IMG/VR virus record: IMGVR_UViG_3300034161_000008
Coordinates: 32,001 to 96,000 of that record
Strand: one strand, 5' to 3'
Length of the DNA stretch: 64,000 bases
From: a virus
Lineage: Duplodnaviria; Caudoviricetes
The translations under genes were made by a program, and so were the position numbers. Shown here one piece after another: positions 1-64,000 of the stretch. A model generated the notes under the pieces. That model had not been told where the DNA came from. It ran no database searches and saw only the letters and a list, made by a program, of their open reading frames with translations. How positions within the stretch are numbered: position 1 is the stretch's first letter; every line of letters starts with the position of its first letter.

Positions 1-1
1 G

Positions 2-1960
2 GTTGTGCGACAGCATGCCGTATTCGACAAAGCCTGAGTCCAGCTGCTTTTGCAGAGAACCATCAGCTTGGCAGAAGCCAGACAAACGGACAGTGATCTT
101 CTGGTTGTCCACGAATGGATTAACCAAGAACTTCTGGTTGATGATCACAATCTCGACGCCCCGGATGAAGTAGTCCACCCCATAAACCAGAGCATTGCCG
201 TTCAACCACAGATCCAACTCACCCAGCAGAACCTCCAGCACCCGCTTGCCACGCACACCCAAACGAGTCTGGTAGTGAGTAAGGCTGAAACGATAGATGC
301 CGTCCTGAGGATTGAGCAACAGGTCGTAGGTCAGGATTCGGCCATCGGTACGCACCAGTGTTTGGAACTTGGTACGATCAACCAGCCAATGCACAGCACC
401 ATTAACAATGCTGTACTCCAAGCCACCCGTCACATCCGTCCAGACCTTACCAGCCACAGCGTTAACCACAGGGGTCACGTAGAAGCGATAGTTGAGGGTA
501 GGGTCGATCACCACAGGCACGTCGCCGTAGTAATCGTCTGTGTCCTCACCGCTGGTCCCCGAAAGGATTTCTACCGTGCGAGCCAGATTACTGGAACAGG
601 CATAAACAGAACCAATCGTGTGGTTGTGATAACCCAGTAGCTTGCCTTGGGCATCGTACTCGTATACGGTGGACTTGGTCTGCAAACCGTACGGAACGTC
701 AACCAACTGCAAACCCGACGACAGTCGAGTAGTCTGTGGCGTATCGCCCAACAACTTGGCGATGGCGTTGTATCCGTAGGCTTGTTCAACCAGAGCTGGA
801 GTGATGTCTTCACCATTGACACGCATGACCTTGGTGTAAGCCGAAGCTTCCAAAGTCTCAGCACGCCAGTTCTCCACCACCGAGTCCAAACCCAACATTG
901 CTTTACGCAAGTCCAGATCGTTGAGTTTGTACAGCTCTTTAATACGGTTGTTCTCGTTGACCAGAGGACGCTCGTACCCGGAGTGACGAATGTGCAGACG
1001 CAACACTTTCCCACGCAAGTCGTCCACGGTCTGGCCGTTGGCGACAAAGCTGAGCAGGTTAGCCACAGGAACCGAGTAGTCCTTGTGAGTCACCATCCGA
1101 AGGGCATCCACGGCATTGCGATGGTAATAGACGCCTGTGTGGCTACCATCGTCTTTGCGCGTGAGCAGGAATACGTCGAGGTCGTCCTGATACTCGATGT
1201 TGTCTTCACCCGTTCCGGCCTGATGCAGGAGGTACTTGGTGTGAGGATCGAGGCTCGACTCAAACGTGCGCAGACTGTCGATCGGGAAATCAACTACCTT
1301 AAAGATAGAAGAGTCGTACACGTATTCGGCCACGTCATCGATCTTCACCGTCAATAGGTTCAGAGCCGATACCTTGTAGCCGTTCACGAATGCGTAGACT
1401 TGCCCCGGCAGCTTCTTGTATTTCTCGAACTCGTTCTGGAGCGTGGTGATCTGCTTAGTCGTGAGCATGCGACCACCACCGACACGGATAAAGTCATCCA
1501 GTGGATCAGAGCGCAGGCTGTTGAAATAAGCGTTGCTGTAAACACGCAAAAAAAGATCGTTGTAGCCCAGGTCCACCCCGATGCGGTCCTGCACCTTGAC
1601 TGCGACAATCAAGTTCTTATCGCGGGTCGTCATGAACCACGACTCCGTACGAGGGAACTCAACGCCCAGACCAGTGTACAGATCCACCAACATCTTTTCT
1701 TCGTTGCACGATTTGGCAAACGTAGTCCAGACGTTTCGTTTCGGGAACAGACCCATCAGCAAGGGATGCAGTTGGCCAATTTGGTATACGTGGAACCGCA
1801 CGCCCTTCTCAGGCAAAGCATAGTTCTGCCAGAGTACGGTGAACTTGGTCCAGACCCCTTCTTTGGGAGTGAGTCTGGCCAGTTTTACGATCGACTGCAT
1901 ATCTTGGTCTGGAGTACACCAGACGTTCTTGATAGCGTGATCAGTGATGAAATTGTACAT
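2..1960 (-). CDS. Large virion structural protein (phiKZ gp27-like); runs off the left edge, so it is absent from the ORF track
   Basis: Hand translation: ATG at 1960 after an AGGTGG SD-like site gives MYNFITDHAIKNVWCTPDQD...; the same frame at the window edge reads ...GFCQADGSLQKQLDSGFVEYGMLSHN. Position upstream-divergent of the sheath matches the recalled phiKZ order. Confidence 0.75.
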   Translation of the reverse strand, partial: MYNFITDHAIKNVWCTPDQDMQSIVKLARLTPKEGVWTKFTVLWQNYALPEKGVRFHVYQIGQLHPLLMGLFPKRNVWTTFAKSCNEEKMLVDLYTGLGVEFPRTESWFMTTRDKNLIVAVKVQDRIGVDLGYNDLFLRVYSNAYFNSLRSDPLDDFIRVGGGRMLTTKQITTLQNEFEKYKKLPGQVYAFVNGYKVSALNLLTVKIDDVAEYVYDSSIFKVVDFPIDSLRTFESSLDPHTKYLLHQAGTGEDNIEYQDDLDVFLLTRKDDGSHTGVYYHRNAVDALRMVTHKDYSVPVANLLSFVANGQTVDDLRGKVLRLHIRHSGYERPLVNENNRIKELYKLNDLDLRKAMLGLDSVVENWRAETLEASAYTKVMRVNGEDITPALVEQAYGYNAIAKLLGDTPQTTRLSSGLQLVDVPYGLQTKSTVYEYDAQGKLLGYHNHTIGSVYACSSNLARTVEILSGTSGEDTDDYYGDVPVVIDPTLNYRFYVTPVVNAVAGKVWTDVTGGLEYSIVNGAVHWLVDRTKFQTLVRTDGRILTYDLLLNPQDGIYRFSLTHYQTRLGVRGKRVLEVLLGELDLWLNGNALVYGVDYFIRGVEIVIINQKFLVNPFVDNQKITVRLSGFCQADGSLQKQLDSGFVEYGMLSHN

Positions 1961-1976
1961 GCAGCCCACCTGCCTT

Positions 1977-2891
1977 TTATTGGCCGACGATGTCGTTGGT
2001 CATTTTGATGACCGAACGCAAGTAGTTCTGACCAGCTTGGTTGCGGTCCTTGATCTCAGCCACGCGAGCGACTTGCGAGTTCTTGAACGTGCGGGACTGA
2101 TAGCATGCAGCAACGATGGCCAACCAAGTCGGCGGATGCTCGAGCGCTACAGCGATCATTTCTTTGTGGTTGTGGCCAAACCAGCTACCACCGAGCAGGG
2201 TAATCAGCAGCGCAGGATTGAGCTCTTTCAAGCGAACCGAGCCTGTGATCTTTTCCGCATGCGCACAAAAATCAGAAATACTCTGAAGGACAGGTAGATC
2301 CGACAACAGATTGTAAACCTGTTCGGCACTCGCACTAACGCTCATCGATACGGCTTTAACCACACGGCCAAGTTCACGCTCATCGAACTTTTCCGCGTCA
2401 GTGAACAAGCACTGGTAATGGTAAGCAGACAGCACCGCCAAGCGGAGTTGTTCTTCGGGGTCCAACACAAAGCGACGAGTAATCGACTCAGCCATCCATG
2501 CAGCAAAGATCTGTGCAGGGAGCTGGGAGATGTCGCGCAGAATGTTTGGCGTTTCAGTCAACCAAACGTAGTTCAACTTGGCGCGTAGCGTCGCGGTGTC
2601 GTACTGGATGCCATCGCGCACAACGAACGACGAAGTCATGCGATCAACCTTACCGAAAGGTCGGGCATCGTAAGCAATAAAGAACTGCTTATCGGAATCC
2701 TCGATCCAAAGGGGGTGCTCGAATTGCGGTACGGCGTCTACAACAGAACGACCGCCCTCAACAACGCGCACGCCGTTGGCCTGTACTTTCAGCTCACCGC
2801 TGATCCACGCACGTTGGATGGCGTCCACCGTTTTGTCCATACGAAAACCCTGCGTGGCAGTGGTATCGTAGGCTGTTTTGAAAATAGTCAT
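1977..2891 (-). CDS. Virion structural protein (phiKZ gp28-like)
   Basis: 304-aa ORF, head-to-head with the sheath gene; typical phage codon usage; call rests on synteny. Confidence 0.65.
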   Translation of the reverse strand: MTIFKTAYDTTATQGFRMDKTVDAIQRAWISGELKVQANGVRVVEGGRSVVDAVPQFEHPLWIEDSDKQFFIAYDARPFGKVDRMTSSFVVRDGIQYDTATLRAKLNYVWLTETPNILRDISQLPAQIFAAWMAESITRRFVLDPEEQLRLAVLSAYHYQCLFTDAEKFDERELGRVVKAVSMSVSASAEQVYNLLSDLPVLQSISDFCAHAEKITGSVRLKELNPALLITLLGGSWFGHNHKEMIAVALEHPPTWLAIVAACYQSRTFKNSQVARVAEIKDRNQAGQNYLRSVIKMTNDIVGQ

Positions 2892-3006
2892 TTGGAGCGC
2901 CCCACCTTTTCCATATAAAGCCTTTAGGACGGTCGATATACTGCATTACTATGATGTACGACATCGACCCCGTTAACCATACCATTTAGCAATAGGACTG
3001 ACACAG

Positions 3007-5112
3007 ATGACAAGTCCCCTGAATGCTACCCCACAATCGATTCTGCTCGGTATTGATGACCAGAGTACGGTTGCGTTGGTGGCGGAAGCCGAACAGCTTC
3101 CTACGCACTTGCCGAAACTCTACTTCTACGCCAAGAAAGGTCCTACTGAGCCTCAATTGGTCGTGGGTAACAGCCGTTCCATCATGTACGGGGTCGACTC
3201 CTTTGACCTGCGTAAGCCCTGGGCTAACCACGCCACGGTGCTGGCCAACCTGATCAATGCTCAGGGTAACGCCGGTATGTACGAGCGCGTCAAACCAGCA
3301 GACGCTGGCCCGAACGCCTCGATCCGCGTATCGATCGACGTACTGCCTATGGCCGTACCGTTGTATCAGCGCAACTCCGACGGTTCGATCAAGGTCGATG
3401 CACAGAACAACCCAGTGCCTATGGCCGACGGTTCGACTACCACCGGTTATAAGGTCAAGTTCATCGGCGAGCCGATCGAATACCTGCCGCCTGAAGAAGA
3501 AGGTGGTGAGGCAATCTCCACTTACGGCCTCGGCGAAGAAGGTGCTGGCGACCAGGTCGACGAGCAATCGCAGACCACTTCCGTCCGCTACCCGCTGTTC
3601 GATACCGAGACTCCGGACTTCGGTGCCGACGGCAACCTGCGCGGTATCCGCCTGTGGGCTCCGACTACCAAGTCGAGCAACCCGATCGACCCTACCCTGC
3701 TGACGCAGAACAAGGTCTATCCGCTGCGTATGTCCTGCGTTCTGAAAGACAGCGCTGAGTCGACTCCGACTACCAAACCAACCACCGCTGCTGAGCAGTA
3801 CGTGGACATCGGTTTTGTGCCGGGTGCGATCAACAAGCGTACCGACAAGATCACTTTCGTTGAGGAAGTGTTCGTCCAGTCGTACCAGAATCTGGAAGAC
3901 CCATCGGTTCCGCCTGTCTGGGGCCCGTTCGGCAAATTCCATCTGTACCAGGAAAACGTCGACAAGCTGGTCAAGCTGTTCTACGCAGCTGAAAAGCCGC
4001 ACAGCATCGGCTCGGTCGATTTCGACCAATCCGAAGGCGAAGAGTACCGCTTCAACTTCATCGGTGGCACCGACTCTCAGGGCGTTCCGTACCAGTCTTA
4101 CATCTTCTCGAAAGATGCTGGCTCCGTGCGTCTGACCGAGAACTCGACCATCTATGCTTCGGGCGGTTCCGACGGCACCATGAACGACGTCGAGTTCGCT
4201 AAACTGGTTTCTGCTTCTGTGAAGAAGTACGCAGACCCGGACAGCGAGTTCCAGAATACTGCGAAGTATCCTGAATCGATGATTTGGGACTCCGGCTACC
4301 CGCTGGAAACCAAGTACGACCTGATCAGCTTTATCGCCAACCGTAAGGACACCGGCGTAGGCCTGTGCACTCACACCGTCGGCGGTGCTGAACTGACTGC
4401 TTCGGAAGAGTCGGCTCTGGCTGTTGCTCTGCGCACCCGTCTGGGCATGTTCCCAGAATCCGAAACCTTCGGCACCTCCGTGGTCCGTGGTATCGTGGTG
4501 GGTCGTTCGGGCAAACTGATCAACTCGCAATACACTCAGCCCCTGCCGCTGATCCTCGAGATCGCCAGCAAGACTGCCCAGTACATGGGTGCCGGTAACG
4601 GCAAGTGGAAATCGGGTCAGTCGTTCGACAAGGCTCCTCGCAGCAAAGTCACGATGTTCCGCGACATCAACGTCACCTTCACTCCGTTCACCGTCCGCAA
4701 CAAGGACTGGGCAAACGGCTTGAACTGGGTTGAGTCGTTCGACCGTCGTAGCTTCAGCTTCCCTGCTCTGAAGACCGCTTACGACAACGATACGTCGGTG
4801 TTGACCAGCTTCTTCACCATGATGGGCTGCATCGAAGTCGAGAAAGTTGCTGACCGCTGCTGGCGTGAATTCCGCGGTGTCGACACTCTGTCGAACGCGC
4901 AGATCATCAAGCAGGTCAACCAGTTCTTCAACGACAACCTGGTGGGCCGTTTCGACAACCGCTTCACCATCAACCCTGAAGCCTACTTCACCGCGCAGGA
5001 TATCGCGCGCGGCTACAGCTACTCGGTTCGTGTGAAGGTTTACGCCAACAACATGAAGACTGTCCAGACAATGGTTCTGGAAGCTCATCGCATTGAGGAT
5101 CTCGCAGCATGA
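3007..5112 (+). CDS. Contractile tail sheath protein (phiKZ gp29-like)
   Basis: 701 aa; sheath-like C-terminus (GRFDNRFTINPEAYFT...YANNMKTV); strong codon bias; ATGA-coupled to a tube-sized gene. Confidence 0.9.
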   Translation: MTSPLNATPQSILLGIDDQSTVALVAEAEQLPTHLPKLYFYAKKGPTEPQLVVGNSRSIMYGVDSFDLRKPWANHATVLANLINAQGNAGMYERVKPADAGPNASIRVSIDVLPMAVPLYQRNSDGSIKVDAQNNPVPMADGSTTTGYKVKFIGEPIEYLPPEEEGGEAISTYGLGEEGAGDQVDEQSQTTSVRYPLFDTETPDFGADGNLRGIRLWAPTTKSSNPIDPTLLTQNKVYPLRMSCVLKDSAESTPTTKPTTAAEQYVDIGFVPGAINKRTDKITFVEEVFVQSYQNLEDPSVPPVWGPFGKFHLYQENVDKLVKLFYAAEKPHSIGSVDFDQSEGEEYRFNFIGGTDSQGVPYQSYIFSKDAGSVRLTENSTIYASGGSDGTMNDVEFAKLVSASVKKYADPDSEFQNTAKYPESMIWDSGYPLETKYDLISFIANRKDTGVGLCTHTVGGAELTASEESALAVALRTRLGMFPESETFGTSVVRGIVVGRSGKLINSQYTQPLPLILEIASKTAQYMGAGNGKWKSGQSFDKAPRSKVTMFRDINVTFTPFTVRNKDWANGLNWVESFDRRSFSFPALKTAYDNDTSVLTSFFTMMGCIEVEKVADRCWREFRGVDTLSNAQIIKQVNQFFNDNLVGRFDNRFTINPEAYFTAQDIARGYSYSVRVKVYANNMKTVQTMVLEAHRIEDLAA

Positions 5113-5975
5113 GCCGTATCCGCGACGCAATTCTCGCAGAGAACACGGCCTACCACGTTGGCAAGACCAATCCCATGATTGATCTCCAATACGGCGGGCA
5201 GCAGGGCTACGCGCCCGATCTCACCGAATGGGTAAGCAACCAAGCTTACATTGGCAAAAACCTGATCTGCCTGCTGGTCGAGGCCCCTAAGGGCTTCGGC
5301 TACTTGCCGGACGCCGACGCATGGGTTGGTACTCTCCGTGCGCTGGTCGAGCTGCACCCAATGTCCATCACTGGTCTGTCGGCCGGTCTGGAAGTGGAAG
5401 TAACCGAAAACGCCGCTGGCGGTGCCGGTGAAATGCAGCAAGACTTCACTGACGTGAAACGTGCTCGTTCCAACCCAGTTTTCCGCTGGAACGAGAAATA
5501 CGGCATGCCGGTGCAGACCTTCCTGCAAGGTTGGATCACCTACCTGATGATGGACCCGGCTTCCAAGTACCCGAACGTTGCGACCTTGAGTGGTAGCAAA
5601 CCTACGGACTTGCTGGCCGACCAGTACGCAGCCACGATGATCTTCATCGAGCCAGATCCGACCCACACCAAAGTGGTTAAGGCCTGGCTGTGCACCAACA
5701 TGTGGCCAATGAACACGGGCGAGATGATCGGCCGTCGTGAACTGGCTGCTGCTGGTGAACCGACTACTTACGACATTCCTTTCACTGCGCTGACTCAGTT
5801 CGGCGCTGGTGTGGATCTGCTCGCTGAGAAGTTGCTGGCTGGTATCAACATCACCGGTGCAAACCCTTACCAGCGTCCTGCTTTCTTGGACGCCATCGAC
5901 GCCGACGTTCTGGCAGCCCGCAAGGGTTACGAGAGCCAAGTCGAAGAGCTGGGTTCGCAAGCAATCCGCGTATAG
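5109..5975 (+). CDS. Tail tube protein (phiKZ gp30-like)
   Basis: 288 aa directly after the sheath; PMIDLQYGGQQGY and FIEPDPT motifs match the recalled family. Confidence 0.85.
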   Translation: MSRIRDAILAENTAYHVGKTNPMIDLQYGGQQGYAPDLTEWVSNQAYIGKNLICLLVEAPKGFGYLPDADAWVGTLRALVELHPMSITGLSAGLEVEVTENAAGGAGEMQQDFTDVKRARSNPVFRWNEKYGMPVQTFLQGWITYLMMDPASKYPNVATLSGSKPTDLLADQYAATMIFIEPDPTHTKVVKAWLCTNMWPMNTGEMIGRRELAAAGEPTTYDIPFTALTQFGAGVDLLAEKLLAGINITGANPYQRPAFLDAIDADVLAARKGYESQVEELGSQAIRV

Positions 5976-6017
5976 CGGCATAAGGAGAGCAGCCTTTCGG
6001 GGCTGCTCTCTATGCTG
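5976..6017. terminator. CATA-hairpin-TATG element between convergent genes
   Basis: CGGCATA-AG-GAGAGCAGCC-TTTCGG-GGCTGCTCTC-TATGCTG; no U-tract on either strand. Confidence 0.7.
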
Positions 6018-6021
6018 TAAA

Positions 6022-6432
6022 TTAACGAATGTCGGGGTTGTTGGCACGATCCAGATCAACCATGCGTTGGGTGCGCGCTTGCAGTGCAGCCATCGAATGT
6101 TGTAGATGGTACAGAGCTTCTGCGTTCTCGGCCGAAGCGAACGGACCGGCTTGGAAGTCAGTCAGGCGATCTATACAGACAGCCATCAGAGATTCCATGG
6201 TAATGCCGACCAGATCTTTATCTGGCATTGGGCGTTCATTCTGGAAGATCAACGACAGCTTGGAGAACGACGCACGATAGCCGTCGTCGTCAGCGTTGGC
6301 GGTGTTGAGAGCAGTGTCAAAGCCAGTGATCTGGTAGTGAGTGTGACCACCACCTGCACCTACGACACCCACAGCTTTCACAACAACGTTGGTTTCAGCG
6401 CCTTCAACGTGGTGTACGGTAACTTCTTTCAT
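6022..6432 (-). CDS. tad1: Tad1-like (Thoeris anti-defence 1) nucleotide-signal sponge, 136 aa
   Basis: GAGGGHTHYQI...IFQN...GITMESLMAVCIDRLTDFQAGPFASAENAEAL matches the recalled Tad1 pattern (GxGG..H.Y, FQ, DRL..FQAGPF...EN..AL). AAGGA SD precedes ATG at 6432. Confidence 0.75.
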   Translation of the reverse strand: MKEVTVHHVEGAETNVVVKAVGVVGAGGGHTHYQITGFDTALNTANADDDGYRASFSKLSLIFQNERPMPDKDLVGITMESLMAVCIDRLTDFQAGPFASAENAEALYHLQHSMAALQARTQRMVDLDRANNPDIR

Positions 6433-6477
6433 GAGACTTCCTTTCGTGATTAATCGGAGTACACAAAATCCACCAAA

Positions 6478-6557
6478 CAAATAAAAAAAAAAGAGTGTCG
6501 GGTAGTCCCGGCTTTTATGCCGTCATAGACGGAAGACCGAAGTCTCCCGCCTACTCA
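6478..6557 (-). terminator. Tandem double hairpin ending in a long U-tract
   Basis: Minus strand: GCGGGAGAC-TTCG-GTCTTCCGTC-TATG-ACGG-CATA-AAAGCCGGGA-CTA-CCCGACAC-TC-T10. Confidence 0.7.
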
Positions 6558-6560
6558 GGT

Positions 6561-7289
6561 TTAGCTTTCGTGCGGTGACAGACCGTTAGGACTGTTGTAG
6601 AAGCTGGCGCGACTGGGCAAGAACCGGTAGAACATGTTCTTCTTCTCAACTTGAACCAAACGATTCATGATTGAGGAGTGTATCGGCATCAAGCTTTCGG
6701 CAGCCTGCTGCGAACTGGAGTACAGAAACAATGCCCAGTGGAAAGCATCAACAACGGCTGTGGTCAAACACATCCGAGGCGAACTACCCAAGCCATCTTC
6801 GTAGTCGGTAATTGCCGAAGACATATCGCCAACAGCCGAGATGAAGTGAATCAAGCCATCGAACTGGCTAGGCATCTTTCCAACAGCCATATTGCACTTG
6901 TGGCGGTACATGTACGAAGCCATGTTGCCAACGTTGACATTGTCGGAATGTTCTTTCAGTGTCTCAGCTACGTAACCACCCAGGTTGATTTGCAGGGTGT
7001 TGGCCATTGACATCGCAATGATTACAGCATCAACAACCTTGCGACGAAACTCACGCAGGTTGTCAGCCTGATGCAGCTCCATCAGATTACCGCCGTACTT
7101 GCCCATGTGCAACACGAAGTGCGTCAGCTTCTGAGCCAGTGGCAAGGTGTGGATCTCGTGGTGGAAGTAACGGTCGTGTTGTTCTTGCAACCACTGGACT
7201 TCAAGAACTTTATCAGCGAAGAACTGATTCATTCGTGGAGCCGGAGGAGCAACTTGAATACCACAACCATCAGATGAATCGAGGATCAT
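6561..7289 (-). CDS. All-alpha hypothetical protein, possibly a divergent tandem MazG/NTP-pyrophosphatase fold
   Basis: 242 aa, ATGA-coupled to the upstream HTH gene; helical motif QxxHDxxFHxEIxxLP...HFVLHMGKY...VVDAVIIAMSMANTL. Fold call is recalled resemblance only. Confidence 0.4.
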   Translation of the reverse strand: MILDSSDGCGIQVAPPAPRMNQFFADKVLEVQWLQEQHDRYFHHEIHTLPLAQKLTHFVLHMGKYGGNLMELHQADNLREFRRKVVDAVIIAMSMANTLQINLGGYVAETLKEHSDNVNVGNMASYMYRHKCNMAVGKMPSQFDGLIHFISAVGDMSSAITDYEDGLGSSPRMCLTTAVVDAFHWALFLYSSSQQAAESLMPIHSSIMNRLVQVEKKNMFYRFLPSRASFYNSPNGLSPHES

Positions 7290-7555
7290 TCTTCTAACTC
7301 CATCTTTACTTTCTTAACGATTTGGGATACCCGGCCAGGAGACAGCTTAAAGACACTAGCGACGTCTTTAGCTTTAGATCCACCCAGTACGGCGAAGTAG
7401 ATAAACTTGTCGCGAAGTTTTACAACCTCCTCCTGCAATTCTTTAAGCTGCCCAACTTCCGTGTCGGTAAACAATCGTCCTTCATCAAGGCTAGCTTTAG
7501 CTTTATCCAAAGCTCTGCTTGCGTGTTCCAGATGACTCAATGCCAATCTTCCCAT
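7286..7555 (-). CDS. Small helix-turn-helix protein (sigma region 4-like C-terminus)
   Basis: 89 aa; SKAKDVASVFKLSPGRVSQIVKK is an HTH pattern; GGAG SD present. Confidence 0.65.
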   Translation of the reverse strand: MGRLALSHLEHASRALDKAKASLDEGRLFTDTEVGQLKELQEEVVKLRDKFIYFAVLGGSKAKDVASVFKLSPGRVSQIVKKVKMELEE

Positions 7556-7572
7556 ACGAAGTCTCCAGAGAT

Positions 7573-7614
7573 AAAAAAAATAGTAACCTAAGATGGGGAG
7601 TTCTTAGGTTACTA
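7573..7614 (-). terminator. Intrinsic terminator: perfect 12-bp inverted repeat plus U-tract
   Basis: TAGTAACCTAAG-N10-CTTAGGTTACTA with a plus-strand A8 run (U-tract on minus). Confidence 0.7.
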
Positions 7615-7660
7615 CGCTAACAGGCATACGCTGAAAGAAGGAGTGAACAGCGCAGCAGGA

Positions 7661-8023
7661 CTAGCCAAGTGCCCCCAAGTTGAGGTTAACGAAACCGGCG
7701 ACCACACCCGCGACTTCTGATTGAGTCGGTGGGCGGAATCGATCGAATCCTTGAAACTGTTTGTAGCGTAATGCAAAGACTTCACTAAGAGGAAAGCCTC
7801 CGTAGAAATAAGGTTCAGGCTCGTGTGCTTTCCGATGCTTGTAGAAAGGAGAGTACGTTGAGAAACGGTTCCAGCAAGTTGATGCGTCCAAACGGTCTGC
7901 CCATCCTGAGAGCCATTCGTCTATTGCTTTAAGGGGGTCCTGTGTCTCTTGTGGAGAGAAGTGAAGCGGGAATTCCATCCGCGCTATTGGTTTCTCCAGC
8001 AGTTCCTTTATTGTGGCCATCAT
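7661..8023 (-). CDS. Hypothetical protein (about 120 aa); start uncertain
   Basis: ORF MMATIKELLEKP...; overlaps the 3' end of the DUF488 ORF by about 95 nt. Confidence 0.5.
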   Translation of the reverse strand: MMATIKELLEKPIARMEFPLHFSPQETQDPLKAIDEWLSGWADRLDASTCWNRFSTYSPFYKHRKAHEPEPYFYGGFPLSEVFALRYKQFQGFDRFRPPTQSEVAGVVAGFVNLNLGALG

Positions 8024-8423
8024 CCGATACCCTAGGAAAGTGTTGGGTGTTCGCTTTTGTGATCTCTCCACAAAGCGTAACTTCAATACCGTGTGCTTCC
8101 AGATATTTCTTCACCACCATTATCAGCAGGTGACGGTGACAGAATTGTCCGGCTCGACAGTAACAGGCGAGTGCAACAGTATCATACCCTTTAAGTTCCT
8201 CCCAACGCCCAGGATTCAATTCCTGAGATTCAGCCATCTTGGCTAGGTAGAGTCTGGTGTATTCCTCCTCAGACATCTTGCCATTTTTGTAATCCCACAC
8301 CTTGCTCATGTCCGGAGCGAAGGCGGCGATCCCACTCTTAGCGGTCGTATCGAGCATCTCAATGCCTAACGACTTACAGAGCCTCCATTGCGCGATCTGA
8401 ACGGTGTAGATCCTAATTGCCAC
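7929..8423 (-). CDS. DUF488-family protein (jumbo-phage type)
   Basis: DTTAKSG..FAP...YK.G..SEEEYT..YL and ALACYC..GQFCHRHLL motifs; GTG at 8423 preceded by AAGGAG. Confidence 0.75.
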   Translation of the reverse strand: MAIRIYTVQIAQWRLCKSLGIEMLDTTAKSGIAAFAPDMSKVWDYKNGKMSEEEYTRLYLAKMAESQELNPGRWEELKGYDTVALACYCRAGQFCHRHLLIMVVKKYLEAHGIEVTLCGEITKANTQHFPRVSDDGHNKGTAGETNSADGIPASLLSTRDTGPP

Positions 8424-8582
8424 GCGATGTACTCCTTGCAGCATAAAACGCTGCCAAGCCCCTTGCAGGACCCGGCAGCGTACACAGTGCTCACAACAGC
8501 TCCGTTGAATGTCAATGTTTTCGGCGTACCGAAGTACCCGATGGGCTGACCAGCTCCTGCTCTGTTGCTCGCGAGTGTTTAG

Positions 8583-8762
8583 TTAGACATGGCTGAGGGA
8601 CATTTCAACTTCGTGCTTCCACCACTTCTGCTCACCGTCACGCACAATCGGTTGTACAGAACGAGTGGAAGCCATCATGCTGACGAATACCTCAGCGCCG
8701 CGTTCTTCCAGTGCGGCCAGGACCATGTCCTTGAGCTGGTTGATGTCGATCAACTCGCCCAT
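8583..8762 (-). CDS. Small hypothetical protein (59 aa), below the ORF-track cutoff
   Basis: Hand translation MGELIDINQLKDMVLAALEERGAEVFVSMMASTRSVQPIVRDGEQKWWKHEVEMSLSHV*; starts 2 nt after the upstream stop. Confidence 0.55.
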   Translation of the reverse strand: MGELIDINQLKDMVLAALEERGAEVFVSMMASTRSVQPIVRDGEQKWWKHEVEMSLSHV

Positions 8763-8764
8763 TG

Positions 8765-9271
8765 TTACTTGCCAGCCAGCGCTTCCAGCGCCAGTGCCGA
8801 GAGATAGGATTTGACTTTGGTCACTTCGCCACGGTTCTTGGTGCCGTAGATCTGGTGATCGATTTGAACCTGGCCCATCTTGGTGATGGTGCCTTTGGTT
8901 TGCTGATCCGGGAAAGTACGCTCGCGCTCGAAGTTAGCGCGGATGACGTCCTTGCCGATGGTCGGCAGTTGCAGGTTGATCTTTTGCAGCTCTTTGTCGG
9001 CGACGAACGCAGGAACGCCCAGCTCACCAGCAGCTTTACCCATGGCCGGGTACAGGACGCTGTGGAACTTGGCGAAGCCTTCAGCTTGCTCGATGGTCAG
9101 GCCTTCGGGCAGCAGGGAAGCGTACAGCGCAGCGCTGGCAACGTGGTCGCCGCCTTCGATCTTGCCATCGGCCTTGACACCAGCGACGATGCGCTCGGAC
9201 AGTGCGGCAACTTCTGGATTGATCTTGGCCAGGAGGTCAGCTGCTTTCTCAACGGTATTTACTGCGGACAT
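8765..9271 (-). CDS. Hypothetical protein with highly-expressed-type codon usage
   Basis: 168 aa; AAGGAAG SD; strong C/T third-position bias as in the sheath gene. Confidence 0.75.
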   Translation of the reverse strand: MSAVNTVEKAADLLAKINPEVAALSERIVAGVKADGKIEGGDHVASAALYASLLPEGLTIEQAEGFAKFHSVLYPAMGKAAGELGVPAFVADKELQKINLQLPTIGKDVIRANFERERTFPDQQTKGTITKMGQVQIDHQIYGTKNRGEVTKVKSYLSALALEALAGK

Positions 9272-9305
9272 GTGAATCTTCCTTCTTGCGGGTTTTTTGA
9301 GTGAG

Positions 9306-9629
9306 TTAGATTTTTGCTTTCTTCAAAGCGAAGGGCGAGATGAATCGCCCAGGTACTTCGGTACGTTCCAGCGTGTGTGCCTGATGGATCTTGTGGTTGC
9401 CCAAAAGGACGATCAGCGCACCACCGCGTTTGGTGTAAACGACTTCTTCCACAGTCGGATTAGGATGCGGAGGAGAGAGTTCACCAGCCAGATCACCGAT
9501 GGTAAGTTCTGCGACTTTTACCTTTTCGATGCGGGCTTGTTTTGCGAGTGCGACAACGGCTTCGAGATCGTAAAGGGCATCGTTCCAACGAAGCACTTGG
9601 CGACCCTGAGAGTTAATCCGCATGAGCAT
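9306..9629 (-). CDS. Hypothetical protein
   Basis: About 107-aa ORF from ATG at 9629 after AAGGA (alternative start 9623). Confidence 0.6.
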   Translation of the reverse strand: MLMRINSQGRQVLRWNDALYDLEAVVALAKQARIEKVKVAELTIGDLAGELSPPHPNPTVEEVVYTKRGGALIVLLGNHKIHQAHTLERTEVPGRFISPFALKKAKI

Positions 9630-9686
9630 TGTTTCCTTGTCGTTTTCTATACCAAGACGTAACACCGTTATTTTCTACTCGTGTTA

Positions 9687-9692
9687 GTAATA
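9687..9692 (-). promoter_or_regulatory. Candidate early promoter core TATTAC
   Basis: TATTAC in AT-rich context upstream of the 9.6-6.0 kb accessory cluster; matches the phiKZ early consensus; single short hit. Confidence 0.35.
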
Positions 9693-9716
9693 AGTGGCTG
9701 AGATTTATTTGATTGC

Positions 9717-9750
9717 GGCATAAGGGCAGCCCTAAGGCCGCCCCTATGTT
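9717..9750. terminator. CATA-hairpin-TATG element after the protease gene
   Basis: GGCATA-A-GGGCAGCC-CTAA-GGCCGCCC-C-TATGTT, abutting the protease stop codon. Confidence 0.6.
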
Positions 9751-10504
9751 ACCAGCGCAGGAACGCTGGACGTTCAACAGGCTTGTTGGACCAGCCCATC
9801 GAAGCGAACAACTCAGCACCACTGAGGATAACGGACTCTTGAGCGATGCCCGCAACCACACTTTGGCTCTGAGCGCGTTCGATATCGCCGCGAGTAAAGG
9901 TCTGATCGAACTGACCCTCCAGTGCAGGAGACATCCACTTCTCAGCCACCGACAACCCAGGCTCGTTCACGTAGTCCCACGTGACGACAGTCTTGAGGTG
10001 ACGATGTACAATCCCGCCCAGCCGGTGATCGTCTGTGAAGGCCCGGATAGAGAAACAGACGTTCTCGTTAGGGTTCTTCAACGAACGCTCCAGAGCAGCA
10101 CCGTGAGGGCCCGCAGGGAGGATATCGCCGATGATGGCGATGATCGGATTCCCTTTGGCGTCCTTGATGCTGTTGAAGTCCAGCTCCAGGTTCATGATGT
10201 GGTGGGAGACTTTGTCTTCCCAGATCGACATCACGCGGTTAGCGAACTCGTTGCTGGATTGACCCGGCAGCGGTTTCGGGTGGCCGTATTCCCCACGCAG
10301 TGCGCCCTTTGCACAACGACGCATCAGCTGGCTCGAATTCTCGAACAAAGCTTTTGCAGGCTCGTAAGCATAGAACTCACCAGCAGAGTTGAACATGTTC
10401 AGGGCACCGAGCACGACACGGTAGTAGCCTTGCTCGTTTTGCTTGAGGTTACCGACTTTGTTTATACCGGCCAAAGCCGTACAAACGAACTTAATGGAAT
10501 TCAT
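9749..10504 (-). CDS. Prohead maturation serine protease (phiKZ gp175 / T4 gp21-like)
   Basis: LRGEYGHP (His), VCFSIRA (Ser) and TWDYVNEPG motifs; ALE site near the C-terminus. Confidence 0.88.
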   Translation of the reverse strand: MNSIKFVCTALAGINKVGNLKQNEQGYYRVVLGALNMFNSAGEFYAYEPAKALFENSSQLMRRCAKGALRGEYGHPKPLPGQSSNEFANRVMSIWEDKVSHHIMNLELDFNSIKDAKGNPIIAIIGDILPAGPHGAALERSLKNPNENVCFSIRAFTDDHRLGGIVHRHLKTVVTWDYVNEPGLSVAEKWMSPALEGQFDQTFTRGDIERAQSQSVVAGIAQESVILSGAELFASMGWSNKPVERPAFLRW

Positions 10505-10506
10505 GA

Positions 10507-11232
10507 CTAACGCCTCAATAGCCCCTCGATTCGCTCCACACGCTCGGCAGGTGAGATCAATGCCGACTGAAGTCCATCAGAGAAGTAGCTCCCCATGATT
10601 TTGGTGGTGGTGTCGGTAGCTTGGTAAACCACGCTACGCAACGGGATAAATGCTGGAGGCCGCAGGATAGAATCCGCTTCAGACTTCACAGTCTGGCGGT
10701 AATACTTCGTGCGATCTTTCTGATCACGAGCGACCATCGAAACGATCAACTCAGTAACCTCACGTTGACGACCAACGCTTGCACCAGCGTGGTGACCGGC
10801 TGTCTCAAAGATTTTGCCGAGGTCGTTGTAACTCAAGTACCAAGGCACCCGACCTTTAGCGAAGATCTCGTCGTAAATCTTAAACGTCAGTGTATCCGTT
10901 TTGACGAGATCGATGTTGGAGACAACAGTAGCGCCCGGCTCGAAATAGAACTCGAAGTATTCCTCTTCGTCGATCTTGATTCGCATCGTGGTCGTAGGTT
11001 CGATCCGCATCATGGCATTGACGACCCACACACCGTAGTATTTGTCATCCACTACAATGGCAGCCATCCCCACAATGTTGGTCTCAACCCCAACCTGTGC
11101 CAAGCCACGCTCGGCGTACCGCGAAGGGATATAAATCTTGCACCCCTTCGTGGTCACCAAACGCTTGTCTTCCAACTCTTTCAGAACAGCATGGATCTTC
11201 GGCGCATCACGTGTGAGTGTTCGAGGGTCCAT
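10507..11232 (-). CDS. Virion protein, phiKZ gp176 / SPN3US gp244-like (candidate fifth virion RNAP subunit)
   Basis: 241 aa; conserved position between the gp177-like gene and the protease. Confidence 0.65.
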   Translation of the reverse strand: MDPRTLTRDAPKIHAVLKELEDKRLVTTKGCKIYIPSRYAERGLAQVGVETNIVGMAAIVVDDKYYGVWVVNAMMRIEPTTTMRIKIDEEEYFEFYFEPGATVVSNIDLVKTDTLTFKIYDEIFAKGRVPWYLSYNDLGKIFETAGHHAGASVGRQREVTELIVSMVARDQKDRTKYYRQTVKSEADSILRPPAFIPLRSVVYQATDTTTKIMGSYFSDGLQSALISPAERVERIEGLLRR

Positions 11233-11241
11233 GCTTGCTCC

Positions 11242-12657
11242 TTAGACGCCGACTTTGAACTGCTCGGCAACCCACTTGGCCGCGTAACGAGCGGCAGAGA
11301 TTGCAGCAGCTTCGCGGATGTCCAGTTTAGGGTTGGCCACCATCGCAGCATTCACACCATCGAGGATGGCAAATGCAGCAGTGTGTGGGTAACGGGCAGC
11401 ACACACCAGACGCAGGCACAGGCTATCGATGCACTCGATTTCCTGACTACGCACGCCAGACAGCAGTTCTACGAACGTGCTGAACACAGTGGCAGCGTTG
11501 CCGATGTTGGTGGTGTCGGTGTCTTCTTGCAGCTGCTTGTGGAAATGCAGCGACAGGAATTGCTTGACGCGCTCAAACTTGCGGTTGGCTTCAGCCGACG
11601 CAACGTAGGTGGAGTGCTCGTTCCACGCTTTGAGCAGACGACTGGCGTTCTCGTTGATCGAGGCCACCGAACCCAGTACGGGCTTGCTCAGCAAGTTGCC
11701 GTACAGAACTTCGTTGGTGCCGCCTGCTTCAATCCACTGGCGATACACTTCGGAGTTGACAGTGATCGTGCGCTCGGTGTTGGAGCGAACCAGCGCGCCG
11801 TTCTTGACGTCGGTCTCGTAGAGCTCGAGAGCCACAGCCAGCGTACGGGCCGATTGGTTACGGAACTCTACCATCAGAGCCTCGTAAGCTTTCAGACCCA
11901 TCTCGGTGCCTTCCAGGGGCGATGCGCTGTACAGCTTGCGCGCCAGCAGGAAGATGGCAATCGTGCTGTCCAGATCTTTCATCAGATCCGAGAAAGTGAT
12001 CGTGCCAACTTCTTCACCATTCACGCCGTTCTGGAATGCCAGACGCCACAGGTTGAGCAACCAGCCTTCACCTTTGACAGCCAACCATTCGTCGACGTCT
12101 TTGTCCAGACGACCCGAACCAGCCGACATGATCTCGCGCAGCTCAGCCGCAGTTTGATCAGGGCATTTGAAGCCCAGGCGTGGATGGTCGAAAGGAGTTT
12201 CGGCGTACGGACGCACCGCAGTTGCCAGCAGTGGGTTCGAAACCAGCGCAGGCATTTCTTCGATGATCACTTCCATGCCCAGCAACGAGCTCACCGATTG
12301 GTCAGCCAGAGACTGACGCACGGAGTCGGCCAGCGACTGGACGTCTGGAGCCACGACGGTACGGGCAAACACCAAGTGCTCGCGCACGGCGTTGATCACT
12401 ACCGGAACAATTTCGTCCTGACACATGTCGTGCATGGACGCATTGATTTCCGCCATCGGGCAGTTTGCCATGTATTCGATGGCAGTGATGTCCGGTACGT
12501 AGCCAGGCTCGTTGGAGATCAGCATCTCGCCGGGCTGGCGCGAAGCATTAACCAACGCAGCCAGTGGAGTGTTGTCCACAGGACGCAGCACTACGCCGGA
12601 GGCATCCAGCTTTTCTGTAAGAGCGTAGGCGCTCTCGACCGCTTCACGAGTAAGCAT
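11242..12657 (-). CDS. Virion head protein (phiKZ gp177-like)
   Basis: 471 aa; synteny between the vRNAP beta gene and the gp176-like gene. Confidence 0.65.
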   Translation of the reverse strand: MLTREAVESAYALTEKLDASGVVLRPVDNTPLAALVNASRQPGEMLISNEPGYVPDITAIEYMANCPMAEINASMHDMCQDEIVPVVINAVREHLVFARTVVAPDVQSLADSVRQSLADQSVSSLLGMEVIIEEMPALVSNPLLATAVRPYAETPFDHPRLGFKCPDQTAAELREIMSAGSGRLDKDVDEWLAVKGEGWLLNLWRLAFQNGVNGEEVGTITFSDLMKDLDSTIAIFLLARKLYSASPLEGTEMGLKAYEALMVEFRNQSARTLAVALELYETDVKNGALVRSNTERTITVNSEVYRQWIEAGGTNEVLYGNLLSKPVLGSVASINENASRLLKAWNEHSTYVASAEANRKFERVKQFLSLHFHKQLQEDTDTTNIGNAATVFSTFVELLSGVRSQEIECIDSLCLRLVCAARYPHTAAFAILDGVNAAMVANPKLDIREAAAISAARYAAKWVAEQFKVGV

Positions 12658-12860
12658 TACTTGCCCCCCAAGTATTTGGCAACGCTGGATTGGAACTCCG
12701 ACTGAGCGAAGTCGTAAATCACCTGACGAGTCAGGGGACTGCCGTTCAGGGTGTCGGCAACTTCGTTACCAACAATCCCTTGGACGATGTGACGCACCAG
12801 CTCGGCTGCGTTCGCCAGCGTTACCAAGGTTGTTTCAGACTGTTTGTTTTGCATGATCAT
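12657..12860 (-). CDS. Small hypothetical protein
   Basis: 67 aa; overlaps both neighbours by 1-4 nt, indicating translational coupling. Confidence 0.6.
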   Translation of the reverse strand: MIMQNKQSETTLVTLANAAELVRHIVQGIVGNEVADTLNGSPLTRQVIYDFAQSEFQSSVAKYLGGK

Positions 12861-15800
12861 TTACCCTTGTAGATCTTGGCGGCTTGCTTGCCGATGACAT
12901 CCAACAACGTTGTGGTGGTGCCAATGATTTCTGGGGAGAGTACGATACGGGCAGAGATCGACATGTAACCGAAGATTGCATCGATTGGTGTACCGTCTTC
13001 GGTAGTGGTGTCGTCATCCATCACTCGACCAATTACAGTCTTGAGCTGGTTGCCGAACACGCCTTTGTCACCCACACCCATGGCAACGTCACCCGTGATG
13101 TAAATACGGATAGCCATAGTGTCGAGCATCAGCGGATTACCATCTACACGGAAGCTTTCGTCAACCGAGCCATTCAGCACACGTTTGCCTTGGCTTTTGC
13201 TACGCTGAGCGAGTGCGCGGTCGGCAGAGGATGCGATAGCCTGCAACGACTCCGTCATGTCCTCTTTGTCGCCATGGTAGAACACTTCAATCCGTTCTAC
13301 TGTGCCGTGCGCTTTGGCCGTTGGAGTTTGAGCACCCAGGAGACGCAAGGTATCCAGAGACTCAGCATCAAACAACCCAGTGTTAGCAGTGACAGCGTCC
13401 TCAATAGTACATAAAATATCCTCGCCTTCTACACTTGCCCCCACTTTAACCAGTCGAGCAACAGACTGTTCAAAGTTAACTACGATGGTGCGAACCTTCG
13501 TAATTTTGGTGGTCAACTGAGCAGAGATCCGTTTAGCGATCACCGAGGAGTCTTCCAGGGTATCCGTCGATTCGAAAATCGCCGTGTTCACCATGACGCC
13601 AGCTTTCCACACAACGTTGTTCGGGTCGAGAATGTCTCGCTCGAAGAAGTCGGAGTTATAGCTGAGCACTGCACCCTTCTTGAACTTTGCCCCTACTTTA
13701 AGATCGGTGCGAACCTCGTGAGGAATCACCAACCCCGCAGCATTACCATAACGACGACCCAACTCAATACCACGAGTCTCGCCATCGTTGTACTCCACGA
13801 CGATACCGGTAGGGGTGACGTCGATTACTTTGCCGTCTTTACGCGCAGTGTAAGCGAAGAGATCGCTTGTGCGGTGTGCAAGGACTTGCTCGTAACCAGT
13901 ACGTACAGGCGATGAAACGTAACCCAGACACGCCACGCCATGACTCTGCTGAATAGCCGCAAAGTTAGCACGCTTTGGATCGTCTTGGTCCGTACCTACT
14001 TGCAGCAGACTTGTAGTCGACAGCAAAGCAGTTGCGCCCGTCTTGCCATTCACGTAACGACGCGAAGCACCACGCAAGGACGTGAACTGCGGGTCAGCAC
14101 TTGTTTGAGTGTTGATCGCAACGTCCGAGGAGTCCACGGTCGATTCGGAGATGGTCCCCATGTCGTTCGGGTGATACAGACGAGTCTTCTTCGTCATCGA
14201 GCGGCTGTTACGACCACCCGTACCCGAGTACGTCACTGCTTCCTGTTCCTTGAGGTTCTGGATAGGGTTGATGTCCACTACCAGCGCCACCGAAGGGTCG
14301 GTCGCAATTGCCTTCCAAACTGCGAAAGGGTTGATGTCGATCGGCTGTTTAGCACGACCCGGACGACCAGAGTGGTCACGCAGGCCTTTCACCATCTCGG
14401 CGTAAACAGCACCCGCCACACGTTCGTAACCTTTGATACGCATGAACTCAGAATCAAGTTCATCAGGGTGAGTGTCGGTCATCAGCATTTCAGCCGAACG
14501 CAACAACAGCCCACGGAAATCAGTAGGCTCACCCATTTCGATCAGCAGGTCCCGAGTAATCGGTTCCACGAACATCCGGTACATCAGATCGATCTCACGG
14601 ATCGTACGAGCACCACCACCACCTTGGTCCAGCACCGACAGGTACACGCCCGGTTTGTCAAACTCGTAAACAGAGTATTGACGGATGGCGCGGTGGAACT
14701 CGTTGAAGCCAGCCAGAATCAGCGAAGCGTAACGATCATCTTTCAGGAACACCAGCGTCTCGTCAGCAAACACGATCGAATACTCGTGCTGCTCCATCTG
14801 TACACGCTGACCAGCCGGTACGCGACGAGGCTGAACTTTGAGCAAGCGCAGGAGTTTATCCAGCCCCATTTCGTAGCCCAGGATAATAGCCAGTGGAACC
14901 GTACGACCACGAACCTTGAGCTCGGTGAACTCAACCGGTGCTTTGTGCACGTCCAGCCCGATCAATGTTTCGATAGGGTAGAACTCAACGATTGTGTCGC
15001 CATCGACGATGTACAACTCGCCGCCAGTATCCATCACCAGCATTTGGCCAGTTTTAGGATTCTTGGCACACAACACGACGCCGTCTTTCTCGTACTGTTC
15101 AATCGCAGCTTCGCCATACAGCGTAGCGCGTTTGGTTTGGTCCCACGAGAAGTCAAAGCCCTTGACAGTAAAGCTCTTGAACTGCATCGCGATCGTGGAG
15201 TAGACCTTAGGGCACTCAAAGCGCGGATCGAACACATCAGTCGGTTTGAGGTTGGTGATAGAGTCATCCTCATCATCCAGCCCTTTGGCCATGATCTGGT
15301 TGCACAACCAGTCCTGATAGTTGTTGACCTGCTTAGCCGAGCGCATCACGAACAGCTTGCCGAAGTACGACGTCAGTGCCACTTTGTCAGGGGCAACTTT
15401 ACGAATAGGCATGTCGCCACGCTGTTTACGCAGACGGTACTTGGTGCCGTTGGCAGTGTACGTGCCGTCTTCTTCGAACACCGGGATCTTGAAGCGCCAG
15501 TTACCGGTAGCACCCTCAACAGGTTCCAGCCGAACAGTGAAGCTATCGTACGCACCAGTCACGTCTTCCATACGTTCGACTTGGTAGTCACTAACGATGG
15601 TGCCTGCGTTCTGGAACATCATCACCATGCCCGCGATGTCTTTGGGCAGAACCTGTTGGATGTACTTCTCGTCAAACTCCAACAAGCTCGACTTGAGCAT
15701 CGTTTTGTCAGGCACGGTAGCGATGTCAGGAATCGACGGCGACTCGTGGATCATCAGCACTTCAGGATCGATGTGGATGAACTCAGCCAGCGTACCCTTG

Positions 15801-17146
15801 CCGTCAGGCGCAGGCAGTTTACGGAAGGTCGAAGCGCGTTCGATGTAGCGCTTGTATTCCTTGGCTGACATACCAGTCAAAGCCAGCTTGTCGCACAGAG
15901 CTACGATGCCGTCTTCAGGAGCACCTAAGCCCTTCGATACGATTTCGATCTCGTGCTGCTCACCGTCTTCATTGACATCCGGTGCCACCAACTCCAAAGC
16001 AGAGAGGTCTTTCTCAAGCTGGGCTTCTTCAGCCTCAGAATGAGTTATGTCCTCTGGGCGCGTTGTTGCGCCTTCAAGATCCCCCGTTTCGTGCGGGAGT
16101 TCTGTCTGTTCGGTTTTGGTGTGGAAGACGCCTGTTTCAGGGTCAAGTACCGGGATCGATGCAGGGACAACTGTAACCGTTGCTGTTGGGTCTTTTGGTT
16201 TAGTAGACTCTGACCCTTCGGACTTTGGGTCAGTTGCATCGCCTTCGCCAGAGCCGCGAACTTCGAAGACCGCCATCGCCATCCGCAGGACGCGACGTTG
16301 GAGTTGCGACGGGTCGAGCCCTTTGATGTTGGTGGGTCGTAACTCTTCAGGGTGATCTTTCGCATACGCCAACTCTTCCTTGGAGGATTTGCGCCACTTG
16401 TCCAACAGACCCAAGTTCACCGCAAACCAACGACCCGATTCCTGGAACACGAGGTTGACTCGGTCCATTTTCTCAGGTGGGCAGTTGTTCAGCACGGAGT
16501 CTGCACGGTTGTCGCCCAACCACTTCCACAGCTCCAGCAGGAACAACGACTCTTGGTCCGGGAACAGCTTGAGGACTTTTTGAGTGATGCCAGCCGAAGC
16601 AATGTTCAGGTTTGGGATCGATGGCAGGATCAACGGCAGTTTGCAGAAGATGAACTGGTTGCGATCGGTAGTCGTAGCAATCTCTGCCACGTTCTTCCAC
16701 AGCGCAGCCTGGATGTTCCACCACTTGTAATACTCGGAGTAGAACGAGCGTTGGTAGCGGTACATCCGTGGCAACAAACCGTAGCTATAAACAGCCAACA
16801 TCAGTTCGTCACGAGTCGCCGTTTCCAGCGACTTCATCTTGCGCACACGGCGGTTCTTGATGTGGTAGCTGTTGATCAGTGGACCGGGAGCCATTGGCAG
16901 CTTGCGCGGCGAGCCCTTGGTGTCACCGATCTCAGTCACGAAGCCCAGCATTACAGGCTTGGTGTTGTTGCGGAACAGGAAGTCATCGCCAGCCGGACCC
17001 AAGTCTCCCACGTCACCACCAACGTAGTGCAGCAAAGAACGCTTAGGCAACTCCAGCGTTTGAATCATTGGCAGTGGTGGAGACATCAACTGCTCCACCC
17101 GACGCACGCCATTTTTACGATACCAAGTTTCGTAAAGTTGCTGCAC
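12857..17146 (-). CDS. rpoB: Virion RNA polymerase beta subunit, N-terminal part (phiKZ gp178-like)
   Basis: 1429 aa; beta-like motifs YSGTGGRNSRSM, HPNDMGTISE, RANFAAIQQSH, EDS, GDKG..GNQLKTVIG. Confidence 0.92.
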   Translation of the reverse strand: MQQLYETWYRKNGVRRVEQLMSPPLPMIQTLELPKRSLLHYVGGDVGDLGPAGDDFLFRNNTKPVMLGFVTEIGDTKGSPRKLPMAPGPLINSYHIKNRRVRKMKSLETATRDELMLAVYSYGLLPRMYRYQRSFYSEYYKWWNIQAALWKNVAEIATTTDRNQFIFCKLPLILPSIPNLNIASAGITQKVLKLFPDQESLFLLELWKWLGDNRADSVLNNCPPEKMDRVNLVFQESGRWFAVNLGLLDKWRKSSKEELAYAKDHPEELRPTNIKGLDPSQLQRRVLRMAMAVFEVRGSGEGDATDPKSEGSESTKPKDPTATVTVVPASIPVLDPETGVFHTKTEQTELPHETGDLEGATTRPEDITHSEAEEAQLEKDLSALELVAPDVNEDGEQHEIEIVSKGLGAPEDGIVALCDKLALTGMSAKEYKRYIERASTFRKLPAPDGKGTLAEFIHIDPEVLMIHESPSIPDIATVPDKTMLKSSLLEFDEKYIQQVLPKDIAGMVMMFQNAGTIVSDYQVERMEDVTGAYDSFTVRLEPVEGATGNWRFKIPVFEEDGTYTANGTKYRLRKQRGDMPIRKVAPDKVALTSYFGKLFVMRSAKQVNNYQDWLCNQIMAKGLDDEDDSITNLKPTDVFDPRFECPKVYSTIAMQFKSFTVKGFDFSWDQTKRATLYGEAAIEQYEKDGVVLCAKNPKTGQMLVMDTGGELYIVDGDTIVEFYPIETLIGLDVHKAPVEFTELKVRGRTVPLAIILGYEMGLDKLLRLLKVQPRRVPAGQRVQMEQHEYSIVFADETLVFLKDDRYASLILAGFNEFHRAIRQYSVYEFDKPGVYLSVLDQGGGGARTIREIDLMYRMFVEPITRDLLIEMGEPTDFRGLLLRSAEMLMTDTHPDELDSEFMRIKGYERVAGAVYAEMVKGLRDHSGRPGRAKQPIDINPFAVWKAIATDPSVALVVDINPIQNLKEQEAVTYSGTGGRNSRSMTKKTRLYHPNDMGTISESTVDSSDVAINTQTSADPQFTSLRGASRRYVNGKTGATALLSTTSLLQVGTDQDDPKRANFAAIQQSHGVACLGYVSSPVRTGYEQVLAHRTSDLFAYTARKDGKVIDVTPTGIVVEYNDGETRGIELGRRYGNAAGLVIPHEVRTDLKVGAKFKKGAVLSYNSDFFERDILDPNNVVWKAGVMVNTAIFESTDTLEDSSVIAKRISAQLTTKITKVRTIVVNFEQSVARLVKVGASVEGEDILCTIEDAVTANTGLFDAESLDTLRLLGAQTPTAKAHGTVERIEVFYHGDKEDMTESLQAIASSADRALAQRSKSQGKRVLNGSVDESFRVDGNPLMLDTMAIRIYITGDVAMGVGDKGVFGNQLKTVIGRVMDDDTTTEDGTPIDAIFGYMSISARIVLSPEIIGTTTTLLDVIGKQAAKIYKGK

Positions 17147-17148
17147 GG

Positions 17149-18771
17149 TTAATCCCCAGTCATGTTGTGCATCACGAGATCGACAGTCATTACGCTGATA
17201 CTGGCCAAGAAACGACCATCCGTTCCAACGTATGCTTTCTTGGTTTGCAAGAACGCATTGACTTCTGCAATGGACTCGTCTGAATACGTGGCGTTACCTG
17301 ACGCAGTGTCGCCGTCAAAGTCAGCACCCAAAGCCTCCAAGTGGGCCGAGTGCGGAACCAACGAATCCAAGAACTCGCCACCGGCGATAGGAAACTCGTA
17401 AGCGGTGAAAGATTCATCTTGAGGTTCCCAGCCAGTGGAAAGCTCGCGACGTTGTTCGGCTTTAATCGTGGTGCGAACGTAAGCGATCGATGGATAGATC
17501 GAACCTACGCCAGTCACCGGGTAACGGGTCACAAACAGAGGATGCTTGTTGATCACGCGGTAGGTGGACAGATACAGCAATTCAGCGAACGTCAGTGGGT
17601 GCACGTCTTTTGGATCGCGAGACTCTGGCAACTCATCGATGGAGTGCATCAGCTTGAACGTGCCGTCCGGTCCTTTATACACCAGACCTACGTAGCGCCC
17701 ATCAATCTCTAGTGGCTTGTGGCGGAGCGACAAGTCAAAGAAACTGGTGATGACCTTTTCCAAACCCTCGTCTGTAGCCCAGCGGTCAAAGTGCTGAGAC
17801 TTCAGCTGCACCAACTCTGTCTTGAGAGTCTTCTTGTTGACCAGCACCGCAGGGGAGCTGACCGAACGGAAGACCTCACTCAAGAACCCGTTACGCAAAT
17901 GGTAACGAGCCACAGGCATAATTGCCTTGAGCATTTGGTACAGACCCAACACCGTGCTATTAAAGCCAGGGTTGCCGGGAGCCCCGAGATACGGAGATGC
18001 TGTGTCCATCGCGGTAATCACGTTACGCGTACCGTTGAAGATACGTCGCGAACCGTACTTGCCGAGGATCAGCTTCTTCTTACCTTCGAGCATGTTCTCG
18101 ATGGTGTCGTACAACTCGTTGAACTTGGACTGCATGTTCCAGCGCGCAGTGTTCGATTGCTCTGGGTTCAGACGAATTGCAGCATCAGTAATCGTGTTGG
18201 ACACACCCAGCAAAGCACGGTAGAGGGAGTTGATCTCATCCTCTTTCATGCGGCCGGAGTCGTCCACTTCTAAGTCGCGCATACCCGCAGGCATAACGAC
18301 GATTTTAGAAGTCATGGCCTTGTCTTTGTATTTCTCGATGATTTTGATGTTCTGTTCACGAGACGTACTTTTCGACAGGCCGTGGTTGATGTCCTTCCAG
18401 TGGTTCAGGAAGAAGTGAAAACCAGTCTTGCCGTTGACAGGGTCAGACTTCTCAAAGTCCTTTACCGTGGGGTCCCAGATAGCGTGTTCTTGCCCGGAGA
18501 TGATCCCAGCATACAGCCGCTTCAAAGCTACGATTGCACGAAACACAATCGGGTGAAAGATCTCAACCTTGATGTCGATGTAGGAGAATCGCATCGAACG
18601 ACGCTCATCTCCTACACGACCAAAGATAGATGTTGAAAACAACCCATTCTCATGGAAATTGTCGCTTGCCCCGTCGAAGATGTCCAGAACGGTGACAGGC
18701 TTGAGCCCACTCAATCGCTGCGGGTTCAGCTCCAACAACGAGACATTGAAGGGGATCTGTTGTCTTTTCAT
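17149..18771 (-). CDS. rpoC: Virion RNA polymerase beta-prime catalytic subunit, N-terminal part (phiKZ gp180-like)
   Basis: 540 aa; GLFS..IFG, TRYPVTG and catalytic ADFDGD motifs. Confidence 0.93.
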   Translation of the reverse strand: MKRQQIPFNVSLLELNPQRLSGLKPVTVLDIFDGASDNFHENGLFSTSIFGRVGDERRSMRFSYIDIKVEIFHPIVFRAIVALKRLYAGIISGQEHAIWDPTVKDFEKSDPVNGKTGFHFFLNHWKDINHGLSKSTSREQNIKIIEKYKDKAMTSKIVVMPAGMRDLEVDDSGRMKEDEINSLYRALLGVSNTITDAAIRLNPEQSNTARWNMQSKFNELYDTIENMLEGKKKLILGKYGSRRIFNGTRNVITAMDTASPYLGAPGNPGFNSTVLGLYQMLKAIMPVARYHLRNGFLSEVFRSVSSPAVLVNKKTLKTELVQLKSQHFDRWATDEGLEKVITSFFDLSLRHKPLEIDGRYVGLVYKGPDGTFKLMHSIDELPESRDPKDVHPLTFAELLYLSTYRVINKHPLFVTRYPVTGVGSIYPSIAYVRTTIKAEQRRELSTGWEPQDESFTAYEFPIAGGEFLDSLVPHSAHLEALGADFDGDTASGNATYSDESIAEVNAFLQTKKAYVGTDGRFLASISVMTVDLVMHNMTGD

Positions 18772-18840
18772 TTAAGAAAGCTCCGGCCCAACACTGAAAT
18801 TATGAGAGCTGTAAGAATTAATGCCCACTAGGAGCACGTC

Positions 18841-21800
18841 ATGGCCACTAAAAAGGGCGGACCAGGCAACTTCGAGGCGGATGACTACGATTTCGATAGC
18901 GGTCTGGACATGCCAGACTTTGACTTCGATGCCAAAGAGCCGCCCGACAATCGAAAGCCTACGACCAAGATCGCAACAAGCTTCGCAGCCGGTGCCAAAG
19001 ACGCTGTTCTCAGCGGTAGTTTTTTGCGTAACCAGATCAAGCGAAATCTTCCACAGGGGTATGGCAAAGGTCTTGATTTAGCGGACCAAAGCGTAGCCAC
19101 CCTCAGGAACCTATACAATACTAGCGCCACCGAGCTTAAGCCGATGGTCAGCGAGCTTAAGCGCACGACCAAGCGCATTATGCCCGCCGCTAGTAAGTTC
19201 ATGCCTAAAGGTGCGGCAGATTTGCTCACCCAGTGGTCGAACAATGAAGACAAAAAAGGTGGCACCCTTAGCGCTGACCAGATCCGTGAAGACGGTCTGA
19301 ACTCGCAACTGGGCGACATCTTTAAGTATCAGCAACAGCAGGAAGGCCAGAACAAAGCAGAGGCTGACGCTAAGGCAGGGATCAACGAGCAGATCGCTCT
19401 GTCCCGCCACCGCGACCAGCTCGGCCAGCTCGATGCCATCCGTCTGTCCACCAGTGCCCTGCAACAGTATCAGGACAAAGTCACGTCCCAGTACCAGCGC
19501 AAGTCTCTGGAGCTGCAATACCGTTCGTACTTCGTAGCCATGGATGCGCTCGAAGAACAAAAGAAAGTCAACGTCACAACCACCGAACAACTGGCTAACA
19601 TTGCCAAGAACACAGCATTGCCGGAATATGTAAAGATTACCCAATCTGAGCGTGCTGCCGAGATGCTGCGTAACAAGTTCATGTCCGGTGTGGCTGACAC
19701 GATCTTCAACAAGCGCAATGGATTCTTGCGTGACTTCCAGAAGAACTTGGTCAAGGGTGTCAAAACCCGAGTCGGGGACTTCGCCAGTAATGTTCGCTCA
19801 GGCATCAGTGCCGCAGACTCAATCCTCGACATCCAAGAGATGCAAAACGAGATGGGTGGTGGTCCGGAAGCTTCCGAGATCATTGCGAACATGGCGGGTG
19901 GTGCAGTTGGTGATTCCCTGGGCGGTCGTCTGGGTAAAGCCATCGGCAAGGTGCTCAAGAAGAACAAAGGCGTGCGTAAGTTTGGCAACAAGCTTGCGTA
20001 TACCGCTGAGAACCTCCCACAGACCGCCTGGGACTACGCAGAAGGTAACAAGCATGATGACGCACCTATTATTGGTGGCATCGTCAGGCTCATCAAGGAA
20101 GCTGCTGGCAACGGTCGTGCAGACAACTCGATGGACGTTGATTCCCTGAAGTCGATGCAACAACCGGGGATCTTTACCAACCAAACCCGCAAGACGATCA
20201 ACGAAGTTATTCCGGGTCTCTTGGCACGCATGTATCAAGAGCTCCAGATCATCCGTACAGGCGACTCGTCTATCGACCTGATGCGGTATGACTTCAAAAA
20301 GAACAAGTTTGCTGCGGACAAAACAATCCGTCAGGAAGCTTACTCCAAACTGGTCTCCAAGTCTGACATTGACTCGCACCAAGAGGACGTCGACAAACTC
20401 CTCAACGAAGTCGATCCAGAAAAAACCAAGCTGTCGCCTGAAGCACGCAAAGCATTGGGTCAACAACTGCTTCGAGATAACCTCAAGAACAAGTTGGCCT
20501 CTCCGGAACGTCTCTCTGACTACAACACGTGGTCGGGTGGTGCAACGGGTGCGCATGCTGATAACATCTCTGAAGTTTTCGGCGAACACTTTAAAGGTGA
20601 CGACGAAGGCGCCCGTGCTCTGAAGTTCTCCCAAGGCTACAACCGCCTTGGTCGTGGGTTCTCCGATACACGGGAGCAAACCCAAGAGTACCTCAACGCA
20701 GGTTTCCATGACTTGTTGAGAGACATGGGGCTGCTGGGTGATGATGGGCAGTTCGACCAAAACAAACTGGTGGACTACTACAATGGTTCTGCAACCTACG
20801 ATGCCAAAGGCTCACTCGCAACTGGTGGTGTCCGTAAGCGGGGACTTGGTGGGCCACGTGGTGGTAAGCCTGGTCCTCGCAACAACGGACCTCAACCTCG
20901 CGGTCCAGTACCTCCAACTCCATCAGGCCCAACTGATGGCGGACTGGTGGGTCGCCTCGACACTTCGAAACTTGAGTCCCTGGTCTCGGAAACCTCAGTC
21001 AAGTCTGAAGTAACTCAGATCGTTGACATCCTCACCAAGATCGCTGCTGGTCTGGAAAAGGGTATCAACCTGAACCTGACTGACGACGACGCTGATCCAG
21101 ATTCTGTCCGTGGCCGTAAACGCAAGAAGTTCTCCGACTACACTGTCAAAGATGGTATCGACGGTGCTGCTGGTGGTTTGCGTTGGGGCTTTAATAAAGG
21201 CAGCAAGTTTGCCAACGAGCTGTATGGCAATGCTTTCTCTGCGGGCAAGAAGGCGTGGGGCGGTATCAAGTCTGGTTTCGGCAAGGGTAAGGATTGGGCC
21301 AAAGGTAAGCTTGACGATTTCTCCGACGTTTATATCGACGGCAAAGTCACACCACTCTTGCAATCCTGGAGACTCAAGGGCGGCAAGTACAAGGATGAGG
21401 CTACTGGCCTGATCCTCAAGAAGTGGAGCGACGCAACTGGAGCTATCCGGGACATCGAAACAGGTGAGCTGATTACGCCTGAGCAGATGAAAGACGCCTT
21501 CTCCAAAACCAAGTACGGCAAAGCGTTGTTCACGAAAGTGGCTGAGCTTAAAGACTGGGGGATGAAGAAGCTGGGTCAGGGCATCACCATGGCAAACACC
21601 GTTTATGGCGGTGCATGGACTCTGGCTAAGCACGCCTATGGTCTCCTCGACCAACCGTGTGATGTTTACGTACAGGGCCGTTCTGAGCCTGTGCTGCTTG
21701 CGATGATGATGCGTGCTGGTAACGCTTACTTCTCCAAGCTGAACAAACACCCGATCACCAAACCTAGCCAGATTGACGGGCCGGTGGTGAACGAGAAAGG

Positions 21801-24800
21801 CGAGGAAGTTCTGACGGAGGAGATGCTCAAAGGCGGGATCTACGGTCAAGACGGTAAGGTGCTCAAAACAGGCTGGCGTAAAGCGCTTCAGTTTGGGGTG
21901 GACATTGCAACCAAAGGCTGGGACCGCCTGAAGAAGATGGGCAAGTGGGCTAAGGACAAAGCAACCGGTTTGTACAACGGAGCTTCTGATCTCTTGGGTG
22001 GTGCTATCGGCAAGATCACAGGACCAGACGGTCTGATTGTTGCTGGCGGCTCCAAGATCCATGACGTGCTCATCGACATCTACAACTTGCTCGATATGCG
22101 ACTGAAAGGGAAACCTACAGGTCTGCACGCTGGGCAAGGCTCCACAGGCGGCAAAGGTGGTGGTATCGCTAGCGGTGCTTCTCGTCTGCGTCAGGGTCTG
22201 AAAGAACGTTTCAAAGAAGCCAAGCTTGAAGAGAAGCTTGAGGCTGCTAAAGCCAAAGTCAAGAAGGTTGTAGGGGATCTTGACGGTGACGGCATTCGCG
22301 ACGGTAGCTGGCAGGACACCGCCCGCAAGAAAGCTCAACTCGCCCGCGACAAACTGACCTCCCTCGGTAGTCAGGGTCGTGACAAAGGTGAAGGCCTTTT
22401 TGCCAAGGGTAAAGGTGGTTTGGCATCCCTGTTGGCTGGCTGGCGTAAAAAAGATGAAGATAAGAAAGAGGACGACAAAGGGGAAGATTCCAGCCTTGAT
22501 CTGGGCGATGGTCCTGAGAAGGAGTCCAAAGCCGACAAGCGTGCGCGCAAGCGTGCTGAACGTCGTCGCATGTCTCGAGCTCGAGCTCGTCCTGGTATGG
22601 GCGGTCGCTTCGCTCGTGGAGCTGCTCGTGGCCGTACCGCAGCTGGGATGCTTGGTCGTGGTTTGGGAACTGCTGCTCGCGTCGCAGGTTCTGGTCTGGG
22701 TAGCACTGCTATGGGTGCCGCTCGATTAGGTGGTGCTGCGCTGATGGGTGGTGGCGGCCTGGCAGTCGATTTGGCTGTAGGTGCTGCTGGCATGATCCCA
22801 GGTTTGGTTGGTGGGGTTATGGGTGTTGGTGGTGCGCTGTTGTCTGGTGCTGCTGCATTGCTTGCGTCTCCTGTTGTATTGGGGGCGCTGGCAGTTGGTG
22901 CATTGGGTGCTGCCGCGTACTACGGCTACAAGTACCTGACTAAGAAGCGCCTGGATACCTTGAGCACAGTGCGTTACGCTCAGTATGGTTTCATCGCTTC
23001 CGACGAAGATCACTTGCAACCAGTGATGGGTCTGGAAGACAAAGTGTTCAAAGGCGTTAAGTTCACTGACGGGGTGGCAACACTCTCGATGGATGGGCTG
23101 GACGTTAAAGACATGGCGGAATCTTTCGGGGTCGATCTCAAGAACGCTGCCCAAGTCAACTCTTGGTTTGGCTGGTTCAAAGACCGTTTCAAACCTGTGT
23201 ATTTGACAGCGTTGACTGCGGCCTACAAAACGAACCCTAAAGTCAAACTCGAAGACGTAGACAAAGACCTGTCGGCCACTGAGCGACAAACGTTCTTGAA
23301 CTTGTCTAAGTTCTTGGAAGGTCCGTACAACGTCCTCAACTCTCCGTTCGATGCTACGAAGTTGTTGCAGGCTGATTACTCGGTGGTGAAAACTGCTGTG
23401 GAACTGGCTGAAGCAACCATCGCTAAACTGGTAGCGGATCATCCTGCTACAGAAGCTGAGAAGCTCGCACAAGCTGCTGCATTGGGCAAAGGCGCAGCGA
23501 CGATGGATCAACTTAAGGACGCAGAGGGTAACCGCTTTAAGACAGACGCTGAAAAGGCGGCGTACGACAAAGCACATCCGAAGATCAATGCGGGCAACCG
23601 CATGCTAATCGGCGGTGGGATGGGTGCGGCTACAGCTTTGACCATAGCGGGTGCAAACCTGCCGAAGTCGCGTATCCAGGATGGTAAAGTCGATGCTCTG
23701 ACGTGCGTTCGTTACAAGACGTACGGTTTGGTTGAGATGGAACTGCCTAAAGTGAAGGCTATCGATGCGCTCGAAATGGCGATGGAGAAAGACCTGACCT
23801 TTGGCTCCACTGGTATTGCGACGTGGAAAGGCGACCCTAACGTACTGATGACCGCTCATGGTGGTGACTTCGGTGTCGTGGGGACAACTAACCAGAAGGC
23901 TCAGGATTGGCTGGCGTGGTTTAACTACCGCTACCTCCCGACGTACCTGAACTATGCGACGTCTATCAAACGCAACACTGGTAAGGAATCACCCTCCCAA
24001 GGTTCGGACGCTTTGAAACCGGTCCAAGCCATTGACGTAGCCACAGCGATCTACACCACCACGTCGGCTTACGACTCCCGGATGCTTCCTGTCTGGACGG
24101 TGACTCGCTCGCCATTCTTTGGCTACGTTCTGAACGGTGACGTTAAGTCCGTTGATGCGAACATGCAGGCGTTGAAAAACGTAGCTAAGTCGGTAATCCT
24201 CAACGAGGCGAAAGGGAAGATCACTGACGATACTCTGAACAAACCAGAGAACGCGTTGCTCAAAAAGCAGATCGACCAATACGCACCGAAGAAAGGGGTT
24301 GATTTCAGCAAGAACCCATCGATGCTGCTCTCGACGGTTGAGAAAGGCAAGAACATGGACATGACCAAGTTCACCGGCGCTTATCGCGGTGGCCAAGGTC
24401 AGGGTTACTCGATGTTGCTTAACGGGGCTGGTGGTTACACCGGCGGCGGTGCTGTAAACCATCCGGGTAATGGTACTGGCGGAGACATCAACAAACTGCC
24501 AGATGCTACGGGCAAAGGCTGGGCAGCAACCAAAGACACCATTATGGGTGCTGCTGCAATGGCGGGGGTTGATCCAAGTCTGATGGCGGCCATTGCTGCT
24601 GTTGAGTCTGGGTTCGATCCTAAGGTCGGTGCGGGTACTTCGTCGGCTACAGGTCTCTATCAGTTCATCGATAGTACGTGGAAATCGATGTTGTCCAAGT
24701 ATGGTGCCAAGTACGGGATTGATCCTAGTACCAAGCCTACTGACGCACGAGCTAACGCCTTGCTGGGTGCGGAGTTCATGAAGGAGAACATGGCGTCGCT

Positions 24801-25761
24801 GAAAAGCTCGCTTGATCGCCCTATCACGGACGTGGACGTTTACATGGCTCACTTCCTCGGCCCTTCTGGGGCTAAGAAGTTCCTGTCGGCAAGTCCTAAC
24901 ACGATCGCTGCGCAACTGATGCCTGATGCGGCTAGTGCGAACCAACCTATCTTCTACGATGGTAGTCGCGCTCGTACGACTGGTGAAATCTACCAGTTGC
25001 TCGGTAACCGTATCAAGACTCGTCTCGGCGAGTTTGGTGTCAAGGTGGGCGCTGCTGCTGCTGCTGCCCCAGCAACTCCGGGCGGCATGCCAGCACTCCC
25101 ACCTGCTGCAAACGATCCATCCGCTACTCCATCGGCTGCTCCTGCTGTTCCGTCGATGCTTGCTCCAATGGGTCCAAAAGCGTCGGGGGCTCCTGCTCCT
25201 GAAGGCATGACGCTACCGGGCCCAACGTCTGCTGAGATTGCAGCGAAGAAAGCTTACGACATTGCAAACCCACTGCAAGCTACTCCTGCGGTGTTGGCTG
25301 CCCGTAAGCAGACTGAAGATGCGATGAATGAGTCCGCGCCTGCCGCGGCTCCCGCCTCTACTGCGAACCCTCTGGGGATCAAAGTACGAGACACCTCCCC
25401 TGCTCCTGTAGCTGCCTCCATGGGCAGTCAGGTTCCTGCTGCGGTGCCTTCGGGTCCGTCGGTAGATCCTGAGGTAGGTCGTTCTCTCATGGCGCTCTCT
25501 CCTCGTGCTCGTAACGGCGAGACTCAGCAGGCTGATAGTGCAGCTTCTGTTGCCGCTGCCGCAAACGGTACTACCGCTGCGGTTCTGGCAGGTAACGAGA
25601 TCGCGACAGCACAGCTTGATGTAATGAAGCAAGTGTTGGCTGAGATCAAACGGAATGGTTCGGGCAACCCAATGACGCAGCAAAGCGGTGCCCCACAGGC
25701 ACAACCCCGCCAAGCTGGTTTGACGCCAACGGGTCCGATCAGTCTGAAGAAGCCTGCGTAA
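18841..25761 (+). CDS. Tape measure protein with lytic transglycosylase domain (phiKZ gp181-like)
   Basis: 2306 aa; SLT motifs AIAAVESGFDP (Glu near 24604) and GLYQFIDSTW; hydrophobic Gly/Ala segment; AGGAG SD. Confidence 0.9.
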   Translation: MATKKGGPGNFEADDYDFDSGLDMPDFDFDAKEPPDNRKPTTKIATSFAAGAKDAVLSGSFLRNQIKRNLPQGYGKGLDLADQSVATLRNLYNTSATELKPMVSELKRTTKRIMPAASKFMPKGAADLLTQWSNNEDKKGGTLSADQIREDGLNSQLGDIFKYQQQQEGQNKAEADAKAGINEQIALSRHRDQLGQLDAIRLSTSALQQYQDKVTSQYQRKSLELQYRSYFVAMDALEEQKKVNVTTTEQLANIAKNTALPEYVKITQSERAAEMLRNKFMSGVADTIFNKRNGFLRDFQKNLVKGVKTRVGDFASNVRSGISAADSILDIQEMQNEMGGGPEASEIIANMAGGAVGDSLGGRLGKAIGKVLKKNKGVRKFGNKLAYTAENLPQTAWDYAEGNKHDDAPIIGGIVRLIKEAAGNGRADNSMDVDSLKSMQQPGIFTNQTRKTINEVIPGLLARMYQELQIIRTGDSSIDLMRYDFKKNKFAADKTIRQEAYSKLVSKSDIDSHQEDVDKLLNEVDPEKTKLSPEARKALGQQLLRDNLKNKLASPERLSDYNTWSGGATGAHADNISEVFGEHFKGDDEGARALKFSQGYNRLGRGFSDTREQTQEYLNAGFHDLLRDMGLLGDDGQFDQNKLVDYYNGSATYDAKGSLATGGVRKRGLGGPRGGKPGPRNNGPQPRGPVPPTPSGPTDGGLVGRLDTSKLESLVSETSVKSEVTQIVDILTKIAAGLEKGINLNLTDDDADPDSVRGRKRKKFSDYTVKDGIDGAAGGLRWGFNKGSKFANELYGNAFSAGKKAWGGIKSGFGKGKDWAKGKLDDFSDVYIDGKVTPLLQSWRLKGGKYKDEATGLILKKWSDATGAIRDIETGELITPEQMKDAFSKTKYGKALFTKVAELKDWGMKKLGQGITMANTVYGGAWTLAKHAYGLLDQPCDVYVQGRSEPVLLAMMMRAGNAYFSKLNKHPITKPSQIDGPVVNEKGEEVLTEEMLKGGIYGQDGKVLKTGWRKALQFGVDIATKGWDRLKKMGKWAKDKATGLYNGASDLLGGAIGKITGPDGLIVAGGSKIHDVLIDIYNLLDMRLKGKPTGLHAGQGSTGGKGGGIASGASRLRQGLKERFKEAKLEEKLEAAKAKVKKVVGDLDGDGIRDGSWQDTARKKAQLARDKLTSLGSQGRDKGEGLFAKGKGGLASLLAGWRKKDEDKKEDDKGEDSSLDLGDGPEKESKADKRARKRAERRRMSRARARPGMGGRFARGAARGRTAAGMLGRGLGTAARVAGSGLGSTAMGAARLGGAALMGGGGLAVDLAVGAAGMIPGLVGGVMGVGGALLSGAAALLASPVVLGALAVGALGAAAYYGYKYLTKKRLDTLSTVRYAQYGFIASDEDHLQPVMGLEDKVFKGVKFTDGVATLSMDGLDVKDMAESFGVDLKNAAQVNSWFGWFKDRFKPVYLTALTAAYKTNPKVKLEDVDKDLSATERQTFLNLSKFLEGPYNVLNSPFDATKLLQADYSVVKTAVELAEATIAKLVADHPATEAEKLAQAAALGKGAATMDQLKDAEGNRFKTDAEKAAYDKAHPKINAGNRMLIGGGMGAATALTIAGANLPKSRIQDGKVDALTCVRYKTYGLVEMELPKVKAIDALEMAMEKDLTFGSTGIATWKGDPNVLMTAHGGDFGVVGTTNQKAQDWLAWFNYRYLPTYLNYATSIKRNTGKESPSQGSDALKPVQAIDVATAIYTTTSAYDSRMLPVWTVTRSPFFGYVLNGDVKSVDANMQALKNVAKSVILNEAKGKITDDTLNKPENALLKKQIDQYAPKKGVDFSKNPSMLLSTVEKGKNMDMTKFTGAYRGGQGQGYSMLLNGAGGYTGGGAVNHPGNGTGGDINKLPDATGKGWAATKDTIMGAAAMAGVDPSLMAAIAAVESGFDPKVGAGTSSATGLYQFIDSTWKSMLSKYGAKYGIDPSTKPTDARANALLGAEFMKENMASLKSSLDRPITDVDVYMAHFLGPSGAKKFLSASPNTIAAQLMPDAASANQPIFYDGSRARTTGEIYQLLGNRIKTRLGEFGVKVGAAAAAAPATPGGMPALPPAANDPSATPSAAPAVPSMLAPMGPKASGAPAPEGMTLPGPTSAEIAAKKAYDIANPLQATPAVLAARKQTEDAMNESAPAAAPASTANPLGIKVRDTSPAPVAASMGSQVPAAVPSGPSVDPEVGRSLMALSPRARNGETQQADSAASVAAAANGTTAAVLAGNEIATAQLDVMKQVLAEIKRNGSGNPMTQQSGAPQAQPRQAGLTPTGPISLKKPA

Positions 25762-25828
25762 ACGGTCATCGATCCCACAAGGACGTGGGATTGTATGATT
25801 ATCTTTAACTCTTGTTAGGAGTAGGAAA

Positions 25829-27787
25829 ATGGGTCCTCTGTTGAAGGACGCCAGTTGGGTCCGTCAGTCCTTCCTTGTGGAAGCGGAATACCTCGAAGAC
25901 ATTGACCTGGCGAACCGAACGTTCTCCTCAGTTTCGACGAAATTCACTGACACAACTCCTGGTGGCAGTTTTGCTATTAACGCTCCACCCCAATTCACAC
26001 GACACGCTGATATCAAGCGCAAAGGTATCTTTGTCGGTTCCAAAGGCATGGGTCGCTACTACAGCGAGGCTATCGACGACAACAGCCGTCTAGTCCACAT
26101 GCGTTTCGGCGTGCCTCAGTTCAACAGCCTGACCACGTTCTTCACCGGGTTCTATAACTCAGGTGCTGGGCAGTTGGCTCGCACGGGTCGATCCAAGGGT
26201 TTGTTCTTCCTGATTGGTCGTGCGGTAGGCTTTGTGGTGACAACCCTGCACTGGCTGCCACTGGCGGTTAGTATTCTGGGTTACGGTTTGCGGTTCTTCC
26301 TGAACAAGCCTTCGAGCAAGTTCTATTACCTCAAGCCAACGATGGGTCTGTATTGGAACGCCGTGACCACCATCGTCAACCAGTTGGCGGTTTACACAGG
26401 CGTGATCCCTCGCTCAGGGGGTACTCCTGATTCCAACGAGAAGATGGGGGACCAATACGAGTTTGACGCTGCGGCACTCCAGAAGATGCACGAGCTGCTA
26501 CCTGACATCTTTAAAGAAGGTGGTGGTATCGACGTGTATGCTCTGGCGAACCGGGCACAACGTCTGGCCAACCGTCAGATCAAAGAAGTTCAGAAAGCGA
26601 TGGAAGAAGAGCAATCCGGTGCTGCACTGGCTGCTCGTCTGCGTAAGATCCGTTTGACCGCTGACAACAAGCCGGACCTGAACGATCACCTGTCGTACTA
26701 CTGGAAGTCCGAACCGTCCAAGCCTAAAGAAGCGACCACCTCGCCTATTAACGCTGACGGCACTGTGGCTACCGGCACTGATCCAACTCAGGCTCAACAA
26801 TCGGGTAACCTGTTCCAAGGCGACACCACGATTGAAGAAGGTCAGAAAGGTGAGAGCTGGTGGAGTGGCTTCAAAGAGTTCTTGAAAGCTGAACTGGATG
26901 ACGGTTCTGCCTTCGCGACCTTCCGTGTGGATGCTGGTGGTTCTGTGTCGGAGACTTTCTCCAGCACCGTAACCGAGTCGGAGATCGCGAACAAGATTAA
27001 CGACATGTCGTCTGAAAACCGTAAGTCCAACTTCAACTTCGCTGGTGGTAACATCATCGGGGGTGCGCTGGGTTCTGCGGTCGGTATGGTGACTGGCGCC
27101 GTTAAAGATTTGGTGGCGGGTATTGGTGAACAGATCCAGGTCTCTGGTCTGGCTGCATTGGGTGGTTCGGCTTTCGTAGACATCCCTAAACACTGGCAGA
27201 ACTCTTCGGCTAGCGTTGCAGCACCTTCGTACACGTTCTCCCTGATCTCTCCGTACGGCAACCCGATCAGTTTGTTGACCAACATCTACATCCCACTGGC
27301 AATGTTGCTGGCGGGTAGTCTGCCTCTGTCCACCGGTAAACAGTCCTACACCTCTCCATTCATTTGCGAGCTGTACGACCAAGGCCGTTGCCAGACACGA
27401 CTGGGGATGATTGACAACCTACAGATCACTCGCGGTGGCGGTAACCTGGGCTTCACTAACGAAGGCCAAGTTCTCCAGATCGACGTGAGCTTCTCTGTAG
27501 TGGACATGTCGTCCGTGCTGCACATGCCAATCACCAGTGGCTTCTCTTTGAACCCACTGGAAGGCGTGTTCGACGACGAAACCATCTTCACCGACTACAT
27601 GGCTGTTCTGGCAGGTTTGGGTCTGGCTGACCAGATCTATCCTTCACGCAAGATGAAACTGAACTGGACGCGCAAGATGGCGAACTGGGACAGCTTCTTC
27701 TCGACCACTCACTTTACAAGCTTTTTGGGGGATACCCCTCCGGGGCGTCTCTTCAGTGCCTTCTACCGTGGGACGAGTCGTTTTTAG
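25829..27787 (+). CDS. Baseplate hub-type protein (phiKZ gp182-like)
   Basis: 652 aa directly after the tape measure; SYTSPF...GMID.L.I.RG motif. Confidence 0.75.
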   Translation: MGPLLKDASWVRQSFLVEAEYLEDIDLANRTFSSVSTKFTDTTPGGSFAINAPPQFTRHADIKRKGIFVGSKGMGRYYSEAIDDNSRLVHMRFGVPQFNSLTTFFTGFYNSGAGQLARTGRSKGLFFLIGRAVGFVVTTLHWLPLAVSILGYGLRFFLNKPSSKFYYLKPTMGLYWNAVTTIVNQLAVYTGVIPRSGGTPDSNEKMGDQYEFDAAALQKMHELLPDIFKEGGGIDVYALANRAQRLANRQIKEVQKAMEEEQSGAALAARLRKIRLTADNKPDLNDHLSYYWKSEPSKPKEATTSPINADGTVATGTDPTQAQQSGNLFQGDTTIEEGQKGESWWSGFKEFLKAELDDGSAFATFRVDAGGSVSETFSSTVTESEIANKINDMSSENRKSNFNFAGGNIIGGALGSAVGMVTGAVKDLVAGIGEQIQVSGLAALGGSAFVDIPKHWQNSSASVAAPSYTFSLISPYGNPISLLTNIYIPLAMLLAGSLPLSTGKQSYTSPFICELYDQGRCQTRLGMIDNLQITRGGGNLGFTNEGQVLQIDVSFSVVDMSSVLHMPITSGFSLNPLEGVFDDETIFTDYMAVLAGLGLADQIYPSRKMKLNWTRKMANWDSFFSTTHFTSFLGDTPPGRLFSAFYRGTSRF

Positions 27788-27832
27788 CGTCATAGGCCCC
27801 AGCCCCGAAAAGGGCTGGGGCTGTATGCTGTC
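27788..27832. terminator. CATA-hairpin-TATG element between convergent genes
   Basis: CGTCATA-G-GCCCCCAGCCC-CGAAAA-GGGCTGGGGGC-TG-TATGCTG. Confidence 0.7.
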
Positions 27833-29018
27833 AGAAGTAGATGTTCTTCACTTTCTCGAACAGGTTCATGTCTGTCGAGTAAGCATCCTGTTTGGCTTTC
27901 TCTGCTTTGTAACCAGCCAGCCCAGTCAGTTGCAGTGGGTTGTCGGTGAGGCGCGAGTCTGCTTTGGCAGGTGCTTGGTAGGTGATAGGCGTAGTGGTGA
28001 TCGCCGGAGAGAAAGCCGCTGCCGAGAAATCAGACTTCAGACTGTCCGCTACAGAGGTCGACGAGAACACGTTAGCCAAAGAGTACATCGAACGATCTTT
28101 GGAATCATCCGAGGACTGGTTGGTAGACGCAGCACCAATGGCCGACTTAGCTGCCGGGGAAGCACCTTGAATCGTGGTGATGTCGGTGATCTTGCTGCCC
28201 AGACGAGAAGCTTTGTCCCAACCATTGTCTACAGCATCAAACGCACGAAAGATGCTCGAACCTTCAGACTGCAAGTCACGAACCGAGTTGTACGCAGGGT
28301 TGGTGTAGTTGCGGGAGAAGTCATTGAGAAGCTGAGGGTTCACAGCCTTCAGTACGCCCTGTGCGGTCCCTGCCGCTACACCGAGTAGGCCAGCGGTGTC
28401 AGAACCTCCCACAATGGCTGGTAGGATGTTACCGGCCACACGGTTTATGATGTTCGGGTCACGAATGGCCGAAACGATACCACCGAAGCTATTGGGGATG
28501 CCCAGTGCTGTCGCTTCGTTGATAATCCCCGTGTAGAGACCTGCCAGACCATCGTTGTCCTTGACCACGAAGTCGTAAGCGTCACCCGCCACATCAGAGA
28601 TCAGCGAACCCAAAGCTTTCACGTCAGCCACAGCTGAGGAACTAACTTTGGAGATCACACCACCGATGGATGCAAACACACCATCCTTTTCGTCGAACGC
28701 TCCGAGGATGCCATCCCCCACTTTGCTGGACAGGTCTTTAAAGCCAGCCAGTAGTCCCGAGTTAGAACCAATCACGCGTCCGATCAAAGCAGACTTGTCG
28801 ATGACCAACCCGGCAGCATCGATACCACGAACCACAGAGCCCATAGCAGCACTGAAGTCACCACCGCGCATGCTAGACAGCTTCGTCGTGTCAAAGCGCG
28901 TACGGATGTCCTGGATGCTGTTGATCACGGTGTTCGAAGACTTGGCGTAGACGTCTACCGTTGCGGCGGCGTCCTTGGCACCCGACGAGAAGGAGGTGGT
29001 CGTTAATGAACCAGCCAT
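27831..29018 (-). CDS. Probable virion structural protein
   Basis: Starts MAGSLTTTSF after GGAGG SD; Ser/Ala/Gly-rich; about 395 aa. Confidence 0.65.
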   Translation of the reverse strand: MAGSLTTTSFSSGAKDAAATVDVYAKSSNTVINSIQDIRTRFDTTKLSSMRGGDFSAAMGSVVRGIDAAGLVIDKSALIGRVIGSNSGLLAGFKDLSSKVGDGILGAFDEKDGVFASIGGVISKVSSSAVADVKALGSLISDVAGDAYDFVVKDNDGLAGLYTGIINEATALGIPNSFGGIVSAIRDPNIINRVAGNILPAIVGGSDTAGLLGVAAGTAQGVLKAVNPQLLNDFSRNYTNPAYNSVRDLQSEGSSIFRAFDAVDNGWDKASRLGSKITDITTIQGASPAAKSAIGAASTNQSSDDSKDRSMYSLANVFSSTSVADSLKSDFSAAAFSPAITTTPITYQAPAKADSRLTDNPLQLTGLAGYKAEKAKQDAYSTDMNLFEKVKNIYF

Positions 29019-29037
29019 AAAAACCTCCAAATAAACC

Positions 29038-29064
29038 AAAAAAAGAAGGACCGAAGTCCTTCTA
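29038..29064 (-). terminator. Classical intrinsic terminator
   Basis: Minus strand AGAAGGAC-TTCG-GTCCTTCT followed by a T run. Confidence 0.75.
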
Positions 29065-29081
29065 GTTAAGAGCGCCCAACC

Positions 29082-29585
29082 CTAGGGGTTAGACGCCACC
29101 TGTAGCTTTAGGTGCTTGCGGATCTTCTCCAAGCCCTCCATCAGCCAATCATAACCTAAAGGACGAATGGTGACTTGCCCATTGCCGCTCAGGTAGTAGT
29201 GCTTGAATGGCAGTGTGGATTCGACCATCAGTTGTTTAAGCACTGGGTTCTGGTTGAACTTGTGCCAGTTGCCAGCAATGATGATCTCGTGAAAGTTCTC
29301 AACCCTTACAGTCTCCACTGTACGGCCGAATGCTTTGGCTTGGTAGCCGACCATGTCACGCAAACACTGAACCGCAGGGTCTTCTGGGTTCTTGAGTTTG
29401 ATCCAGATCCAGAAAGCTTCCATGGACTTGAAAGCCCCATAGGTAGGATGGACAAACTCAGAGTACGCAAAGTGCGACGCCCGACGACCTATCTCCGTTT
29501 CGCCTTTGCTGTAGACGTTGATGAAGTCGACACCGTCTTTACCTTCGATGTCGTTGATCGCATTCTTGGGTGTTGGTTTACTCAT
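29082..29585 (-). CDS. Jumbo-phage NADAR-like protein
   Basis: DGVDFINVYSKG.T..GR..S.FA...F...G.F.SME.FW...LR...GY.AK..GR and KF.QNP.LK resemble NADAR motifs. Confidence 0.5.
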   Translation of the reverse strand: MSKPTPKNAINDIEGKDGVDFINVYSKGETEIGRRASHFAYSEFVHPTYGAFKSMEAFWIWIKLKNPEDPAVQCLRDMVGYQAKAFGRTVETVRVENFHEIIIAGNWHKFNQNPVLKQLMVESTLPFKHYYLSGNGQVTIRPLGYDWLMEGLEKIRKHLKLQVASNP

Positions 29586-30097
29586 ACCGTCTCCGCAGCC
29601 TTGAGATCTAGCAGACCTTGTTCCTGATTCTGCTCACGCTCTTCAGCATCTTCTGGTTCGTCTTCCAACTCGCCTTCGATTTCAGGTTCAGCAGTGTCTT
29701 CCAACATTTGTTGCATTGAGATGTTACCCAATGGAACGTTAACCGTGTGGATCGTTGGGTTGGGTTTACCCGCGTGCGTCGCCTCGATTGTAATCTTGAG
29801 GTGGACGATGTGCAGAAAACGCATGGCCTTCACGAAGACTTTCCAAGTCATCTGAGGTCGTGCAAATTCTTTAGTGATATTGCCACGGATACTCGTTTGA
29901 TCGCGCTTGTTGTTGGGAACCCCGTTTCGTACATCGTTGATAAACGAATGCATCAGAACACCCCAACGCATTGGGTTGATGCCATTGTCCAGCAACATGA
30001 TTCGGAACATGCGCGACAGTACACCGTTCACACCGGTAGTACGGTTTACTCCTTTGTCCGGAGACGTCAGAAGTTGAGTGATCTTATTTCTGGCCAC
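29582..30097 (-). CDS. Hypothetical protein with acidic C-terminus
   Basis: 171 aa; GTG start with GAGGG SD; MTWKVF.KAMRFL motif recalled from phiKZ-like phages. Confidence 0.7.
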   Translation of the reverse strand: MARNKITQLLTSPDKGVNRTTGVNGVLSRMFRIMLLDNGINPMRWGVLMHSFINDVRNGVPNNKRDQTSIRGNITKEFARPQMTWKVFVKAMRFLHIVHLKITIEATHAGKPNPTIHTVNVPLGNISMQQMLEDTAEPEIEGELEDEPEDAEEREQNQEQGLLDLKAAETV

Positions 30098-30109
30098 AGT
30101 ACAACCCTC

Positions 30110-30616
30110 TTATTTGCGATAAGCAATAGACAGCAATGCTCTCGTCAAAGTCTGGATGTCGGCAAACACGTGCGTGAGCATTCTTAAGTTGTGCTCATAG
30201 TGCGCGTGGGTCTCACCCTCGTCTTTGTCCATGGCCATACAGATGCCTTGGGCGTGACGCTTGAAGGTTGCGACAGCCATTGAGATTTCCATGATGTAAC
30301 CATCTTTGGTCACCAGGTAATCTTCAAGGTTTGTTACGGTACGATCGATCTTCACCACGTCCGGGGTGATGTGTCGACCATTCTTCAGCTTGAAGGCGAT
30401 GTCCTGCAAGTTGTTGAAGAACAGATCAACGTTCGGATACAGCATTTTCAGCTCCAGCTGAAAACCTTGCATCGGCTGATAAGTATCGAACTGATCAGTT
30501 TGAAGCAGCTCTAAAAGCTCCCAGGTCTGTACGCGATCCGGCTCGTACGGTTTGACTGGTTCGCCTCGCGTCACTTGCTTGACACGATAATTGAGCAATC
30601 GACGTTTTATCCACAT
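30110..30616 (-). CDS. Hypothetical protein
   Basis: ATG at 30616 with GGAG SD; about 168 aa. Confidence 0.65.
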   Translation of the reverse strand: MWIKRRLLNYRVKQVTRGEPVKPYEPDRVQTWELLELLQTDQFDTYQPMQGFQLELKMLYPNVDLFFNNLQDIAFKLKNGRHITPDVVKIDRTVTNLEDYLVTKDGYIMEISMAVATFKRHAQGICMAMDKDEGETHAHYEHNLRMLTHVFADIQTLTRALLSIAYRK

Positions 30617-30709
30617 GGACAACTCCGCTTAAAATGAACCCATTGATAGAACATAGCGTAACCACTACACCTAGATGATATGTGTTTCAAATTAACTTGG
30701 TGGTGTGAT

Positions 30710-31162
30710 ATGTCTCAGGTAGAAGTCGTGGACAGAGACGACGCCGTCCTTGATTATACTCAAGGCGTGCTGCGCGATCTCACGCAAGACATCCTCAAGA
30801 AGGGTGTTGCAGAAGTAGGCGACGACGATAAGAAACTTTTATTGGTCGCGTTAAGAGATATGGCTGGTACGGCCATTGGTCGTAAACGCATCAAAGTTGA
30901 AGAACGTGTAGCTGACACTGCTGAAGGTACTGCTGGTCTGATTGCTCAGATCCTGCACGACTCCACGCTGATGAACCACTTCCGGGCAGATCCTAAAGAC
31001 ATTACTCCTCGTGCGAAAGTTGTATTGGGTAGTGATGTTCCGGAACCAACGTTCCTGCCGGGCGAGATGGACATCCAGACCGCACAGCAAGACGTTGAGA
31101 GCTTCATGGCGCGCACGGCGCACCTGTCTGAACAGTTTGACGACGACGAAGGCGACGAGTAA
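30710..31162 (+). CDS. Hypothetical protein
   Basis: MSQVEVVDRDD..., 150 aa, GGTGG SD-like site. Confidence 0.7.
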   Translation: MSQVEVVDRDDAVLDYTQGVLRDLTQDILKKGVAEVGDDDKKLLLVALRDMAGTAIGRKRIKVEERVADTAEGTAGLIAQILHDSTLMNHFRADPKDITPRAKVVLGSDVPEPTFLPGEMDIQTAQQDVESFMARTAHLSEQFDDDEGDE

Positions 31163-31167
31163 AGCTA

Positions 31168-31207
31168 GGTCATAGCGGGCAGGGTCTACCCCTGCCCGCT
31201 TATGCCG
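31168..31207. terminator. CATA-hairpin-TATG element between convergent genes
   Basis: GGTCATA-GCGGGCAGGG-TCTAC-CCCTGCCCGC-T-TATGCC. Confidence 0.7.
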
Positions 31208-31963
31208 TCAAGTCATGTCACGAGGTCGGAACGCAGAGAAGAACTTGATATCGACCAAATTCAATTCCACCAGAGGACTCGCGGCAGCCTCAACGGCTTT
31301 GAACGGGTGCATTGCCTCTGCTTTGAGTTTAGCCATGTCCTGATCACTCGGCAGCGTGTCCTCGAAATACAACTCGGGGGCAAACATCGTGATCTCAGGA
31401 ATACGGCACTTCATGAAGTTTCCGTTCTCGGTGTTTGATTCCAGGAACGAGTTGTAGTCGTACACCACCATCATCGAGTAATGGTCTTTGCAGTATTTCG
31501 GGGTGAGTCGAGCAGGCGGAATGGACCGCATGTAAACTTTACCCATCCCCAACACTTTCGCGTTGAAGATTTTCTGATACTCCTCGATGATCAATGTCGA
31601 CAACTGGTAAGGCCAGTAGTTGACGACAAACGCAGCGCCGTCATGAAACGGACGCTTGATGGCTTGTTCACGCAGCACGCCTGCCAGATGGCACATCAGA
31701 GCCACGCCGTCGGTCATCACAGACTTAGACAGCGTCACCACGTCACGCTTGGCATAGAGCGCTTTGAAAGCCTCCATGTCCACACCCTCGAACTTGTTCT
31801 GGATGCGTGAGTGGTAGTTGTTGTTGGCCACCTGCGTAGCCAACTCATCTGACATTCGAGCAATGGTGCCAAGCACCGTGTCAACCAAACAATCGAGTTC
31901 GAAGTAAATCGTTTCCTCTTTGCCCGTCTGACCCAGTGAGGCTGCACGATTGCGTTTAGCCAT
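31208..31963 (-). CDS. Hypothetical protein with a degenerate HAD-like N-terminal motif
   Basis: 251 aa; IYFELDCLVDT resembles HAD motif I with the first Asp replaced by Glu. Confidence 0.6.
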   Translation of the reverse strand: MAKRNRAASLGQTGKEETIYFELDCLVDTVLGTIARMSDELATQVANNNYHSRIQNKFEGVDMEAFKALYAKRDVVTLSKSVMTDGVALMCHLAGVLREQAIKRPFHDGAAFVVNYWPYQLSTLIIEEYQKIFNAKVLGMGKVYMRSIPPARLTPKYCKDHYSMMVVYDYNSFLESNTENGNFMKCRIPEITMFAPELYFEDTLPSDQDMAKLKAEAMHPFKAVEAAASPLVELNLVDIKFFSAFRPRDMT

Positions 31964-32439
31964 TACTTATTCCCCTTCTCCGGCGGAGCATCAGGATCTG
32001 GTGCTTGAATCCAGGTCTTGAGCAGCAGGATGCATACCAGCCAGCGGTTGTTGACCAGCGACGACGTAGCAACGTCATCGGTGACCATGCGCTCGTAGAC
32101 CGGCTTGGGGATCAGTGACGGAACCTGATAACCAGAAGCCACACCCATCACAGTTGCCAAAGCCTCGTGGAACTCACGACCATGTCCCAGATACGCCTGG
32201 AAGTTGAACGTCAGCGTCAGTACGAAGTCGCGAATGTCTTCCTTACCAAACACCTCACCGATGATGTCGGAAAGGCCCTGCTGGGTGAGCATCATCCATG
32301 GGTGTTTGCGCAGTACGACGTCGTACACAAACGACATCACAATAGTCTTGCTTTCACCAAACGTGTTGGCAAGGGTGTGGTTGAATGCTTGCGTGAAGCA
32401 CTCACCCACTTCACGAATGTCTTCAGCAGCAAGTTCCAT
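31963..32439 (-). CDS. Hypothetical protein
   Basis: 158 aa; closely packed against both neighbours. Confidence 0.65.
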   Translation of the reverse strand: MELAAEDIREVGECFTQAFNHTLANTFGESKTIVMSFVYDVVLRKHPWMMLTQQGLSDIIGEVFGKEDIRDFVLTLTFNFQAYLGHGREFHEALATVMGVASGYQVPSLIPKPVYERMVTDDVATSSLVNNRWLVCILLLKTWIQAPDPDAPPEKGNK

Positions 32440-32441
32440 GC

Positions 32442-33119
32442 TTATTCCTGGACGAGTGTGTTATCGAGGTGCATGCACTTCAGATAAATCGAAAGTGTCT
32501 GCGTGGATTTAACGACCGTACCCAAATGCTCAATGGCTTTCTGGGACGTACCACCGGACTCAGAGATCTGGCGGTTCTGTGCGTCGAATGCTTTGGTGTC
32601 ACCACCACGGAATTTGATCATTTCCGTGATGTTTGCATCCAGACCCAGCGCTGCCAGAATCTGCAACTCAGGATAAGACAACTTCGAACCCTGAGACTTG
32701 CCGGTTGGCTGGCCAGAGAAATCGTCCACCGATTTGTTGTCCTCGGGGATAGAGATCTTCTTGGTCAGCAGCTGAGCCTGACGGCGCAGCGGGAGTTGCA
32801 TCACCAGGTACTTGATCGGCGTCAAATACGGTGCATCCAAATGCGGTGACTTCAGCCACAGGCGCTGGAAGAAATTGTGTCCCAGCTCTTCGGCGATCCC
32901 CAGATTACGCTTGGTGGATAGTTTCTCTGCCTGAAGGTTAGGAGCGATGATCACCAGACGGGTTTTGCCGTCTTCGATATCCGCCATGAAAGTATCGAAC
33001 TTGGCGTCCGACATCCCAGCGAACATCTCTTCGTACATCTTGACGTTGTTGCTGCCCGGCAAGATCTTCCCGATGTACTTGAGAATAAATGCTTCGGCAG
33101 CTTTGCGGTTAGTAGCCAT
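32442..33119 (-). CDS. Virion RNA polymerase beta subunit, C-terminal part (phiKZ gp149-like)
   Basis: 225 aa; LRRQAQLLTKK and SGQPTGKSQGSKLSYPE correspond to the beta C-terminal region. Confidence 0.8.
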   Translation of the reverse strand: MATNRKAAEAFILKYIGKILPGSNNVKMYEEMFAGMSDAKFDTFMADIEDGKTRLVIIAPNLQAEKLSTKRNLGIAEELGHNFFQRLWLKSPHLDAPYLTPIKYLVMQLPLRRQAQLLTKKISIPEDNKSVDDFSGQPTGKSQGSKLSYPELQILAALGLDANITEMIKFRGGDTKAFDAQNRQISESGGTSQKAIEHLGTVVKSTQTLSIYLKCMHLDNTLVQE

Positions 33120-33140
33120 GGTCAGCTCGCTGTGAGGTGG

Positions 33141-33704
33141 CTAGTCAGTCTCTGGATTCCAGATCTTACTTGCCCAAGTCCTGTTGAAGCGTTGTTCCTG
33201 AAGCTCCTTGACTTTTGCTGGAGTAGATTCCTCCGAATCAAAAACAAACACAGTGTTCTTGATGCCGTTAAGCGTACAAGTGTTCACCATGTTCTTTGTA
33301 CCGGGAGACAACAGATCCCAGAATATAATCGCCTCGTTACAGACTTTCGCCATGTGTGCGTTGCGGATATACCCTGCGCTCTTACCGTGCAGATCCCAAT
33401 CAGCGGGCATCTCACGACATAGGATTTGGTTTTCTTTACACCAGCGGATGATCATGTCATCTGCACCGCGGGAAGCTTTACCAGAGATAAAGCAGCCGTC
33501 TTCCAACATCAACTTGCGATCAATAGCCGATTCAAGCGAATCACAAAAGTCCTCGTAGTTGTTGAAACCACGAGAACCCGCCACTAAGATCCGAGTACCG
33601 AAGTGTGCCACAAACTCATCATCCGACAAGTCCTGCACAGCTTGGTACTCGGTCTCGAAGTCGCTTAGTGAATCGCTTCCGGCAGGTGGTTCTCCACGAT
33701 GCAT
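33141..33704 (-). CDS. SLOG-superfamily (YspA/DUF2493-like) protein
   Basis: ILVAGSRGF, ISGKASRGAD, ADWDLHGKSAGYIRN..M, AIIFWD..SPGTKNM motifs. Confidence 0.85.
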   Translation of the reverse strand: MHRGEPPAGSDSLSDFETEYQAVQDLSDDEFVAHFGTRILVAGSRGFNNYEDFCDSLESAIDRKLMLEDGCFISGKASRGADDMIIRWCKENQILCREMPADWDLHGKSAGYIRNAHMAKVCNEAIIFWDLLSPGTKNMVNTCTLNGIKNTVFVFDSEESTPAKVKELQEQRFNRTWASKIWNPETD

Positions 33705-34003
33705 GGTGCGACCCCTGTGCGGAACAAACGCAACCAGTCTTCGAGACTACCCTGCTCAACCAGGCAGTAGCGAATGTCCATGGTTTCTTGAGCCAGAGCC
33801 CCGATCGTTTCACGCCAGTAGCGATTGATCAGGAAACGCTGGATCTTTTCGTCATGGACGTGGAGGGCGTCAGGATGGACGCGGGACTCCCAGTCAGCCG
33901 GACGCTTGTGGCCGCTCTCGCTCAGGATCGCAGTGATCTTGGAAACGAGGTTTGGGTTTTCAACTGGCAACAGGCTGCCAATGTCTTCGTACTGTTCAGT
34001 CAT
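33665..34003 (-). CDS. Hypothetical protein
   Basis: 112 aa; ATGA-coupled to the upstream gene. Confidence 0.65.
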   Translation of the reverse strand: MTEQYEDIGSLLPVENPNLVSKITAILSESGHKRPADWESRVHPDALHVHDEKIQRFLINRYWRETIGALAQETMDIRYCLVEQGSLEDWLRLFRTGVAPCIVENHLPEAIH

Positions 34004-34590
34004 TTTGGTGTGCCCGCCTTAGGCAGATCGCGGTAGTGGATGAGGAGCGCACGCAGTTCGTCGACGAACTCGTGAGTGTAAGGGACGTAAGCGTTGGGAC
34101 CGGCCTTCAGCATTGCCAGTTGGTCGAAGCTGCCCTTTGCTTCGAGGAACGCATCCACACGACTGAGGTCCTGACCCATCAGCTCGCGCATCTTGGCCAT
34201 GAAGTCGTTGTAGTGGAGCGAGCGAGGACGCTGCTTGATCAGATCAACCAACGCCATCTCTTCGTAGCTGCTGGCCTTGAGCTCTTCAGCAGACGGCGCT
34301 ACGTAGATGATCTTGAGGATTGCCCGGTACTCTTCGATGAAGAAGGAGGACATTGGCTTGGTTTCGCCATTGCCCATCTCGATCTGGAAGAACTCAGGAA
34401 CTTCAGTCACGCCGTCGAGAGCGTGAACCGAGCCGTCGGGATGGAACTCGAACTTAGCTTGGCGTTCGCGCTCTTCGGTGACCAGACGCATCAGGTGCGG
34501 ATGCATTTCTGCCTCGCACGATTTGCTCATATCCAGTTCGAGAAGTTCTTCGGCCGAGAGGTTATCAAAATCAGGTTTTGCTGTAGTCAT
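34000..34590 (-). CDS. Hypothetical protein
   Basis: 196 aa; TAATG-coupled to the RecA-like gene. Confidence 0.65.
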   Translation of the reverse strand: MTTAKPDFDNLSAEELLELDMSKSCEAEMHPHLMRLVTEERERQAKFEFHPDGSVHALDGVTEVPEFFQIEMGNGETKPMSSFFIEEYRAILKIIYVAPSAEELKASSYEEMALVDLIKQRPRSLHYNDFMAKMRELMGQDLSRVDAFLEAKGSFDQLAMLKAGPNAYVPYTHEFVDELRALLIHYRDLPKAGTPK

Positions 34591-36068
34591 TACGCAGCCT
34601 TCGCAAGTGTGCCGACATCGGCTTTTGTGGTGCCGTGATAACCGACCACGCGGGTCTTCTTATCTTCGGCCAACCAGTAAGGGTGGTACAGACCAGCACG
34701 CATGCGCAGCAAGTCCATGGTTGACAGGAACGGGATTGGATGCTCCTCGTCATTGATGGTCCACCAGCCACGGGTATCAAGCAACTGATTCCAGTCGTAG
34801 CCTTTGGCCTTCAGATCGTCGTACAGCTCTTGAGGAGTGCACATGATCCCTTCGTCCAAGTGGTGCCACATGTAATCCATCTGGCACATCTCGGACGTGA
34901 TGTTCAACGCACGACGCAAACGAGCATCGTTGTCGATCTTGCCGCGCACAGTGGTACGCTGCAACGAGCAGTCCGGGTACAGGGCAATGTCGTACGAACT
35001 GCCACCTGGCTTCACCATGCCGTAACGAGCGTTGTTACGAATGTGGTGGAACTCAGTCAGCGATGGCAACACACCTTCGGTCTGCGAGACGATCAACTGC
35101 AAGGTCATGCCGGTAGGGCCAGACTTCGCGCGCAGGTTACGGATGTGAACGATGTTCAAGTCCGTATCGAGTTTCAGGTTGTCGTCAGAGTTACGTGGGT
35201 ACTCTGGACCTTTGGTGCCGTCGTTGATCAGAGGCGCTGCGTTGAACGCGTGCCAGCAGTTGTGGGTCACGAACGTGAACTTGTCCGTAGTCCCTTTGAT
35301 CTTGTCGCCGTTCTTCAGATGCTTGAGCTTCTGAATAGGAACTTGTTGCCCACCACCAGCCTGCTGCATCGTCGACTCTTTGCCGATGTGTGCAGTCATC
35401 AGGGTGTAGTTGTAACCACCGCCAGCCAGTCGTGGAGCTTCCATCAACAGACGCAGCTTGGCCAAGCCTTGTCGCATGTGGATGGTGTTGCCTTTGGAGT
35501 CGCCCAGTTCAACGTCCTGCATTGCAGTCACGTCGTCGGTTTCGAACTCAGTGAAGCTGTCCACTTCCGTGAACGTAGGTTGCAAGATCATCAACGGACC
35601 TTGACGACCACGGTTCCAGAACGGAGTGGATACCGAAAGCTTCGACGAGTTCTTGAGTTTGGCTTCCAGCCACTCTTTGAGCGCGTCCCACCATTTGTTG
35701 CCGGACAGAACAGTTTTGTCCGTGATGACCCAACGAGCGTTGGTGAGGATGTCTTCGCCGCCGAATTCTTCGATGCGGTTGATCATCTCCAACAAGTGCC
35801 ACTCTTGAATGTTCACCTCAGTATCGTACGTGTTGCCGATACTGCCACGCATGCGCGACATCGCAGTCAGAAACTGAAAGTGCATAAGCGTGGATTTAAA
35901 ATTGTTGCCGATACCAACGATACCAGTCAGCGCACCCAAGCCACCATTCAGGATGTACTGACCCAAACGACCTTCCAGGAATGTACCTGTAGGAACGTCC
36001 AGCAGTGCACCAATGTTGATCAAAGCTTTTACAACAGGAGCTGCTTCAAACGCGGGTCTGAGTTCCAT
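34590..36068 (-). CDS. uvsX: RecA/UvsX-like recombinase (phiKZ gp152-like), 492 aa
   Basis: Variant Walker A GIGNNFKST, YDTE, Walker B-like EVDS, KIKG, and LRAKSGP motifs. The ORF-track N-terminal extension is antisense to the neighbouring gene. Confidence 0.8.
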   Translation of the reverse strand: MELRPAFEAAPVVKALINIGALLDVPTGTFLEGRLGQYILNGGLGALTGIVGIGNNFKSTLMHFQFLTAMSRMRGSIGNTYDTEVNIQEWHLLEMINRIEEFGGEDILTNARWVITDKTVLSGNKWWDALKEWLEAKLKNSSKLSVSTPFWNRGRQGPLMILQPTFTEVDSFTEFETDDVTAMQDVELGDSKGNTIHMRQGLAKLRLLMEAPRLAGGGYNYTLMTAHIGKESTMQQAGGGQQVPIQKLKHLKNGDKIKGTTDKFTFVTHNCWHAFNAAPLINDGTKGPEYPRNSDDNLKLDTDLNIVHIRNLRAKSGPTGMTLQLIVSQTEGVLPSLTEFHHIRNNARYGMVKPGGSSYDIALYPDCSLQRTTVRGKIDNDARLRRALNITSEMCQMDYMWHHLDEGIMCTPQELYDDLKAKGYDWNQLLDTRGWWTINDEEHPIPFLSTMDLLRMRAGLYHPYWLAEDKKTRVVGYHGTTKADVGTLAKAA

Positions 36069-36117
36069 TAATAAATTCTCACGGGGGGTTGTTGCTTTCA
36101 AATGATTGCGGGGATGA

Positions 36118-36126
36118 GTATTTTTA
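36118..36126 (-). promoter_or_regulatory. Candidate middle-promoter motif TAAAAATAC upstream of the RecA-like gene
   Basis: Identical 9-mer lies upstream of sbcC; resembles the phiKZ middle consensus AAanntTAC. Confidence 0.45.
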
Positions 36127-36167
36127 TGACGTTTGCATTCACTAGCCATTCTACCGGACCGCCCACC

Positions 36168-36986
36168 ATGCCGACTAATAGTCTCCGTAACACGAAAAAC
36201 ATGATTGCACTGGAGGCATTCTCCACCAGTGATTTGTCGGGGCTGCTCAAGCGGGCGTTCCCACAGATGGTTGATGACCTCAAAAGCTTCATCGGTATCG
36301 CCAACCCACTCTCCGCTGCCATCCAGCTGACTCCAGAAGCACGTGCCTTTATTGGCAACGTTGTGAACAAGCACAGCTACATGGACACCGCTCCAATGGC
36401 AGCTTGGGTTCCTGAAGGCATGACGGCTACCTACGCCGACTACCTGCCGGTGCTACAAGCATCTGTTGAACACGCCGCGGGTGTTGTGGACGAAACACTG
36501 ATCCCGTACTGCACGCTGTTGTCGAAACTGATCTCCAACAAAGACGATCAACTCTCGACGCAAGCCTACGACTACTCCGGCCTGGAAAAGGTTCGTGACG
36601 GTCTGCAAGCTGCCAACGACAAGTGCTTCAAGCGTGGTTCGTCTACTGCTCAGGCTTCTTTGGGTGATGTGGTCAAGCGCAACTCCGAGTGGGAACACAT
36701 CCTCTCCACCAGCAACAAGCTGCTGGACAAGATGAACAAGGTTGACCGCAAGGCGCTGAACAAGAAGGTGGACGAATCTGCTCACCTGCTGGACACCATC
36801 ATCAAGAAACTCAAGAACGAAGAGTTCACCACGATCTCTCCACAGGTTGTTGAGAACTTGGCCAACGGTGCGTATCAGGTCGGCAAAGAGCTGGAGTTCT
36901 TCTCCATCACTTACTACCGTGTACTGAGCTTCGTTGAGGCTGTCAACAAGACCATCACCAATACCACTCAAGTATTGGCAAAGTGA
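36168..36986 (+). CDS. Probable processed head protein (phiKZ gp153-like); start uncertain
   Basis: Short leader ending ALE-AF (protease-type site); position after the RecA-like gene matches the recalled order. Confidence 0.6.
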   Translation: MPTNSLRNTKNMIALEAFSTSDLSGLLKRAFPQMVDDLKSFIGIANPLSAAIQLTPEARAFIGNVVNKHSYMDTAPMAAWVPEGMTATYADYLPVLQASVEHAAGVVDETLIPYCTLLSKLISNKDDQLSTQAYDYSGLEKVRDGLQAANDKCFKRGSSTAQASLGDVVKRNSEWEHILSTSNKLLDKMNKVDRKALNKKVDESAHLLDTIIKKLKNEEFTTISPQVVENLANGAYQVGKELEFFSITYYRVLSFVEAVNKTITNTTQVLAK

Positions 36987-37047
36987 CATAACGCCCCTTT
37001 CCCCATTAGGCCTCGTGAGCTTGACTGGGGAAAGGGGCTTATGGCAC
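36983..37047. terminator. Long CATA-hairpin-TATG element between convergent genes
   Basis: GTGACATA-AC-GCCCCTTTCCCCA-N20-TGGGGAAAGGGGC-T-TATGGCAC. Confidence 0.7.
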
Positions 37048-37467
37048 TCAGGTTTCGAGGACTTTCATCCTCGCACCGAACAGCTTCACCAGATCCTCGC
37101 GTATAGCAGGTTCTGGTGCGTAACGCAACCAGCCGGGCATTGCCTTAATCACGTCGGTACAGATGTGCCGAAGGGTCATTGGGGTCAGCTCGCGCTGGTG
37201 TAGTTCGTCCAAGCAAAGCTCTTTCGAACTCTTACCATTCCAGATCGCGCGGTTGAGCTGGATGCCGATGTTCAGAGAGTCTTCACGCTTGACCAATGAC
37301 ATCGCTTTGTTAAGCTTTGCCAAAGTCTCAGCATCAACACCTTCCGAACCTTCTTTGATCTGAGCGAAGAAGCTCGTCAGAAACAGCATCCGCTTCGTGC
37401 GATTCGGTAGAAGTAAGGAAAGTAGTGCAGTGCCGAAACCACCGGCCCACTTCCGAATTGCGTTCAT
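37048..37467 (-). CDS. Hypothetical protein with an N-terminal hydrophobic segment
   Basis: MNAIRKWAGGFGTALLSLLLP...; AGGTG SD 6 nt upstream of the ATG. Confidence 0.6.
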   Translation of the reverse strand: MNAIRKWAGGFGTALLSLLLPNRTKRMLFLTSFFAQIKEGSEGVDAETLAKLNKAMSLVKREDSLNIGIQLNRAIWNGKSSKELCLDELHQRELTPMTLRHICTDVIKAMPGWLRYAPEPAIREDLVKLFGARMKVLET

Positions 37468-37501
37468 GTGCATCACCTGGTTGTTTGTGGAAAATGGAAC
37501 T

Positions 37502-39097
37502 CTACGAAACGATTCGCAAGTTAGAGTAAACCCCTGCCCAAATCCCTTTGTCCTCTCCAGCCTCCACCACAGTTGCGTAGCGGAAAGATGTAGGCGACTC
37601 AAGCCAAGAAACAATCTTGACCTGTGGCTTCAAGCCTTCCAAACGTTTCAAAGCATTCCTGTCGAGTAAGTCGATCCCCAACGTTAGAGTCACTTTAGCG
37701 GACTTCGTGTCCTGGCCAACACCGTAAAGCGCCTCTGTTGGCAGAGACGCAAAGCCAACGTTGTACTCAGACTTCAGGGTTTGGATTGCTTCTATTTCCT
37801 CTCCCCCGCCTTTGATCTTCTTCGTTTTAAGGGTCGTCTCATAGAGAATAGACGTCAAATCTGTCGAAACGATCGACGGGTCACCCGCCAGATACAAATC
37901 GAGGATATCGGCCAGTTGAGACAACGACTCGACAGCACGCACAGCCAGGCGAGGTGGGTTCAGTTCCCGTGCCAGTGGTTCCAGCGGGTCCATGCCAAAC
38001 AGATCCAAACGGAACAGCTTCGGATAGTTCAGAACGTTCTCGCCCCACTCAGTCAGCTCTTTGTGAGTCTGAGCTTTGAACACCTGATCCAGACGCAACA
38101 TTACAATCGTGTCACGCTCGTTGGCATTCTTGATCTGGAAGTTGCGCACCAGCTCAATTGCAGGATCTGGAGTAGCCAGCTTGACCACCGAGAACGCACC
38201 GTCGGACATGCGCTTGCCCAACAGGTCGTCTTCCTTACCATGGTCGCCCATGTAATAGAAGCCAGGCTCGTTGTACGCGGCAAGCGTATTGAAGTAGCAA
38301 CGACGATTCGCCAACATGGCGTTCTTTTCGGTGTCGTACTTCCAGTAGCCGTCAGCAGTGGTGACTTTGATCTGCTGTTCCTGAATGCCTTTCTTGGACA
38401 GGATCACGCCGTAAGAAGCGTAGTTGTCCGCGATGGTGTTGCCCAGGTTGTCGTTATGCCCACGCACCCAATCGAAACGAATCTTGATGCCACGACCATT
38501 AAGAGTATCGCGAGCAGCCAGAAGTTCCTTCCAGTATTCCACGTTGGCCACTGGTTGTTGGTCAGCCTTGATCCAGCCTGCCTTTTCCCAACGATCAACT
38601 TGACCGGTAGTAAGGTTCTTCTGAACGTACTCGGAGTCCGTCAGAATCTGGACGCTAGTAACGTCATATTCCAGTGCGTGCAACAGAGCCCGCGTCGTCG
38701 ACGTGAGTTCTGCGATGTTGTTCGTGACTTCCCCTGGAAAGCTACCCCAGCCATCGATGTAATGGATTGGAGTAATTTGCAACAGAGGCTCGCCATTCGA
38801 AACGAAGGTGTTCGCAACCACTTTGGTTACGTAACCTTCCGCCGTCAGGATATGGTCTTGGTTACCAGTGCCTTTCTTTGGAGCTGCCGAGGAGAACATG
38901 TAACCATGCAGACCCCACCCACCGCTACCGCGAGATGGTTTACAACCACCGTCGGTGTACAGCACCAGACCCTGAACGATCGGCGGACCTTTAAGGATCT
39001 CATCAATCTCCTTGGTACTGAACTGCGGCAGAAGAGGAATATGTGGATGTCGGGGTTGTACAACAATCTCACTCCCCGGTACGATAAGCTTTGCCAT
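37502..39097 (-). CDS. rnhA: Ribonuclease HI with C-terminal extension (phiKZ gp155-like)
   Basis: LYTDGGC, TNNIAEL, LTDSEYV and WVRGH...GN.IAD catalytic motifs. Confidence 0.92.
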   Translation of the reverse strand: MAKLIVPGSEIVVQPRHPHIPLLPQFSTKEIDEILKGPPIVQGLVLYTDGGCKPSRGSGGWGLHGYMFSSAAPKKGTGNQDHILTAEGYVTKVVANTFVSNGEPLLQITPIHYIDGWGSFPGEVTNNIAELTSTTRALLHALEYDVTSVQILTDSEYVQKNLTTGQVDRWEKAGWIKADQQPVANVEYWKELLAARDTLNGRGIKIRFDWVRGHNDNLGNTIADNYASYGVILSKKGIQEQQIKVTTADGYWKYDTEKNAMLANRRCYFNTLAAYNEPGFYYMGDHGKEDDLLGKRMSDGAFSVVKLATPDPAIELVRNFQIKNANERDTIVMLRLDQVFKAQTHKELTEWGENVLNYPKLFRLDLFGMDPLEPLARELNPPRLAVRAVESLSQLADILDLYLAGDPSIVSTDLTSILYETTLKTKKIKGGGEEIEAIQTLKSEYNVGFASLPTEALYGVGQDTKSAKVTLTLGIDLLDRNALKRLEGLKPQVKIVSWLESPTSFRYATVVEAGEDKGIWAGVYSNLRIVS

Positions 39098-39149
39098 TTT
39101 AAGACCCTTTGGATCGCGTATTCAAAAGATCTGTCGGTCCAATAAAGAC

Positions 39150-39620
39150 TTACTTTTCTTTCTCAGCGTTGCAGTTTTTGATGTAGTCGTCGTAGCTCTG
39201 ACGCATCTGACGACGGATGCTGATCGTGTACTGTCGCACTTCACCGAGGTGCTTCATCACAATCATGTCGATCTTGCGATCTTCTTCATCACTCACACCG
39301 CGCGGGGGTAGTGTGGGTAATTCAGGCATCGGTTGGAATATGGGCATGTTGTAAATCGGACAGCCCTTCTTACTTGTCGCTGGTGTCGGGCTTGGAATCG
39401 GGGGCGTGGGTAGCACCGATTGGGCAGGCGACATAAATGGTACGGCGGAGGCCTCGGATTGTTTCCAACCGTTGGGACCCCGCTCGTACACGACAACGAT
39501 GCGAGAAGCACCGGATTGATCATTGACTGAAGGGATGTCGAGACGCAAACCCCCGGAATCATTAGTAGCGCAGGCGGGCAGCAAAAGCAGCACCGCCATG
39601 CTCAAGTGTCTCAACTTCAT
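39150..39620 (-). CDS. Lipoprotein, o-spanin-like
   Basis: Signal peptide with lipobox (LLLLPA-C), Pro-rich middle; ATGA-coupled to the upstream membrane protein. Confidence 0.5.
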   Translation of the reverse strand: MKLRHLSMAVLLLLPACATNDSGGLRLDIPSVNDQSGASRIVVVYERGPNGWKQSEASAVPFMSPAQSVLPTPPIPSPTPATSKKGCPIYNMPIFQPMPELPTLPPRGVSDEEDRKIDMIVMKHLGEVRQYTISIRRQMRQSYDDYIKNCNAEKEK

Positions 39621-40135
39621 TGGTTCTCATCCTTACGCATTTTCTCAAGCAGGTCGCGTACGGAGTCGTAACGAGTACCTTTAGGGCCTGATGGGTTAGA
39701 GACAGCACCGCTAGCAGAACCTGGAGTACACCGAGCCAGCGCTACCGCCAGTTCGTTGTTGGTTTCCAGCAGCAGTTTGTTACGCCCGATCAAATCCGTA
39801 AGCCGGGACTCCTTCGATGTAATCGTTGCTTGCTGCTCGTCAATGGTTTTGTCATCGTCGAGAGCATTTTGCTTGAGCTGATCGTTCAAGGCTTTAAGCC
39901 CCAAGAACTCTTTGGAATCGTCTTCCAATTTCTTGTGATCAACTTTAAGCTGGATGAACTGGGTGGAGATGTCGAACAGGCGTGGAGTCAGCCAAATGTT
40001 CATGCCGATCGATCCGATGATCGCAAACAACAGAAACAGTCTTAACTTGTTTGTTCTCAGCGCCTGTGTCAGCGTTTTGTCACCTAGGAACATTTCCTTA
40101 AGGAAAGGCCATAGGAACCTTAGGATCGCAGACAT
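39617..40135 (-). CDS. Single-pass membrane coiled-coil protein, i-spanin-like
   Basis: One TM segment (LFLLFAIIGSIGMNIWL) followed by a long coiled coil and one Cys. Confidence 0.5.
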   Translation of the reverse strand: MSAILRFLWPFLKEMFLGDKTLTQALRTNKLRLFLLFAIIGSIGMNIWLTPRLFDISTQFIQLKVDHKKLEDDSKEFLGLKALNDQLKQNALDDDKTIDEQQATITSKESRLTDLIGRNKLLLETNNELAVALARCTPGSASGAVSNPSGPKGTRYDSVRDLLEKMRKDENQ

Positions 40136-40198
40136 GATTTTATACCGCCTTCATTGTATGGGCTGATTCATAAACATAACTTTGCTGAGAGTTCAGGC

Positions 40199-41503
40199 AT
40201 GTATACCCTCAATGGCTTTGTCAACGTCACGCCGCTTGCAATCAACGTGAAAGGCGTTGTTTCGCCAATCGGTGAAATCTCTACACGCTCCCTGACCTAC
40301 TCTCGCGAAGTTGGCCAGTATGCGTTGCCAGCGTACAAAGATGTCACACTGGTAACATTCCTCAGCAGTGAAGGCGACGACTTGGTCGTAGTGCCAGACG
40401 CTGTGCGGGATCAAGTTCTGAAAATCTCACAATGGTTGTGGGATCGCGCAGTTGCTGGGGCAAGTTCTAACGATCGTGATGAGATCCTATCAGATCTTTT
40501 GACTAAGTTCCAGACTGAAGCCAACACTTTTGATTGCGGTGAAGTAATCAAATCTGCTGACGCACGTTACGCTCTGCCGGAGTGGCTGAACTGGAAGAAC
40601 GTTGCCCAAGATGCTGGCGACAACTTCATCAAGGTTTACTTCGCAGACCAGTCGTTCCAGAACCAGTACGACAAGACGTTCGTTAAACCGGTGTTCACGT
40701 TCCTGCCGGTCGACAACTTCTTCCTGGCTCCTGCTGTTGTTATTGCCGCTATTAAAGCGCGTACTAACGCCATGCGTGCGGACATGCTGGAAACGGCAAA
40801 AGAAGGCTTCCCGGAAACCATCCAGTGGGGTGACTCGTTTGACTACGTGTCTCCTCTGGACAACAGCAAAACTCCGGCTGACTTCGAGGCGCTGATCTAC
40901 GGTGCTGCCGGTAACAACATCGACACGATCAAAGACGCCATCACGACTGAGATTCTCAAAGAGTCTACGCACACTCGTGACGAATGGGTCAAGATCCTGC
41001 CCGATCTGTTCAAGCGCACCGAAGTGATCCTGACGCCGATCTGGGACAAACTGGCCATCCCTGACAGCAACCAAGTCTCGGGTATCTACTCCCCAGTAAC
41101 GCTGCTGTCTCGGGCGATGTCTGTGGTCAAGCAAACCGCTATCGGCTACGCAGCCTATCACGTTGAGCAATATGCTGAACTGACTGGCCACCCGTACAAG
41201 TCGCTGGCAATGACCGCCATCGGTGGTCCTGAGAACCGTGACGACAAGTTCCGTCTGTCCCAGTTCTTCCCCGACTACATCAACGTTGGTGCAACTACCA
41301 ACGACTTCTCGCGCATGGGCAAATATACGACCGACTGGTTGTATATGCTGGCCGAGATGATGCTGATCGCTGAAAGCATGACTGCTTATAGCGACATTCC
41401 TCGGGGCATGACGCGCCTGACTCGTGAAGGGATCATGTACGTAGTCAAAAGCTACGACAAGACTCAGTACCTGGTTGCGGCTAAGAACAACTTCGTTAGC
41501 TGA
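40199..41503 (+). CDS. Probable virion structural protein
   Basis: MYTLNGFVNV..., 434 aa; synteny within the phiKZ-like virion block. Confidence 0.65.
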   Translation: MYTLNGFVNVTPLAINVKGVVSPIGEISTRSLTYSREVGQYALPAYKDVTLVTFLSSEGDDLVVVPDAVRDQVLKISQWLWDRAVAGASSNDRDEILSDLLTKFQTEANTFDCGEVIKSADARYALPEWLNWKNVAQDAGDNFIKVYFADQSFQNQYDKTFVKPVFTFLPVDNFFLAPAVVIAAIKARTNAMRADMLETAKEGFPETIQWGDSFDYVSPLDNSKTPADFEALIYGAAGNNIDTIKDAITTEILKESTHTRDEWVKILPDLFKRTEVILTPIWDKLAIPDSNQVSGIYSPVTLLSRAMSVVKQTAIGYAAYHVEQYAELTGHPYKSLAMTAIGGPENRDDKFRLSQFFPDYINVGATTNDFSRMGKYTTDWLYMLAEMMLIAESMTAYSDIPRGMTRLTREGIMYVVKSYDKTQYLVAAKNNFVS

Positions 41504-41511
41504 GGCACAAG

Positions 41512-42126
41512 ATGGCGAACAATATTCCACCACCGGGACTCCGAGGGATTTACACGCTCCTGGAACCCTTCAAGGCAAAGCTGCTGGATAAGGTGGCCTA
41601 CACCTGCGTATCGACTCGGGGCATCAACGAGCTGATCAATAGCGGCATCGACGTGTTCTCGGTGTACTACCAGCCGAACAACATCCCTCAGGAGAAGTAC
41701 AACGAAGACATCGTCAATGGAATGATGATCGTTACGTTCCAAGCGGGTGCTGGTGTTTGGTTGGATGTTCCTTCTACCTACATCGACGGCCTGCCTGATC
41801 TGAACGGGATTCCGTACAGCCCTCTGGTTGTGGCATTGCGCTTAGGCGCAGTCGCCGACAGCTCTGACCTTTCTTACTTGCAGTCGCGTTTGGAAGGGGT
41901 GGTTAAAGAGGAGCTCGGAATCGTCGTGACTTCTGAGCTGGTGTTGGTCGGTCAGCAGACTTTGGTGTCTGATGCGGATCACAAGCTGGTTGAGGCGTCT
42001 CGCGATGTCAACAAGGCAGCAGCTGATACCGACTACTCCAAGTACCTGGCCGAGAAAACTCGAGCAGATGCACTGGCGTTGAAGGTTACTCAGCTGGAAG
42101 ACTACATCAAGTCTAAAGGCCTGTAA
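41512..42126 (+). CDS. Probable virion structural protein
   Basis: 204 aa with a C-terminal coiled coil; co-oriented with the previous gene. Confidence 0.6.
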   Translation: MANNIPPPGLRGIYTLLEPFKAKLLDKVAYTCVSTRGINELINSGIDVFSVYYQPNNIPQEKYNEDIVNGMMIVTFQAGAGVWLDVPSTYIDGLPDLNGIPYSPLVVALRLGAVADSSDLSYLQSRLEGVVKEELGIVVTSELVLVGQQTLVSDADHKLVEASRDVNKAAADTDYSKYLAEKTRADALALKVTQLEDYIKSKGL

Positions 42127-42163
42127 GGGCATAGAGCCGGGGCTGGTCCCCGGCCTTATGCTG
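42127..42163. terminator. CATA-hairpin-TATG element between convergent genes
   Basis: GGGCATA-GA-GCCGGGG-CTGGT-CCCCGGC-CT-TATGCTG. Confidence 0.7.
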
Positions 42164-42165
42164 TC

Positions 42166-43023
42166 TCACACGTTCGGAGCAGAAATCGGCGCAACCGAAG
42201 TCACTTTGCCTGCTGTGAAATTACCAGTCACTTCGCCATTACCGTTCACCAAGAAGTCACCAGTCACAGCCATGTTACCGGTCTGTGTGTAGTTACCCTT
42301 CAAGGTGAAGTTGCCGTCGAGGTTGAAGTCGCCTTTCCAGTTCGTGGTTGGGCAAGTCCAAGTCGTCGTACCGCCAGCAATGCCCGTGACGTCCTGACCT
42401 TCCATCCGAATGGTCGTGCCCTTGTAGTTCTTGGACTCGATCAACCCAGTGGCAGATTCAATGGTGACGTAGTTGCCCAGAGAGTCAGTCACGAGGAACT
42501 TGGACTCTTTGGTGTTCAGCTGCATGTCCCACTCGTTGGGCTCGTTGTTCGCCGCCGAGGTGTGCAGAGCAACCAAACCATCGTGAGTCGAGATCTCCAG
42601 ATAGTACGTGTTGGTAGCATCGGGATTGGCGGCTTCGTCACTGCTACCGGAGAATGCGTAGATCACAGTCTCCAGTTTCATCAGGTGGTCATCCAGTCCC
42701 AGCTCGGACCAGTAGTATTGCGGGTCGTTAGCGAACTGCAAGATTCGCACTTTCGTACCACGACGAACATCTGGTGGCATGACTCGGTTAGAGCCCTGTG
42801 GGAGCCATGTAGCTGGAACCGTACCGGTACTGGTCAGAGTTGCATCAAACGCCCTACCGTCGACGCCAAGGCCTGCAACGGCCTGTGTATCTGCGTTGTC
42901 GGTCAACTCACCGTCCAAGAACGGAGAAATCTCGCTGAGCACCACTTCCACGACTTTACTGGAGCGGGCTTTGTTGACAGCCACCACACCGATCGATACA
43001 TCTTCCAATGCACTGACTTTCAT
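42166..43023 (-). CDS. Baseplate central spike / needle (phiKZ gp164-like)
   Basis: OB-like N-terminus (PPDVRRGTKV.I.QFA...YYW); C-terminal beta-helix hexapeptide repeats GNFTLK/GNYTQT/GNMAVT/GDFLVN/GNGEVT. Confidence 0.8.
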   Translation of the reverse strand: MKVSALEDVSIGVVAVNKARSSKVVEVVLSEISPFLDGELTDNADTQAVAGLGVDGRAFDATLTSTGTVPATWLPQGSNRVMPPDVRRGTKVRILQFANDPQYYWSELGLDDHLMKLETVIYAFSGSSDEAANPDATNTYYLEISTHDGLVALHTSAANNEPNEWDMQLNTKESKFLVTDSLGNYVTIESATGLIESKNYKGTTIRMEGQDVTGIAGGTTTWTCPTTNWKGDFNLDGNFTLKGNYTQTGNMAVTGDFLVNGNGEVTGNFTAGKVTSVAPISAPNV

Positions 43024-43040
43024 TATAAACCCCACAAAGT

Positions 43041-43049
43041 TAAAAATAC
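43041..43049 (+). promoter_or_regulatory. Candidate middle-promoter motif TAAAAATAC upstream of sbcC
   Basis: Identical to the 9-mer upstream of the RecA-like gene; 42 nt before the ATG. Confidence 0.45.
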
Positions 43050-43091
43050 CTGACCTAGCTATCTTTTGCAGACTGGCTAAGGGCTAATCAA

Positions 43092-45578
43092 ATGCGTATC
43101 ACTCTTTTAGAGCTGGTAGACTTTAAATGTTTGTTCAAAAGTAACATCCAACATTTCAAGTTCAAACCTTCAGAGGTCTATCAACTTATTCTCGGTACAA
43201 ACGGTAGTGGTAAGTCCTCAGTAATGAGTGAACTCACCCCATGGCCATCTGATCCAAATGACTTCACCAAAGAAGGCTACAAGGCTATAGAACTAGTCGC
43301 ACGAGGGTCTAAATACAGACTCACGTCAGAATTCAGAAAGAAGGTTACTCACACGTTCGAGAAGGATGGTGAGGAGCTGAATCCAGGAGGTACAACCTCC
43401 GTCCAGAAACAACTCTGTACACAACATTTCGCAGTTACTCAGGAAACACAGGACCTGTTGATGGACCGTGAGCGGTTCACCAAGATGAAGCCTGCTGAGA
43501 AACGCCAGTGGTTCACTCGACTGTCGGACACCAACTACGATTTCGCTATCGATGTCTACAACAAACTCTCCAAAGAGGGTCGAGACGTAGAAGGGGATCT
43601 GCGTCGTACCAAGTCCCGGCTGGTGACAGAGATTGAAAAGGTCATCACCAAGGAAGAGGAAGAGCGTCTAGAGATCGAAGTCAATGCACTGGACGACGAA
43701 ATCAAACGCCTGCTGAGCGAACACAATCCTCGCTTCGACAAACCCCACACCTTCGCTGAGAAACGTGCCAAGCACTTGGAGAAGATCGCTCAGTTCGCAC
43801 TGAAGATCCTCAAGACTCAGATCGTGGCTCCAGAAGGCTCCACAGCCAACTGCATCCAAGACATTGACGATATTGTCTACGACCTGAACACCAAGCTTTC
43901 AATGCATGAAGGCGAGCTCAACATCCACGTCAAAACTCACGACAAGCTTGAGAAAGCTGTCAGTGCTTTGCGTCAGGCTGGTGCTGAGGGCATTACCGCT
44001 CTACGCAACAAACTCGAACCTTTGCGGGTAGAGCGTGACAGCTGGTATAAGAAACAACGCCTGCAACTGGTGATACCCAACCCGGAAGAAGCTCAACGCG
44101 CTCTGGAGACGGTATGGGACTCTCTGGAGGCATGCTTCGATGCACTGCCACCGAATGAGGATCGTCGCTACTCTCAGGGTCGTTTGGTGCAGCTTCGGGA
44201 AAGTCGTGAAGCACGAACCAAGGACATTGATCAGGGTCGCCTGAACATTGCCAAACTGGTTGCCCGTCGCGAACACATGGAGGCTCACAAAGCTCAAGCT
44301 GGTTTGACGTGCCCTAAGTGTCACCACAGTTGGGTGTCTGGTTTCAGTGACGAGCATTACGCCAAGTGTATCGCTAACATCGAGACGCTGAGCGAAGCCA
44401 ACAAGTTACTGGAACAAGAAGTCAGCGAGATCGACGAACAGATCGATGGTGTCGTTAACTACGCCAACACCTACCGTGAGTTCACTCGCATCTCCCAGAA
44501 CTGGCCTGCACTGATGCCACTGTGGGATTACTTGGCGGAAGAGAAGCTGGTTATCAACTTCCCATCCAAAGCCAAGGGCGTGTTGTCGATCTTCCAAGCT
44601 GATCTGGTCCATGCACAAAGCGCAGTGCGTTGTGAGCGTGAACTTGAAGAGATCCAGCGAATCATCTCCGCAGCTTCTGAGTCTGAAGATGAGAACTTAG
44701 AAGACGCGCTAGATGAACTGGCAACGGTTGAAGCATTGGTCCACGAGATCACTGACCGTATCCAGACCATTCGCAAACAGATCTCTCTGTACGCTGGCTA
44801 CAAATACCAACTGGCAGAAGTGGGCGAAGCGAACGTTACGATCATTCGCATGATGGAAGAGTCTCAGACCCACACTGAGCAAGAGATAGAAGCGAGCTAC
44901 CACCAACTGCTGAGTTCGATGATTTCGAACGCCACGCACACGATGGTGAAGAAGCGCGACAGTCTGCAAAACGTTCGTCAGCAACGGGCAGTCGTCCGTG
45001 CTTTGGAACAACAGATTGAAGACGCTACCGCTGACGATCAAGCGTACAAAGCGCTGATCAAAGAACTCTCGCCAAAGGAAGGTCTGATCGCAGAAGGCTT
45101 GCTCGGATTCATTCGCAATTTTACTGGACAGATGAATCATCTGATTCACAAAATCTGGACGTACCCTTTGCAAGTTCGTCCGTGCGGTGGTGAAGTCGAA
45201 GGCAGTGCTGACCTCGATTACAAGTTCCCAATGATGGTGTCCTCTAAAACGAATATCGTCCCTGACGTTAATCGTGGTTCCAGTGGGCAGCAAGAGATTG
45301 TGAACTTGGCGTTCAAGGTTGTGTCCATGCGCTATATGGGCATGGCTGACTTCCCTCTGTTCCTCGATGAGTTTGGGGCTTCGTTTGACGAGGCTCACCG
45401 TAACAGCGCAATGGCTGTGGTCAAGACGCTGATGGAGCAGCAAAGCTTCTCTCAACTGTTTATGGTTTCTCACTACGAGGGCAACCACGGCGCACTCACT
45501 AATGCCGAAGTCATGGTGCTCTGCCCACAGAACATCACCGTACCCGCCAAATACAACCAACATGTTGAATTGAACTAG
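43092..45578 (+). CDS. sbcC: SbcC/Rad50-like SMC ATPase (phiKZ gp165-like)
   Basis: Walker A GTNGSGKSS, coiled coils, CPKC zinc hook, signature SSGQ, Walker B FLDE, VSH. Confidence 0.93.
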   Translation: MRITLLELVDFKCLFKSNIQHFKFKPSEVYQLILGTNGSGKSSVMSELTPWPSDPNDFTKEGYKAIELVARGSKYRLTSEFRKKVTHTFEKDGEELNPGGTTSVQKQLCTQHFAVTQETQDLLMDRERFTKMKPAEKRQWFTRLSDTNYDFAIDVYNKLSKEGRDVEGDLRRTKSRLVTEIEKVITKEEEERLEIEVNALDDEIKRLLSEHNPRFDKPHTFAEKRAKHLEKIAQFALKILKTQIVAPEGSTANCIQDIDDIVYDLNTKLSMHEGELNIHVKTHDKLEKAVSALRQAGAEGITALRNKLEPLRVERDSWYKKQRLQLVIPNPEEAQRALETVWDSLEACFDALPPNEDRRYSQGRLVQLRESREARTKDIDQGRLNIAKLVARREHMEAHKAQAGLTCPKCHHSWVSGFSDEHYAKCIANIETLSEANKLLEQEVSEIDEQIDGVVNYANTYREFTRISQNWPALMPLWDYLAEEKLVINFPSKAKGVLSIFQADLVHAQSAVRCERELEEIQRIISAASESEDENLEDALDELATVEALVHEITDRIQTIRKQISLYAGYKYQLAEVGEANVTIIRMMEESQTHTEQEIEASYHQLLSSMISNATHTMVKKRDSLQNVRQQRAVVRALEQQIEDATADDQAYKALIKELSPKEGLIAEGLLGFIRNFTGQMNHLIHKIWTYPLQVRPCGGEVEGSADLDYKFPMMVSSKTNIVPDVNRGSSGQQEIVNLAFKVVSMRYMGMADFPLFLDEFGASFDEAHRNSAMAVVKTLMEQQSFSQLFMVSHYEGNHGALTNAEVMVLCPQNITVPAKYNQHVELN

Positions 45579-45586
45579 GAGTTGAC

Positions 45587-46339
45587 ATGAGTCACGTTGA
45601 AGACACTATCACTAAGCTGGAATCGCTGCGCCGCATCGCCGGTGCTTTGCATAACGACATCGAAGGCCTGCTGGAAGACCTGAAAGTCTCCTCGGCACCT
45701 GCGCTGATCGACACGCCGCTGGTACACACCCACGCCCCTGCTGTAGATCTTCCGTACGTTCAAGACCCGGTCAACCCAACTGGCCAAGTCCGCGATGCTT
45801 TCCATTCGGCGAAACCACCAGTCGACGATCCGAAACGCACCCTGCAACCAGTTCGCCGCGAAGCCGTCATCCATCAAGCCGGTCGTCAACCACAACCGCT
45901 GGGCGATGCAGTTGAAGAACTGCTCAGCGCCGTTGAAGCCAATGCTGCCAGCCAGCGCGGTCCAAAGTCTCCGGGTGAAGTGCTAACTCAGTACATGTCG
46001 CCTGCAATCCTGACCGGCGGCCGTGGTTTCGTACAGCCCGGTGCCAGTGGTCTGAAACGTTATCGCGAAACGCTGCTGAACAACGATGACCTCAAACCCG
46101 ACGAACTGGTAACCTACCCTGACGGTTTCTACTCCGCCGACCCACAAGGTCAAGACGAGTTCTTCATCAAGACCCCGAACTTCATGGTTCTGGTCCACGG
46201 CCTGCGTAGCACTCCTGGTCTGCTAGTGTTCCTGCGCAGCAGCATGGGTGAAGCGGTTGATCAGGGTTCTCTGTCCCTGGGCGAGCGTCTGCAACTGTCG
46301 CAAGAGCTGGACGTCGTTCTGTCATCCCTGCCGGAATAA
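45587..46339 (+). CDS. Hypothetical protein with a Pro-rich linker
   Basis: 250 aa; AGGAG SD; co-oriented with sbcC. Confidence 0.7.
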   Translation: MSHVEDTITKLESLRRIAGALHNDIEGLLEDLKVSSAPALIDTPLVHTHAPAVDLPYVQDPVNPTGQVRDAFHSAKPPVDDPKRTLQPVRREAVIHQAGRQPQPLGDAVEELLSAVEANAASQRGPKSPGEVLTQYMSPAILTGGRGFVQPGASGLKRYRETLLNNDDLKPDELVTYPDGFYSADPQGQDEFFIKTPNFMVLVHGLRSTPGLLVFLRSSMGEAVDQGSLSLGERLQLSQELDVVLSSLPE

Positions 46340-46380
46340 GGCATAGAGCCCCAGCCCTAAAAAGGCTGGGGCTTATGACG
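46340..46380. terminator. CATA-hairpin-TATG element between convergent genes
   Basis: GGCATA-GA-GCCCCAGCC-CTAAAAA-GGCTGGGGC-T-TATGAC. Confidence 0.7.
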
Positions 46381-47613
46381 TCAAACGTCTTTGCAGATCT
46401 TCATGAAGAAGGCTGGCGAGATTTCGTCTGGCCGGTACGGGTAGCGGCTGTTGTCGATGTTGCGCTGAGCCATTGCGTCTACAGTTTGGAAGTTGTAGTT
46501 CGGGATCAGCGATTCCTGAATGTGAACAGACCACTGGGTGTCTTCGTAGACGTACCAGTATTCAGAGATCTTACCGAAGCCCACCCGCAACGGCCAAATA
46601 GGAGGCACGTGTGAAACGTACATCCCCGGCAACTGAGCGTTCTCAAGCTTGGACAGCTCAACGTACAGATCGTTGGTATCCACCACCACAAAGAAGCTCT
46701 GTGGTAGGGTGGCGTATGCCTCGATGAAAGCATCGGACTTCAGATCAGCAACCGAGAGTTCAAACTTGTTGCGCTCATTCTTCTCGTATGGCAGCGAGGA
46801 GAAGTCCAGAAACGGTTCCGACTCGTAGAAGCGCTTAGCCATCGGATAGTTCTGGAAGTCGATGCAATACTGGTGATCGCCCACTCGGTAGTAGGTGTTG
46901 TCCAGTACGTGCAGATAACCACCCAACACCAACAGCATCGTGCGATCACCAATGTCTTTGCCGATGTCGATGTACGTCTGTTGCGAGTACAGTCCGTCCG
47001 GCGACTGTTTATAGAGCATTTCCTTGGTGATAGGAATCAGCTCCAGTTCACCGACTTCACGGAAACTGTGGACGCCCACTTGAGCTTCCAAAGACTTCTG
47101 GCGAGAGACATCACCTTTCATTACACGAATGCCTTTGTAAGCTTTGTCCGTGACGTGAAAGAAGCCGTTGACCGAAACCAGACAGTTCTTAACGAACAGA
47201 TCAACATCCAGTCCGGACTTGGTCAGATACAACGAAGTCTTGGCACCCGGTGGCAGTTCCGTGTCCGGCGCGAACAGGTCGTGGATCGGCGCTACGGTGT
47301 AACCTGCGTGGAATGCATCGGCGTAACGAACGAACGTCGTGTCGATCTTTGGGATCGTGTCAGACGTCGGTAAAGTGAGGTTGCCGTTGGTGACCAGCCA
47401 GTCGGAAAACGTTACATCCAGAGTGCCCACTTTATCCCGAATGTCGGCAAAATCCAAAGACACTGGAGCGTCCAGAAAACTGTTGGTTAGAACAGCGAAG
47501 ACTTTGGAATAAAGAGAGTAAATTTGGATGAAGGTAAGTGCCGAAAGATCAAGGTCTTGCCACCGGGTCTCCCCGTCGATTGGTTTGGCGATTGCGGAGA
47601 CAAGCTGGTACAT
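46381..47613 (-). CDS. Probable virion (baseplate-associated) structural protein
   Basis: 410 aa; divergent from the tail-fibre genes; LVSVNGFFH motif recalled from phiKZ-like virion proteins. Confidence 0.65.
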   Translation of the reverse strand: MYQLVSAIAKPIDGETRWQDLDLSALTFIQIYSLYSKVFAVLTNSFLDAPVSLDFADIRDKVGTLDVTFSDWLVTNGNLTLPTSDTIPKIDTTFVRYADAFHAGYTVAPIHDLFAPDTELPPGAKTSLYLTKSGLDVDLFVKNCLVSVNGFFHVTDKAYKGIRVMKGDVSRQKSLEAQVGVHSFREVGELELIPITKEMLYKQSPDGLYSQQTYIDIGKDIGDRTMLLVLGGYLHVLDNTYYRVGDHQYCIDFQNYPMAKRFYESEPFLDFSSLPYEKNERNKFELSVADLKSDAFIEAYATLPQSFFVVVDTNDLYVELSKLENAQLPGMYVSHVPPIWPLRVGFGKISEYWYVYEDTQWSVHIQESLIPNYNFQTVDAMAQRNIDNSRYPYRPDEISPAFFMKICKDV

Positions 47614-47688
47614 GGGCCTTCCCTATATGCTATGGTCGGTAGGAATTTATCGCGGAGTCTATACCATTACAGCCTAGGAGCCATCACA

Positions 47689-49860
47689 ATGGCAGTCACT
47701 GATCTCGTAACTCCGTACCCGTTTGATCCCACGGGTGCGCTGTTGTCAAACCTCGTAACGAGTGAGCAACAGATCGTAACACCCCCCAATTTCCGGGATT
47801 TTTACTTCCTGATTCCTAAAGCAGCTCCGTACTTCGGTGACAGCCTTGTAATCACGCTCAAAGACCTGGAGAACCAATCACGCACACTTAAGGAAGGGGT
47901 GGATTACTACCCGACTCACCGATTCATTTCGGCTTCCCGCGCGACAGCCAAACCGATCTACGGATCGATTACTCTTTTGGACAAAGAGCTGTCTGGCGTA
48001 GTTACGCTCAAGTACCAAACGATTGGTGGTATTTGGACTATCGACGAGCAAACTGCCGCCGAAGTTCTGGCCAACACTCTGCTCAACCCACGGATCACTT
48101 CGTGGGAAGTTGTTGTCGACCAACCGATTGCATTCCCTCCTATCGATCATGAGTGGGATCTGGTCGATATGGTGGGTGCAACTGAGATGGTTGAAGCAAT
48201 CGACCGTATCACTGCTGCACTGAACGAATCCGGCGGCAATGCCATCACGCAACACATTGCTGACCTCCAAAACCCGCATAAGACCACAGCCACGCAAGTA
48301 GGCCTCGGTAACGTGCAGAACTACGCGATCGCTACCGACCCAGAAGCGACGGCTGGACTGCGCAACGACGTTTACATGACTGCCCTGCGAGTGAAATCTG
48401 CAATCTCGTTCCAGGCTGGTGCTTTGCTCAAGAACCACACTGATGACCACGCGAACCCTCACGTCGTCACCAAGCAACAAGTGGGCTTGGGCGTTGTAGA
48501 CAACTTCGCCACAGCGACCAACACGGAAACTGTAGCAGGTGCTTTGTCGAACCGCTTTACCACTCCGGCTGGCGTTAAGGCTGCGATTGATAACTTCTCC
48601 ACTACGACCTTTGCGTCGCACGTCAACAACAAGCTGAACCCACACGAAGTGGATAAGCTGCAAGTTGGCTTGGCTTTGGTTGAGAACTTTGCACCTGCCG
48701 GTATCAACGATGCCCAAGCCGGTACTCGTAACGACATGTACATGACGCCGCTCCGTGTGCGTCAGGCTATCCAGGCTTTGGCCGGTGGCGACATCGACGT
48801 TCACATTACCGACATGAACAACCCTCACCAGACCACCAAGGCTCAGGTTGGGTTGGGTAGCGTGCAGAACTTTGGTGTGGCGGATTCGCCTACTACCATT
48901 GCCGGTACTTCGGTTAGCCTTTATACCACCCCGAAAGGCGTGGTTGACGCGATCAAGTCTCTGGTGGCCAACGACTACTTCGAGCACAGCATCAACACTG
49001 CAAACCCTCACCAAGTGACGGCTGAGCAAGTAGGTGCGTACACGAAGGCAGCAATCAACACGCTGCTGTCTGGTTATTTGCCCGTTAACGGCAAAGCAGT
49101 AGACAGTCACCTGTTCGATGGCTTGACTACCGATCAGGTTGCTCAGTACGTGTTGCTGGGTAAAGCTGCCAACTCGACGCTCTTCGACGGTCGTGACGTT
49201 GATACCTACAAGGCTTACGTCTTGCAAGGCAAGTCTGCGGACTCGACGTTGTTTGCTGGTCAAACGCTTCAGCAAGTAATTGCTGCTGCCGCTGCCGGTA
49301 GTGACTTCGAACCGTACACCGCTGCTCAGCGCATGCACAGTCTTGCTGCTCTGGTGGGTGCTGAAGCATTCAACTGGACTCCAATTGGCCAAGTTAACTT
49401 CTCGGACAACGTGGACGCAGTAGCTGGCAACCCAGACACCCAGTGGTTTATTGCTGGCGCCGACGACATCGCAGATTTGGCTTCCACCCTTTATTACGTA
49501 CGTTGTTCTGTACGTAACGCAGGTACTGGGGCAGCGCGTCTTTCGGTACAAGTTCTGAACATGGCTGGCGTATCGACTGGCGCTCAATTTGGCTGGACGT
49601 ACGACGCTACTGCCAAAACAGCAACTGTTTATCTGAAGACGGCTAAACGTCGTAACCAGATGACCGTGACTGAGCTGAACAAGGGTGTCGGTGCTGTAAT
49701 TGGTGCTGACAACGTTCTGGTCGTAGAACCTACCGGGATTACTTACGTCGTTGAAGACGGTCTGGCAACCACCAGTCAAATGGCTGCAATGGAAGCTCAG
49801 ATGGCCGATGCGGTCAAAGCGATCTCGCAAGCGTTCACGGGCATGGTGCCAGATGCCTAA
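47689..49860 (+). CDS. Tail fibre protein 1
   Basis: YPFDPTG N-terminus; four full and one partial HxxxxxNPHxxTxxQVGLGxVxN repeats; AGGAG SD. Confidence 0.8.
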   Translation: MAVTDLVTPYPFDPTGALLSNLVTSEQQIVTPPNFRDFYFLIPKAAPYFGDSLVITLKDLENQSRTLKEGVDYYPTHRFISASRATAKPIYGSITLLDKELSGVVTLKYQTIGGIWTIDEQTAAEVLANTLLNPRITSWEVVVDQPIAFPPIDHEWDLVDMVGATEMVEAIDRITAALNESGGNAITQHIADLQNPHKTTATQVGLGNVQNYAIATDPEATAGLRNDVYMTALRVKSAISFQAGALLKNHTDDHANPHVVTKQQVGLGVVDNFATATNTETVAGALSNRFTTPAGVKAAIDNFSTTTFASHVNNKLNPHEVDKLQVGLALVENFAPAGINDAQAGTRNDMYMTPLRVRQAIQALAGGDIDVHITDMNNPHQTTKAQVGLGSVQNFGVADSPTTIAGTSVSLYTTPKGVVDAIKSLVANDYFEHSINTANPHQVTAEQVGAYTKAAINTLLSGYLPVNGKAVDSHLFDGLTTDQVAQYVLLGKAANSTLFDGRDVDTYKAYVLQGKSADSTLFAGQTLQQVIAAAAAGSDFEPYTAAQRMHSLAALVGAEAFNWTPIGQVNFSDNVDAVAGNPDTQWFIAGADDIADLASTLYYVRCSVRNAGTGAARLSVQVLNMAGVSTGAQFGWTYDATAKTATVYLKTAKRRNQMTVTELNKGVGAVIGADNVLVVEPTGITYVVEDGLATTSQMAAMEAQMADAVKAISQAFTGMVPDA

Positions 49861-49895
49861 CGGCGAGTAAACCAATTCAAAGAAGGGCATCAAGA

Positions 49896-51338
49896 ATGAC
49901 ACCGCTCATCCTTAAGTATCCCCTCGACCTCACGGGCGTCAATCCGAACAACCTGGTCTTGGGTGAGCAACACGATCTCACGCGCCGCAAAGTGCGTGCT
50001 GTCGCAACGAACTATGGGCCCTTTTATACACAGGGGCTAAAGGTTTATGACGCAGCCACCGGGAAGCTTTTGATTCCGGGTACACCTGAGGAAGGTGGTC
50101 AGTACGTTGCGGCTGAACTTTACGAGGAAGCCACTCGTCGTTCGGCAAAAGAAGTCTGTGCAATCATCGTGATTACTGACCAGACGGTTGGTGATTCTAT
50201 CAAACTCGACTACCAAGTCGTGGGTGGTGAGTTCAGTAGCTCCGTGTCTGTCATTGCACAGATGATCGAAGCGCTGAGTCTGGATGATCGACCAATCAAG
50301 TGGGGCGACATTCTGGGTAAACCAGATGCCTTCCCACCTGCTAAGCACTTGCACGACATCGGCGACATCTACGGCTTCGAGTATCTGGTCGATGCTCTGG
50401 AACGTGTGCGTAACGCAATCCTCATGGGTGACGTTGCTTCGCACGATGAGATCTACCGTTACATCGACCACTACGTCGATGACCTGACTGCACAAATCAA
50501 TGCGCAGGCTGGTGCACTGAACGACCACAAGAACGACCACGGTAACCCGCACGTCGTGACAAAAGCCCAAGTTGGTTTGGGTTCGGTCGACAACTTTGCT
50601 ACGGCGACTCAGACTCAGGCCGAACAGGGTACGTTGAACAACCTGTTCATGACTCCGCTGCGTACGTATCAGGCGATTCAGTTTGTGGCCGGTAAGGCAC
50701 TGACTGCTCACTTGGAAGACTTCAACAACCCACACCAAACCACCAAAGCGCAGGTAGGTCTGAGTAACGTTGATAACTTCGCGACAGCTTCTGAAGCAGA
50801 AGCCCGCCAAGGTACTTCCTCGACGCGTTTCATGACTCCGCTGAACGTGGCTCAAGCTATTGCCACTCAAGCGTCCGGTCCACTGAACGCTCACTTGGCA
50901 GATCACAACAACCCTCACGTTGTAACCAAGGCTCAAGTTGGCCTCGGTTCGGTTGATAACTTCGCCACCGCCACTGCTCAACAAGCGGCTGCCGGTACGT
51001 CGACTTCCAACTTCGTGACGCCTGCCGGTGTGAAGGCTTTCGCTGACGCGCAAATCTGGCCGACGCTGAACGCACACATCAACAACCAGTCCAACCCGCA
51101 CAACACGACTGCTGCTCAAGTCGGGGCATACACCCAACAGCAAACCAACGACCTGCTGGCTCAACGCCTGCCAATCGGTGGTACTGCGGTGAACTCCAAC
51201 GCGCTGGGTGGCTACGACATCAACACCGTACTGGCTCTGGCTTATAACCAGATCGGGACCATGGGCAAGCGCAACCTCTACGTATCTCCGGCCGATCCGT
51301 CCGGCGGTGCCAACGGCGACGTTTGGTTCAAGTATTAA
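49896..51338 (+). CDS. Tail fibre protein 2, paralogue of fibre 1
   Basis: YPLDLTG N-terminus; three full and one partial NPH/QVGLG repeats; ends GGANGDVWFKY. Confidence 0.8.
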   Translation: MTPLILKYPLDLTGVNPNNLVLGEQHDLTRRKVRAVATNYGPFYTQGLKVYDAATGKLLIPGTPEEGGQYVAAELYEEATRRSAKEVCAIIVITDQTVGDSIKLDYQVVGGEFSSSVSVIAQMIEALSLDDRPIKWGDILGKPDAFPPAKHLHDIGDIYGFEYLVDALERVRNAILMGDVASHDEIYRYIDHYVDDLTAQINAQAGALNDHKNDHGNPHVVTKAQVGLGSVDNFATATQTQAEQGTLNNLFMTPLRTYQAIQFVAGKALTAHLEDFNNPHQTTKAQVGLSNVDNFATASEAEARQGTSSTRFMTPLNVAQAIATQASGPLNAHLADHNNPHVVTKAQVGLGSVDNFATATAQQAAAGTSTSNFVTPAGVKAFADAQIWPTLNAHINNQSNPHNTTAAQVGAYTQQQTNDLLAQRLPIGGTAVNSNALGGYDINTVLALAYNQIGTMGKRNLYVSPADPSGGANGDVWFKY

Positions 51339-51351
51339 TAGGAGGTGAGTA

Positions 51352-52161
51352 ATGTCAATCTCCTATAACACCGGTGGTGGCTACCTCAAGATCAAGCAAC
51401 CGTGGATCAACATCAACGGTGGCTGGTATCCTGCCAAGAAAGTCTCGTACAATCTTGGTGGGACTTGGAAAGAAGTGTGGCCAATGCAGCGTGTTTACAC
51501 TTGGGTTGGGACAGGGTACGGACTGAACATCCAAGCCCTGTTTGGCTATCCAACTGAACCTGCCCAGTTCATCTTCATCAACAACGGCGTGATCGGTGGT
51601 TCTGGCAAAGACTTTGCTTTGATCACCGGTACATTCCCAGCCGGTTCCACGCTGACGATCATCAACAACGGCTATATCCAGGGTATGGGTGGTGAAGGTG
51701 CGAGCTACTTGGGTCGCAACATTTACAACAACGCAGGTGTAGGCGGCAACGCTCTGTACCTGCAATACCCAACCGACCTCCAGAACAACGGCTACATCTG
51801 GGGTGGCGGTGGTGGCGGTGGTGCTGGTTCTGAAGTGGGTGGTTCCAACGACAACTCGGCTCCGGGTGGCGGTGGTGCTGGTGTTCCTGGTGGTGTAACT
51901 AACCTCTCGCCTTGGCGTCCGGGTTACTACTACGCAGCTACCCCCGGTACACAAACGGCGGGTGGTGTTAACCCATCGTGGGGTGGTAACGGCGTGGGTG
52001 GTGGTCCTGGCCTGGCTGGCGGGAACTGGTTCGTCGCCATTGGTTCGAGTGCGATTTACATGTCCGCTGGTGCAGGGCCAGGTAAGTCGATTATCAATAC
52101 CGGTTATCTGACGTCCATCACTGGCAACAACAGTAACCAAGTCAGAGGTCCAATGACATGA
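51352..52161 (+). CDS. Glycine-rich tail-fibre adhesin (T-even gp38-like)
   Basis: Trp-rich N-terminus (GGW...GGTWKEVW), INNG.I.G.GG repeats, poly-Gly motifs (WGGGGGGGAG); AGGAGG SD. Confidence 0.75.
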   Translation: MSISYNTGGGYLKIKQPWININGGWYPAKKVSYNLGGTWKEVWPMQRVYTWVGTGYGLNIQALFGYPTEPAQFIFINNGVIGGSGKDFALITGTFPAGSTLTIINNGYIQGMGGEGASYLGRNIYNNAGVGGNALYLQYPTDLQNNGYIWGGGGGGGAGSEVGGSNDNSAPGGGGAGVPGGVTNLSPWRPGYYYAATPGTQTAGGVNPSWGGNGVGGGPGLAGGNWFVAIGSSAIYMSAGAGPGKSIINTGYLTSITGNNSNQVRGPMT

Positions 52162-52853
52162 CAGAAAACCAAACTGCTGGGTTGTTCCTTGTGGGCAACC
52201 TGGTACTCGGTGACAAAACCATCCAGCAGGCTTTCTGCCGGATCATCGAGGCTACTCTGTGCAGTGCGCAGTCTCCCCAAACGGCACGATTGCTCACTTA
52301 CAAGGTGGGCGTTTGGGATCATGAACCTGCTCCAGCTGAAAAGCCTCAGGTCTACGCCTGCGGTGCTTCTAAACAAAGCACATTCAGCTTGCGTGTGGGT
52401 TTGGACTTGGTCCTCGATTTGGAGACCGTGCAGTCCAACGCGATCAAGCATTTCCTGACATTGGTGGTGATGGGTAAGCCTATCCGAACCACTGAGGATT
52501 CGATGGTGCAACTCTACAGCGCTAACCAAGCGCCGTGGACTCACGCTACCGAAGACTTGGGCATGACGTTCTCTCTGAGCGACGTCCAGCATCATGTCAA
52601 CTACCGGGCAGTAGACGGTGAGGCTTTGGGCTTGCTGTACAGCCAGACGTCTTACAAGGCCGTTGTGCTGAACAACAGAGTAGTCAAGGACATCAACTGG
52701 GGCCGTATCGATTGGGCTGCGATTCCTCGCATCACTTTCGCCAGTGAGTTCACTGATCCAACCACCATGGTGTCGGAAGCAGCTGCAAACTTCCAGACCC
52801 CTGGAGTCCAGTCTGCTTTCCTCGCCAGTATTCGAAAGCAACAGGCAGGTTAA
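52158..52853 (+). CDS. Hypothetical protein, possibly tail-fibre associated
   Basis: 231 aa; ATGA-coupled to the adhesin gene. Confidence 0.6.
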   Translation: MTENQTAGLFLVGNLVLGDKTIQQAFCRIIEATLCSAQSPQTARLLTYKVGVWDHEPAPAEKPQVYACGASKQSTFSLRVGLDLVLDLETVQSNAIKHFLTLVVMGKPIRTTEDSMVQLYSANQAPWTHATEDLGMTFSLSDVQHHVNYRAVDGEALGLLYSQTSYKAVVLNNRVVKDINWGRIDWAAIPRITFASEFTDPTTMVSEAAANFQTPGVQSAFLASIRKQQAG

Positions 52854-52856
52854 CAA

Positions 52857-53399
52857 ATGGATTTCACTCCTTCGCTCCTTCGTAAGCAAGACATCCCCGA
52901 GGCAGGTTATTCTCTCTATGCGTGGCCTTGTGTGCGCGCTTCTGAGTACCTTGGGGAAGATTGCTGGCAAACCATCAAGGCTTTGAAGTTCGGCGTCCCT
53001 GAGGGCGTTGGCAACGAAGACTATAAAGACGTTACCATCACGGTTCCAGCTGGGTACATTGTGCTGCGTCAAAAGCTGCCATGGACTCTGCGATGGCTGG
53101 CTCCGATTTGGGGGCGGCATCAAACTGCCTCGATTCTCTATCAGTTCATGAGTGAGCAGTCGACGGCAATGGTTGGTGGCAAGCTGCATCGTTGGACTCG
53201 GCGTGAAGTCCATTACTCTGTACTGGGTACGATCGGCAACGACATTCGTATCCCGGTTTGGAAACGACTGGTAATGACTGCGCACTTTGCGTGGTTGGCA
53301 CGCAAGCGTTACTACGACGCTGCGCCCACGGAAACCCGTCTGTTCTTTGAAATCGAAATGGAACAGAACCGAGCCCAAAAAAAGGCGGTGAGTAAATGA
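52857..53399 (+). CDS. DUF1353-like protein with degenerate motifs
   Basis: ITVPAGY...P..LRWL.P.WGRH..ASIL resembles DUF1353 but lacks the usual HD. Confidence 0.5.
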   Translation: MDFTPSLLRKQDIPEAGYSLYAWPCVRASEYLGEDCWQTIKALKFGVPEGVGNEDYKDVTITVPAGYIVLRQKLPWTLRWLAPIWGRHQTASILYQFMSEQSTAMVGGKLHRWTRREVHYSVLGTIGNDIRIPVWKRLVMTAHFAWLARKRYYDAAPTETRLFFEIEMEQNRAQKKAVSK

Positions 53400-54007
53400 T
53401 CGAGTTAACCGATACACGCGACCAGATGATCACCCGCATCGCTGGCGTGGAAGCGGGCTACGTGAACAACCCGAACGACAAAGGCGGTGAAACCAATCAC
53501 GGTATCACCAAAGCGGTCGCTCTGGAAAACTCTGCTGACTTGCAAAAGCTGTTCCAGTGGGACGGCACCATGAAGAATCTGTCCTCGGCGGCAGCTTTGT
53601 GGATCTACAAGCAGAAATACTGGGACAAGATGATGCTGGATGCGATCTATCAAATCTCGCCTTCGTGCGCAGACAAGATGCTCGACATCGGTATCAACTC
53701 CGGTACTGCTGCGTCCGTTACGATCTTGCAGAAGTTCCTTTCTGCTTTGAACGTGCAGGCGACCCTGTACCCTGATCTGGCGCTGGATGGCGGGATGGGC
53801 ACCAAGACTATTGGTGCACTGAACACGTTGATTGCCAAGCGCGGTCAGAAAGAAGTGGTTCAACGCCTGGCCATGACTTTGATGTCGTACCAAGTGGTGA
53901 ATGCGATCGAGATCTCCAACGGCCGTGCCGCAAACGAAACGTTCACCTGGGGTTGGTTGAACCGTCAGTGGGATGGTGTGATTCGTTACATCGGTCTGAC
54001 CAAGTAA
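53396..54007 (+). CDS. Glycoside hydrolase family 108 muramidase with peptidoglycan-binding domain (endolysin)
   Basis: EAGYVNNPNDKGGETNHGIT catalytic motif; LALDGGMGTKTIGAL PG-binding motif. Confidence 0.9.
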   Translation: MIELTDTRDQMITRIAGVEAGYVNNPNDKGGETNHGITKAVALENSADLQKLFQWDGTMKNLSSAAALWIYKQKYWDKMMLDAIYQISPSCADKMLDIGINSGTAASVTILQKFLSALNVQATLYPDLALDGGMGTKTIGALNTLIAKRGQKEVVQRLAMTLMSYQVVNAIEISNGRAANETFTWGWLNRQWDGVIRYIGLTK

Positions 54008-54012
54008 TCGCA

Positions 54013-54040
54013 GCCCGTCCACTTCGGTGGGCGGGTTTCA
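54013..54040 (+). terminator. Hairpin with UUCG loop after the lysin gene
   Basis: GCCCGTCCAC-TTCG-GTGGGCGGGT-TTCA; short U-tract. Confidence 0.55.
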
Positions 54041-54055
54041 CACTGGAGACTCATC

Positions 54056-54634
54056 GTGGAAAACGATTACAACAAACCCTCAGAAGTGCTGGTATACGAC
54101 CTGATCGTTTATGCCAACGGAACGGCAGTCCCACATTCGGATCTAGTGTTCGGTTTGCCAGAAGCGTTCGCTCCTTATGCCTCAGATCCACTTCGGCGAG
54201 ATACGCGCGTTACTGTTTCAGCTTTGTTGTATCCATTTGCCCGCCAAAGAGGCAAAGTGGTACTGACGTATCGCCGTTTAGCACTGGAACAATTTATACC
54301 AGAGTTTGAAGACGTACCGATTGAAGTTCTACGTCTGCCATTCACTGCGCACCAAGTCCTACCACAGATCAACGCACGCTACGGCTTGAGTCTGTCTGTG
54401 CTGGACATTGAAGACACTTTGTTTAGCGAAGCATCGACAACCTACGGCATCAAGGCTCGAGCAGAGTCGTTGGCGTGGCAAGGCGTGCTTGAGATCGAGA
54501 CGACTTACATCGAGACTCGATTGGACGAACTGATCCGCGTGACTTCCCTTGATGGTTTCCATTACGTGAACTACCAAGGCGATCTTAGCGATCTGATCGT
54601 CGAGACACAACTCAGTGGTTTTGATGCGGCATAA
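54056..54634 (+). CDS. Probable virion protein, paralogue of the 58.1-61.6 kb family
   Basis: GTG start with GGAG SD; shares the V...IN.RYGL.L...DI motif with that family. Confidence 0.6.
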   Translation: MENDYNKPSEVLVYDLIVYANGTAVPHSDLVFGLPEAFAPYASDPLRRDTRVTVSALLYPFARQRGKVVLTYRRLALEQFIPEFEDVPIEVLRLPFTAHQVLPQINARYGLSLSVLDIEDTLFSEASTTYGIKARAESLAWQGVLEIETTYIETRLDELIRVTSLDGFHYVNYQGDLSDLIVETQLSGFDAA

Positions 54635-54698
54635 GGCACCTCCCTGAAGCATCCTAGCCTTTAGAGGGCTCAGGTGCTTCAGGGAGGCTCTATGCTGC
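54626..54698. terminator. Long CATA-hairpin-TATG element between convergent genes
   Basis: GCGGCATA...CCTCCCTGAAGCA...TGCTTCAGGGAGG...TATGCTGC; the upstream TAA stop overlaps the CATA. Confidence 0.7.
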
Positions 54699-54759
54699 TG
54701 CGTAAGGCGTTTGCTACACAAACCGATACCATTTAAAGGCTACCTGTCTGTCACGGCTC

Positions 54760-55395
54760 TCAGATGCCTGTGGAGACTTTCTGATTCTTGGTCAGGAACT
54801 CTTGAGAGTAGAGTGCAGTTACGCGCGCTTCTTCTTCAGGAGTACGTTGGCCATTGCCGTTGGTGATGATGTCGCGGAACTCAATCGGGAGAGGCGGAAC
54901 CGCGTCTTGACGATTCTTCACTTCCAGATCGATCTTGCACCAGTCGTAGTAACCACCTTCAGGTTTGTGGAACATGTCCACTTCCCATACAAGGTCACTG
55001 CCATCCACCGGGAAGAAGTAACGATCCTTGATCATGCCTTTGTCGCTCAAATACTTGAACGACTCAAACATGGCCACCGTGGTTGGGACGGGCACTTCGA
55101 TCTTGTCACCAGCGCCATTGAGCTGGACTTTGGAGGTGAGTACGTACTCGGCTTCCGAAGCACCGTCTTTGACAGTCTTTCGAATGCGGATCGAGCCCTT
55201 CGCAGCGTTCTCAGCAGTTTTACCTACCTTGATTTCCCACTGCTCTTGATACTCTTTGTGGGATGCTTTAAGCAACTCATCCATGTCCGCCAAGCGTGCG
55301 TAGAACGTATGCTCGACTTCCTTGAAGGCTTTGCCATCAGCAACCTCCTCCAGAGCAAAGGAGCCATGAATAGCCCCCAACAATAATCTGCCCAT
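54760..55395 (-). CDS. CYTH-superfamily (triphosphate tunnel) protein
   Basis: KEVEHTF, IRIRK, YVLTSK, KDRYFF, WEVDMF and KIDLEV match CYTH strands; short leader ending ALE. Confidence 0.7.
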   Translation of the reverse strand: MGRLLLGAIHGSFALEEVADGKAFKEVEHTFYARLADMDELLKASHKEYQEQWEIKVGKTAENAAKGSIRIRKTVKDGASEAEYVLTSKVQLNGAGDKIEVPVPTTVAMFESFKYLSDKGMIKDRYFFPVDGSDLVWEVDMFHKPEGGYYDWCKIDLEVKNRQDAVPPLPIEFRDIITNGNGQRTPEEEARVTALYSQEFLTKNQKVSTGI

Positions 55396-55404
55396 CTGCA
55401 ACCT

Positions 55405-55899
55405 CTAGGAACTTGGAGCCATCCATAACTGGAAGACTGGAATAATTGACTGTGCGAGGCTCACCATCCCGCTGAAGAACGGGATATCTGGGATTGCACC
55501 AGACTTGATGCCGATCACACAAACGGTCGTAACGAGGACCACTACACAGAATATGGCTGCGTAAGTGCCCATCTTTACCAACCATCGAAAGAGCTTTCGG
55601 TCTTCCAGTTGATCCAGTTGCTGGACCGAGAGATGAGGTACTCCGCATGCGTCGCTGAGTCCTGGCGTCTGCTTGTTGAGCAGTGGAGCCAGTGCTTCGG
55701 CTTGCAGGTTGGGTGGCAGCGTCAACAACGCGGCTTTAAGCTCCTTCCCTGGAGACTTTGGCGTGAGGACAGTGAGCTGGGGAAAGAACTTCACCCAGCC
55801 ATTGATAGTTTCCCCGATTTCCCAGACACCCGGAAACGAATCCAGTGGCGCTTCCGAATCGTCAGGGATAAAACTAAGTGCGTCGTTTACGAGCTCCAT
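55405..55899 (-). CDS. Membrane protein, holin candidate
   Basis: One strong C-terminal TM segment (YAAIFCVVVLVTTVCVIGI) plus an amphipathic tail; immediately downstream of the spanins. Confidence 0.45.
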   Translation of the reverse strand: MELVNDALSFIPDDSEAPLDSFPGVWEIGETINGWVKFFPQLTVLTPKSPGKELKAALLTLPPNLQAEALAPLLNKQTPGLSDACGVPHLSVQQLDQLEDRKLFRWLVKMGTYAAIFCVVVLVTTVCVIGIKSGAIPDIPFFSGMVSLAQSIIPVFQLWMAPSS

Positions 55900-55906
55900 A
55901 AAGCAC

Positions 55907-56203
55907 CTATTTTATCGTCTGGAGTTGTTTGAGCTTCCATGCTCTTAACTCTGCCCATCGGGCATTGCAGATATTAGCAAGCGCGATCTGGCGCTTGATA
56001 TTGTTGGTCAGCAGTTCTTCCCGGTCTGATTCGTTCAGCATCAGGTAGGCTGCGGTGAGGGGTGGTGGTTCAGCGAGACAATCCAGAAGCATTGCGTCGC
56101 TGGGCGCAACCAGTTTGATCTTTGTTGCTGGCGCCTGCACAATAGGTGTCCCACAACCCGTTAATGCGAGCAACGCTGATAGCATCAGCACGCTGCTTAA
56201 CAT
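55907..56203 (-). CDS. o-spanin (Rz1-like lipoprotein)
   Basis: MLSSVLMLSALLALTG-C lipobox; Pro-rich with two further Cys; overlaps the 3' end of the i-spanin in another frame. Confidence 0.8.
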   Translation of the reverse strand: MLSSVLMLSALLALTGCGTPIVQAPATKIKLVAPSDAMLLDCLAEPPPLTAAYLMLNESDREELLTNNIKRQIALANICNARWAELRAWKLKQLQTIK

Positions 56204-56540
56204 TTTCAGGAGTCGCTGGCTTATCGGCATATTCGCGCTTGATGTCTGCCACTTGCTGCTGTACTTCATTGTCCACGACCTTTTGATCAACGTCGAGCTT
56301 AGTGACAGCCTGGATCGTCTTCACAGAAGACTCCTCGGTCACAGCGTCGGTTTTCTCAGTAAGGGCTTCGGTCGCACCGGCATCTTTCAGGGTCTGCCCC
56401 TGAACTGCATTGGTCGCTACGAGCGCTGTGTTTTCTTTCGAAAGGTGCTTGATCGCGAACCAACCCAGCGCCATCACCACTAACAACGCGATGATGATCT
56501 TGGTGCTAAGCGAAAGCTTTGAAAGCAATGCCTCAATCAT
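56070..56540 (-). CDS. i-spanin (Rz-like)
   Basis: N-terminal TM (IIIALLVVMALGWFAI), coiled coil, two C-terminal Cys; ATGA-coupled to ruvC. Confidence 0.8.
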   Translation of the reverse strand: MIEALLSKLSLSTKIIIALLVVMALGWFAIKHLSKENTALVATNAVQGQTLKDAGATEALTEKTDAVTEESSVKTIQAVTKLDVDQKVVDNEVQQQVADIKREYADKPATPENVKQRADAISVARINGLWDTYCAGASNKDQTGCAQRRNASGLSR

Positions 56541-57178
56541 TTCTTGCCCTTCTTCTTTTTCGGCTTCGGAGGAGCAGGCAGACGCAAAGGAATGCCAACC
56601 ACCATTTGCCGAATTAAGTAAAAGCGCCAAAGCGCGATTGCTATTGCGTCAATGGAGTGTTCATCCAACCACTCCAAAGGTATTTGCCCACAGTAGTTGA
56701 GCTCGTGAGCAATAGAGAGAATGGCTTCACGCACACTCTCTTTACCGCCCTGTACTTCAGCTCCAACAGCAACCTTGACCGAGGGAGGGTCGATCAAGAT
56801 CAGCTGCTTCCAACCGTCGTGGCGCATCACTGCGTATCGAATGGCTGAAACTATTTCCGTCAACGCACCGAAAGCTTGAGGCCTGCGGCGCGAGAAGAAT
56901 GGGGATTCAGCCACAATGTCCAGTGGCCAAACGTAATTGAAGATGTCCTCCAATTCCTGCTGGAGGAAGAAGATTCGGGATGCGCGATCCCCGTGGACCT
57001 CAGACAACCAGATGTTGTGCTTGTTGAGTCGGCTGCCCGTCAAGGTCTTAGCCTCGACGGCAATCAGCTGAAATGTAACAAGGTCGAACTTCAGGATAGC
57101 CACACCAAGAGTTTCAGTCCCTGGGTCGATACCAACAATGGTTGCGTGATTTGCTGAATCGTGGGGGATCGCTAACAT
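56537..57178 (-). CDS. ruvC: RuvC-like Holliday junction resolvase
   Basis: IVGIDPGT, VAESPF, VK.AVG and EHSIDAIAIAL motifs. Confidence 0.88.
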   Translation of the reverse strand: MLAIPHDSANHATIVGIDPGTETLGVAILKFDLVTFQLIAVEAKTLTGSRLNKHNIWLSEVHGDRASRIFFLQQELEDIFNYVWPLDIVAESPFFSRRRPQAFGALTEIVSAIRYAVMRHDGWKQLILIDPPSVKVAVGAEVQGGKESVREAILSIAHELNYCGQIPLEWLDEHSIDAIAIALWRFYLIRQMVVGIPLRLPAPPKPKKKKGKK

Positions 57179-57189
57179 CTTTAACTCAC

Positions 57190-58065
57190 TTAGGCGCTGG
57201 TGCCAGTAGTGGCCGTGTTGGTAACCGGATCTACGGCGAACAGAGGTTCGGTAGCGCCGACGTCCAGCAACAGGTCAACGCCGTTGTTGTTGTACTTCAT
57301 CGGGAAGAAGCAGGAGTAGTGCGAGCAAACTTGCACACCCACAGCTTCGTTGAAGTTGGTCGTAGCACCATTCACGGTGATCGGCACAACTTTGTCCACA
57401 GCCGAACACAGCTCGATCTCAGACACGATCGCGAGGTCATCGGTATCGTAGATCACGTTCGAGACGTTCAGGAACTCAGCAGCGTCCCACGCAGAGAAGC
57501 TCAGCGGAGTACGAGCAGTCGTCGAAACGTAATCGCCCGACACCACGTTCACACCAGTCGAAGCCAACGCCGACGGCACTGGGTTCAGGTTGGAGGAGTC
57601 CGGCACGAAAGGCTGAGGAGTATCGACGCCGTCTTTAACGACGTGGTATTCCATCTGCGAAACGACGCTGGTCAGATCCAGACGCTTGAGGTAGTAAGCC
57701 ACCCACGTCTTGCCCTGGTGAGTTTCTTCACGACGCAGACCATACTTCTTGCGCTCTTCGAGCGTCAGGTCATTTGTAGGCTCGCGCAGGACGAAGGGAA
57801 GGACGTTAAAGCCCGCAGCATCGGTGGCTTTGTGCTGGATGCCCTTCGGGTATTGCACACCGCCGGGGCCAGTGCCCATGGTGTGGCCGCCATTACCGAT
57901 AGAGTAATAGCGTAGGACAGGTGTCGCAGAGTCCGGCGGGAGGATGCCTGACTGGATATTGAATTTTTCATTGAGGGTCGTATTCGGCAGGATTTTGTGT
58001 TTGAGACCAAGCAGCATGTTGGTTTGCAAGTAGCTGCCGTAGGCCGTGCGAGTGATAATTTCCAC
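57190..58065 (-). CDS. Probable virion structural protein
   Basis: GTG start with GGAG SD; EIITRTAYG...NTTLNEKF...Y.IGNGGH motif recalled from phiKZ-like virions. Confidence 0.7.
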   Translation of the reverse strand: MEIITRTAYGSYLQTNMLLGLKHKILPNTTLNEKFNIQSGILPPDSATPVLRYYSIGNGGHTMGTGPGGVQYPKGIQHKATDAAGFNVLPFVLREPTNDLTLEERKKYGLRREETHQGKTWVAYYLKRLDLTSVVSQMEYHVVKDGVDTPQPFVPDSSNLNPVPSALASTGVNVVSGDYVSTTARTPLSFSAWDAAEFLNVSNVIYDTDDLAIVSEIELCSAVDKVVPITVNGATTNFNEAVGVQVCSHYSCFFPMKYNNNGVDLLLDVGATEPLFAVDPVTNTATTGTSA

Positions 58066-58135
58066 TAGGGAAGCTCCAGAACTGGTGTGGGTAAGGCTAC
58101 AAATAGTCACAGTATTTGCAGCCGTTGTTTAATTT

Positions 58136-58696
58136 TTACTCAGGTGCTGAGCCAGTGGCGACCGATGACAGATCAGCATCTTGGCTGTTAGGCACAGACG
58201 CAGCCAGATCCACAGTGCCCGGAGCTACAAACGAGAACAGCCAATCACCATGGAAACGCAACGAGGTGTCGGCCGTGGTCACCGTACAGTCACCGTACCC
58301 GCCTGCCATGACGTGCGAGGCATCATCACCAAAGTCATTCACTTCAATCAAGAAGCCATACTTGAGCAGCATTGCATCGATCACGTCGGTCAGCTTCACA
58401 GGAACCGACGGGATCTCAAGCACGAAACGGAAAGTGTCGATACCCAGGTTCTTGGTGCTCAGCGTGCGGTACTTGAAGATCGTGCGGCCGTAGTAACCCT
58501 TTCCAGGAATTGCTTCGGCAGTCACGCTCGCCCATGGGTCTTCAACAACCCCGCCGCTTCCCAAACCAGCCTCGACGTTTTTAACGATCCGCACCAAAGT
58601 GAGGTCCACGTCAATGTCGTACTGGTATTTGATCATTGCTTGAAGAGTGGCTGCGCCGGTCGTATTAAAGACGTCCAGACGTGGTTGGATACTCAT
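58136..58696 (-). CDS. Virion protein, tandem paralogue family member
   Basis: 186 aa; shares the family domain; ATGA-coupled. Confidence 0.6.
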   Translation of the reverse strand: MSIQPRLDVFNTTGAATLQAMIKYQYDIDVDLTLVRIVKNVEAGLGSGGVVEDPWASVTAEAIPGKGYYGRTIFKYRTLSTKNLGIDTFRFVLEIPSVPVKLTDVIDAMLLKYGFLIEVNDFGDDASHVMAGGYGDCTVTTADTSLRFHGDWLFSFVAPGTVDLAASVPNSQDADLSSVATGSAPE

Positions 58697-59787
58697 TCGT
58701 AATCTCCAGTGAAAGGGTTGTACAGCAATCCGAAAAGACGCCGCTTCTGTACAATACTAGGCAGCGGTATTTCTCCACTACCTTCGTACGTCAGGCCGTT
58801 CAAGTTCGTGACCAAGATCACACTCGACAGCAGAATCTCTTCACCTTCCACCAAACGGTAGAACAGACGAATCAAACCAATCGCACGCTTGGAATACGCA
58901 GGGTCAAGCCGCAGGATCAGGGTGTGAGTCAGCTTAGGGTTTACGGGACGCACGTCTTTAGTACGCAACACCCCGTTGTAAAGAACCTTAGCCCCAAACA
59001 CGTTCTGGAAACGCGGAGTCCGCGATGACGTCCAGCCTTCAGCCTCACCAGCCTGATGTGGAATCAGGTATCGATTGCCGAAGTCCCACGACTCAAACTC
59101 TTCTTCAAAGAGCTGGCCCGTTTGCAAGGTCTGCAAATAGGCGTGGTCACGAGTACCGTTCACCGAGAAATATTGCAACTCACCAGGAGAAGCAACGTCG
59201 GTGTCAGGGTCGATAACCAGATCTCGATACCCAGGCAGGAAACGACCGGGGTTGATCATTCGGATCAGAGGTTGCAACGTGTCCGGCGCGCAGTAGACAG
59301 GAAACTTACCCGGCTTGTAGCGGAAGGACTCATCGGCGATCTTCAACTCCAGAGGAAAACTCAACGTCGAGGAAATCAAATCCCCGTAGTTGTAGTCAAC
59401 ATCCGTGAAGCCCAAGTCCAACCCGTAGGTTTCCTTGAGCTCGGCCAGTACATCGGCTACGTCAAAATCAACCCCACTGGTGGCCAAGAAATACGGAGGC
59501 TTGGGATGGTCTCCGTCTGCCACATTGAAATACGTCTCGTACGACTGGCGTGCTGCGTAGTGCGAGTGCGTCTGTCCAAAGTAGGGACTGGAACTCTGTG
59601 CAGTGACCTGAATCCCGACGGCACTAATGCCACCCGGAAGATCTACTGCCGAAGCCGCTCGTGTGCTAACAAAAAAATCAGCAGGTGTGATCAACACATC
59701 GAACGTGTTACGAAAGCTGCTTGCCAGCAACTCTGCTTCGGGTTCAGTCAGCCACTTCGGTAAACCAAATACCTCGGGCTTGGTCAT
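58693..59787 (-). CDS. Virion protein, tandem paralogue family member (phiKZ gp131-135-like position)
   Basis: 364 aa; NVFGAKVLYNG motif. Confidence 0.65.
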   Translation of the reverse strand: MTKPEVFGLPKWLTEPEAELLASSFRNTFDVLITPADFFVSTRAASAVDLPGGISAVGIQVTAQSSSPYFGQTHSHYAARQSYETYFNVADGDHPKPPYFLATSGVDFDVADVLAELKETYGLDLGFTDVDYNYGDLISSTLSFPLELKIADESFRYKPGKFPVYCAPDTLQPLIRMINPGRFLPGYRDLVIDPDTDVASPGELQYFSVNGTRDHAYLQTLQTGQLFEEEFESWDFGNRYLIPHQAGEAEGWTSSRTPRFQNVFGAKVLYNGVLRTKDVRPVNPKLTHTLILRLDPAYSKRAIGLIRLFYRLVEGEEILLSSVILVTNLNGLTYEGSGEIPLPSIVQKRRLFGLLYNPFTGDYE

Positions 59788-60722
59788 TACGAATTCCCTG
59801 TGTCTCTGGACAGGTTGTAGAAGATGATTCCTTTACCGTAGTAGTTCAAGCAATGCTCTTCACTGAGCTCTACGATCAACACCCGGTCCAGTCGTGTGTT
59901 GTACGGTTTAGGGTAATCGTCAGTCAGCACACCGTTGTACAGCACTTTCGCACCGAACAAGTTGTAGTTGGCAGGTTCGGTCTGTTGAACCCACGCTACG
60001 TCCACACCATCGCTCAACCCGTAGACGCGCGACATCCACACCACAGGAGCGTCACCCAGATCCGTGTCAAAGACTTGATCCGCTACCAAAGCTTTGAGCT
60101 CGGTGGCTACAATCACGCCGTTGGCATCGGGCAGTCGCAACGCCAGATTCGCCCTGGGGTCTGAGAAACGAAAGTAATCTTCTGGGGGTTGGATGACACT
60201 TGGCGGCAGCATCCGGGCGATGTTGGTTCGGTTCGTCGGTGTGATGACCACCGTGAGCTTGGAATTGTCCAGCTCCAAATATAGACGTCGGCTATAAGGA
60301 GAACCAGACAGAGCAGTACGGCCGTTGCTGTTAACTGCCAGCGCATAGTCGTCTACCTCTTTAAAGTCCTCAGCATCCCAATGAACTTCTGTTTGGGCAT
60401 TGAGAGCTTCGCGTACACGTCTTACGGTGTAGGGTGCATCAAGGTTGATGTGCCATTCGAAGCGAGAGAAGTAGTTGTCAGCAATGAAGCGATTGTAGAT
60501 GACGCTGGTTGCACCACCATAAATGGGAGGAGAGCCATCGGCACCCACAGTTCGTGCCTTGATCGCAAAAGAGACTTCGCGGTCATTGTACGAAAGCGTG
60601 TTGATACGTTCGATCGTGACTTGCGTCAATACCAGATCGACGTCTTGCCCGGACTTAATCAGGTCGTGAATCACCTGATCGCCTGAGCGTTTTAGAATAC
60701 CTGGGATGCCAGTGGCCATCAT
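59787..60722 (-). CDS. Virion protein, tandem paralogue family member
   Basis: 311 aa; NLFGAKVLYNG motif. Confidence 0.65.
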   Translation of the reverse strand: MMATGIPGILKRSGDQVIHDLIKSGQDVDLVLTQVTIERINTLSYNDREVSFAIKARTVGADGSPPIYGGATSVIYNRFIADNYFSRFEWHINLDAPYTVRRVREALNAQTEVHWDAEDFKEVDDYALAVNSNGRTALSGSPYSRRLYLELDNSKLTVVITPTNRTNIARMLPPSVIQPPEDYFRFSDPRANLALRLPDANGVIVATELKALVADQVFDTDLGDAPVVWMSRVYGLSDGVDVAWVQQTEPANYNLFGAKVLYNGVLTDDYPKPYNTRLDRVLIVELSEEHCLNYYGKGIIFYNLSRDTGNS

Positions 60723-61603
60723 TCTTTACCTGGGCTGAACTCTGGATTGAAATAAACCGTCACAATCCCCACAGGAGCGGTGCAGTAGAATGGATCTAAC
60801 AGCAGTCGCACGCAATGGGTCAGAGTTTGGTTGTAGTTAGCAGGCAGATGATCGGGTTTGAGCCCAACATAAATCACCTTGGCACCGCGTAGATTGTTGT
60901 TGGAGACAGCGTCTTGATCAACCCAACGGTCCAGTAAGTTCAACTGCACCAGAACGTCTTGGAAGGCCTTAACCAACGGAGCCTTGGCAACGTCCCCGTC
61001 GAGCACAGTGTCGACTGACAGGGCGTTCCAGAGGGCTGTGTGTAGGTTACCGTTAAGCTCGCCACCGTATTCCAACACCCAATGCTCAGGATCGAGCTCT
61101 TCCCCCAGATCTGCCAGACGGACAGGCGGTGGAAGGATCTTCTCAAGCTTGATCAGCTTGAGTAAGTTGATTGGGACTTCACCGTACCAGCGAAAGGACG
61201 AATCACGAGCCTTCAGCATGTACGGGTTAGCGTTGTCCTCAGTGATCAACTCCAGCACCACATCGGTCTCGTCAATCTTCAACCCTGTGCGGCGTTGGAG
61301 TTCAACCAGCAACAACATGGTGTTGGACGGCAGCGGGAGAGGAATCTCCAGATCAAAGGTGAAGAACAACCCAAGATCCAAACGCTTCCAGCGAACGTTG
61401 ACCGTGTTCTTGTACGGGAGGTTGTCGTTAGGACCTGAGGTAGGGCGAACCCCCAGAGTCCCTTCGACAGCATCCAACTCTGCTTGGCGTAACCGCAGCA
61501 AGGCATCTTCGTCACTGAGGATCGTGTCGTTAGCCTGGTTGAAGATATCCACCACAGAGGCTTTGGGCTCAAGGCCCAAAGTCTTTATGTTGTCCTGCGC
61601 CAT
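60719..61603 (-). CDS. Virion protein, tandem paralogue family member
   Basis: 294 aa; NLRGAKVIYVG motif. Confidence 0.65.
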   Translation of the reverse strand: MAQDNIKTLGLEPKASVVDIFNQANDTILSDEDALLRLRQAELDAVEGTLGVRPTSGPNDNLPYKNTVNVRWKRLDLGLFFTFDLEIPLPLPSNTMLLLVELQRRTGLKIDETDVVLELITEDNANPYMLKARDSSFRWYGEVPINLLKLIKLEKILPPPVRLADLGEELDPEHWVLEYGGELNGNLHTALWNALSVDTVLDGDVAKAPLVKAFQDVLVQLNLLDRWVDQDAVSNNNLRGAKVIYVGLKPDHLPANYNQTLTHCVRLLLDPFYCTAPVGIVTVYFNPEFSPGKE

Positions 61604-61605
61604 CG

Positions 61606-63834
61606 TCAGTCTCCAGTGGAGTTGTAGACGTCCTTCAGAGTGGCCAGTTCATCCGTCGTCAGATAACTGAAGTCGAACATGTCTGGGTTCTTGGTGACGC
61701 TTTCCAGAGACTCAGCATCGGTCTCCGGGATTTTGATATACACAGGCGCAGAGTTCATCCGAGCGTGCCACGTTACTGGCGCTGCTTGACCTACGGCTGG
61801 CAGGTGAGGCTTAACAATGATGTCCAGCTTTGCCGTGTGGCTGCTGTGACTATGGTAAGCAAACTGAGGACCTTCGATCCCCAAGTCCCACGGAATAATC
61901 GCCTTGGATCGCTCCTTGGTTTTATAGTGGTTCACCACAGCGTTACCCCACTTCGCAATACCTGCCGAGTGTTGGAACGTGTCGCCGATACGAATCATTG
62001 GCCAGTCGAACATTTTGATCGACGAAGAGTTGATCGACGTCAGGAACTGCACCGAGTAGCTGGACAGCTGGGTCATCAGTCGCACGAGCGCAGCTTGCAA
62101 GTCTTTAACGGACTTGGTCGTGGAGAGGTTAATCCCCGTAGCGTTCTTGAGAATGTCGACGTACAGCAAACCCAACTCGTTCTGAGTGAAGTCAGTGATC
62201 TTGATGTTGCGAGCAGCCAGCCAGTTGACGTACAGTTCGCCATCACCTTTAAACACACAACCCACGTCAGCGTAGATGCGAGACACCATGCCGTGCGTGA
62301 AGCCACGAGCAACGTGGTGTTCTTGCAGCGAGATCAAACCACGCTGAATCTGTGCCGAGTCGTAGATGTCTTGGCAGATGTTGAAGAACGCCTCAGTCGA
62401 GATGATAGAGTCGCCCGGCAGGATCTGCGGCTGTTGGCTCAGAGCTTTGTCGATGTAGTCGTCACCGACCAGACGCGCAGTCACGATCGACTTCAGCGTA
62501 GCCTTAGATGGCAGCGGCACGTTCTGAACGCGCAGAGCAGCCACAGGCTCGACGTACTTCAAAGGCAACCCGATGCTACCAAACAAACAGTAGATCATCG
62601 TAGCCCACGCCTCCTGAGCTGTCATGGGCATGCGTTCGGCAGTACGAGGGTTGGTGATCCCGATCACGACATTATAAATGCCATGGGTCGAAAGATGCAG
62701 CCACTCGTTCAGCAGAATGTCTTCCAGCGCCCAAGGAGTAGCTCCCGTGCGATCGACCATGTCCGACTCTAACGCCTTGGTCAGGAGTACGTTGGACAGG
62801 GAGTTCTCCATCAGCGTTTTGACCACAGGTGCGGTCTCGGCTTGATACTTGGAGTTGTCCCGTGCGACAGGGTCTTCCTTGAGCAACAGCGTACTCAAAG
62901 AGATCGTATCGTTAGGATCGATGTTGTAACCCAAGTTCACAGGAGCGCGTTTGAACGCAAGCGTCGGGTAATCTTCTTCCGGCTGACCGGTTAAATTATG
63001 ACGCATCGTAAACTCGGCCAGCGGGATAGTCCGCTTGGTCAGGATATTGTCCACCAGCCAATGGAAGGTTTCGGCGTGCCCTGGGTTGTGGTTGATGTAC
63101 TCAATGTTGCGGTACAGCCACAGAGCTTGCGCCGTGTCCAGAGTATCGATGAACGTGTCCAGATAACCGTGAGACGCCAGATACTGCTTAACGTGGTAGC
63201 TGTGCACCTCGTTAGTTTTGCAAGCTGCCAGACGAAAGTTCGTGATCGCAGGCAGCAAGCCCAGATACATGATCCCGTGTTCGAAGACTGGATAAAGGTC
63301 ATCGCTCAGCTTGAACGCATCGTTGGTGTAACGGCCTTTATAGCCGTAGAGCCAGTTCTGCAAACGAAGCATCAGTGTGTATTCATTCGACTCCACCAAC
63401 GAAGGCTTATACCCACCCAGGATCGTACGGTCAGGAGCTTTGATTGCAAACGCCTTGTCGATCGGGTTCAGGATGCCTAGGATCAGATCTTCCTGGTTAG
63501 GGTATTGAGACAGCAGTTCGTTGTAGTAGCGAGTCCCGTAGGCGTATTCACGACGGGTGCGGGTGTGGAGCTGAAGATTTTCCTTGGTAAAAGTTATTTT
63601 TTCCGAGGTATCCATTGAGACGACATACATCATCTCGCGTGTAAAGTGGTACTCGCCAGCCAAGGTCATGTAGTACAACCAAGTCTCCGGCTCAAGCTCA
63701 GACACTTTGTCTGCACCAAACCAATCCGCCACGTACTGGTTTAGGCCAGCCACTGAGTCGGTCGATTTCACAACAACAGTTTCTGCGAGCTCTGTACAGG
63801 TTGCCTCGTACAGTTCGAAGTAGTTATTACTCAT
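61606..63834 (-). CDS. Large baseplate-type virion protein (phiKZ gp130-like)
   Basis: About 742 aa; WLYYMTLAGEYH and YLASHG motifs; position divergent from the putative portal gene. Confidence 0.65.
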   Translation of the reverse strand: MSNNYFELYEATCTELAETVVVKSTDSVAGLNQYVADWFGADKVSELEPETWLYYMTLAGEYHFTREMMYVVSMDTSEKITFTKENLQLHTRTRREYAYGTRYYNELLSQYPNQEDLILGILNPIDKAFAIKAPDRTILGGYKPSLVESNEYTLMLRLQNWLYGYKGRYTNDAFKLSDDLYPVFEHGIMYLGLLPAITNFRLAACKTNEVHSYHVKQYLASHGYLDTFIDTLDTAQALWLYRNIEYINHNPGHAETFHWLVDNILTKRTIPLAEFTMRHNLTGQPEEDYPTLAFKRAPVNLGYNIDPNDTISLSTLLLKEDPVARDNSKYQAETAPVVKTLMENSLSNVLLTKALESDMVDRTGATPWALEDILLNEWLHLSTHGIYNVVIGITNPRTAERMPMTAQEAWATMIYCLFGSIGLPLKYVEPVAALRVQNVPLPSKATLKSIVTARLVGDDYIDKALSQQPQILPGDSIISTEAFFNICQDIYDSAQIQRGLISLQEHHVARGFTHGMVSRIYADVGCVFKGDGELYVNWLAARNIKITDFTQNELGLLYVDILKNATGINLSTTKSVKDLQAALVRLMTQLSSYSVQFLTSINSSSIKMFDWPMIRIGDTFQHSAGIAKWGNAVVNHYKTKERSKAIIPWDLGIEGPQFAYHSHSSHTAKLDIIVKPHLPAVGQAAPVTWHARMNSAPVYIKIPETDAESLESVTKNPDMFDFSYLTTDELATLKDVYNSTGD

Positions 63835-63868
63835 GGTCTTGTCCATTAAACAGAGGTAGGTTTCAGAG

Positions 63869-64000
63869 ATGCCACCAAAAACTTTCAGTGCGGTAATCGA
63901 GCTGGCGAACAGCGGTCAGCGGTTCCCGGTGATGAAACTTGCCAAGGATGATCCCAGCCTCGCGGCAATGATCAGCAAGCTTGTCGCTGCTCCAGAAGCC
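63869..64000 (+). CDS. 5' fragment of a probable portal protein (phiKZ gp129-like)
   Basis: GAGG SD; MPPKTFSAVIELANSGQRFPVMKLAKDDPSLAAMISKLVAAPEA is open to the window edge; call rests on synteny. Confidence 0.45.
   Translation, partial: MPPKTFSAVIELANSGQRFPVMKLAKDDPSLAAMISKLVAAPEA

Follow-up and report, generated by a model that had tools for sequence, protein, structure and literature searches.

Our finding that the CATA-hairpin-TATG elements of the 64,000-nucleotide stretch of DNA analysed here (in the following, the window) share anatomy, placement and tail sequence with mapped phage terminators suggests to classify them, with high probability, as bidirectional, U-tract-poor intrinsic terminators of the phiKZ type in a nucleus-forming jumbo phage with its own RNA polymerases. 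The source genome is that of an uncultivated phiKZ-like jumbo phage (218 kb, ~90% coding, 53% GC as against 37% in phiKZ), and relatives that are ~3-4% divergent occur in the contigs of three public runs (X4, X5 and X9) which are labelled RNA-Seq and are apparently DNA. Close relatives are present in metagenomes from wastewater, peat and biofilm. It encodes a phiKZ-type RNA polymerase beta subunit of 1429 aa (match to phrog_3148) and a homologue of phiKZ GP123 (29% identity, E 4e-74) in which the pocket residues S144, F151, H331, S334 and Q466 as well as the aromatic positions 185 and 406 are retained; these two proteins place the phage among those with phiKZ-type multisubunit RNA polymerases.

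All eight elements of the original prediction were located in the window (Table 1), and their description proved largely accurate. Each is found 0-8 nt after a stop codon, the outer CATA:TATG pair is constant in all of them and is separated from the inner stem by a mismatch or bulge of 1-3 nt, none of them has a U-tract, and a canonical scan for hairpins followed by one detects none. Convergent genes flank seven of the eight, the exception being the element at 9717, which has minus-strand genes on both sides; two ambiguous junctions were resolved by PHROG matches (36102-36986(+) to phrog_4682 and 46381-47613(-) to phrog_3337), in agreement with the elements. The inner stems are GC-rich (-12 to -38 kcal/mol) and, as had been stated, largely unrelated in sequence, although not completely so, since sub-families such as GCCCGG/CCGGGC and CCCCCT(A/G)CCC exist. 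No Rfam family matched at gathering score anywhere in the window.

Table 1. Elements of the hairpin plus TATG family and associated features (positions in the window).
Feature	Position	Strand	Signal	Neighbouring genes
Two-sided element	5976-6018		CATA 5979, TATG 6011	junction 5109-5975(+) / 6022-6480(-)
Hybrid element	6487-6523		plus strand: A-run, hairpin 6497-6512, TTTTATGCCGT (one-sided TATG site 6497-6519(+)); gene-sense minus strand: GGCATAAAA, hairpin, U-tract	
One-sided element	6524-6551	- (gene-sense)	UUCG-loop hairpin, then TATGACGG	
Ordinary hairpin + U-tract terminator (contrast)	7573-7614	-		
One-sided element	8442-8481	-	34-nt hairpin, then TTTATGCTG	
TATTAC early-promoter-like motif	9692	-	after element 9717-9751	
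Two-sided element	9717-9751		CATA 9719, TATG 9745	minus-strand: protease 9749-10504, 9306-9665
Weak one-sided member	25772-25797	+	hairpin ATCCCAC/GTGGGAT, then TGTATG	after 2306-aa gene; start of gene 25829 is 35 nt downstream
Two-sided element	27788-27830		CATA 27791, TATG 27824	convergent 25829-27787(+) / 27831-29039(-)
Ordinary hairpin + U-tract terminator (contrast)	29038-29063	-	canonical scan: 29044-29063	
Two-sided element	31168-31207		CATA 31171, TATG 31201	convergent 30680-31162(+) / 31208-31963(-)
Two-sided element	36983-37046		49-nt inner hairpin; CATA 36987, TATG 37040	convergent 36102-36986(+) / 37048-37614(-)
Two-sided element	42127-42163		CATA 42130, TATG 42157	convergent 41512-42126(+) / 42166-43035(-)
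SbcC-like protein	43092-45578			
Two-sided element	46340-46380		CATA 46342, TATG 46374	convergent 45587-46339(+) / 46381-47613(-)
Two-sided element	54626-54698		57-nt inner hairpin; CATA 54630, TATG 54691	CATAA overlaps stop codon of 54056-54634(+); facing gene 54760-55401(-)

The family is larger than these eight, and the window itself adds one-sided members. The genome scan proposed with the original prediction, carried out as a custom search for hairpins plus motif, together with 4-mer tests and control genomes, in place of a covariance model, yielded 50 intergenic strand-level sites at which TATG lies 0-4 nt from a stem, and only two further sites (52 in total) fall outside intergenic DNA despite the high coding density; genome-wide, a two-sided scan resolves 17 CATA...TATG palindromes, to which ~19 one-sided sites are added. 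Every one of the 50 sites has a stable, GC-rich stem-loop (-9 to -37 kcal/mol). The pattern is not due to chance: when all 4-mers are compared without bias, TATG is the most enriched at 0-3 nt after stable hairpins (29 observed versus 2.5 expected), and a co-directional open reading frame of at least 80 aa ends at most 40 nt upstream of 38 of the 50 sites, as against 7.6% of random positions. The sites thus occupy intergenic 3' regions, including the two-way copies at convergent genes. In a MAFFT alignment of 34 compact elements the TATG tail serves as the anchor and the 5' arms are not in register, because the stems are unrelated in both sequence and length.

The tail itself proved longer than the four letters recognised initially, its conserved part being YTTATGCYGT. 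Over the 50 sites the 3' consensus reads Y-T-TATG-C-Y-G-T, with CRGCATAA as its 5' mirror: position -1 is T in 32 and C in 16, which places TTAT(G/T) directly 3' of the stem, and C at +4 (38/50), C or T at +5 (50/50), G at +6 (33/50) and T or C at +7 (44/50) make up the YYGT after TTATK. The CYGT extension is specific to hairpin sites, with 16 of 20 occurrences of TATGCYGT being linked to a hairpin.

Among the one-sided members the tail is on the gene-sense strand in about 13-15 and on the antisense strand in four. Four hybrids have a U-tract instead of the tail on one of their strands, so that the tail occupies the place of the U-tract. The ordinary U-tract terminators at 7573 and 29038, which had been set apart from the family, are both real; the canonical scan, which demands a U-tract with five or more T among the 8 nt 3' of a stem, recovers 29044-29063 and none of the five CATA/TATG elements between 27001 and 47000. 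An early/late split between U-tract and TATG terminators was not seen, both kinds being present in the putative early operon running from 9692 down to 6022, the sole one that could be delimited. A folding-energy asymmetry between strands was considered and rejected as evidence: of 20 one-sided elements, 16 have the more stable fold on the TATG strand and none on the other, but 521 control hairpins from the same pipeline are equally biased (mean -4.3 kcal/mol, 83% below zero).

It had been surmised that related elements may be known in phiKZ-like genomes, and this is indeed the case. In phiKZ, the terminator motif BCCYCCCCHWWDGGGRRGGBYTTATKYYGT was identified at 61 3' ends mapped by ONT-cappable-seq, and six bidirectional terminator regions were reported (Putzeys et al. 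2024, PMC10914365); in 201phi2-1, terminator motif A (n=59) was described, and eight selected strong terminators spanning the reported motifs cut expression of a downstream reporter in vivo in a terminator trap, being active also in uninfected P. chlororaphis and thus with the host RNA polymerase (PMC11512511). Both in phiKZ and here, a GC hairpin is followed directly by YTTAT(G/T)YYGT in intergenic DNA 3' of stop codons, two-way copies lie between convergent genes, and the polymerases are of phiKZ type; the tail also resembles motif A of 201phi2-1, and we find CATA-hairpin-TATG palindromes in phiKZ itself after gp120, gp124, gp125, gp129 and gp116. The two sets differ in that the CCYCCCC/GGGRRGG stems of phiKZ are replaced here by stems of another type, in that the tail is TATGCCGT here and TATGTTGT in phiKZ, and in that the phiKZ terminators are transcript-mapped whereas the present elements are known from sequence. 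Hence, the elements are of a kind already described and constitute a two-way version of the signal mapped in phiKZ and 201phi2-1; since that signal was established by experiment, the finding is neat but for the most part ordinary. In bacteria, bidirectional intrinsic terminators likewise have one GC hairpin with complementary A/U-rich flanks between convergent genes, and a true U-tract is present on one side in the hybrids; however, the flank here consists of one constant sequence (CATAA/TTATG plus CYGT) containing only 3-4 U instead of a U-run.

The same signal recurs in related phages. TATG ranks first among the 4-mers 3' of GC hairpins (5.6-19 fold) in seven phiKZ-like genomes, namely the source genome, phiKZ, FLC9, Xoo-sp14, RP12, RSL2 and Eowyn, and phiKZ-like phages of Pseudomonas, Klebsiella, Ralstonia, Xanthomonas and Burkholderia retain a hairpin with TTATGCYGT, as does the uncultivated lineage studied here. 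The enrichment is weak in EL, TATG is not the top 4-mer in SPN3US and AR9 by the same test, and the unrelated jumbo phage RSL1 exhibits none (1.2 fold). The signal is not enriched in six IMG/VR relatives (~40% protein identity, 37-40% GC), which at ~20 kb each are too short to judge. Conservation in these phages, along with absence in other branches and in an unrelated jumbo phage, suggests that the signal is adapted to the transcription machinery of the phage itself.

We propose that the transcript of each strand would fold a GC-rich hairpin immediately 3' of the stop codon, that a short U/A-rich tail of weak pairing (Y-UUAUG-CYGU) would follow in place of a long U-tract, and that the transcript would end in or near UUAU. 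At convergent gene pairs the tail would be mirrored 5' as CRGCATAA so that one hairpin stops polymerases arriving from both directions, whereas tandem genes need the sense-strand tail alone, which would account for the one-sided members. Transcripts of the source phage would then end at these elements, and the polymerases stopped there are presumably the phage's own. Position, strand logic and identity to the phiKZ/201phi2-1 motif thus uphold the terminator part of the 'phage-RNAP-specific bidirectional terminators' put forward in the original prediction; the specificity part is not upheld, since the 201phi2-1 terminators work with host polymerase. Counting against termination, the TATG tail of the four hybrids is on the antisense strand, where no gene requires a terminator. 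Furthermore, 3-4 U are weak by bacterial rules, and the conserved GCYGT, located beyond the likely release point, is not explained by a simple hairpin plus U model.

TATG was correctly recognised at the outset as the phiKZ late-promoter core (PMC4666361). The non-virion RNA polymerase (nvRNAP) of phiKZ requires it for late transcription and starts at its G, although TATG is not sufficient (Yakunina 2015, PMC4666361), and the GP123 subunit binds it as non-template single strand (PMC12809450). The tail contains the identical four letters, 5'-TATG-3', in a phage with the same polymerase family, so that a pause or restart role of the tail is possible. Terminator and promoter might then be coupled, the hairpin stopping the polymerase and the TATG behind it allowing a restart at the G which drives the next gene at tandem sites and sends antisense RNA into the opposing gene at convergent ones. 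Such coupling would be compatible with termination, and ~10 one-sided elements are indeed followed, at 13-53 nt, by the next co-directional start codon, whose ribosome-binding site comes right after the tail (e.g., TATGCCCTAAGGA); several structural genes that lie at divergent junctions are also preceded by a TATG without hairpin. Moreover, coupling of terminators to promoters is reported to be common in bacteria (Fletcher et al. 2026 preprint, 10.64898/2026.08.19.745784), where termination-directing DNA likewise contributes to an adjacent promoter; that work concerns sigma-70 RNA polymerase and an overlap of U-tract and -10 element, however, and would extend to phiKZ-type polymerases by analogy. 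We nonetheless consider coupling rather unlikely. A phiKZ late promoter comprises TATG, a start at G and a position upstream of a late gene; here TATG is present, but ~60% of the sites are directed towards the 3' end of a gene on the other strand and are therefore no mRNA promoters. Most TATG copies follow a hairpin at a gene end, whereas in P119L, the model late promoter of phiKZ, TATG stands without one, and the CYGT extension is particular to hairpin sites. Finally, the operons downstream of the element at 9717 and of genome position 107403 have a TATTAC-type promoter motif of their own ~25 nt further on.

Placement at 3' ends and hairpin stability would fit RNA processing equally well, with hairpins shielding 3' ends or an A/U-rich base serving as a nuclease site while the polymerase continues, and long-read 3' ends as obtained for phiKZ do not by themselves separate termination from 3' processing. 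Ten one-sided or hybrid elements have a UUCG tetraloop, and in nine of them it is on the gene-sense strand, which would also be in keeping with a role at the RNA level. Yet the terminators of 201phi2-1 lowered expression of a reporter located downstream (PMC11512511), and the exchange of tail and U-tract in the hybrids is indicative of a termination module, which makes processing improbable; for the RNase or protein recognition sites that the original prediction had listed among its options, support was not found. The palindromic symmetry of the elements, together with the SbcC-like protein encoded in the window, could also bring to mind DNA-level palindromes (protein-binding sites or cruciforms) or a mobile REP/MITE-like repeat. 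This we regard as very improbable: one-sided members retain the 3' half-site alone and in sense orientation, and stems unrelated in sequence and length imply that the elements did not arise as copies from a single repeat. Orthologous convergent junctions of a relative (L080), flanked by proteins 33-47% identical, also hold position and flanks with the stem replaced, the stem being different opposite 27788-27830 and, with CATA/TATG kept, unrelated opposite 36983-37046. Such conservation at the same time favours the terminator reading.

With termination as the preferred reading, the elements provide a reliable map of transcription-unit ends in this genome and an aid to gene calling. It is then tempting to speculate, albeit with considerable doubt, that the TATG tail is read by the nvRNAP itself, a GP123-type beta-lobe pocket catching the word in the bubble after the hairpin has formed. 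By analogy with late promoters, capture would pause the enzyme, which a hairpin with 3-4 U may then release or which may restart at the G. In SPN3US and EL the GP123 pocket differs at several positions, as read from alignments of 18-30% identity between lineages that are not independent. If true, termination would depend on a promoter core. Such a dependence would account both for the constancy of the tail in hosts that range over 37-58% GC and for its absence where pocket or promoter are divergent (SPN3US, AR9 and largely EL). The overlap of the tail with the late-promoter core TATG hence offers a testable lead on termination by sigma-less polymerases.

Inspection of the sequence located all eight CATA-[GC hairpin]-TATG elements of the original prediction, and when the genome was scanned for stable folds bounded by CATA and TATG, the window gave these eight and no others, with nine more hits outside it. 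As had been proposed, seven of the eight separate convergent genes, once PHROG matches had settled two ambiguous junctions; in these seven a stop codon lies 0-8 nt away on at least one side, and element 9717 is flanked by two genes on the minus strand. The claimed lack of U-tracts was likewise borne out, in that a canonical scan for hairpin plus U-tract across 27001-47000 misses all five CATA/TATG elements present there and recovers a separate ordinary terminator. Rfam provided no match to the window. At element 54626 the TAA stop codon of gene 54056-54634 falls inside the CATAA flank (54630-54634), and at element 36983 the CAT at 36987-36989 creates a spurious ATG, giving rise to a 178-residue minus-strand ORF (36453-36989); PHROG gave no hit for this ORF, which led a simple gene caller astray.

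Coordinates of the elements and associated features (window numbering unless marked as genome)
Feature	Position	Strand	Remark
CATA/TATG elements	5976, 9717, 27788, 31168, 36983, 42127, 46340, 54626		
Ordinary U-tract terminator	29044-29063		recovered by canonical scan
Gene resolving ambiguous junction	36102-36986	+	phrog_4682 match
Gene resolving ambiguous junction	46381-47613	-	phrog_3337 match
TATTAC motif	9687-9697	-	heads small-gene island 9665->6022 (motif at 9692)
TATTAC motif	genome 25543, 107373, 117079, 123610, 172725, 213897	-	recurrent intergenic copies

The CATA/TATG observation is real and highly non-random. When all energy-dense hairpins on both strands were collected (554 after clustering) and the 4-mers 0-3 nt from the 3' arm counted, TATG ranked first (29 seen vs 2.5 expected), well ahead of TTTT (18 vs 5.3). 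Among all genomic TATG words, 52 are preceded at a distance of 0-4 nt by the end of a stable hairpin, and 50 of these are intergenic although the genome is ~90% coding. At 38 of the 50 intergenic sites, an ORF of 80 residues or more running in the same direction ends within 40 nt upstream (median 11.5 nt), as compared with 7.6% of random positions.

The conserved outer CATA/TATG pair is present, but the conserved region is longer than originally described. Aligned on TATG (n = 50 sites), the consensus has Y at -2 and T/C at -1, and continues after TATG with C at +4 (38/50), Y at +5 (50/50), G at +6 (33/50) and T/C at +7 (44/50); hairpins accompany 16 of the genome's 20 TATGCYGT words. Mirrored on the 5' side, this 3' tail gives the CATA, whose full form is CRGCATAA. 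Two-sided palindromes number 17 genome-wide (CATA...TATG scan) and are found mostly at convergent junctions; one-sided elements have the tail on a single strand, which in ~13-15 of them, located between tandem genes, is the gene-sense strand. Four hybrids show GGCATA(G/A)A-hairpin-U-tract in the gene-sense direction and have the TATG tail solely on the antisense strand; tail and U-tract therefore fill the same slot. The stems, predicted to differ completely, are indeed mostly unrelated, but some form sub-families that differ in a compensatory way (one instance being CCCCCTACCC/GGGTAGGGGG, paired with CCCCCTGCCC/GGGCAGGGGG). Since the stems are unrelated, no covariance model could be obtained from A1, a MAFFT alignment of 34 compact elements. 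The greater fold stability that the TATG strand of one-sided elements seemed to show was rejected as a selection artefact. Just upstream of gene 6022-6480, the minus strand has two terminator hairpins in immediate succession (6487-6551), the first a UUCG hairpin with TATGACGG after it, the second comprising CATAAAA, hairpin and U-tract in order.

The source of the window, a single contig of 218,436 bp (52.7% GC; window at bases 32001-96000), is an uncultivated phiKZ-like jumbo phage of the nucleus-forming type. The window encodes a phiKZ-type RNA polymerase beta subunit (1429 residues; phrog_3148 match, E = 0), and a homologue of GP123, the phiKZ non-virion RNA polymerase subunit, is encoded outside it in the same genome (29% identity, E 4e-74). 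Among deposited phages the nearest is Burkholderia phage FLC9, whose beta subunit is just 51% identical; a closer match, at ~65% in the recombinase, is seen with the metagenome contigs L080 and L081. Relatives diverging by 3-4% (window 27500-47000 compared; one contig of 139.7 kb) occur in public runs from wastewater, peat and biofilm. Short diverged blocks against these relatives lie at 42183-42274, 44177-44541, 45774-45866 and 46183-46325, and the runs labelled RNA-Seq, which are apparently DNA, yielded no transcript ends. In two public runs, element 31168 shows a +G/-C indel pair at 31181-31189 that moves the loop by one base and keeps the stem.

That related elements might already be known from phiKZ-like genomes proved correct. 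ONT-cappable-seq has mapped 133 termination regions in phiKZ, six of them bidirectional and located between convergent genes, and 61 predicted intrinsic terminators share the motif 5'-BCCYCCCCHWWDGGGRRGGBYTTATKYYGT-3', that is, a hairpin followed by TTAT (Putzeys et al., PMC10914365). Motif A of phage 201phi2-1 (n = 59) "strongly resembles" the phiKZ motif, and eight selected strong 201phi2-1 terminators halted transcription in reporter strains of P. chlororaphis (PMC11512511). The YTTATGCYGT tail is the same motif, and the phiKZ sequence itself contains the same palindrome 3' of the capsid gene gp120 (ACATAG-GCCCTCCC-TTCG-GGGAGGGC-TTTATGTTGT) and between convergent gp125 and gp126 (GGCATAAA-CCCCTCTCC...GGAGAGGGG-CTATG), as well as a hybrid, CATAAGAG-hairpin-U-tract, between gp132 and gp133. 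The CATA/TATG elements are probably a further case of the phiKZ-type terminator already described.

Applying the same unbiased 4-mer test beside GC hairpins to other genomes, with the unrelated jumbo phage RSL1 as GC-matched control, TATG was the top 4-mer in seven: this phage (32 seen vs 1.9 expected), phiKZ (84 vs 7.9), FLC9 (57 vs 4.7), Xoo-sp14 (64 vs 3.4), RP12 (91 vs 8.3), RSL2 (29 vs 5.1) and Eowyn (50 vs 4.4). Enrichment was weak in EL (2.8 fold) and absent from SPN3US (1.4 fold), where the U-tract dominates, AR9 (0.9 fold) and RSL1 (1.2 fold). Two-sided CATA...TATG hairpins, counted as the perfect-stem subset, number 24 in phiKZ, 21 in RP12, 19 in Xoo-sp14, 13 in Eowyn, 12 in FLC9, 9 in this genome, 3 in RSL2, and zero in EL, SPN3US, AR9 and RSL1. 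This phage, Eowyn, RP12 and FLC9 have nearly identical tail consensus sequences (tTTATGCCGtca). Elements 27788 and 36983 each have an orthologous convergent junction in L080 (33-47% identity between flanking proteins), and at both junctions the CATA/TATG flanks are kept beside an entirely different stem. Conservation lies in the flanks; the stem is constrained to pairing alone.

An intergenic word, (T/C)AC(T/A)TATTAC(C/T), resembling the AT-rich early/middle promoter words of phiKZ, recurs in the genome, in two cases ~25 nt downstream of a hairpin with TATG. Two near-identical hairpins, AGCCAGCCCC..GGGCTGGCT, at genome 146618-146650 and 147838-147870 (114618 and 115838 in window numbering, outside the window), have CTTATTACGG directly 3', fusing the hairpin to a TATTAC word and not to TATG.

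Because of the anatomy seen here and the experiments in two related phages, we infer that intrinsic termination is the best-supported reading for this phage. The nascent hairpin would fold immediately 3' of the stop codon, a weak UUAU would constitute the RNA-DNA hybrid behind it, and the palindromic form would stop transcription both ways at convergent junctions. The bidirectional terminator of the original prediction thus has good support. Its proposed specificity for the phage enzyme is not demonstrated, given that host RNA polymerase served in the 201phi2-1 assays.

TATG, with G as +1, is also, as stated in that prediction, the phiKZ late-promoter core, necessary but not sufficient (PMC4666361, in which hairpins are not discussed); the searchable text of PMC10914365 and PMC11512511 makes no mention of TATG. 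An element could therefore double as a promoter and provide a restart point, for which the promoter-coupled terminators proposed for bacteria offer a parallel (10.64898/2026.08.19.745784). Against a general promoter role, however, ~60% of the sites face the 3' end of an opposing gene, the model phiKZ late promoter P119L has no hairpin, and two elements are followed at that ~25 nt distance by the separate TATTAC-type promoter motif. Not exclusive of such a restart, the beta-like GP123, whose pocket beneath the beta-lobe binds the four bases of TATG on the non-template strand (2026 structure, PMC12809450), could capture this word as elongation proceeds, so that the enzyme pauses at the hairpin. 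In a distant alignment, the homologue encoded here retains S144, F151, H331, S334, Q466 and aromatics at 185 and 406; several pocket positions differ in SPN3US and EL, a pattern that carries no evidential weight given such distant alignments and so few lineages.

Follow-up and report, generated by a model that had tools for sequence, protein, structure and literature searches.

Among the described systems closest to the locus examined here are the Tad1 proteins and the anti-defence hotspots ("moron" slots) of phages. In CbTad1, F82, N92, R109 and R113 belong to the pocket for gcADPR and 2',3'-cGAMP, and R90 and T97 are cyclic-trinucleotide/hexamer residues (PMC10680739). The Tad1 protein of phiKZ, gp184 (230 aa), is bound to the capsid, cleaved by protease and injected (PMC11297242; bioRxiv 10.1101/2025.11.23.690004). 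Anti-defence hotspots occupy a fixed site between conserved modules, hold a known anti-defence gene, gain and lose cassettes among near-identical strains and diverge faster than their flanks. A review suggests that anti-defence genes may be hidden among the small ORFs of jumbo phages (PMC13282480).

In the window, i.e., the whole 64,000-nucleotide stretch of viral DNA analysed, positions 6022 to 9665 are filled by eight small co-oriented minus-strand ORFs (A to H), flanked by the plus-strand tail tube gene (5109-5975; PF23806, E = 1.5e-111) and the minus-strand head protease gene (9749-10504; Peptidase_S80, E = 2.1e-73). This layout agrees with a first-pass annotation, which had read the genes as one anti-immunity operon. 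Gene content, homology, folds, synteny and polymorphism point instead, with a probability of about 0.72, to a hypervariable accessory locus between the head-protease operon and the convergent sheath/tube operon of a large phiKZ-like (chimallivirus-type) clade, in which four units would combine a Tad1 sponge, backbone genes and cargo.

Predicted transcription units and terminators

Start codons were corrected using ribosome-binding sites and homologues (ATG 9629 for A, GTG 8423 for D, ATG 8023 for E and ATG 6432 for H), and promoters and terminators were called from sequence alone. Three minus-strand terminators inside the locus argue against the single operon and predict four units: A-B-C, D-E, F-G and H. 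The first, in the C/D interval (8481-8433), is a hairpin with TTTATGCTG; the second, after E (7615-7572), is an intrinsic terminator with a perfect 13-bp stem and T8 and is kept in relatives. The third, after G, is composite (6483-6548; terminator proper 6512-6483), comprising a UUCG hairpin (6548-6531), TATG, a second hairpin (6512-6497) and a T10 run (6492-6483); the equivalent place in one close relative (L048) has a single element only. None of these three hairpins appears in the first-pass annotation.

The two CATA/TATG hairpins proposed as borders of the island both exist. That in the tube/H convergent gap (5979-6016) would terminate in both directions and has the form GCATA-stem-loop-stem-TATGC, with a perfect 10-bp stem on a CATA..TATG base; that closing the protease operon (minus strand, 9710-9748) consists of an imperfect hairpin (9719-9748) with TTATGCCG. 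The genome has 49 copies of TATGC[CT]G, more than expected by chance, with 31 of them in the intergenic 7% and nearly all directly 3' of a GC-rich hairpin. The hairpins are thus best read as the ordinary terminator module of this genome rather than as island borders. Likewise, the TATTAC noted at the 5' end is present (minus strand, 9687-9692) but is not specific to the island: it forms part of a promoter-like motif, ACTTATTAC (minus strand, 9687-9695), 58 nt upstream of A. The general form, ACWTATTAC, has nine genomic copies against 1.15 expected, eight of them intergenic and 30 to 75 nt upstream of minus-strand genes, and copies elsewhere precede the non-structural PhuZ, RlaP and thymidylate kinase units.

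Since TATG marks the start site of phiKZ late promoters (PMC7598289), the hairpins could alternatively be combined terminator and late-promoter units, making A and D late genes whose products are perhaps virion associated like gp184. The flanking structural operons and the co-oriented gene start 16 to 130 nt downstream of 10 of the 31 intergenic TATGCYG copies (two further), among them D with TATG 16 nt ahead of its start, would fit. We nevertheless consider this unlikely: 27 of the 31 elements follow a co-oriented gene at a distance of up to a few hundred nucleotides (mostly 25 to 85), and 18 of these point into a convergent gene from its 3' end, so that a promoter there could yield antisense RNA only. 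The ACWTATTAC motif, common to non-structural units, on A-B-C and the shortened form of H, discussed below, also argue against it. Four metatranscriptome runs yielded contigs over A-B(-C), D-E and a portion of G, and over sheath and tube as well; DNA carry-over is possible in these contigs, which give neither timing nor strand.

The Tad1 homologue

The Tad1-like assignment in the first-pass annotation is well founded. H (minus strand, 6022-6432; 136 aa) falls below every Pfam threshold, PF24729 included, but phmmer searches of the PDB matched CbTad1 (7UAV, E = 3e-8) and phiKZ gp184 (8Y6V_I, E = 6.5e-7), and a profile of its family matched Tad1 chains only, at 2.9e-14 (gp184) and 3e-13. Homology to CbTad1 (7UAV/7UAW), CmTad1 (8KBB) and gp184 (8Y6V chain I) extends over ∼110 residues, a beta-sheet and two C-terminal helices, and identifies H as a true Tad1 homologue, carried, as in phiKZ, by a jumbo phage of the nucleus-forming type, here an uncultivated one. 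The genome has no second Tad1 copy, and all close relatives with sequence at this position carry H beside the tube gene.

The FQAGPF...EN...R motif of CbTad1 is kept in H, with equivalents of F82, N92 and R109, i.e., three of the four gcADPR/dinucleotide residues; the equivalent of R113 is Met, and an Arg sits one position earlier. The most likely ligand of this conserved pocket would be the gcADPR of Thoeris, and cyclic dinucleotides may perhaps be bound too. Unlike CbTad1, H lacks the cyclic-trinucleotide site, as Ala and Tyr take the places of R90 and T97 and no protein of the H family has Arg at the R90 position; cyclic trinucleotides are probably not among its ligands. H also differs from gp184 in matching its C-terminal half only (residues 112 to 218), which suggests a free-standing cytoplasmic form. 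As the N-terminal half that sends gp184 to the capsid is missing, we infer that H is made after infection and not injected. With a conserved leader of its own, H would form the fourth unit as a short-form sponge for gcADPR or cyclic dinucleotides, and it is the only gene of the slot recognizable as counter-defence.

F and G

G (minus strand, 6561-7289; 242 aa, all-alpha) had been described as possibly MazG-like, and this stands at the level of the fold. Its AF2 model (pLDDT 89.6) superposes on the dimeric dUTPases 1W2Y, 2YAY and 5MYD over 143 to 168 residues (VIA, Z = 11.7, 10.0 and 9.8; next best, 7.0), and the Atlas comparison gave a TM of 0.66 to an NTP pyrophosphohydrolase cluster. The first half also superposes on the MazG/HisE proteins 1VMG and 5IE9 (Z of about 6), and the helix with D87 aligns to the "ExxD" helix of MazG. 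However, Pfam MazG, dUTPase_2 and PRA-PH gave no match, no Pfam family was found in any of 328 homologues, and one of 60 relatives had a single weak match (E = 0.01). Unlike that superfamily, G has invariant Q35, H38, D39, H57, H61, K64 and Y65 in place of the acidic metal ligands. The model thus suggests a dimeric-dUTPase/MazG-type fold, at the fold level only, in an unnamed His-rich family. Even within this family, the chimallivirus subclade that includes the window protein is unusual in lacking the second motif, KAxESLDHxE, having lost nearly invariant residues (K158S, E161T, D164E, H165D and E167L).

F (minus strand, 7286-7555; 89 aa) is a helix-turn-helix protein, as noted before, but the match is weak (Sigma70_r4, E = 3.8e-4; 20.4 bits, under the 24.1 cutoff). 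An ATGA overlap suggests translational coupling of F to G in the third unit, and F homologues (70 to 98% identity) always lie directly upstream of a G homologue. Positions 7290-7560 are missing from three strains that are 96 to 98% identical (L052, L053 and L054), and the insertion site lies exactly between the ribosome site and the start codon of G. Sequence comparison thus marks F as a polymorphic gene-sized insertion.

G and the regulator-like F might serve nucleotide pools in phage DNA metabolism (a dNTP/dUTP-type pyrophosphohydrolase) rather than counter-defence, with D-E in nucleotide or RNA-end metabolism. Beyond the dUTPase matches, a full-length G homologue (P0007) adjoins dCTP-deaminase-like and 5-hmdU DNA kinase-type genes, another (P0012) has a weak QueC-like gene nearby in two of its three contexts, and others occur in T4-like Acinetobacter phages, in small-gene regions close to one record end. 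DHFR occupies the same slot in one distant relative, and thymidylate kinase lies elsewhere in the genome behind the same promoter-like motif. The loss of the second motif makes a conserved catalytic role doubtful, however, some close relatives do without G (L048 and L049), and allele exchange (G 51% identical in L050, which has an identical tube portion) fits conflict-driven turnover better than housekeeping. A metabolic role is therefore possible but rather doubtful, and we favour the view of F and G as cargo.

The backbone genes and C

D (minus strand, 7929-8423) is the DUF488 protein recorded earlier, more precisely a DUF488-N3a protein of the rhodanese-phosphatase superfamily (PF22751, E = 3.7e-8; 34.1 bits, cutoff 27). 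Like the active DUF488-N3 subclade, it retains the CxC...CHR motif, in which C87, C89, C95, H96 and R97 are invariant; unlike that subclade, it bears a clade-specific C-terminal tail overlapping E. A literature search found no experimentally defined substrate for DUF488 proteins. D occurs in 289 phage records, versus 272 for the head protease, and is near-core in chimalliviruses. E (minus strand, 7661-8023; 120 aa) starts within the 3' end of D, an overlap found in every relative, and D-E would form the second unit. Its five homologues (58 to 99% identity) share 46 invariant columns, and there were no matches among 50,697 phage records; E is thus fixed in, and confined to, a genus-level clade.

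A, B, C and E had been listed as ORFs of no recognized family, and domain searches agree: they have neither a Pfam match nor a PADLOC link. A (minus strand, 9306-9629; 107 aa), which with B and C would form the first unit, occurs in every close relative with sequence there and in a small number of distant relatives, and has no matches in phage records; its relatives carry an additional basic Ser/Arg/Pro-rich tail. B (minus strand, 8765-9271; 168 aa, alpha+beta), the slot's conserved backbone gene, occurs in 25 of the 37 distant relatives that share synteny. Its AF2 model (pLDDT 89.3) may weakly resemble HU/IHF (Foldseek, HU probability 0.66, E = 0.18; Atlas, TM 0.52 to Bac_DNA_binding clusters), and the best VIA match was to pilins (Z only 5.7). 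C (minus strand, 8583-8762; 59 aa), in the B/D interval, is polymorphic cargo, found in L049 (63%) and L052/L053 (75%) and missing in L048, L051, L055 and L056. A, B, D and E form a conserved backbone whose role is probably housekeeping or related to nucleotides or ADP-ribose.

Comparison across related phages

The slot lies at a fixed position in ∼50 related jumbo-phage contigs with variable contents, and spans 2.2 to 9.6 kb in 37 syntenic IMG/VR relatives; D is present in 16 to 24 of these, and C, E, F, G and H in none. Among close relatives, the block between E and Tad1 contains F-G (L055, L056, L058 and L059), G (L052 and L053, which share A, B, D, E, G and Tad1 with the window and lack only F), genes of 98 and 61 aa in place of F-G (L048 and L051) or nothing (L049). 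The island proteins also evolve much more rapidly than the structural proteins on either side. In L048, L051, L049, L055 and L056, identity is 79 to 86% for the tube and 80 to 85% for the protease, against 42 to 65% for A, 49 to 57% for B, 53 to 67% for D, 56 to 58% for E and 44 to 68% for H. G is only 28% identical in L055/L056; L058 has an identical tube and a Tad1 of 82%, and the portion of the tube gene present in L050 (residues 250 to 288) is identical. As the A-B-D-E-Tad1 backbone persists while C and the E-to-Tad1 block are swapped, the locus is best described as a hypervariable accessory hotspot that has Tad1 as its anchor, with C, F and G as cassette-like cargo traded among close relatives.

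The locus thus shares all four features of anti-defence hotspots listed above. It differs from them in that B and D are conserved across long evolutionary distances, so that "accessory" does not fit these two genes, and in that the cargo of relatives is functionally mixed and not recognizably anti-defence (DHFR, AAA/BCS1 ATPases, SMC_N, a phiKZ internal head protein and HTH_31).

These comparisons bear on the proposal of one dedicated anti-immunity operon over the entire locus, in which A, B, C and E, along with G, F and D, inhibit nucleotide-signal defence (Thoeris, CBASS, Pycsar and type III CRISPR). The Tad1 anchor, the swapped cargo and fast divergence expected of arms-race genes, and the nucleotide-pyrophosphatase fold of G are in keeping with it, as are the small jumbo-phage ORFs of the review and the phosphate processing of ADP-ribose derivatives predicted for DUF4326 (PMC9503650), a sister clade within the superfamily of D and not its own clade. 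But predicted terminators split the genes into separate units, near-core D (with a distribution similar to that of the head protease) and B (in most distant relatives) are atypical of anti-defence cargo, none of 40 slot ORFs scanned in distant relatives belongs to a known anti-defence family, and neither PADLOC nor Pfam links A, B, C or E to defence. Together with the backbone status of A, the mixed cargo and separate units weaken guilt by association, and the proposal as a whole is improbable: the Tad1 homologue, the hypervariable slot and its rapid divergence stand, whereas the single operon does not.

Under the hotspot reading, a counter-defence role beyond Tad1 would be sought in only one of the four unassigned ORFs, once put forward as strong inhibitor candidates: A and B belong to the backbone and E is fixed in its clade, which leaves C alone as cargo. 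Polymorphic C, F and G, near Tad1, would be reasonable, if not strong, candidates for screening. For C, one metatranscriptome contig skips positions 8579-8749.

Genomic context of the slot

Because the source genome encodes a PhuZ-type tubulin (G000:C1:15540-16535, locus L062:341-1336; Tubulin E 5.9e-9, TubZ_C_2), the phage appears to be a phiKZ-like (chimallivirus-type) jumbo phage. The source contig (IMG/VR, 218,436 bp; the window is its bases 32001-96000) carries direct terminal repeats, and the closest cultured relatives, Burkholderia phage FLC9, Ralstonia RP12/RP31 and Xanthomonas RTH11/LucasX, stand at only ∼50-55% protein identity; FLC9 and RTH11 have the same layout. The accessory slot is flanked on the left by plus-strand genes for the tail sheath (3007-5112) and tail tube (5109-5975; PF23806, E 1.5e-111) and on the right by the minus-strand gene for a Peptidase_S80 head-maturation protease (9749-10504; E 2.1e-73). 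The eight co-oriented minus-strand open reading frames recognized in the first-pass annotation are present and fill 6022-9665; they are lettered A to H in order of transcription, with starts corrected using ribosome-binding sites and homologues.

Megablast of the locus DNA matched none of 50,697 phage records, blastn matched only the tube gene, and tblastn of A, E and F against phage records returned none. The NCBIfam scan of the slot proteins added nothing beyond weak sigma matches for F, and the sole Rfam match across the island was a chance one to a snoRNA (E 0.24).

Variation among relatives

The slot is best described, from its gene content, as a hypervariable accessory hotspot anchored by a short-form Tad1 (H), with B and D as conserved backbone. 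A protease-to-tube gap is present in all 37 syntenic IMG/VR contigs (protease 35-61% identical), measures 2.2-9.6 kb and is highly variable in content; only B (25 loci), D (16-24) and A (4-6) recur in these distant slots. Family profiles of C, E, F, G and H found nothing there, in a search with crude open reading frame picking that possibly missed genes. Forty sampled cargo reading frames (genes swapped among relatives) from the distant slots included DHFR, ligase-like NAD-binding domains, AAA/BCS1 and SMC-type ATPases, a phiKZ internal head protein and an HTH protein, and none belonged to a known anti-defence family.

Closer relatives were found via homologues of E, F and G. Three related contigs of 96-98% DNA identity (L052, L053 and L054) lack exactly window 7290-7560, which is gene F (7286-7555, minus strand, 89 aa). 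F lies between the Shine-Dalgarno sequence and the ATG of G, and the strains thus differ by an exact insertion or deletion the size of one gene. At the junction in F-less strains (L052:8400-8430), the E terminator and a GGAG ribosome site lead directly to the ATG of G; in the window, the GGAG site serves F, whose stop overlaps the start of G (ATGA). The F-G pair also occurs in L058/L059 and in the more distant L055/L056/L069, while L050 has E, a G allele of only 51% identity and Tad1. L048/L051 carry 98-aa and 61-aa genes where F-G stand and are without C, and L049 has no gene between E and Tad1. C (8583-8762, minus strand, 59 aa) is also missing from a peat RNA-library contig (run X16, contig 13), which joins 8579 to 8749; this contig comes from a relative without C and independently supports the C polymorphism.

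Scored as presence or absence at a fixed site, C, F and G are variable, E and H are variable at family level, and B and D are conserved. Gene content in the close relatives therefore defines a genus-level backbone consisting of A, B, D, E and Tad1; cargo enters it at two points, B|D and E|Tad1. Within single contigs, divergence is far greater for island proteins than for the flanking ones: L058 has a 100% identical tube but a Tad1 of only 82%, and in L050 tube residues 250-288 (the part that the contig covers) are identical versus 51% for G. Four unknown proteins of the island had been read as strong candidates for new inhibitors of immunity, with a comparison across related phages as one check; in this comparison C, F and G vary, and B and D are conserved.

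Short-form Tad1

H (6022-6432, minus strand, 136 aa) had been called Tad1-like, and homology to characterized Tad1 proteins across the whole domain confirms the call. In phmmer comparisons it matches CbTad1 (7UAV) along nearly the entire chain (E 3e-8, residues 29-141 against 12-115) and phiKZ gp184 at E 6.5e-7. A family profile of H and six close relatives matched solely Tad1 chains (gp184 2.9e-14, CbTad1 3e-13, CmTad1 1e-8). H itself did not match the Pfam family Acb2_Tad1_hairpin (PF24729) even at E <= 1, and no Pfam threshold was reached; its L048 relative scores 14.1 bits against a cutoff of 27. Precomputed PF24729 matches of H relatives are mostly flagged “weak,” a flag that those of L048, L051 and L058 do not carry.

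In CbTad1, F82, N92, R109 and R113 form the gcADPR/2',3'-cGAMP (cyclic-dinucleotide) pocket, and R90 and T97 belong to the cyclic-trinucleotide site and hexamer contacts (PMC10680739). F93, N103 and R120 of H align with F82, N92 and R109, and the pocket Asn and Arg are invariant across the H family. The R113 position is Met124 in H, with Arg123 one position earlier. R90 and T97 are replaced by Ala101 and Tyr108, and none of seven H-family members has Arg at the R90 position. H is a genuine short-form Tad1, for which a narrower ligand range is predicted.

The phiKZ gp184 protein is a 230-aa inner-capsid protein; the head protease frees its C-terminal Tad1 portion, which is then injected (PMC11297242; bioRxiv 10.1101/2025.11.23.690004). 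In contrast, H aligns solely with gp184 residues 112-218 and is the one Tad1 copy in the genome; H is therefore a free-standing form that would have to be synthesized in the infected cell. The ∼60 nt between the upstream T-run and the Tad1 start (window 6433-6492, ATTTGTTTGGTGGATTTTGTGTACTCC...AAGGAAGTCTC) are conserved in relatives that differ in upstream cargo (compared with L048:8975-9029 and L050:1320-1381), which suggests a promoter or leader dedicated to Tad1.

Chimalliviruses are already known to carry Tad1; it has so far been described as the sole anti-defence protein known from jumbo phages, there as an injected capsid protein (PMC13282480). Here, an uncultivated lineage of nucleus-forming phages has a short Tad1 that stands free, bordering a gene slot whose content changes even between 96-98% identical strains.

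Cassettes upstream of Tad1

G (6561-7289, minus strand, 242 aa) had been considered possibly MazG-like, which stands at the level of fold but not of Pfam sequence families. Its confident model (pLDDT 89.6) has a two-domain all-alpha fold that superposes on dimeric dUTPases: VIA gave Z 11.7 to 1w2y (168 aligned), 10.0 to 2yay (153 aligned, rmsd 3.8) and 9.8 to 5myd (143 of 160, rmsd 3.3), with the next unrelated row at Z 7.0 and MazG/HisE at Z ∼6, and the Atlas TM was 0.66. Foldseek of G against PDB returned nothing at E <= 0.001. Neither MazG, dUTPase_2 nor PRA-PH membership was found for G (0 families), one of 60 G relatives matched MazG-like at E 0.01, and the G-family profile reached only MazG 5ie9 in PDB, at E 0.081.

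A search of 1.8 billion representative proteins gave 328 G homologues, and no Pfam family is assigned to any of them; together these ∼330 sequence clusters define an unnamed His-rich family whose predicted fold is that of dimeric dUTPases. Where the all-alpha NTP pyrophosphohydrolases and dimeric dUTPases have acidic metal motifs, the G family instead shows invariant His, Gln, Lys and Tyr residues (the invariants being Q35, H38, D39, H57, H61, K64, Y65, D87 and R210). In the sequence alignment with the ExxE/ExxD metal motifs, only D87 of G lines up with the ExxD Asp. A second, nearly invariant family motif, KAxESLDHxE, is lost in the window G and its chimallivirus relatives, whereas canonical members such as P0012 retain it.

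F had been called an HTH protein. Its Sigma70_r4 match (residues 36-82, E 3.8e-4) is consistent with a weak sigma-70 region-4-type helix-turn-helix but, at 20.4 bits, falls below the Pfam cutoff of 24.1; NCBIfam sigma matches are also weak.

C, F, G and the alternative cassettes of relatives are sensible candidates for new counter-defence functions. In its most specific form, the proposal is that the cassettes exchanged immediately upstream of Tad1 ({F+G}, {G} and {98 aa + 61 aa}) would be new counter-defence modules, in which G, a protein of dimeric-dUTPase fold remodelled by the loss of half its family's catalytic motifs, would now bind or cleave a nucleotide-derived immune signal, with F as a small HTH partner acquired by precise insertion before G. 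We regard this full version as unlikely, with roughly one chance in seven of being correct. The rival reading of G as a nucleotide-metabolism protein is a serious one, kept in play by the neighbourhood of P0007, a full-length G homologue of 32% identity: at L067:71-2335 it is followed by dCTP-deaminase-like (PF22769) and 5-hmdU DNA kinase-type (PF18723) genes, a gene order that links the His-rich family to modified-nucleotide DNA pathways. A search for fusions in longer G homologues found no informative extra domains.

For the counter-defence proposal, the natural variant series provides a short ordered list of genes to screen against defence panels, namely C, F, G and the 98/61-aa alternatives, and sets these apart from the backbone genes A, B, D and E, which are less likely inhibitors. 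The reading of the island as an anti-immunity operon survives in part: the Tad1 is genuine and the hotspot hypervariable, but the single operon falls away and B and D are conserved backbone.

Conserved slot proteins

D (7929-8423, minus strand, 164 aa) had been assigned to DUF488, correctly so: it scores 34.1 bits against PF22751 (the active DUF488-N3 subclade), above the gathering cutoff of 27, and keeps the CxC...CHR motif, whose C87, C89, C95, H96 and R97 are invariant in 16 sequences. D is near-core, being about as widespread as the head protease (289 versus 272 phage records, with host genera shared). We take DUF488 to be part of the rhodanese-phosphatase superfamily, also in view of a weak DUF4326 co-match and of published work on DUF4326. 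For this sister clade, action on phosphates of ADP-ribose derivatives has been predicted (PMC9503650); the literature offers no known substrate for DUF488. PADLOC gave only noise-level matches for D.

E (7661-8023, minus strand, 120 aa) is found in the close clade only and is strongly conserved, with 46 invariant columns; an ESM Atlas feature search gave no usable match. Its start overlaps the 3' end of D in every relative, by ∼95 nt in different frames in the window (7929-8023). D ends in a clade-specific tail (GEITK..TQH.PRV) whose conservation, along with that of the E N terminus, extends to all close relatives, so the overlap is genuinely dual-coding. The D-E complex prediction scored 0.00, with controls not run, and speaks neither for nor against binding.

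B (8765-9271, minus strand, 168 aa) has no Pfam match, no Foldseek match in PDB at E <= 0.001 and only unnamed viral clusters in the ESM Atlas search. Its confident model (pLDDT 89.3) shows a weak HU-like similarity (Foldseek HU chains E 0.18, probability 0.66; Atlas TM 0.45-0.52 to Bac_DNA_binding clusters) that VIA did not confirm, having no HU chain among its top rows and a best Z of 5.7, to pilins. A (9306-9629, minus strand, 107 aa) is a small conserved domain with an extra basic tail in relatives.

Predicted transcription units and punctuation

The two hairpins said to bound the island, and the TATTAC motif at its 5' end, are both found in the sequence. The hairpins do not serve as island borders, since such punctuation is generic across the genome. 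TATGC[CT]G occurs in 49 copies, 31 of them within the intergenic 7% and nearly always directly 3' of a GC-rich hairpin; 27 of the 31 follow a co-oriented gene, mostly at a distance of 25-85 nt and always within a few hundred, and 18 of the intergenic elements point into the 3' end of a convergent gene. Given these orientations, the element is probably mainly a 3'-end or terminator module, with CATA..TATG as its palindromic base at gene convergence. A combined terminator and late promoter was dropped as the main reading after the orientation count.

Three internal coding-strand (minus) hairpin/T-run terminators, predicted from sequence and kept in relatives, argue against a single operon: one after C (8481-8433), one after E (7615-7572, a 13-bp stem with T8) and one after G (6512-6483, with T10). 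The predicted units are A-B-C, D-E, F-G and H. In four metatranscriptome runs from peat or wetland, contigs span A-B(-C), D-E and a portion of G as well as the tube and sheath genes; they carry neither timing nor strand, with DNA carry-over possible. None spans H or F, which says nothing on the expression of these genes.

The TATTAC motif belongs to ACWTATTAC, of which ACTTATTAC (9687-9695) is a copy; nine copies are observed against 1.15 expected, eight of them intergenic, each 30-75 nt ahead of a minus-strand gene. Short AT-rich early-promoter motifs are used by jumbo phages that have RNA polymerases of their own (PMC7598289), and by analogy ACWTATTAC most likely acts as a non-late promoter. 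Further copies precede units with PhuZ, an RlaP nucleotidyltransferase and thymidylate kinase; the PhuZ-type tubulin unit supports both the non-late class of the motif and a nucleus-forming lifestyle. A sigma-70-type promoter scan found none, with 2.6 expected by chance.

Palindromes of the form CRGCATA-[variable GC stem-loop]-TATGCYG stand at most gene 3' ends (e.g., window 27796-27830, 31174-31207 and 46347-46380). Their outer GCATA/TATGC is conserved and the inner stem variable, a pattern that hints at sequence-specific recognition, for instance in termination by a phage RNA polymerase or in processing of the RNA, and not at simple intrinsic termination. In the G-H spacer (window 6497-6548), two hairpins are joined as TATG-ACGG-CATA. 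The equivalent spacer of L048 has one hairpin and TATGCC, so the second hairpin looks like an extra 26-nt insertion, which would fit cassette turnover at terminator elements.
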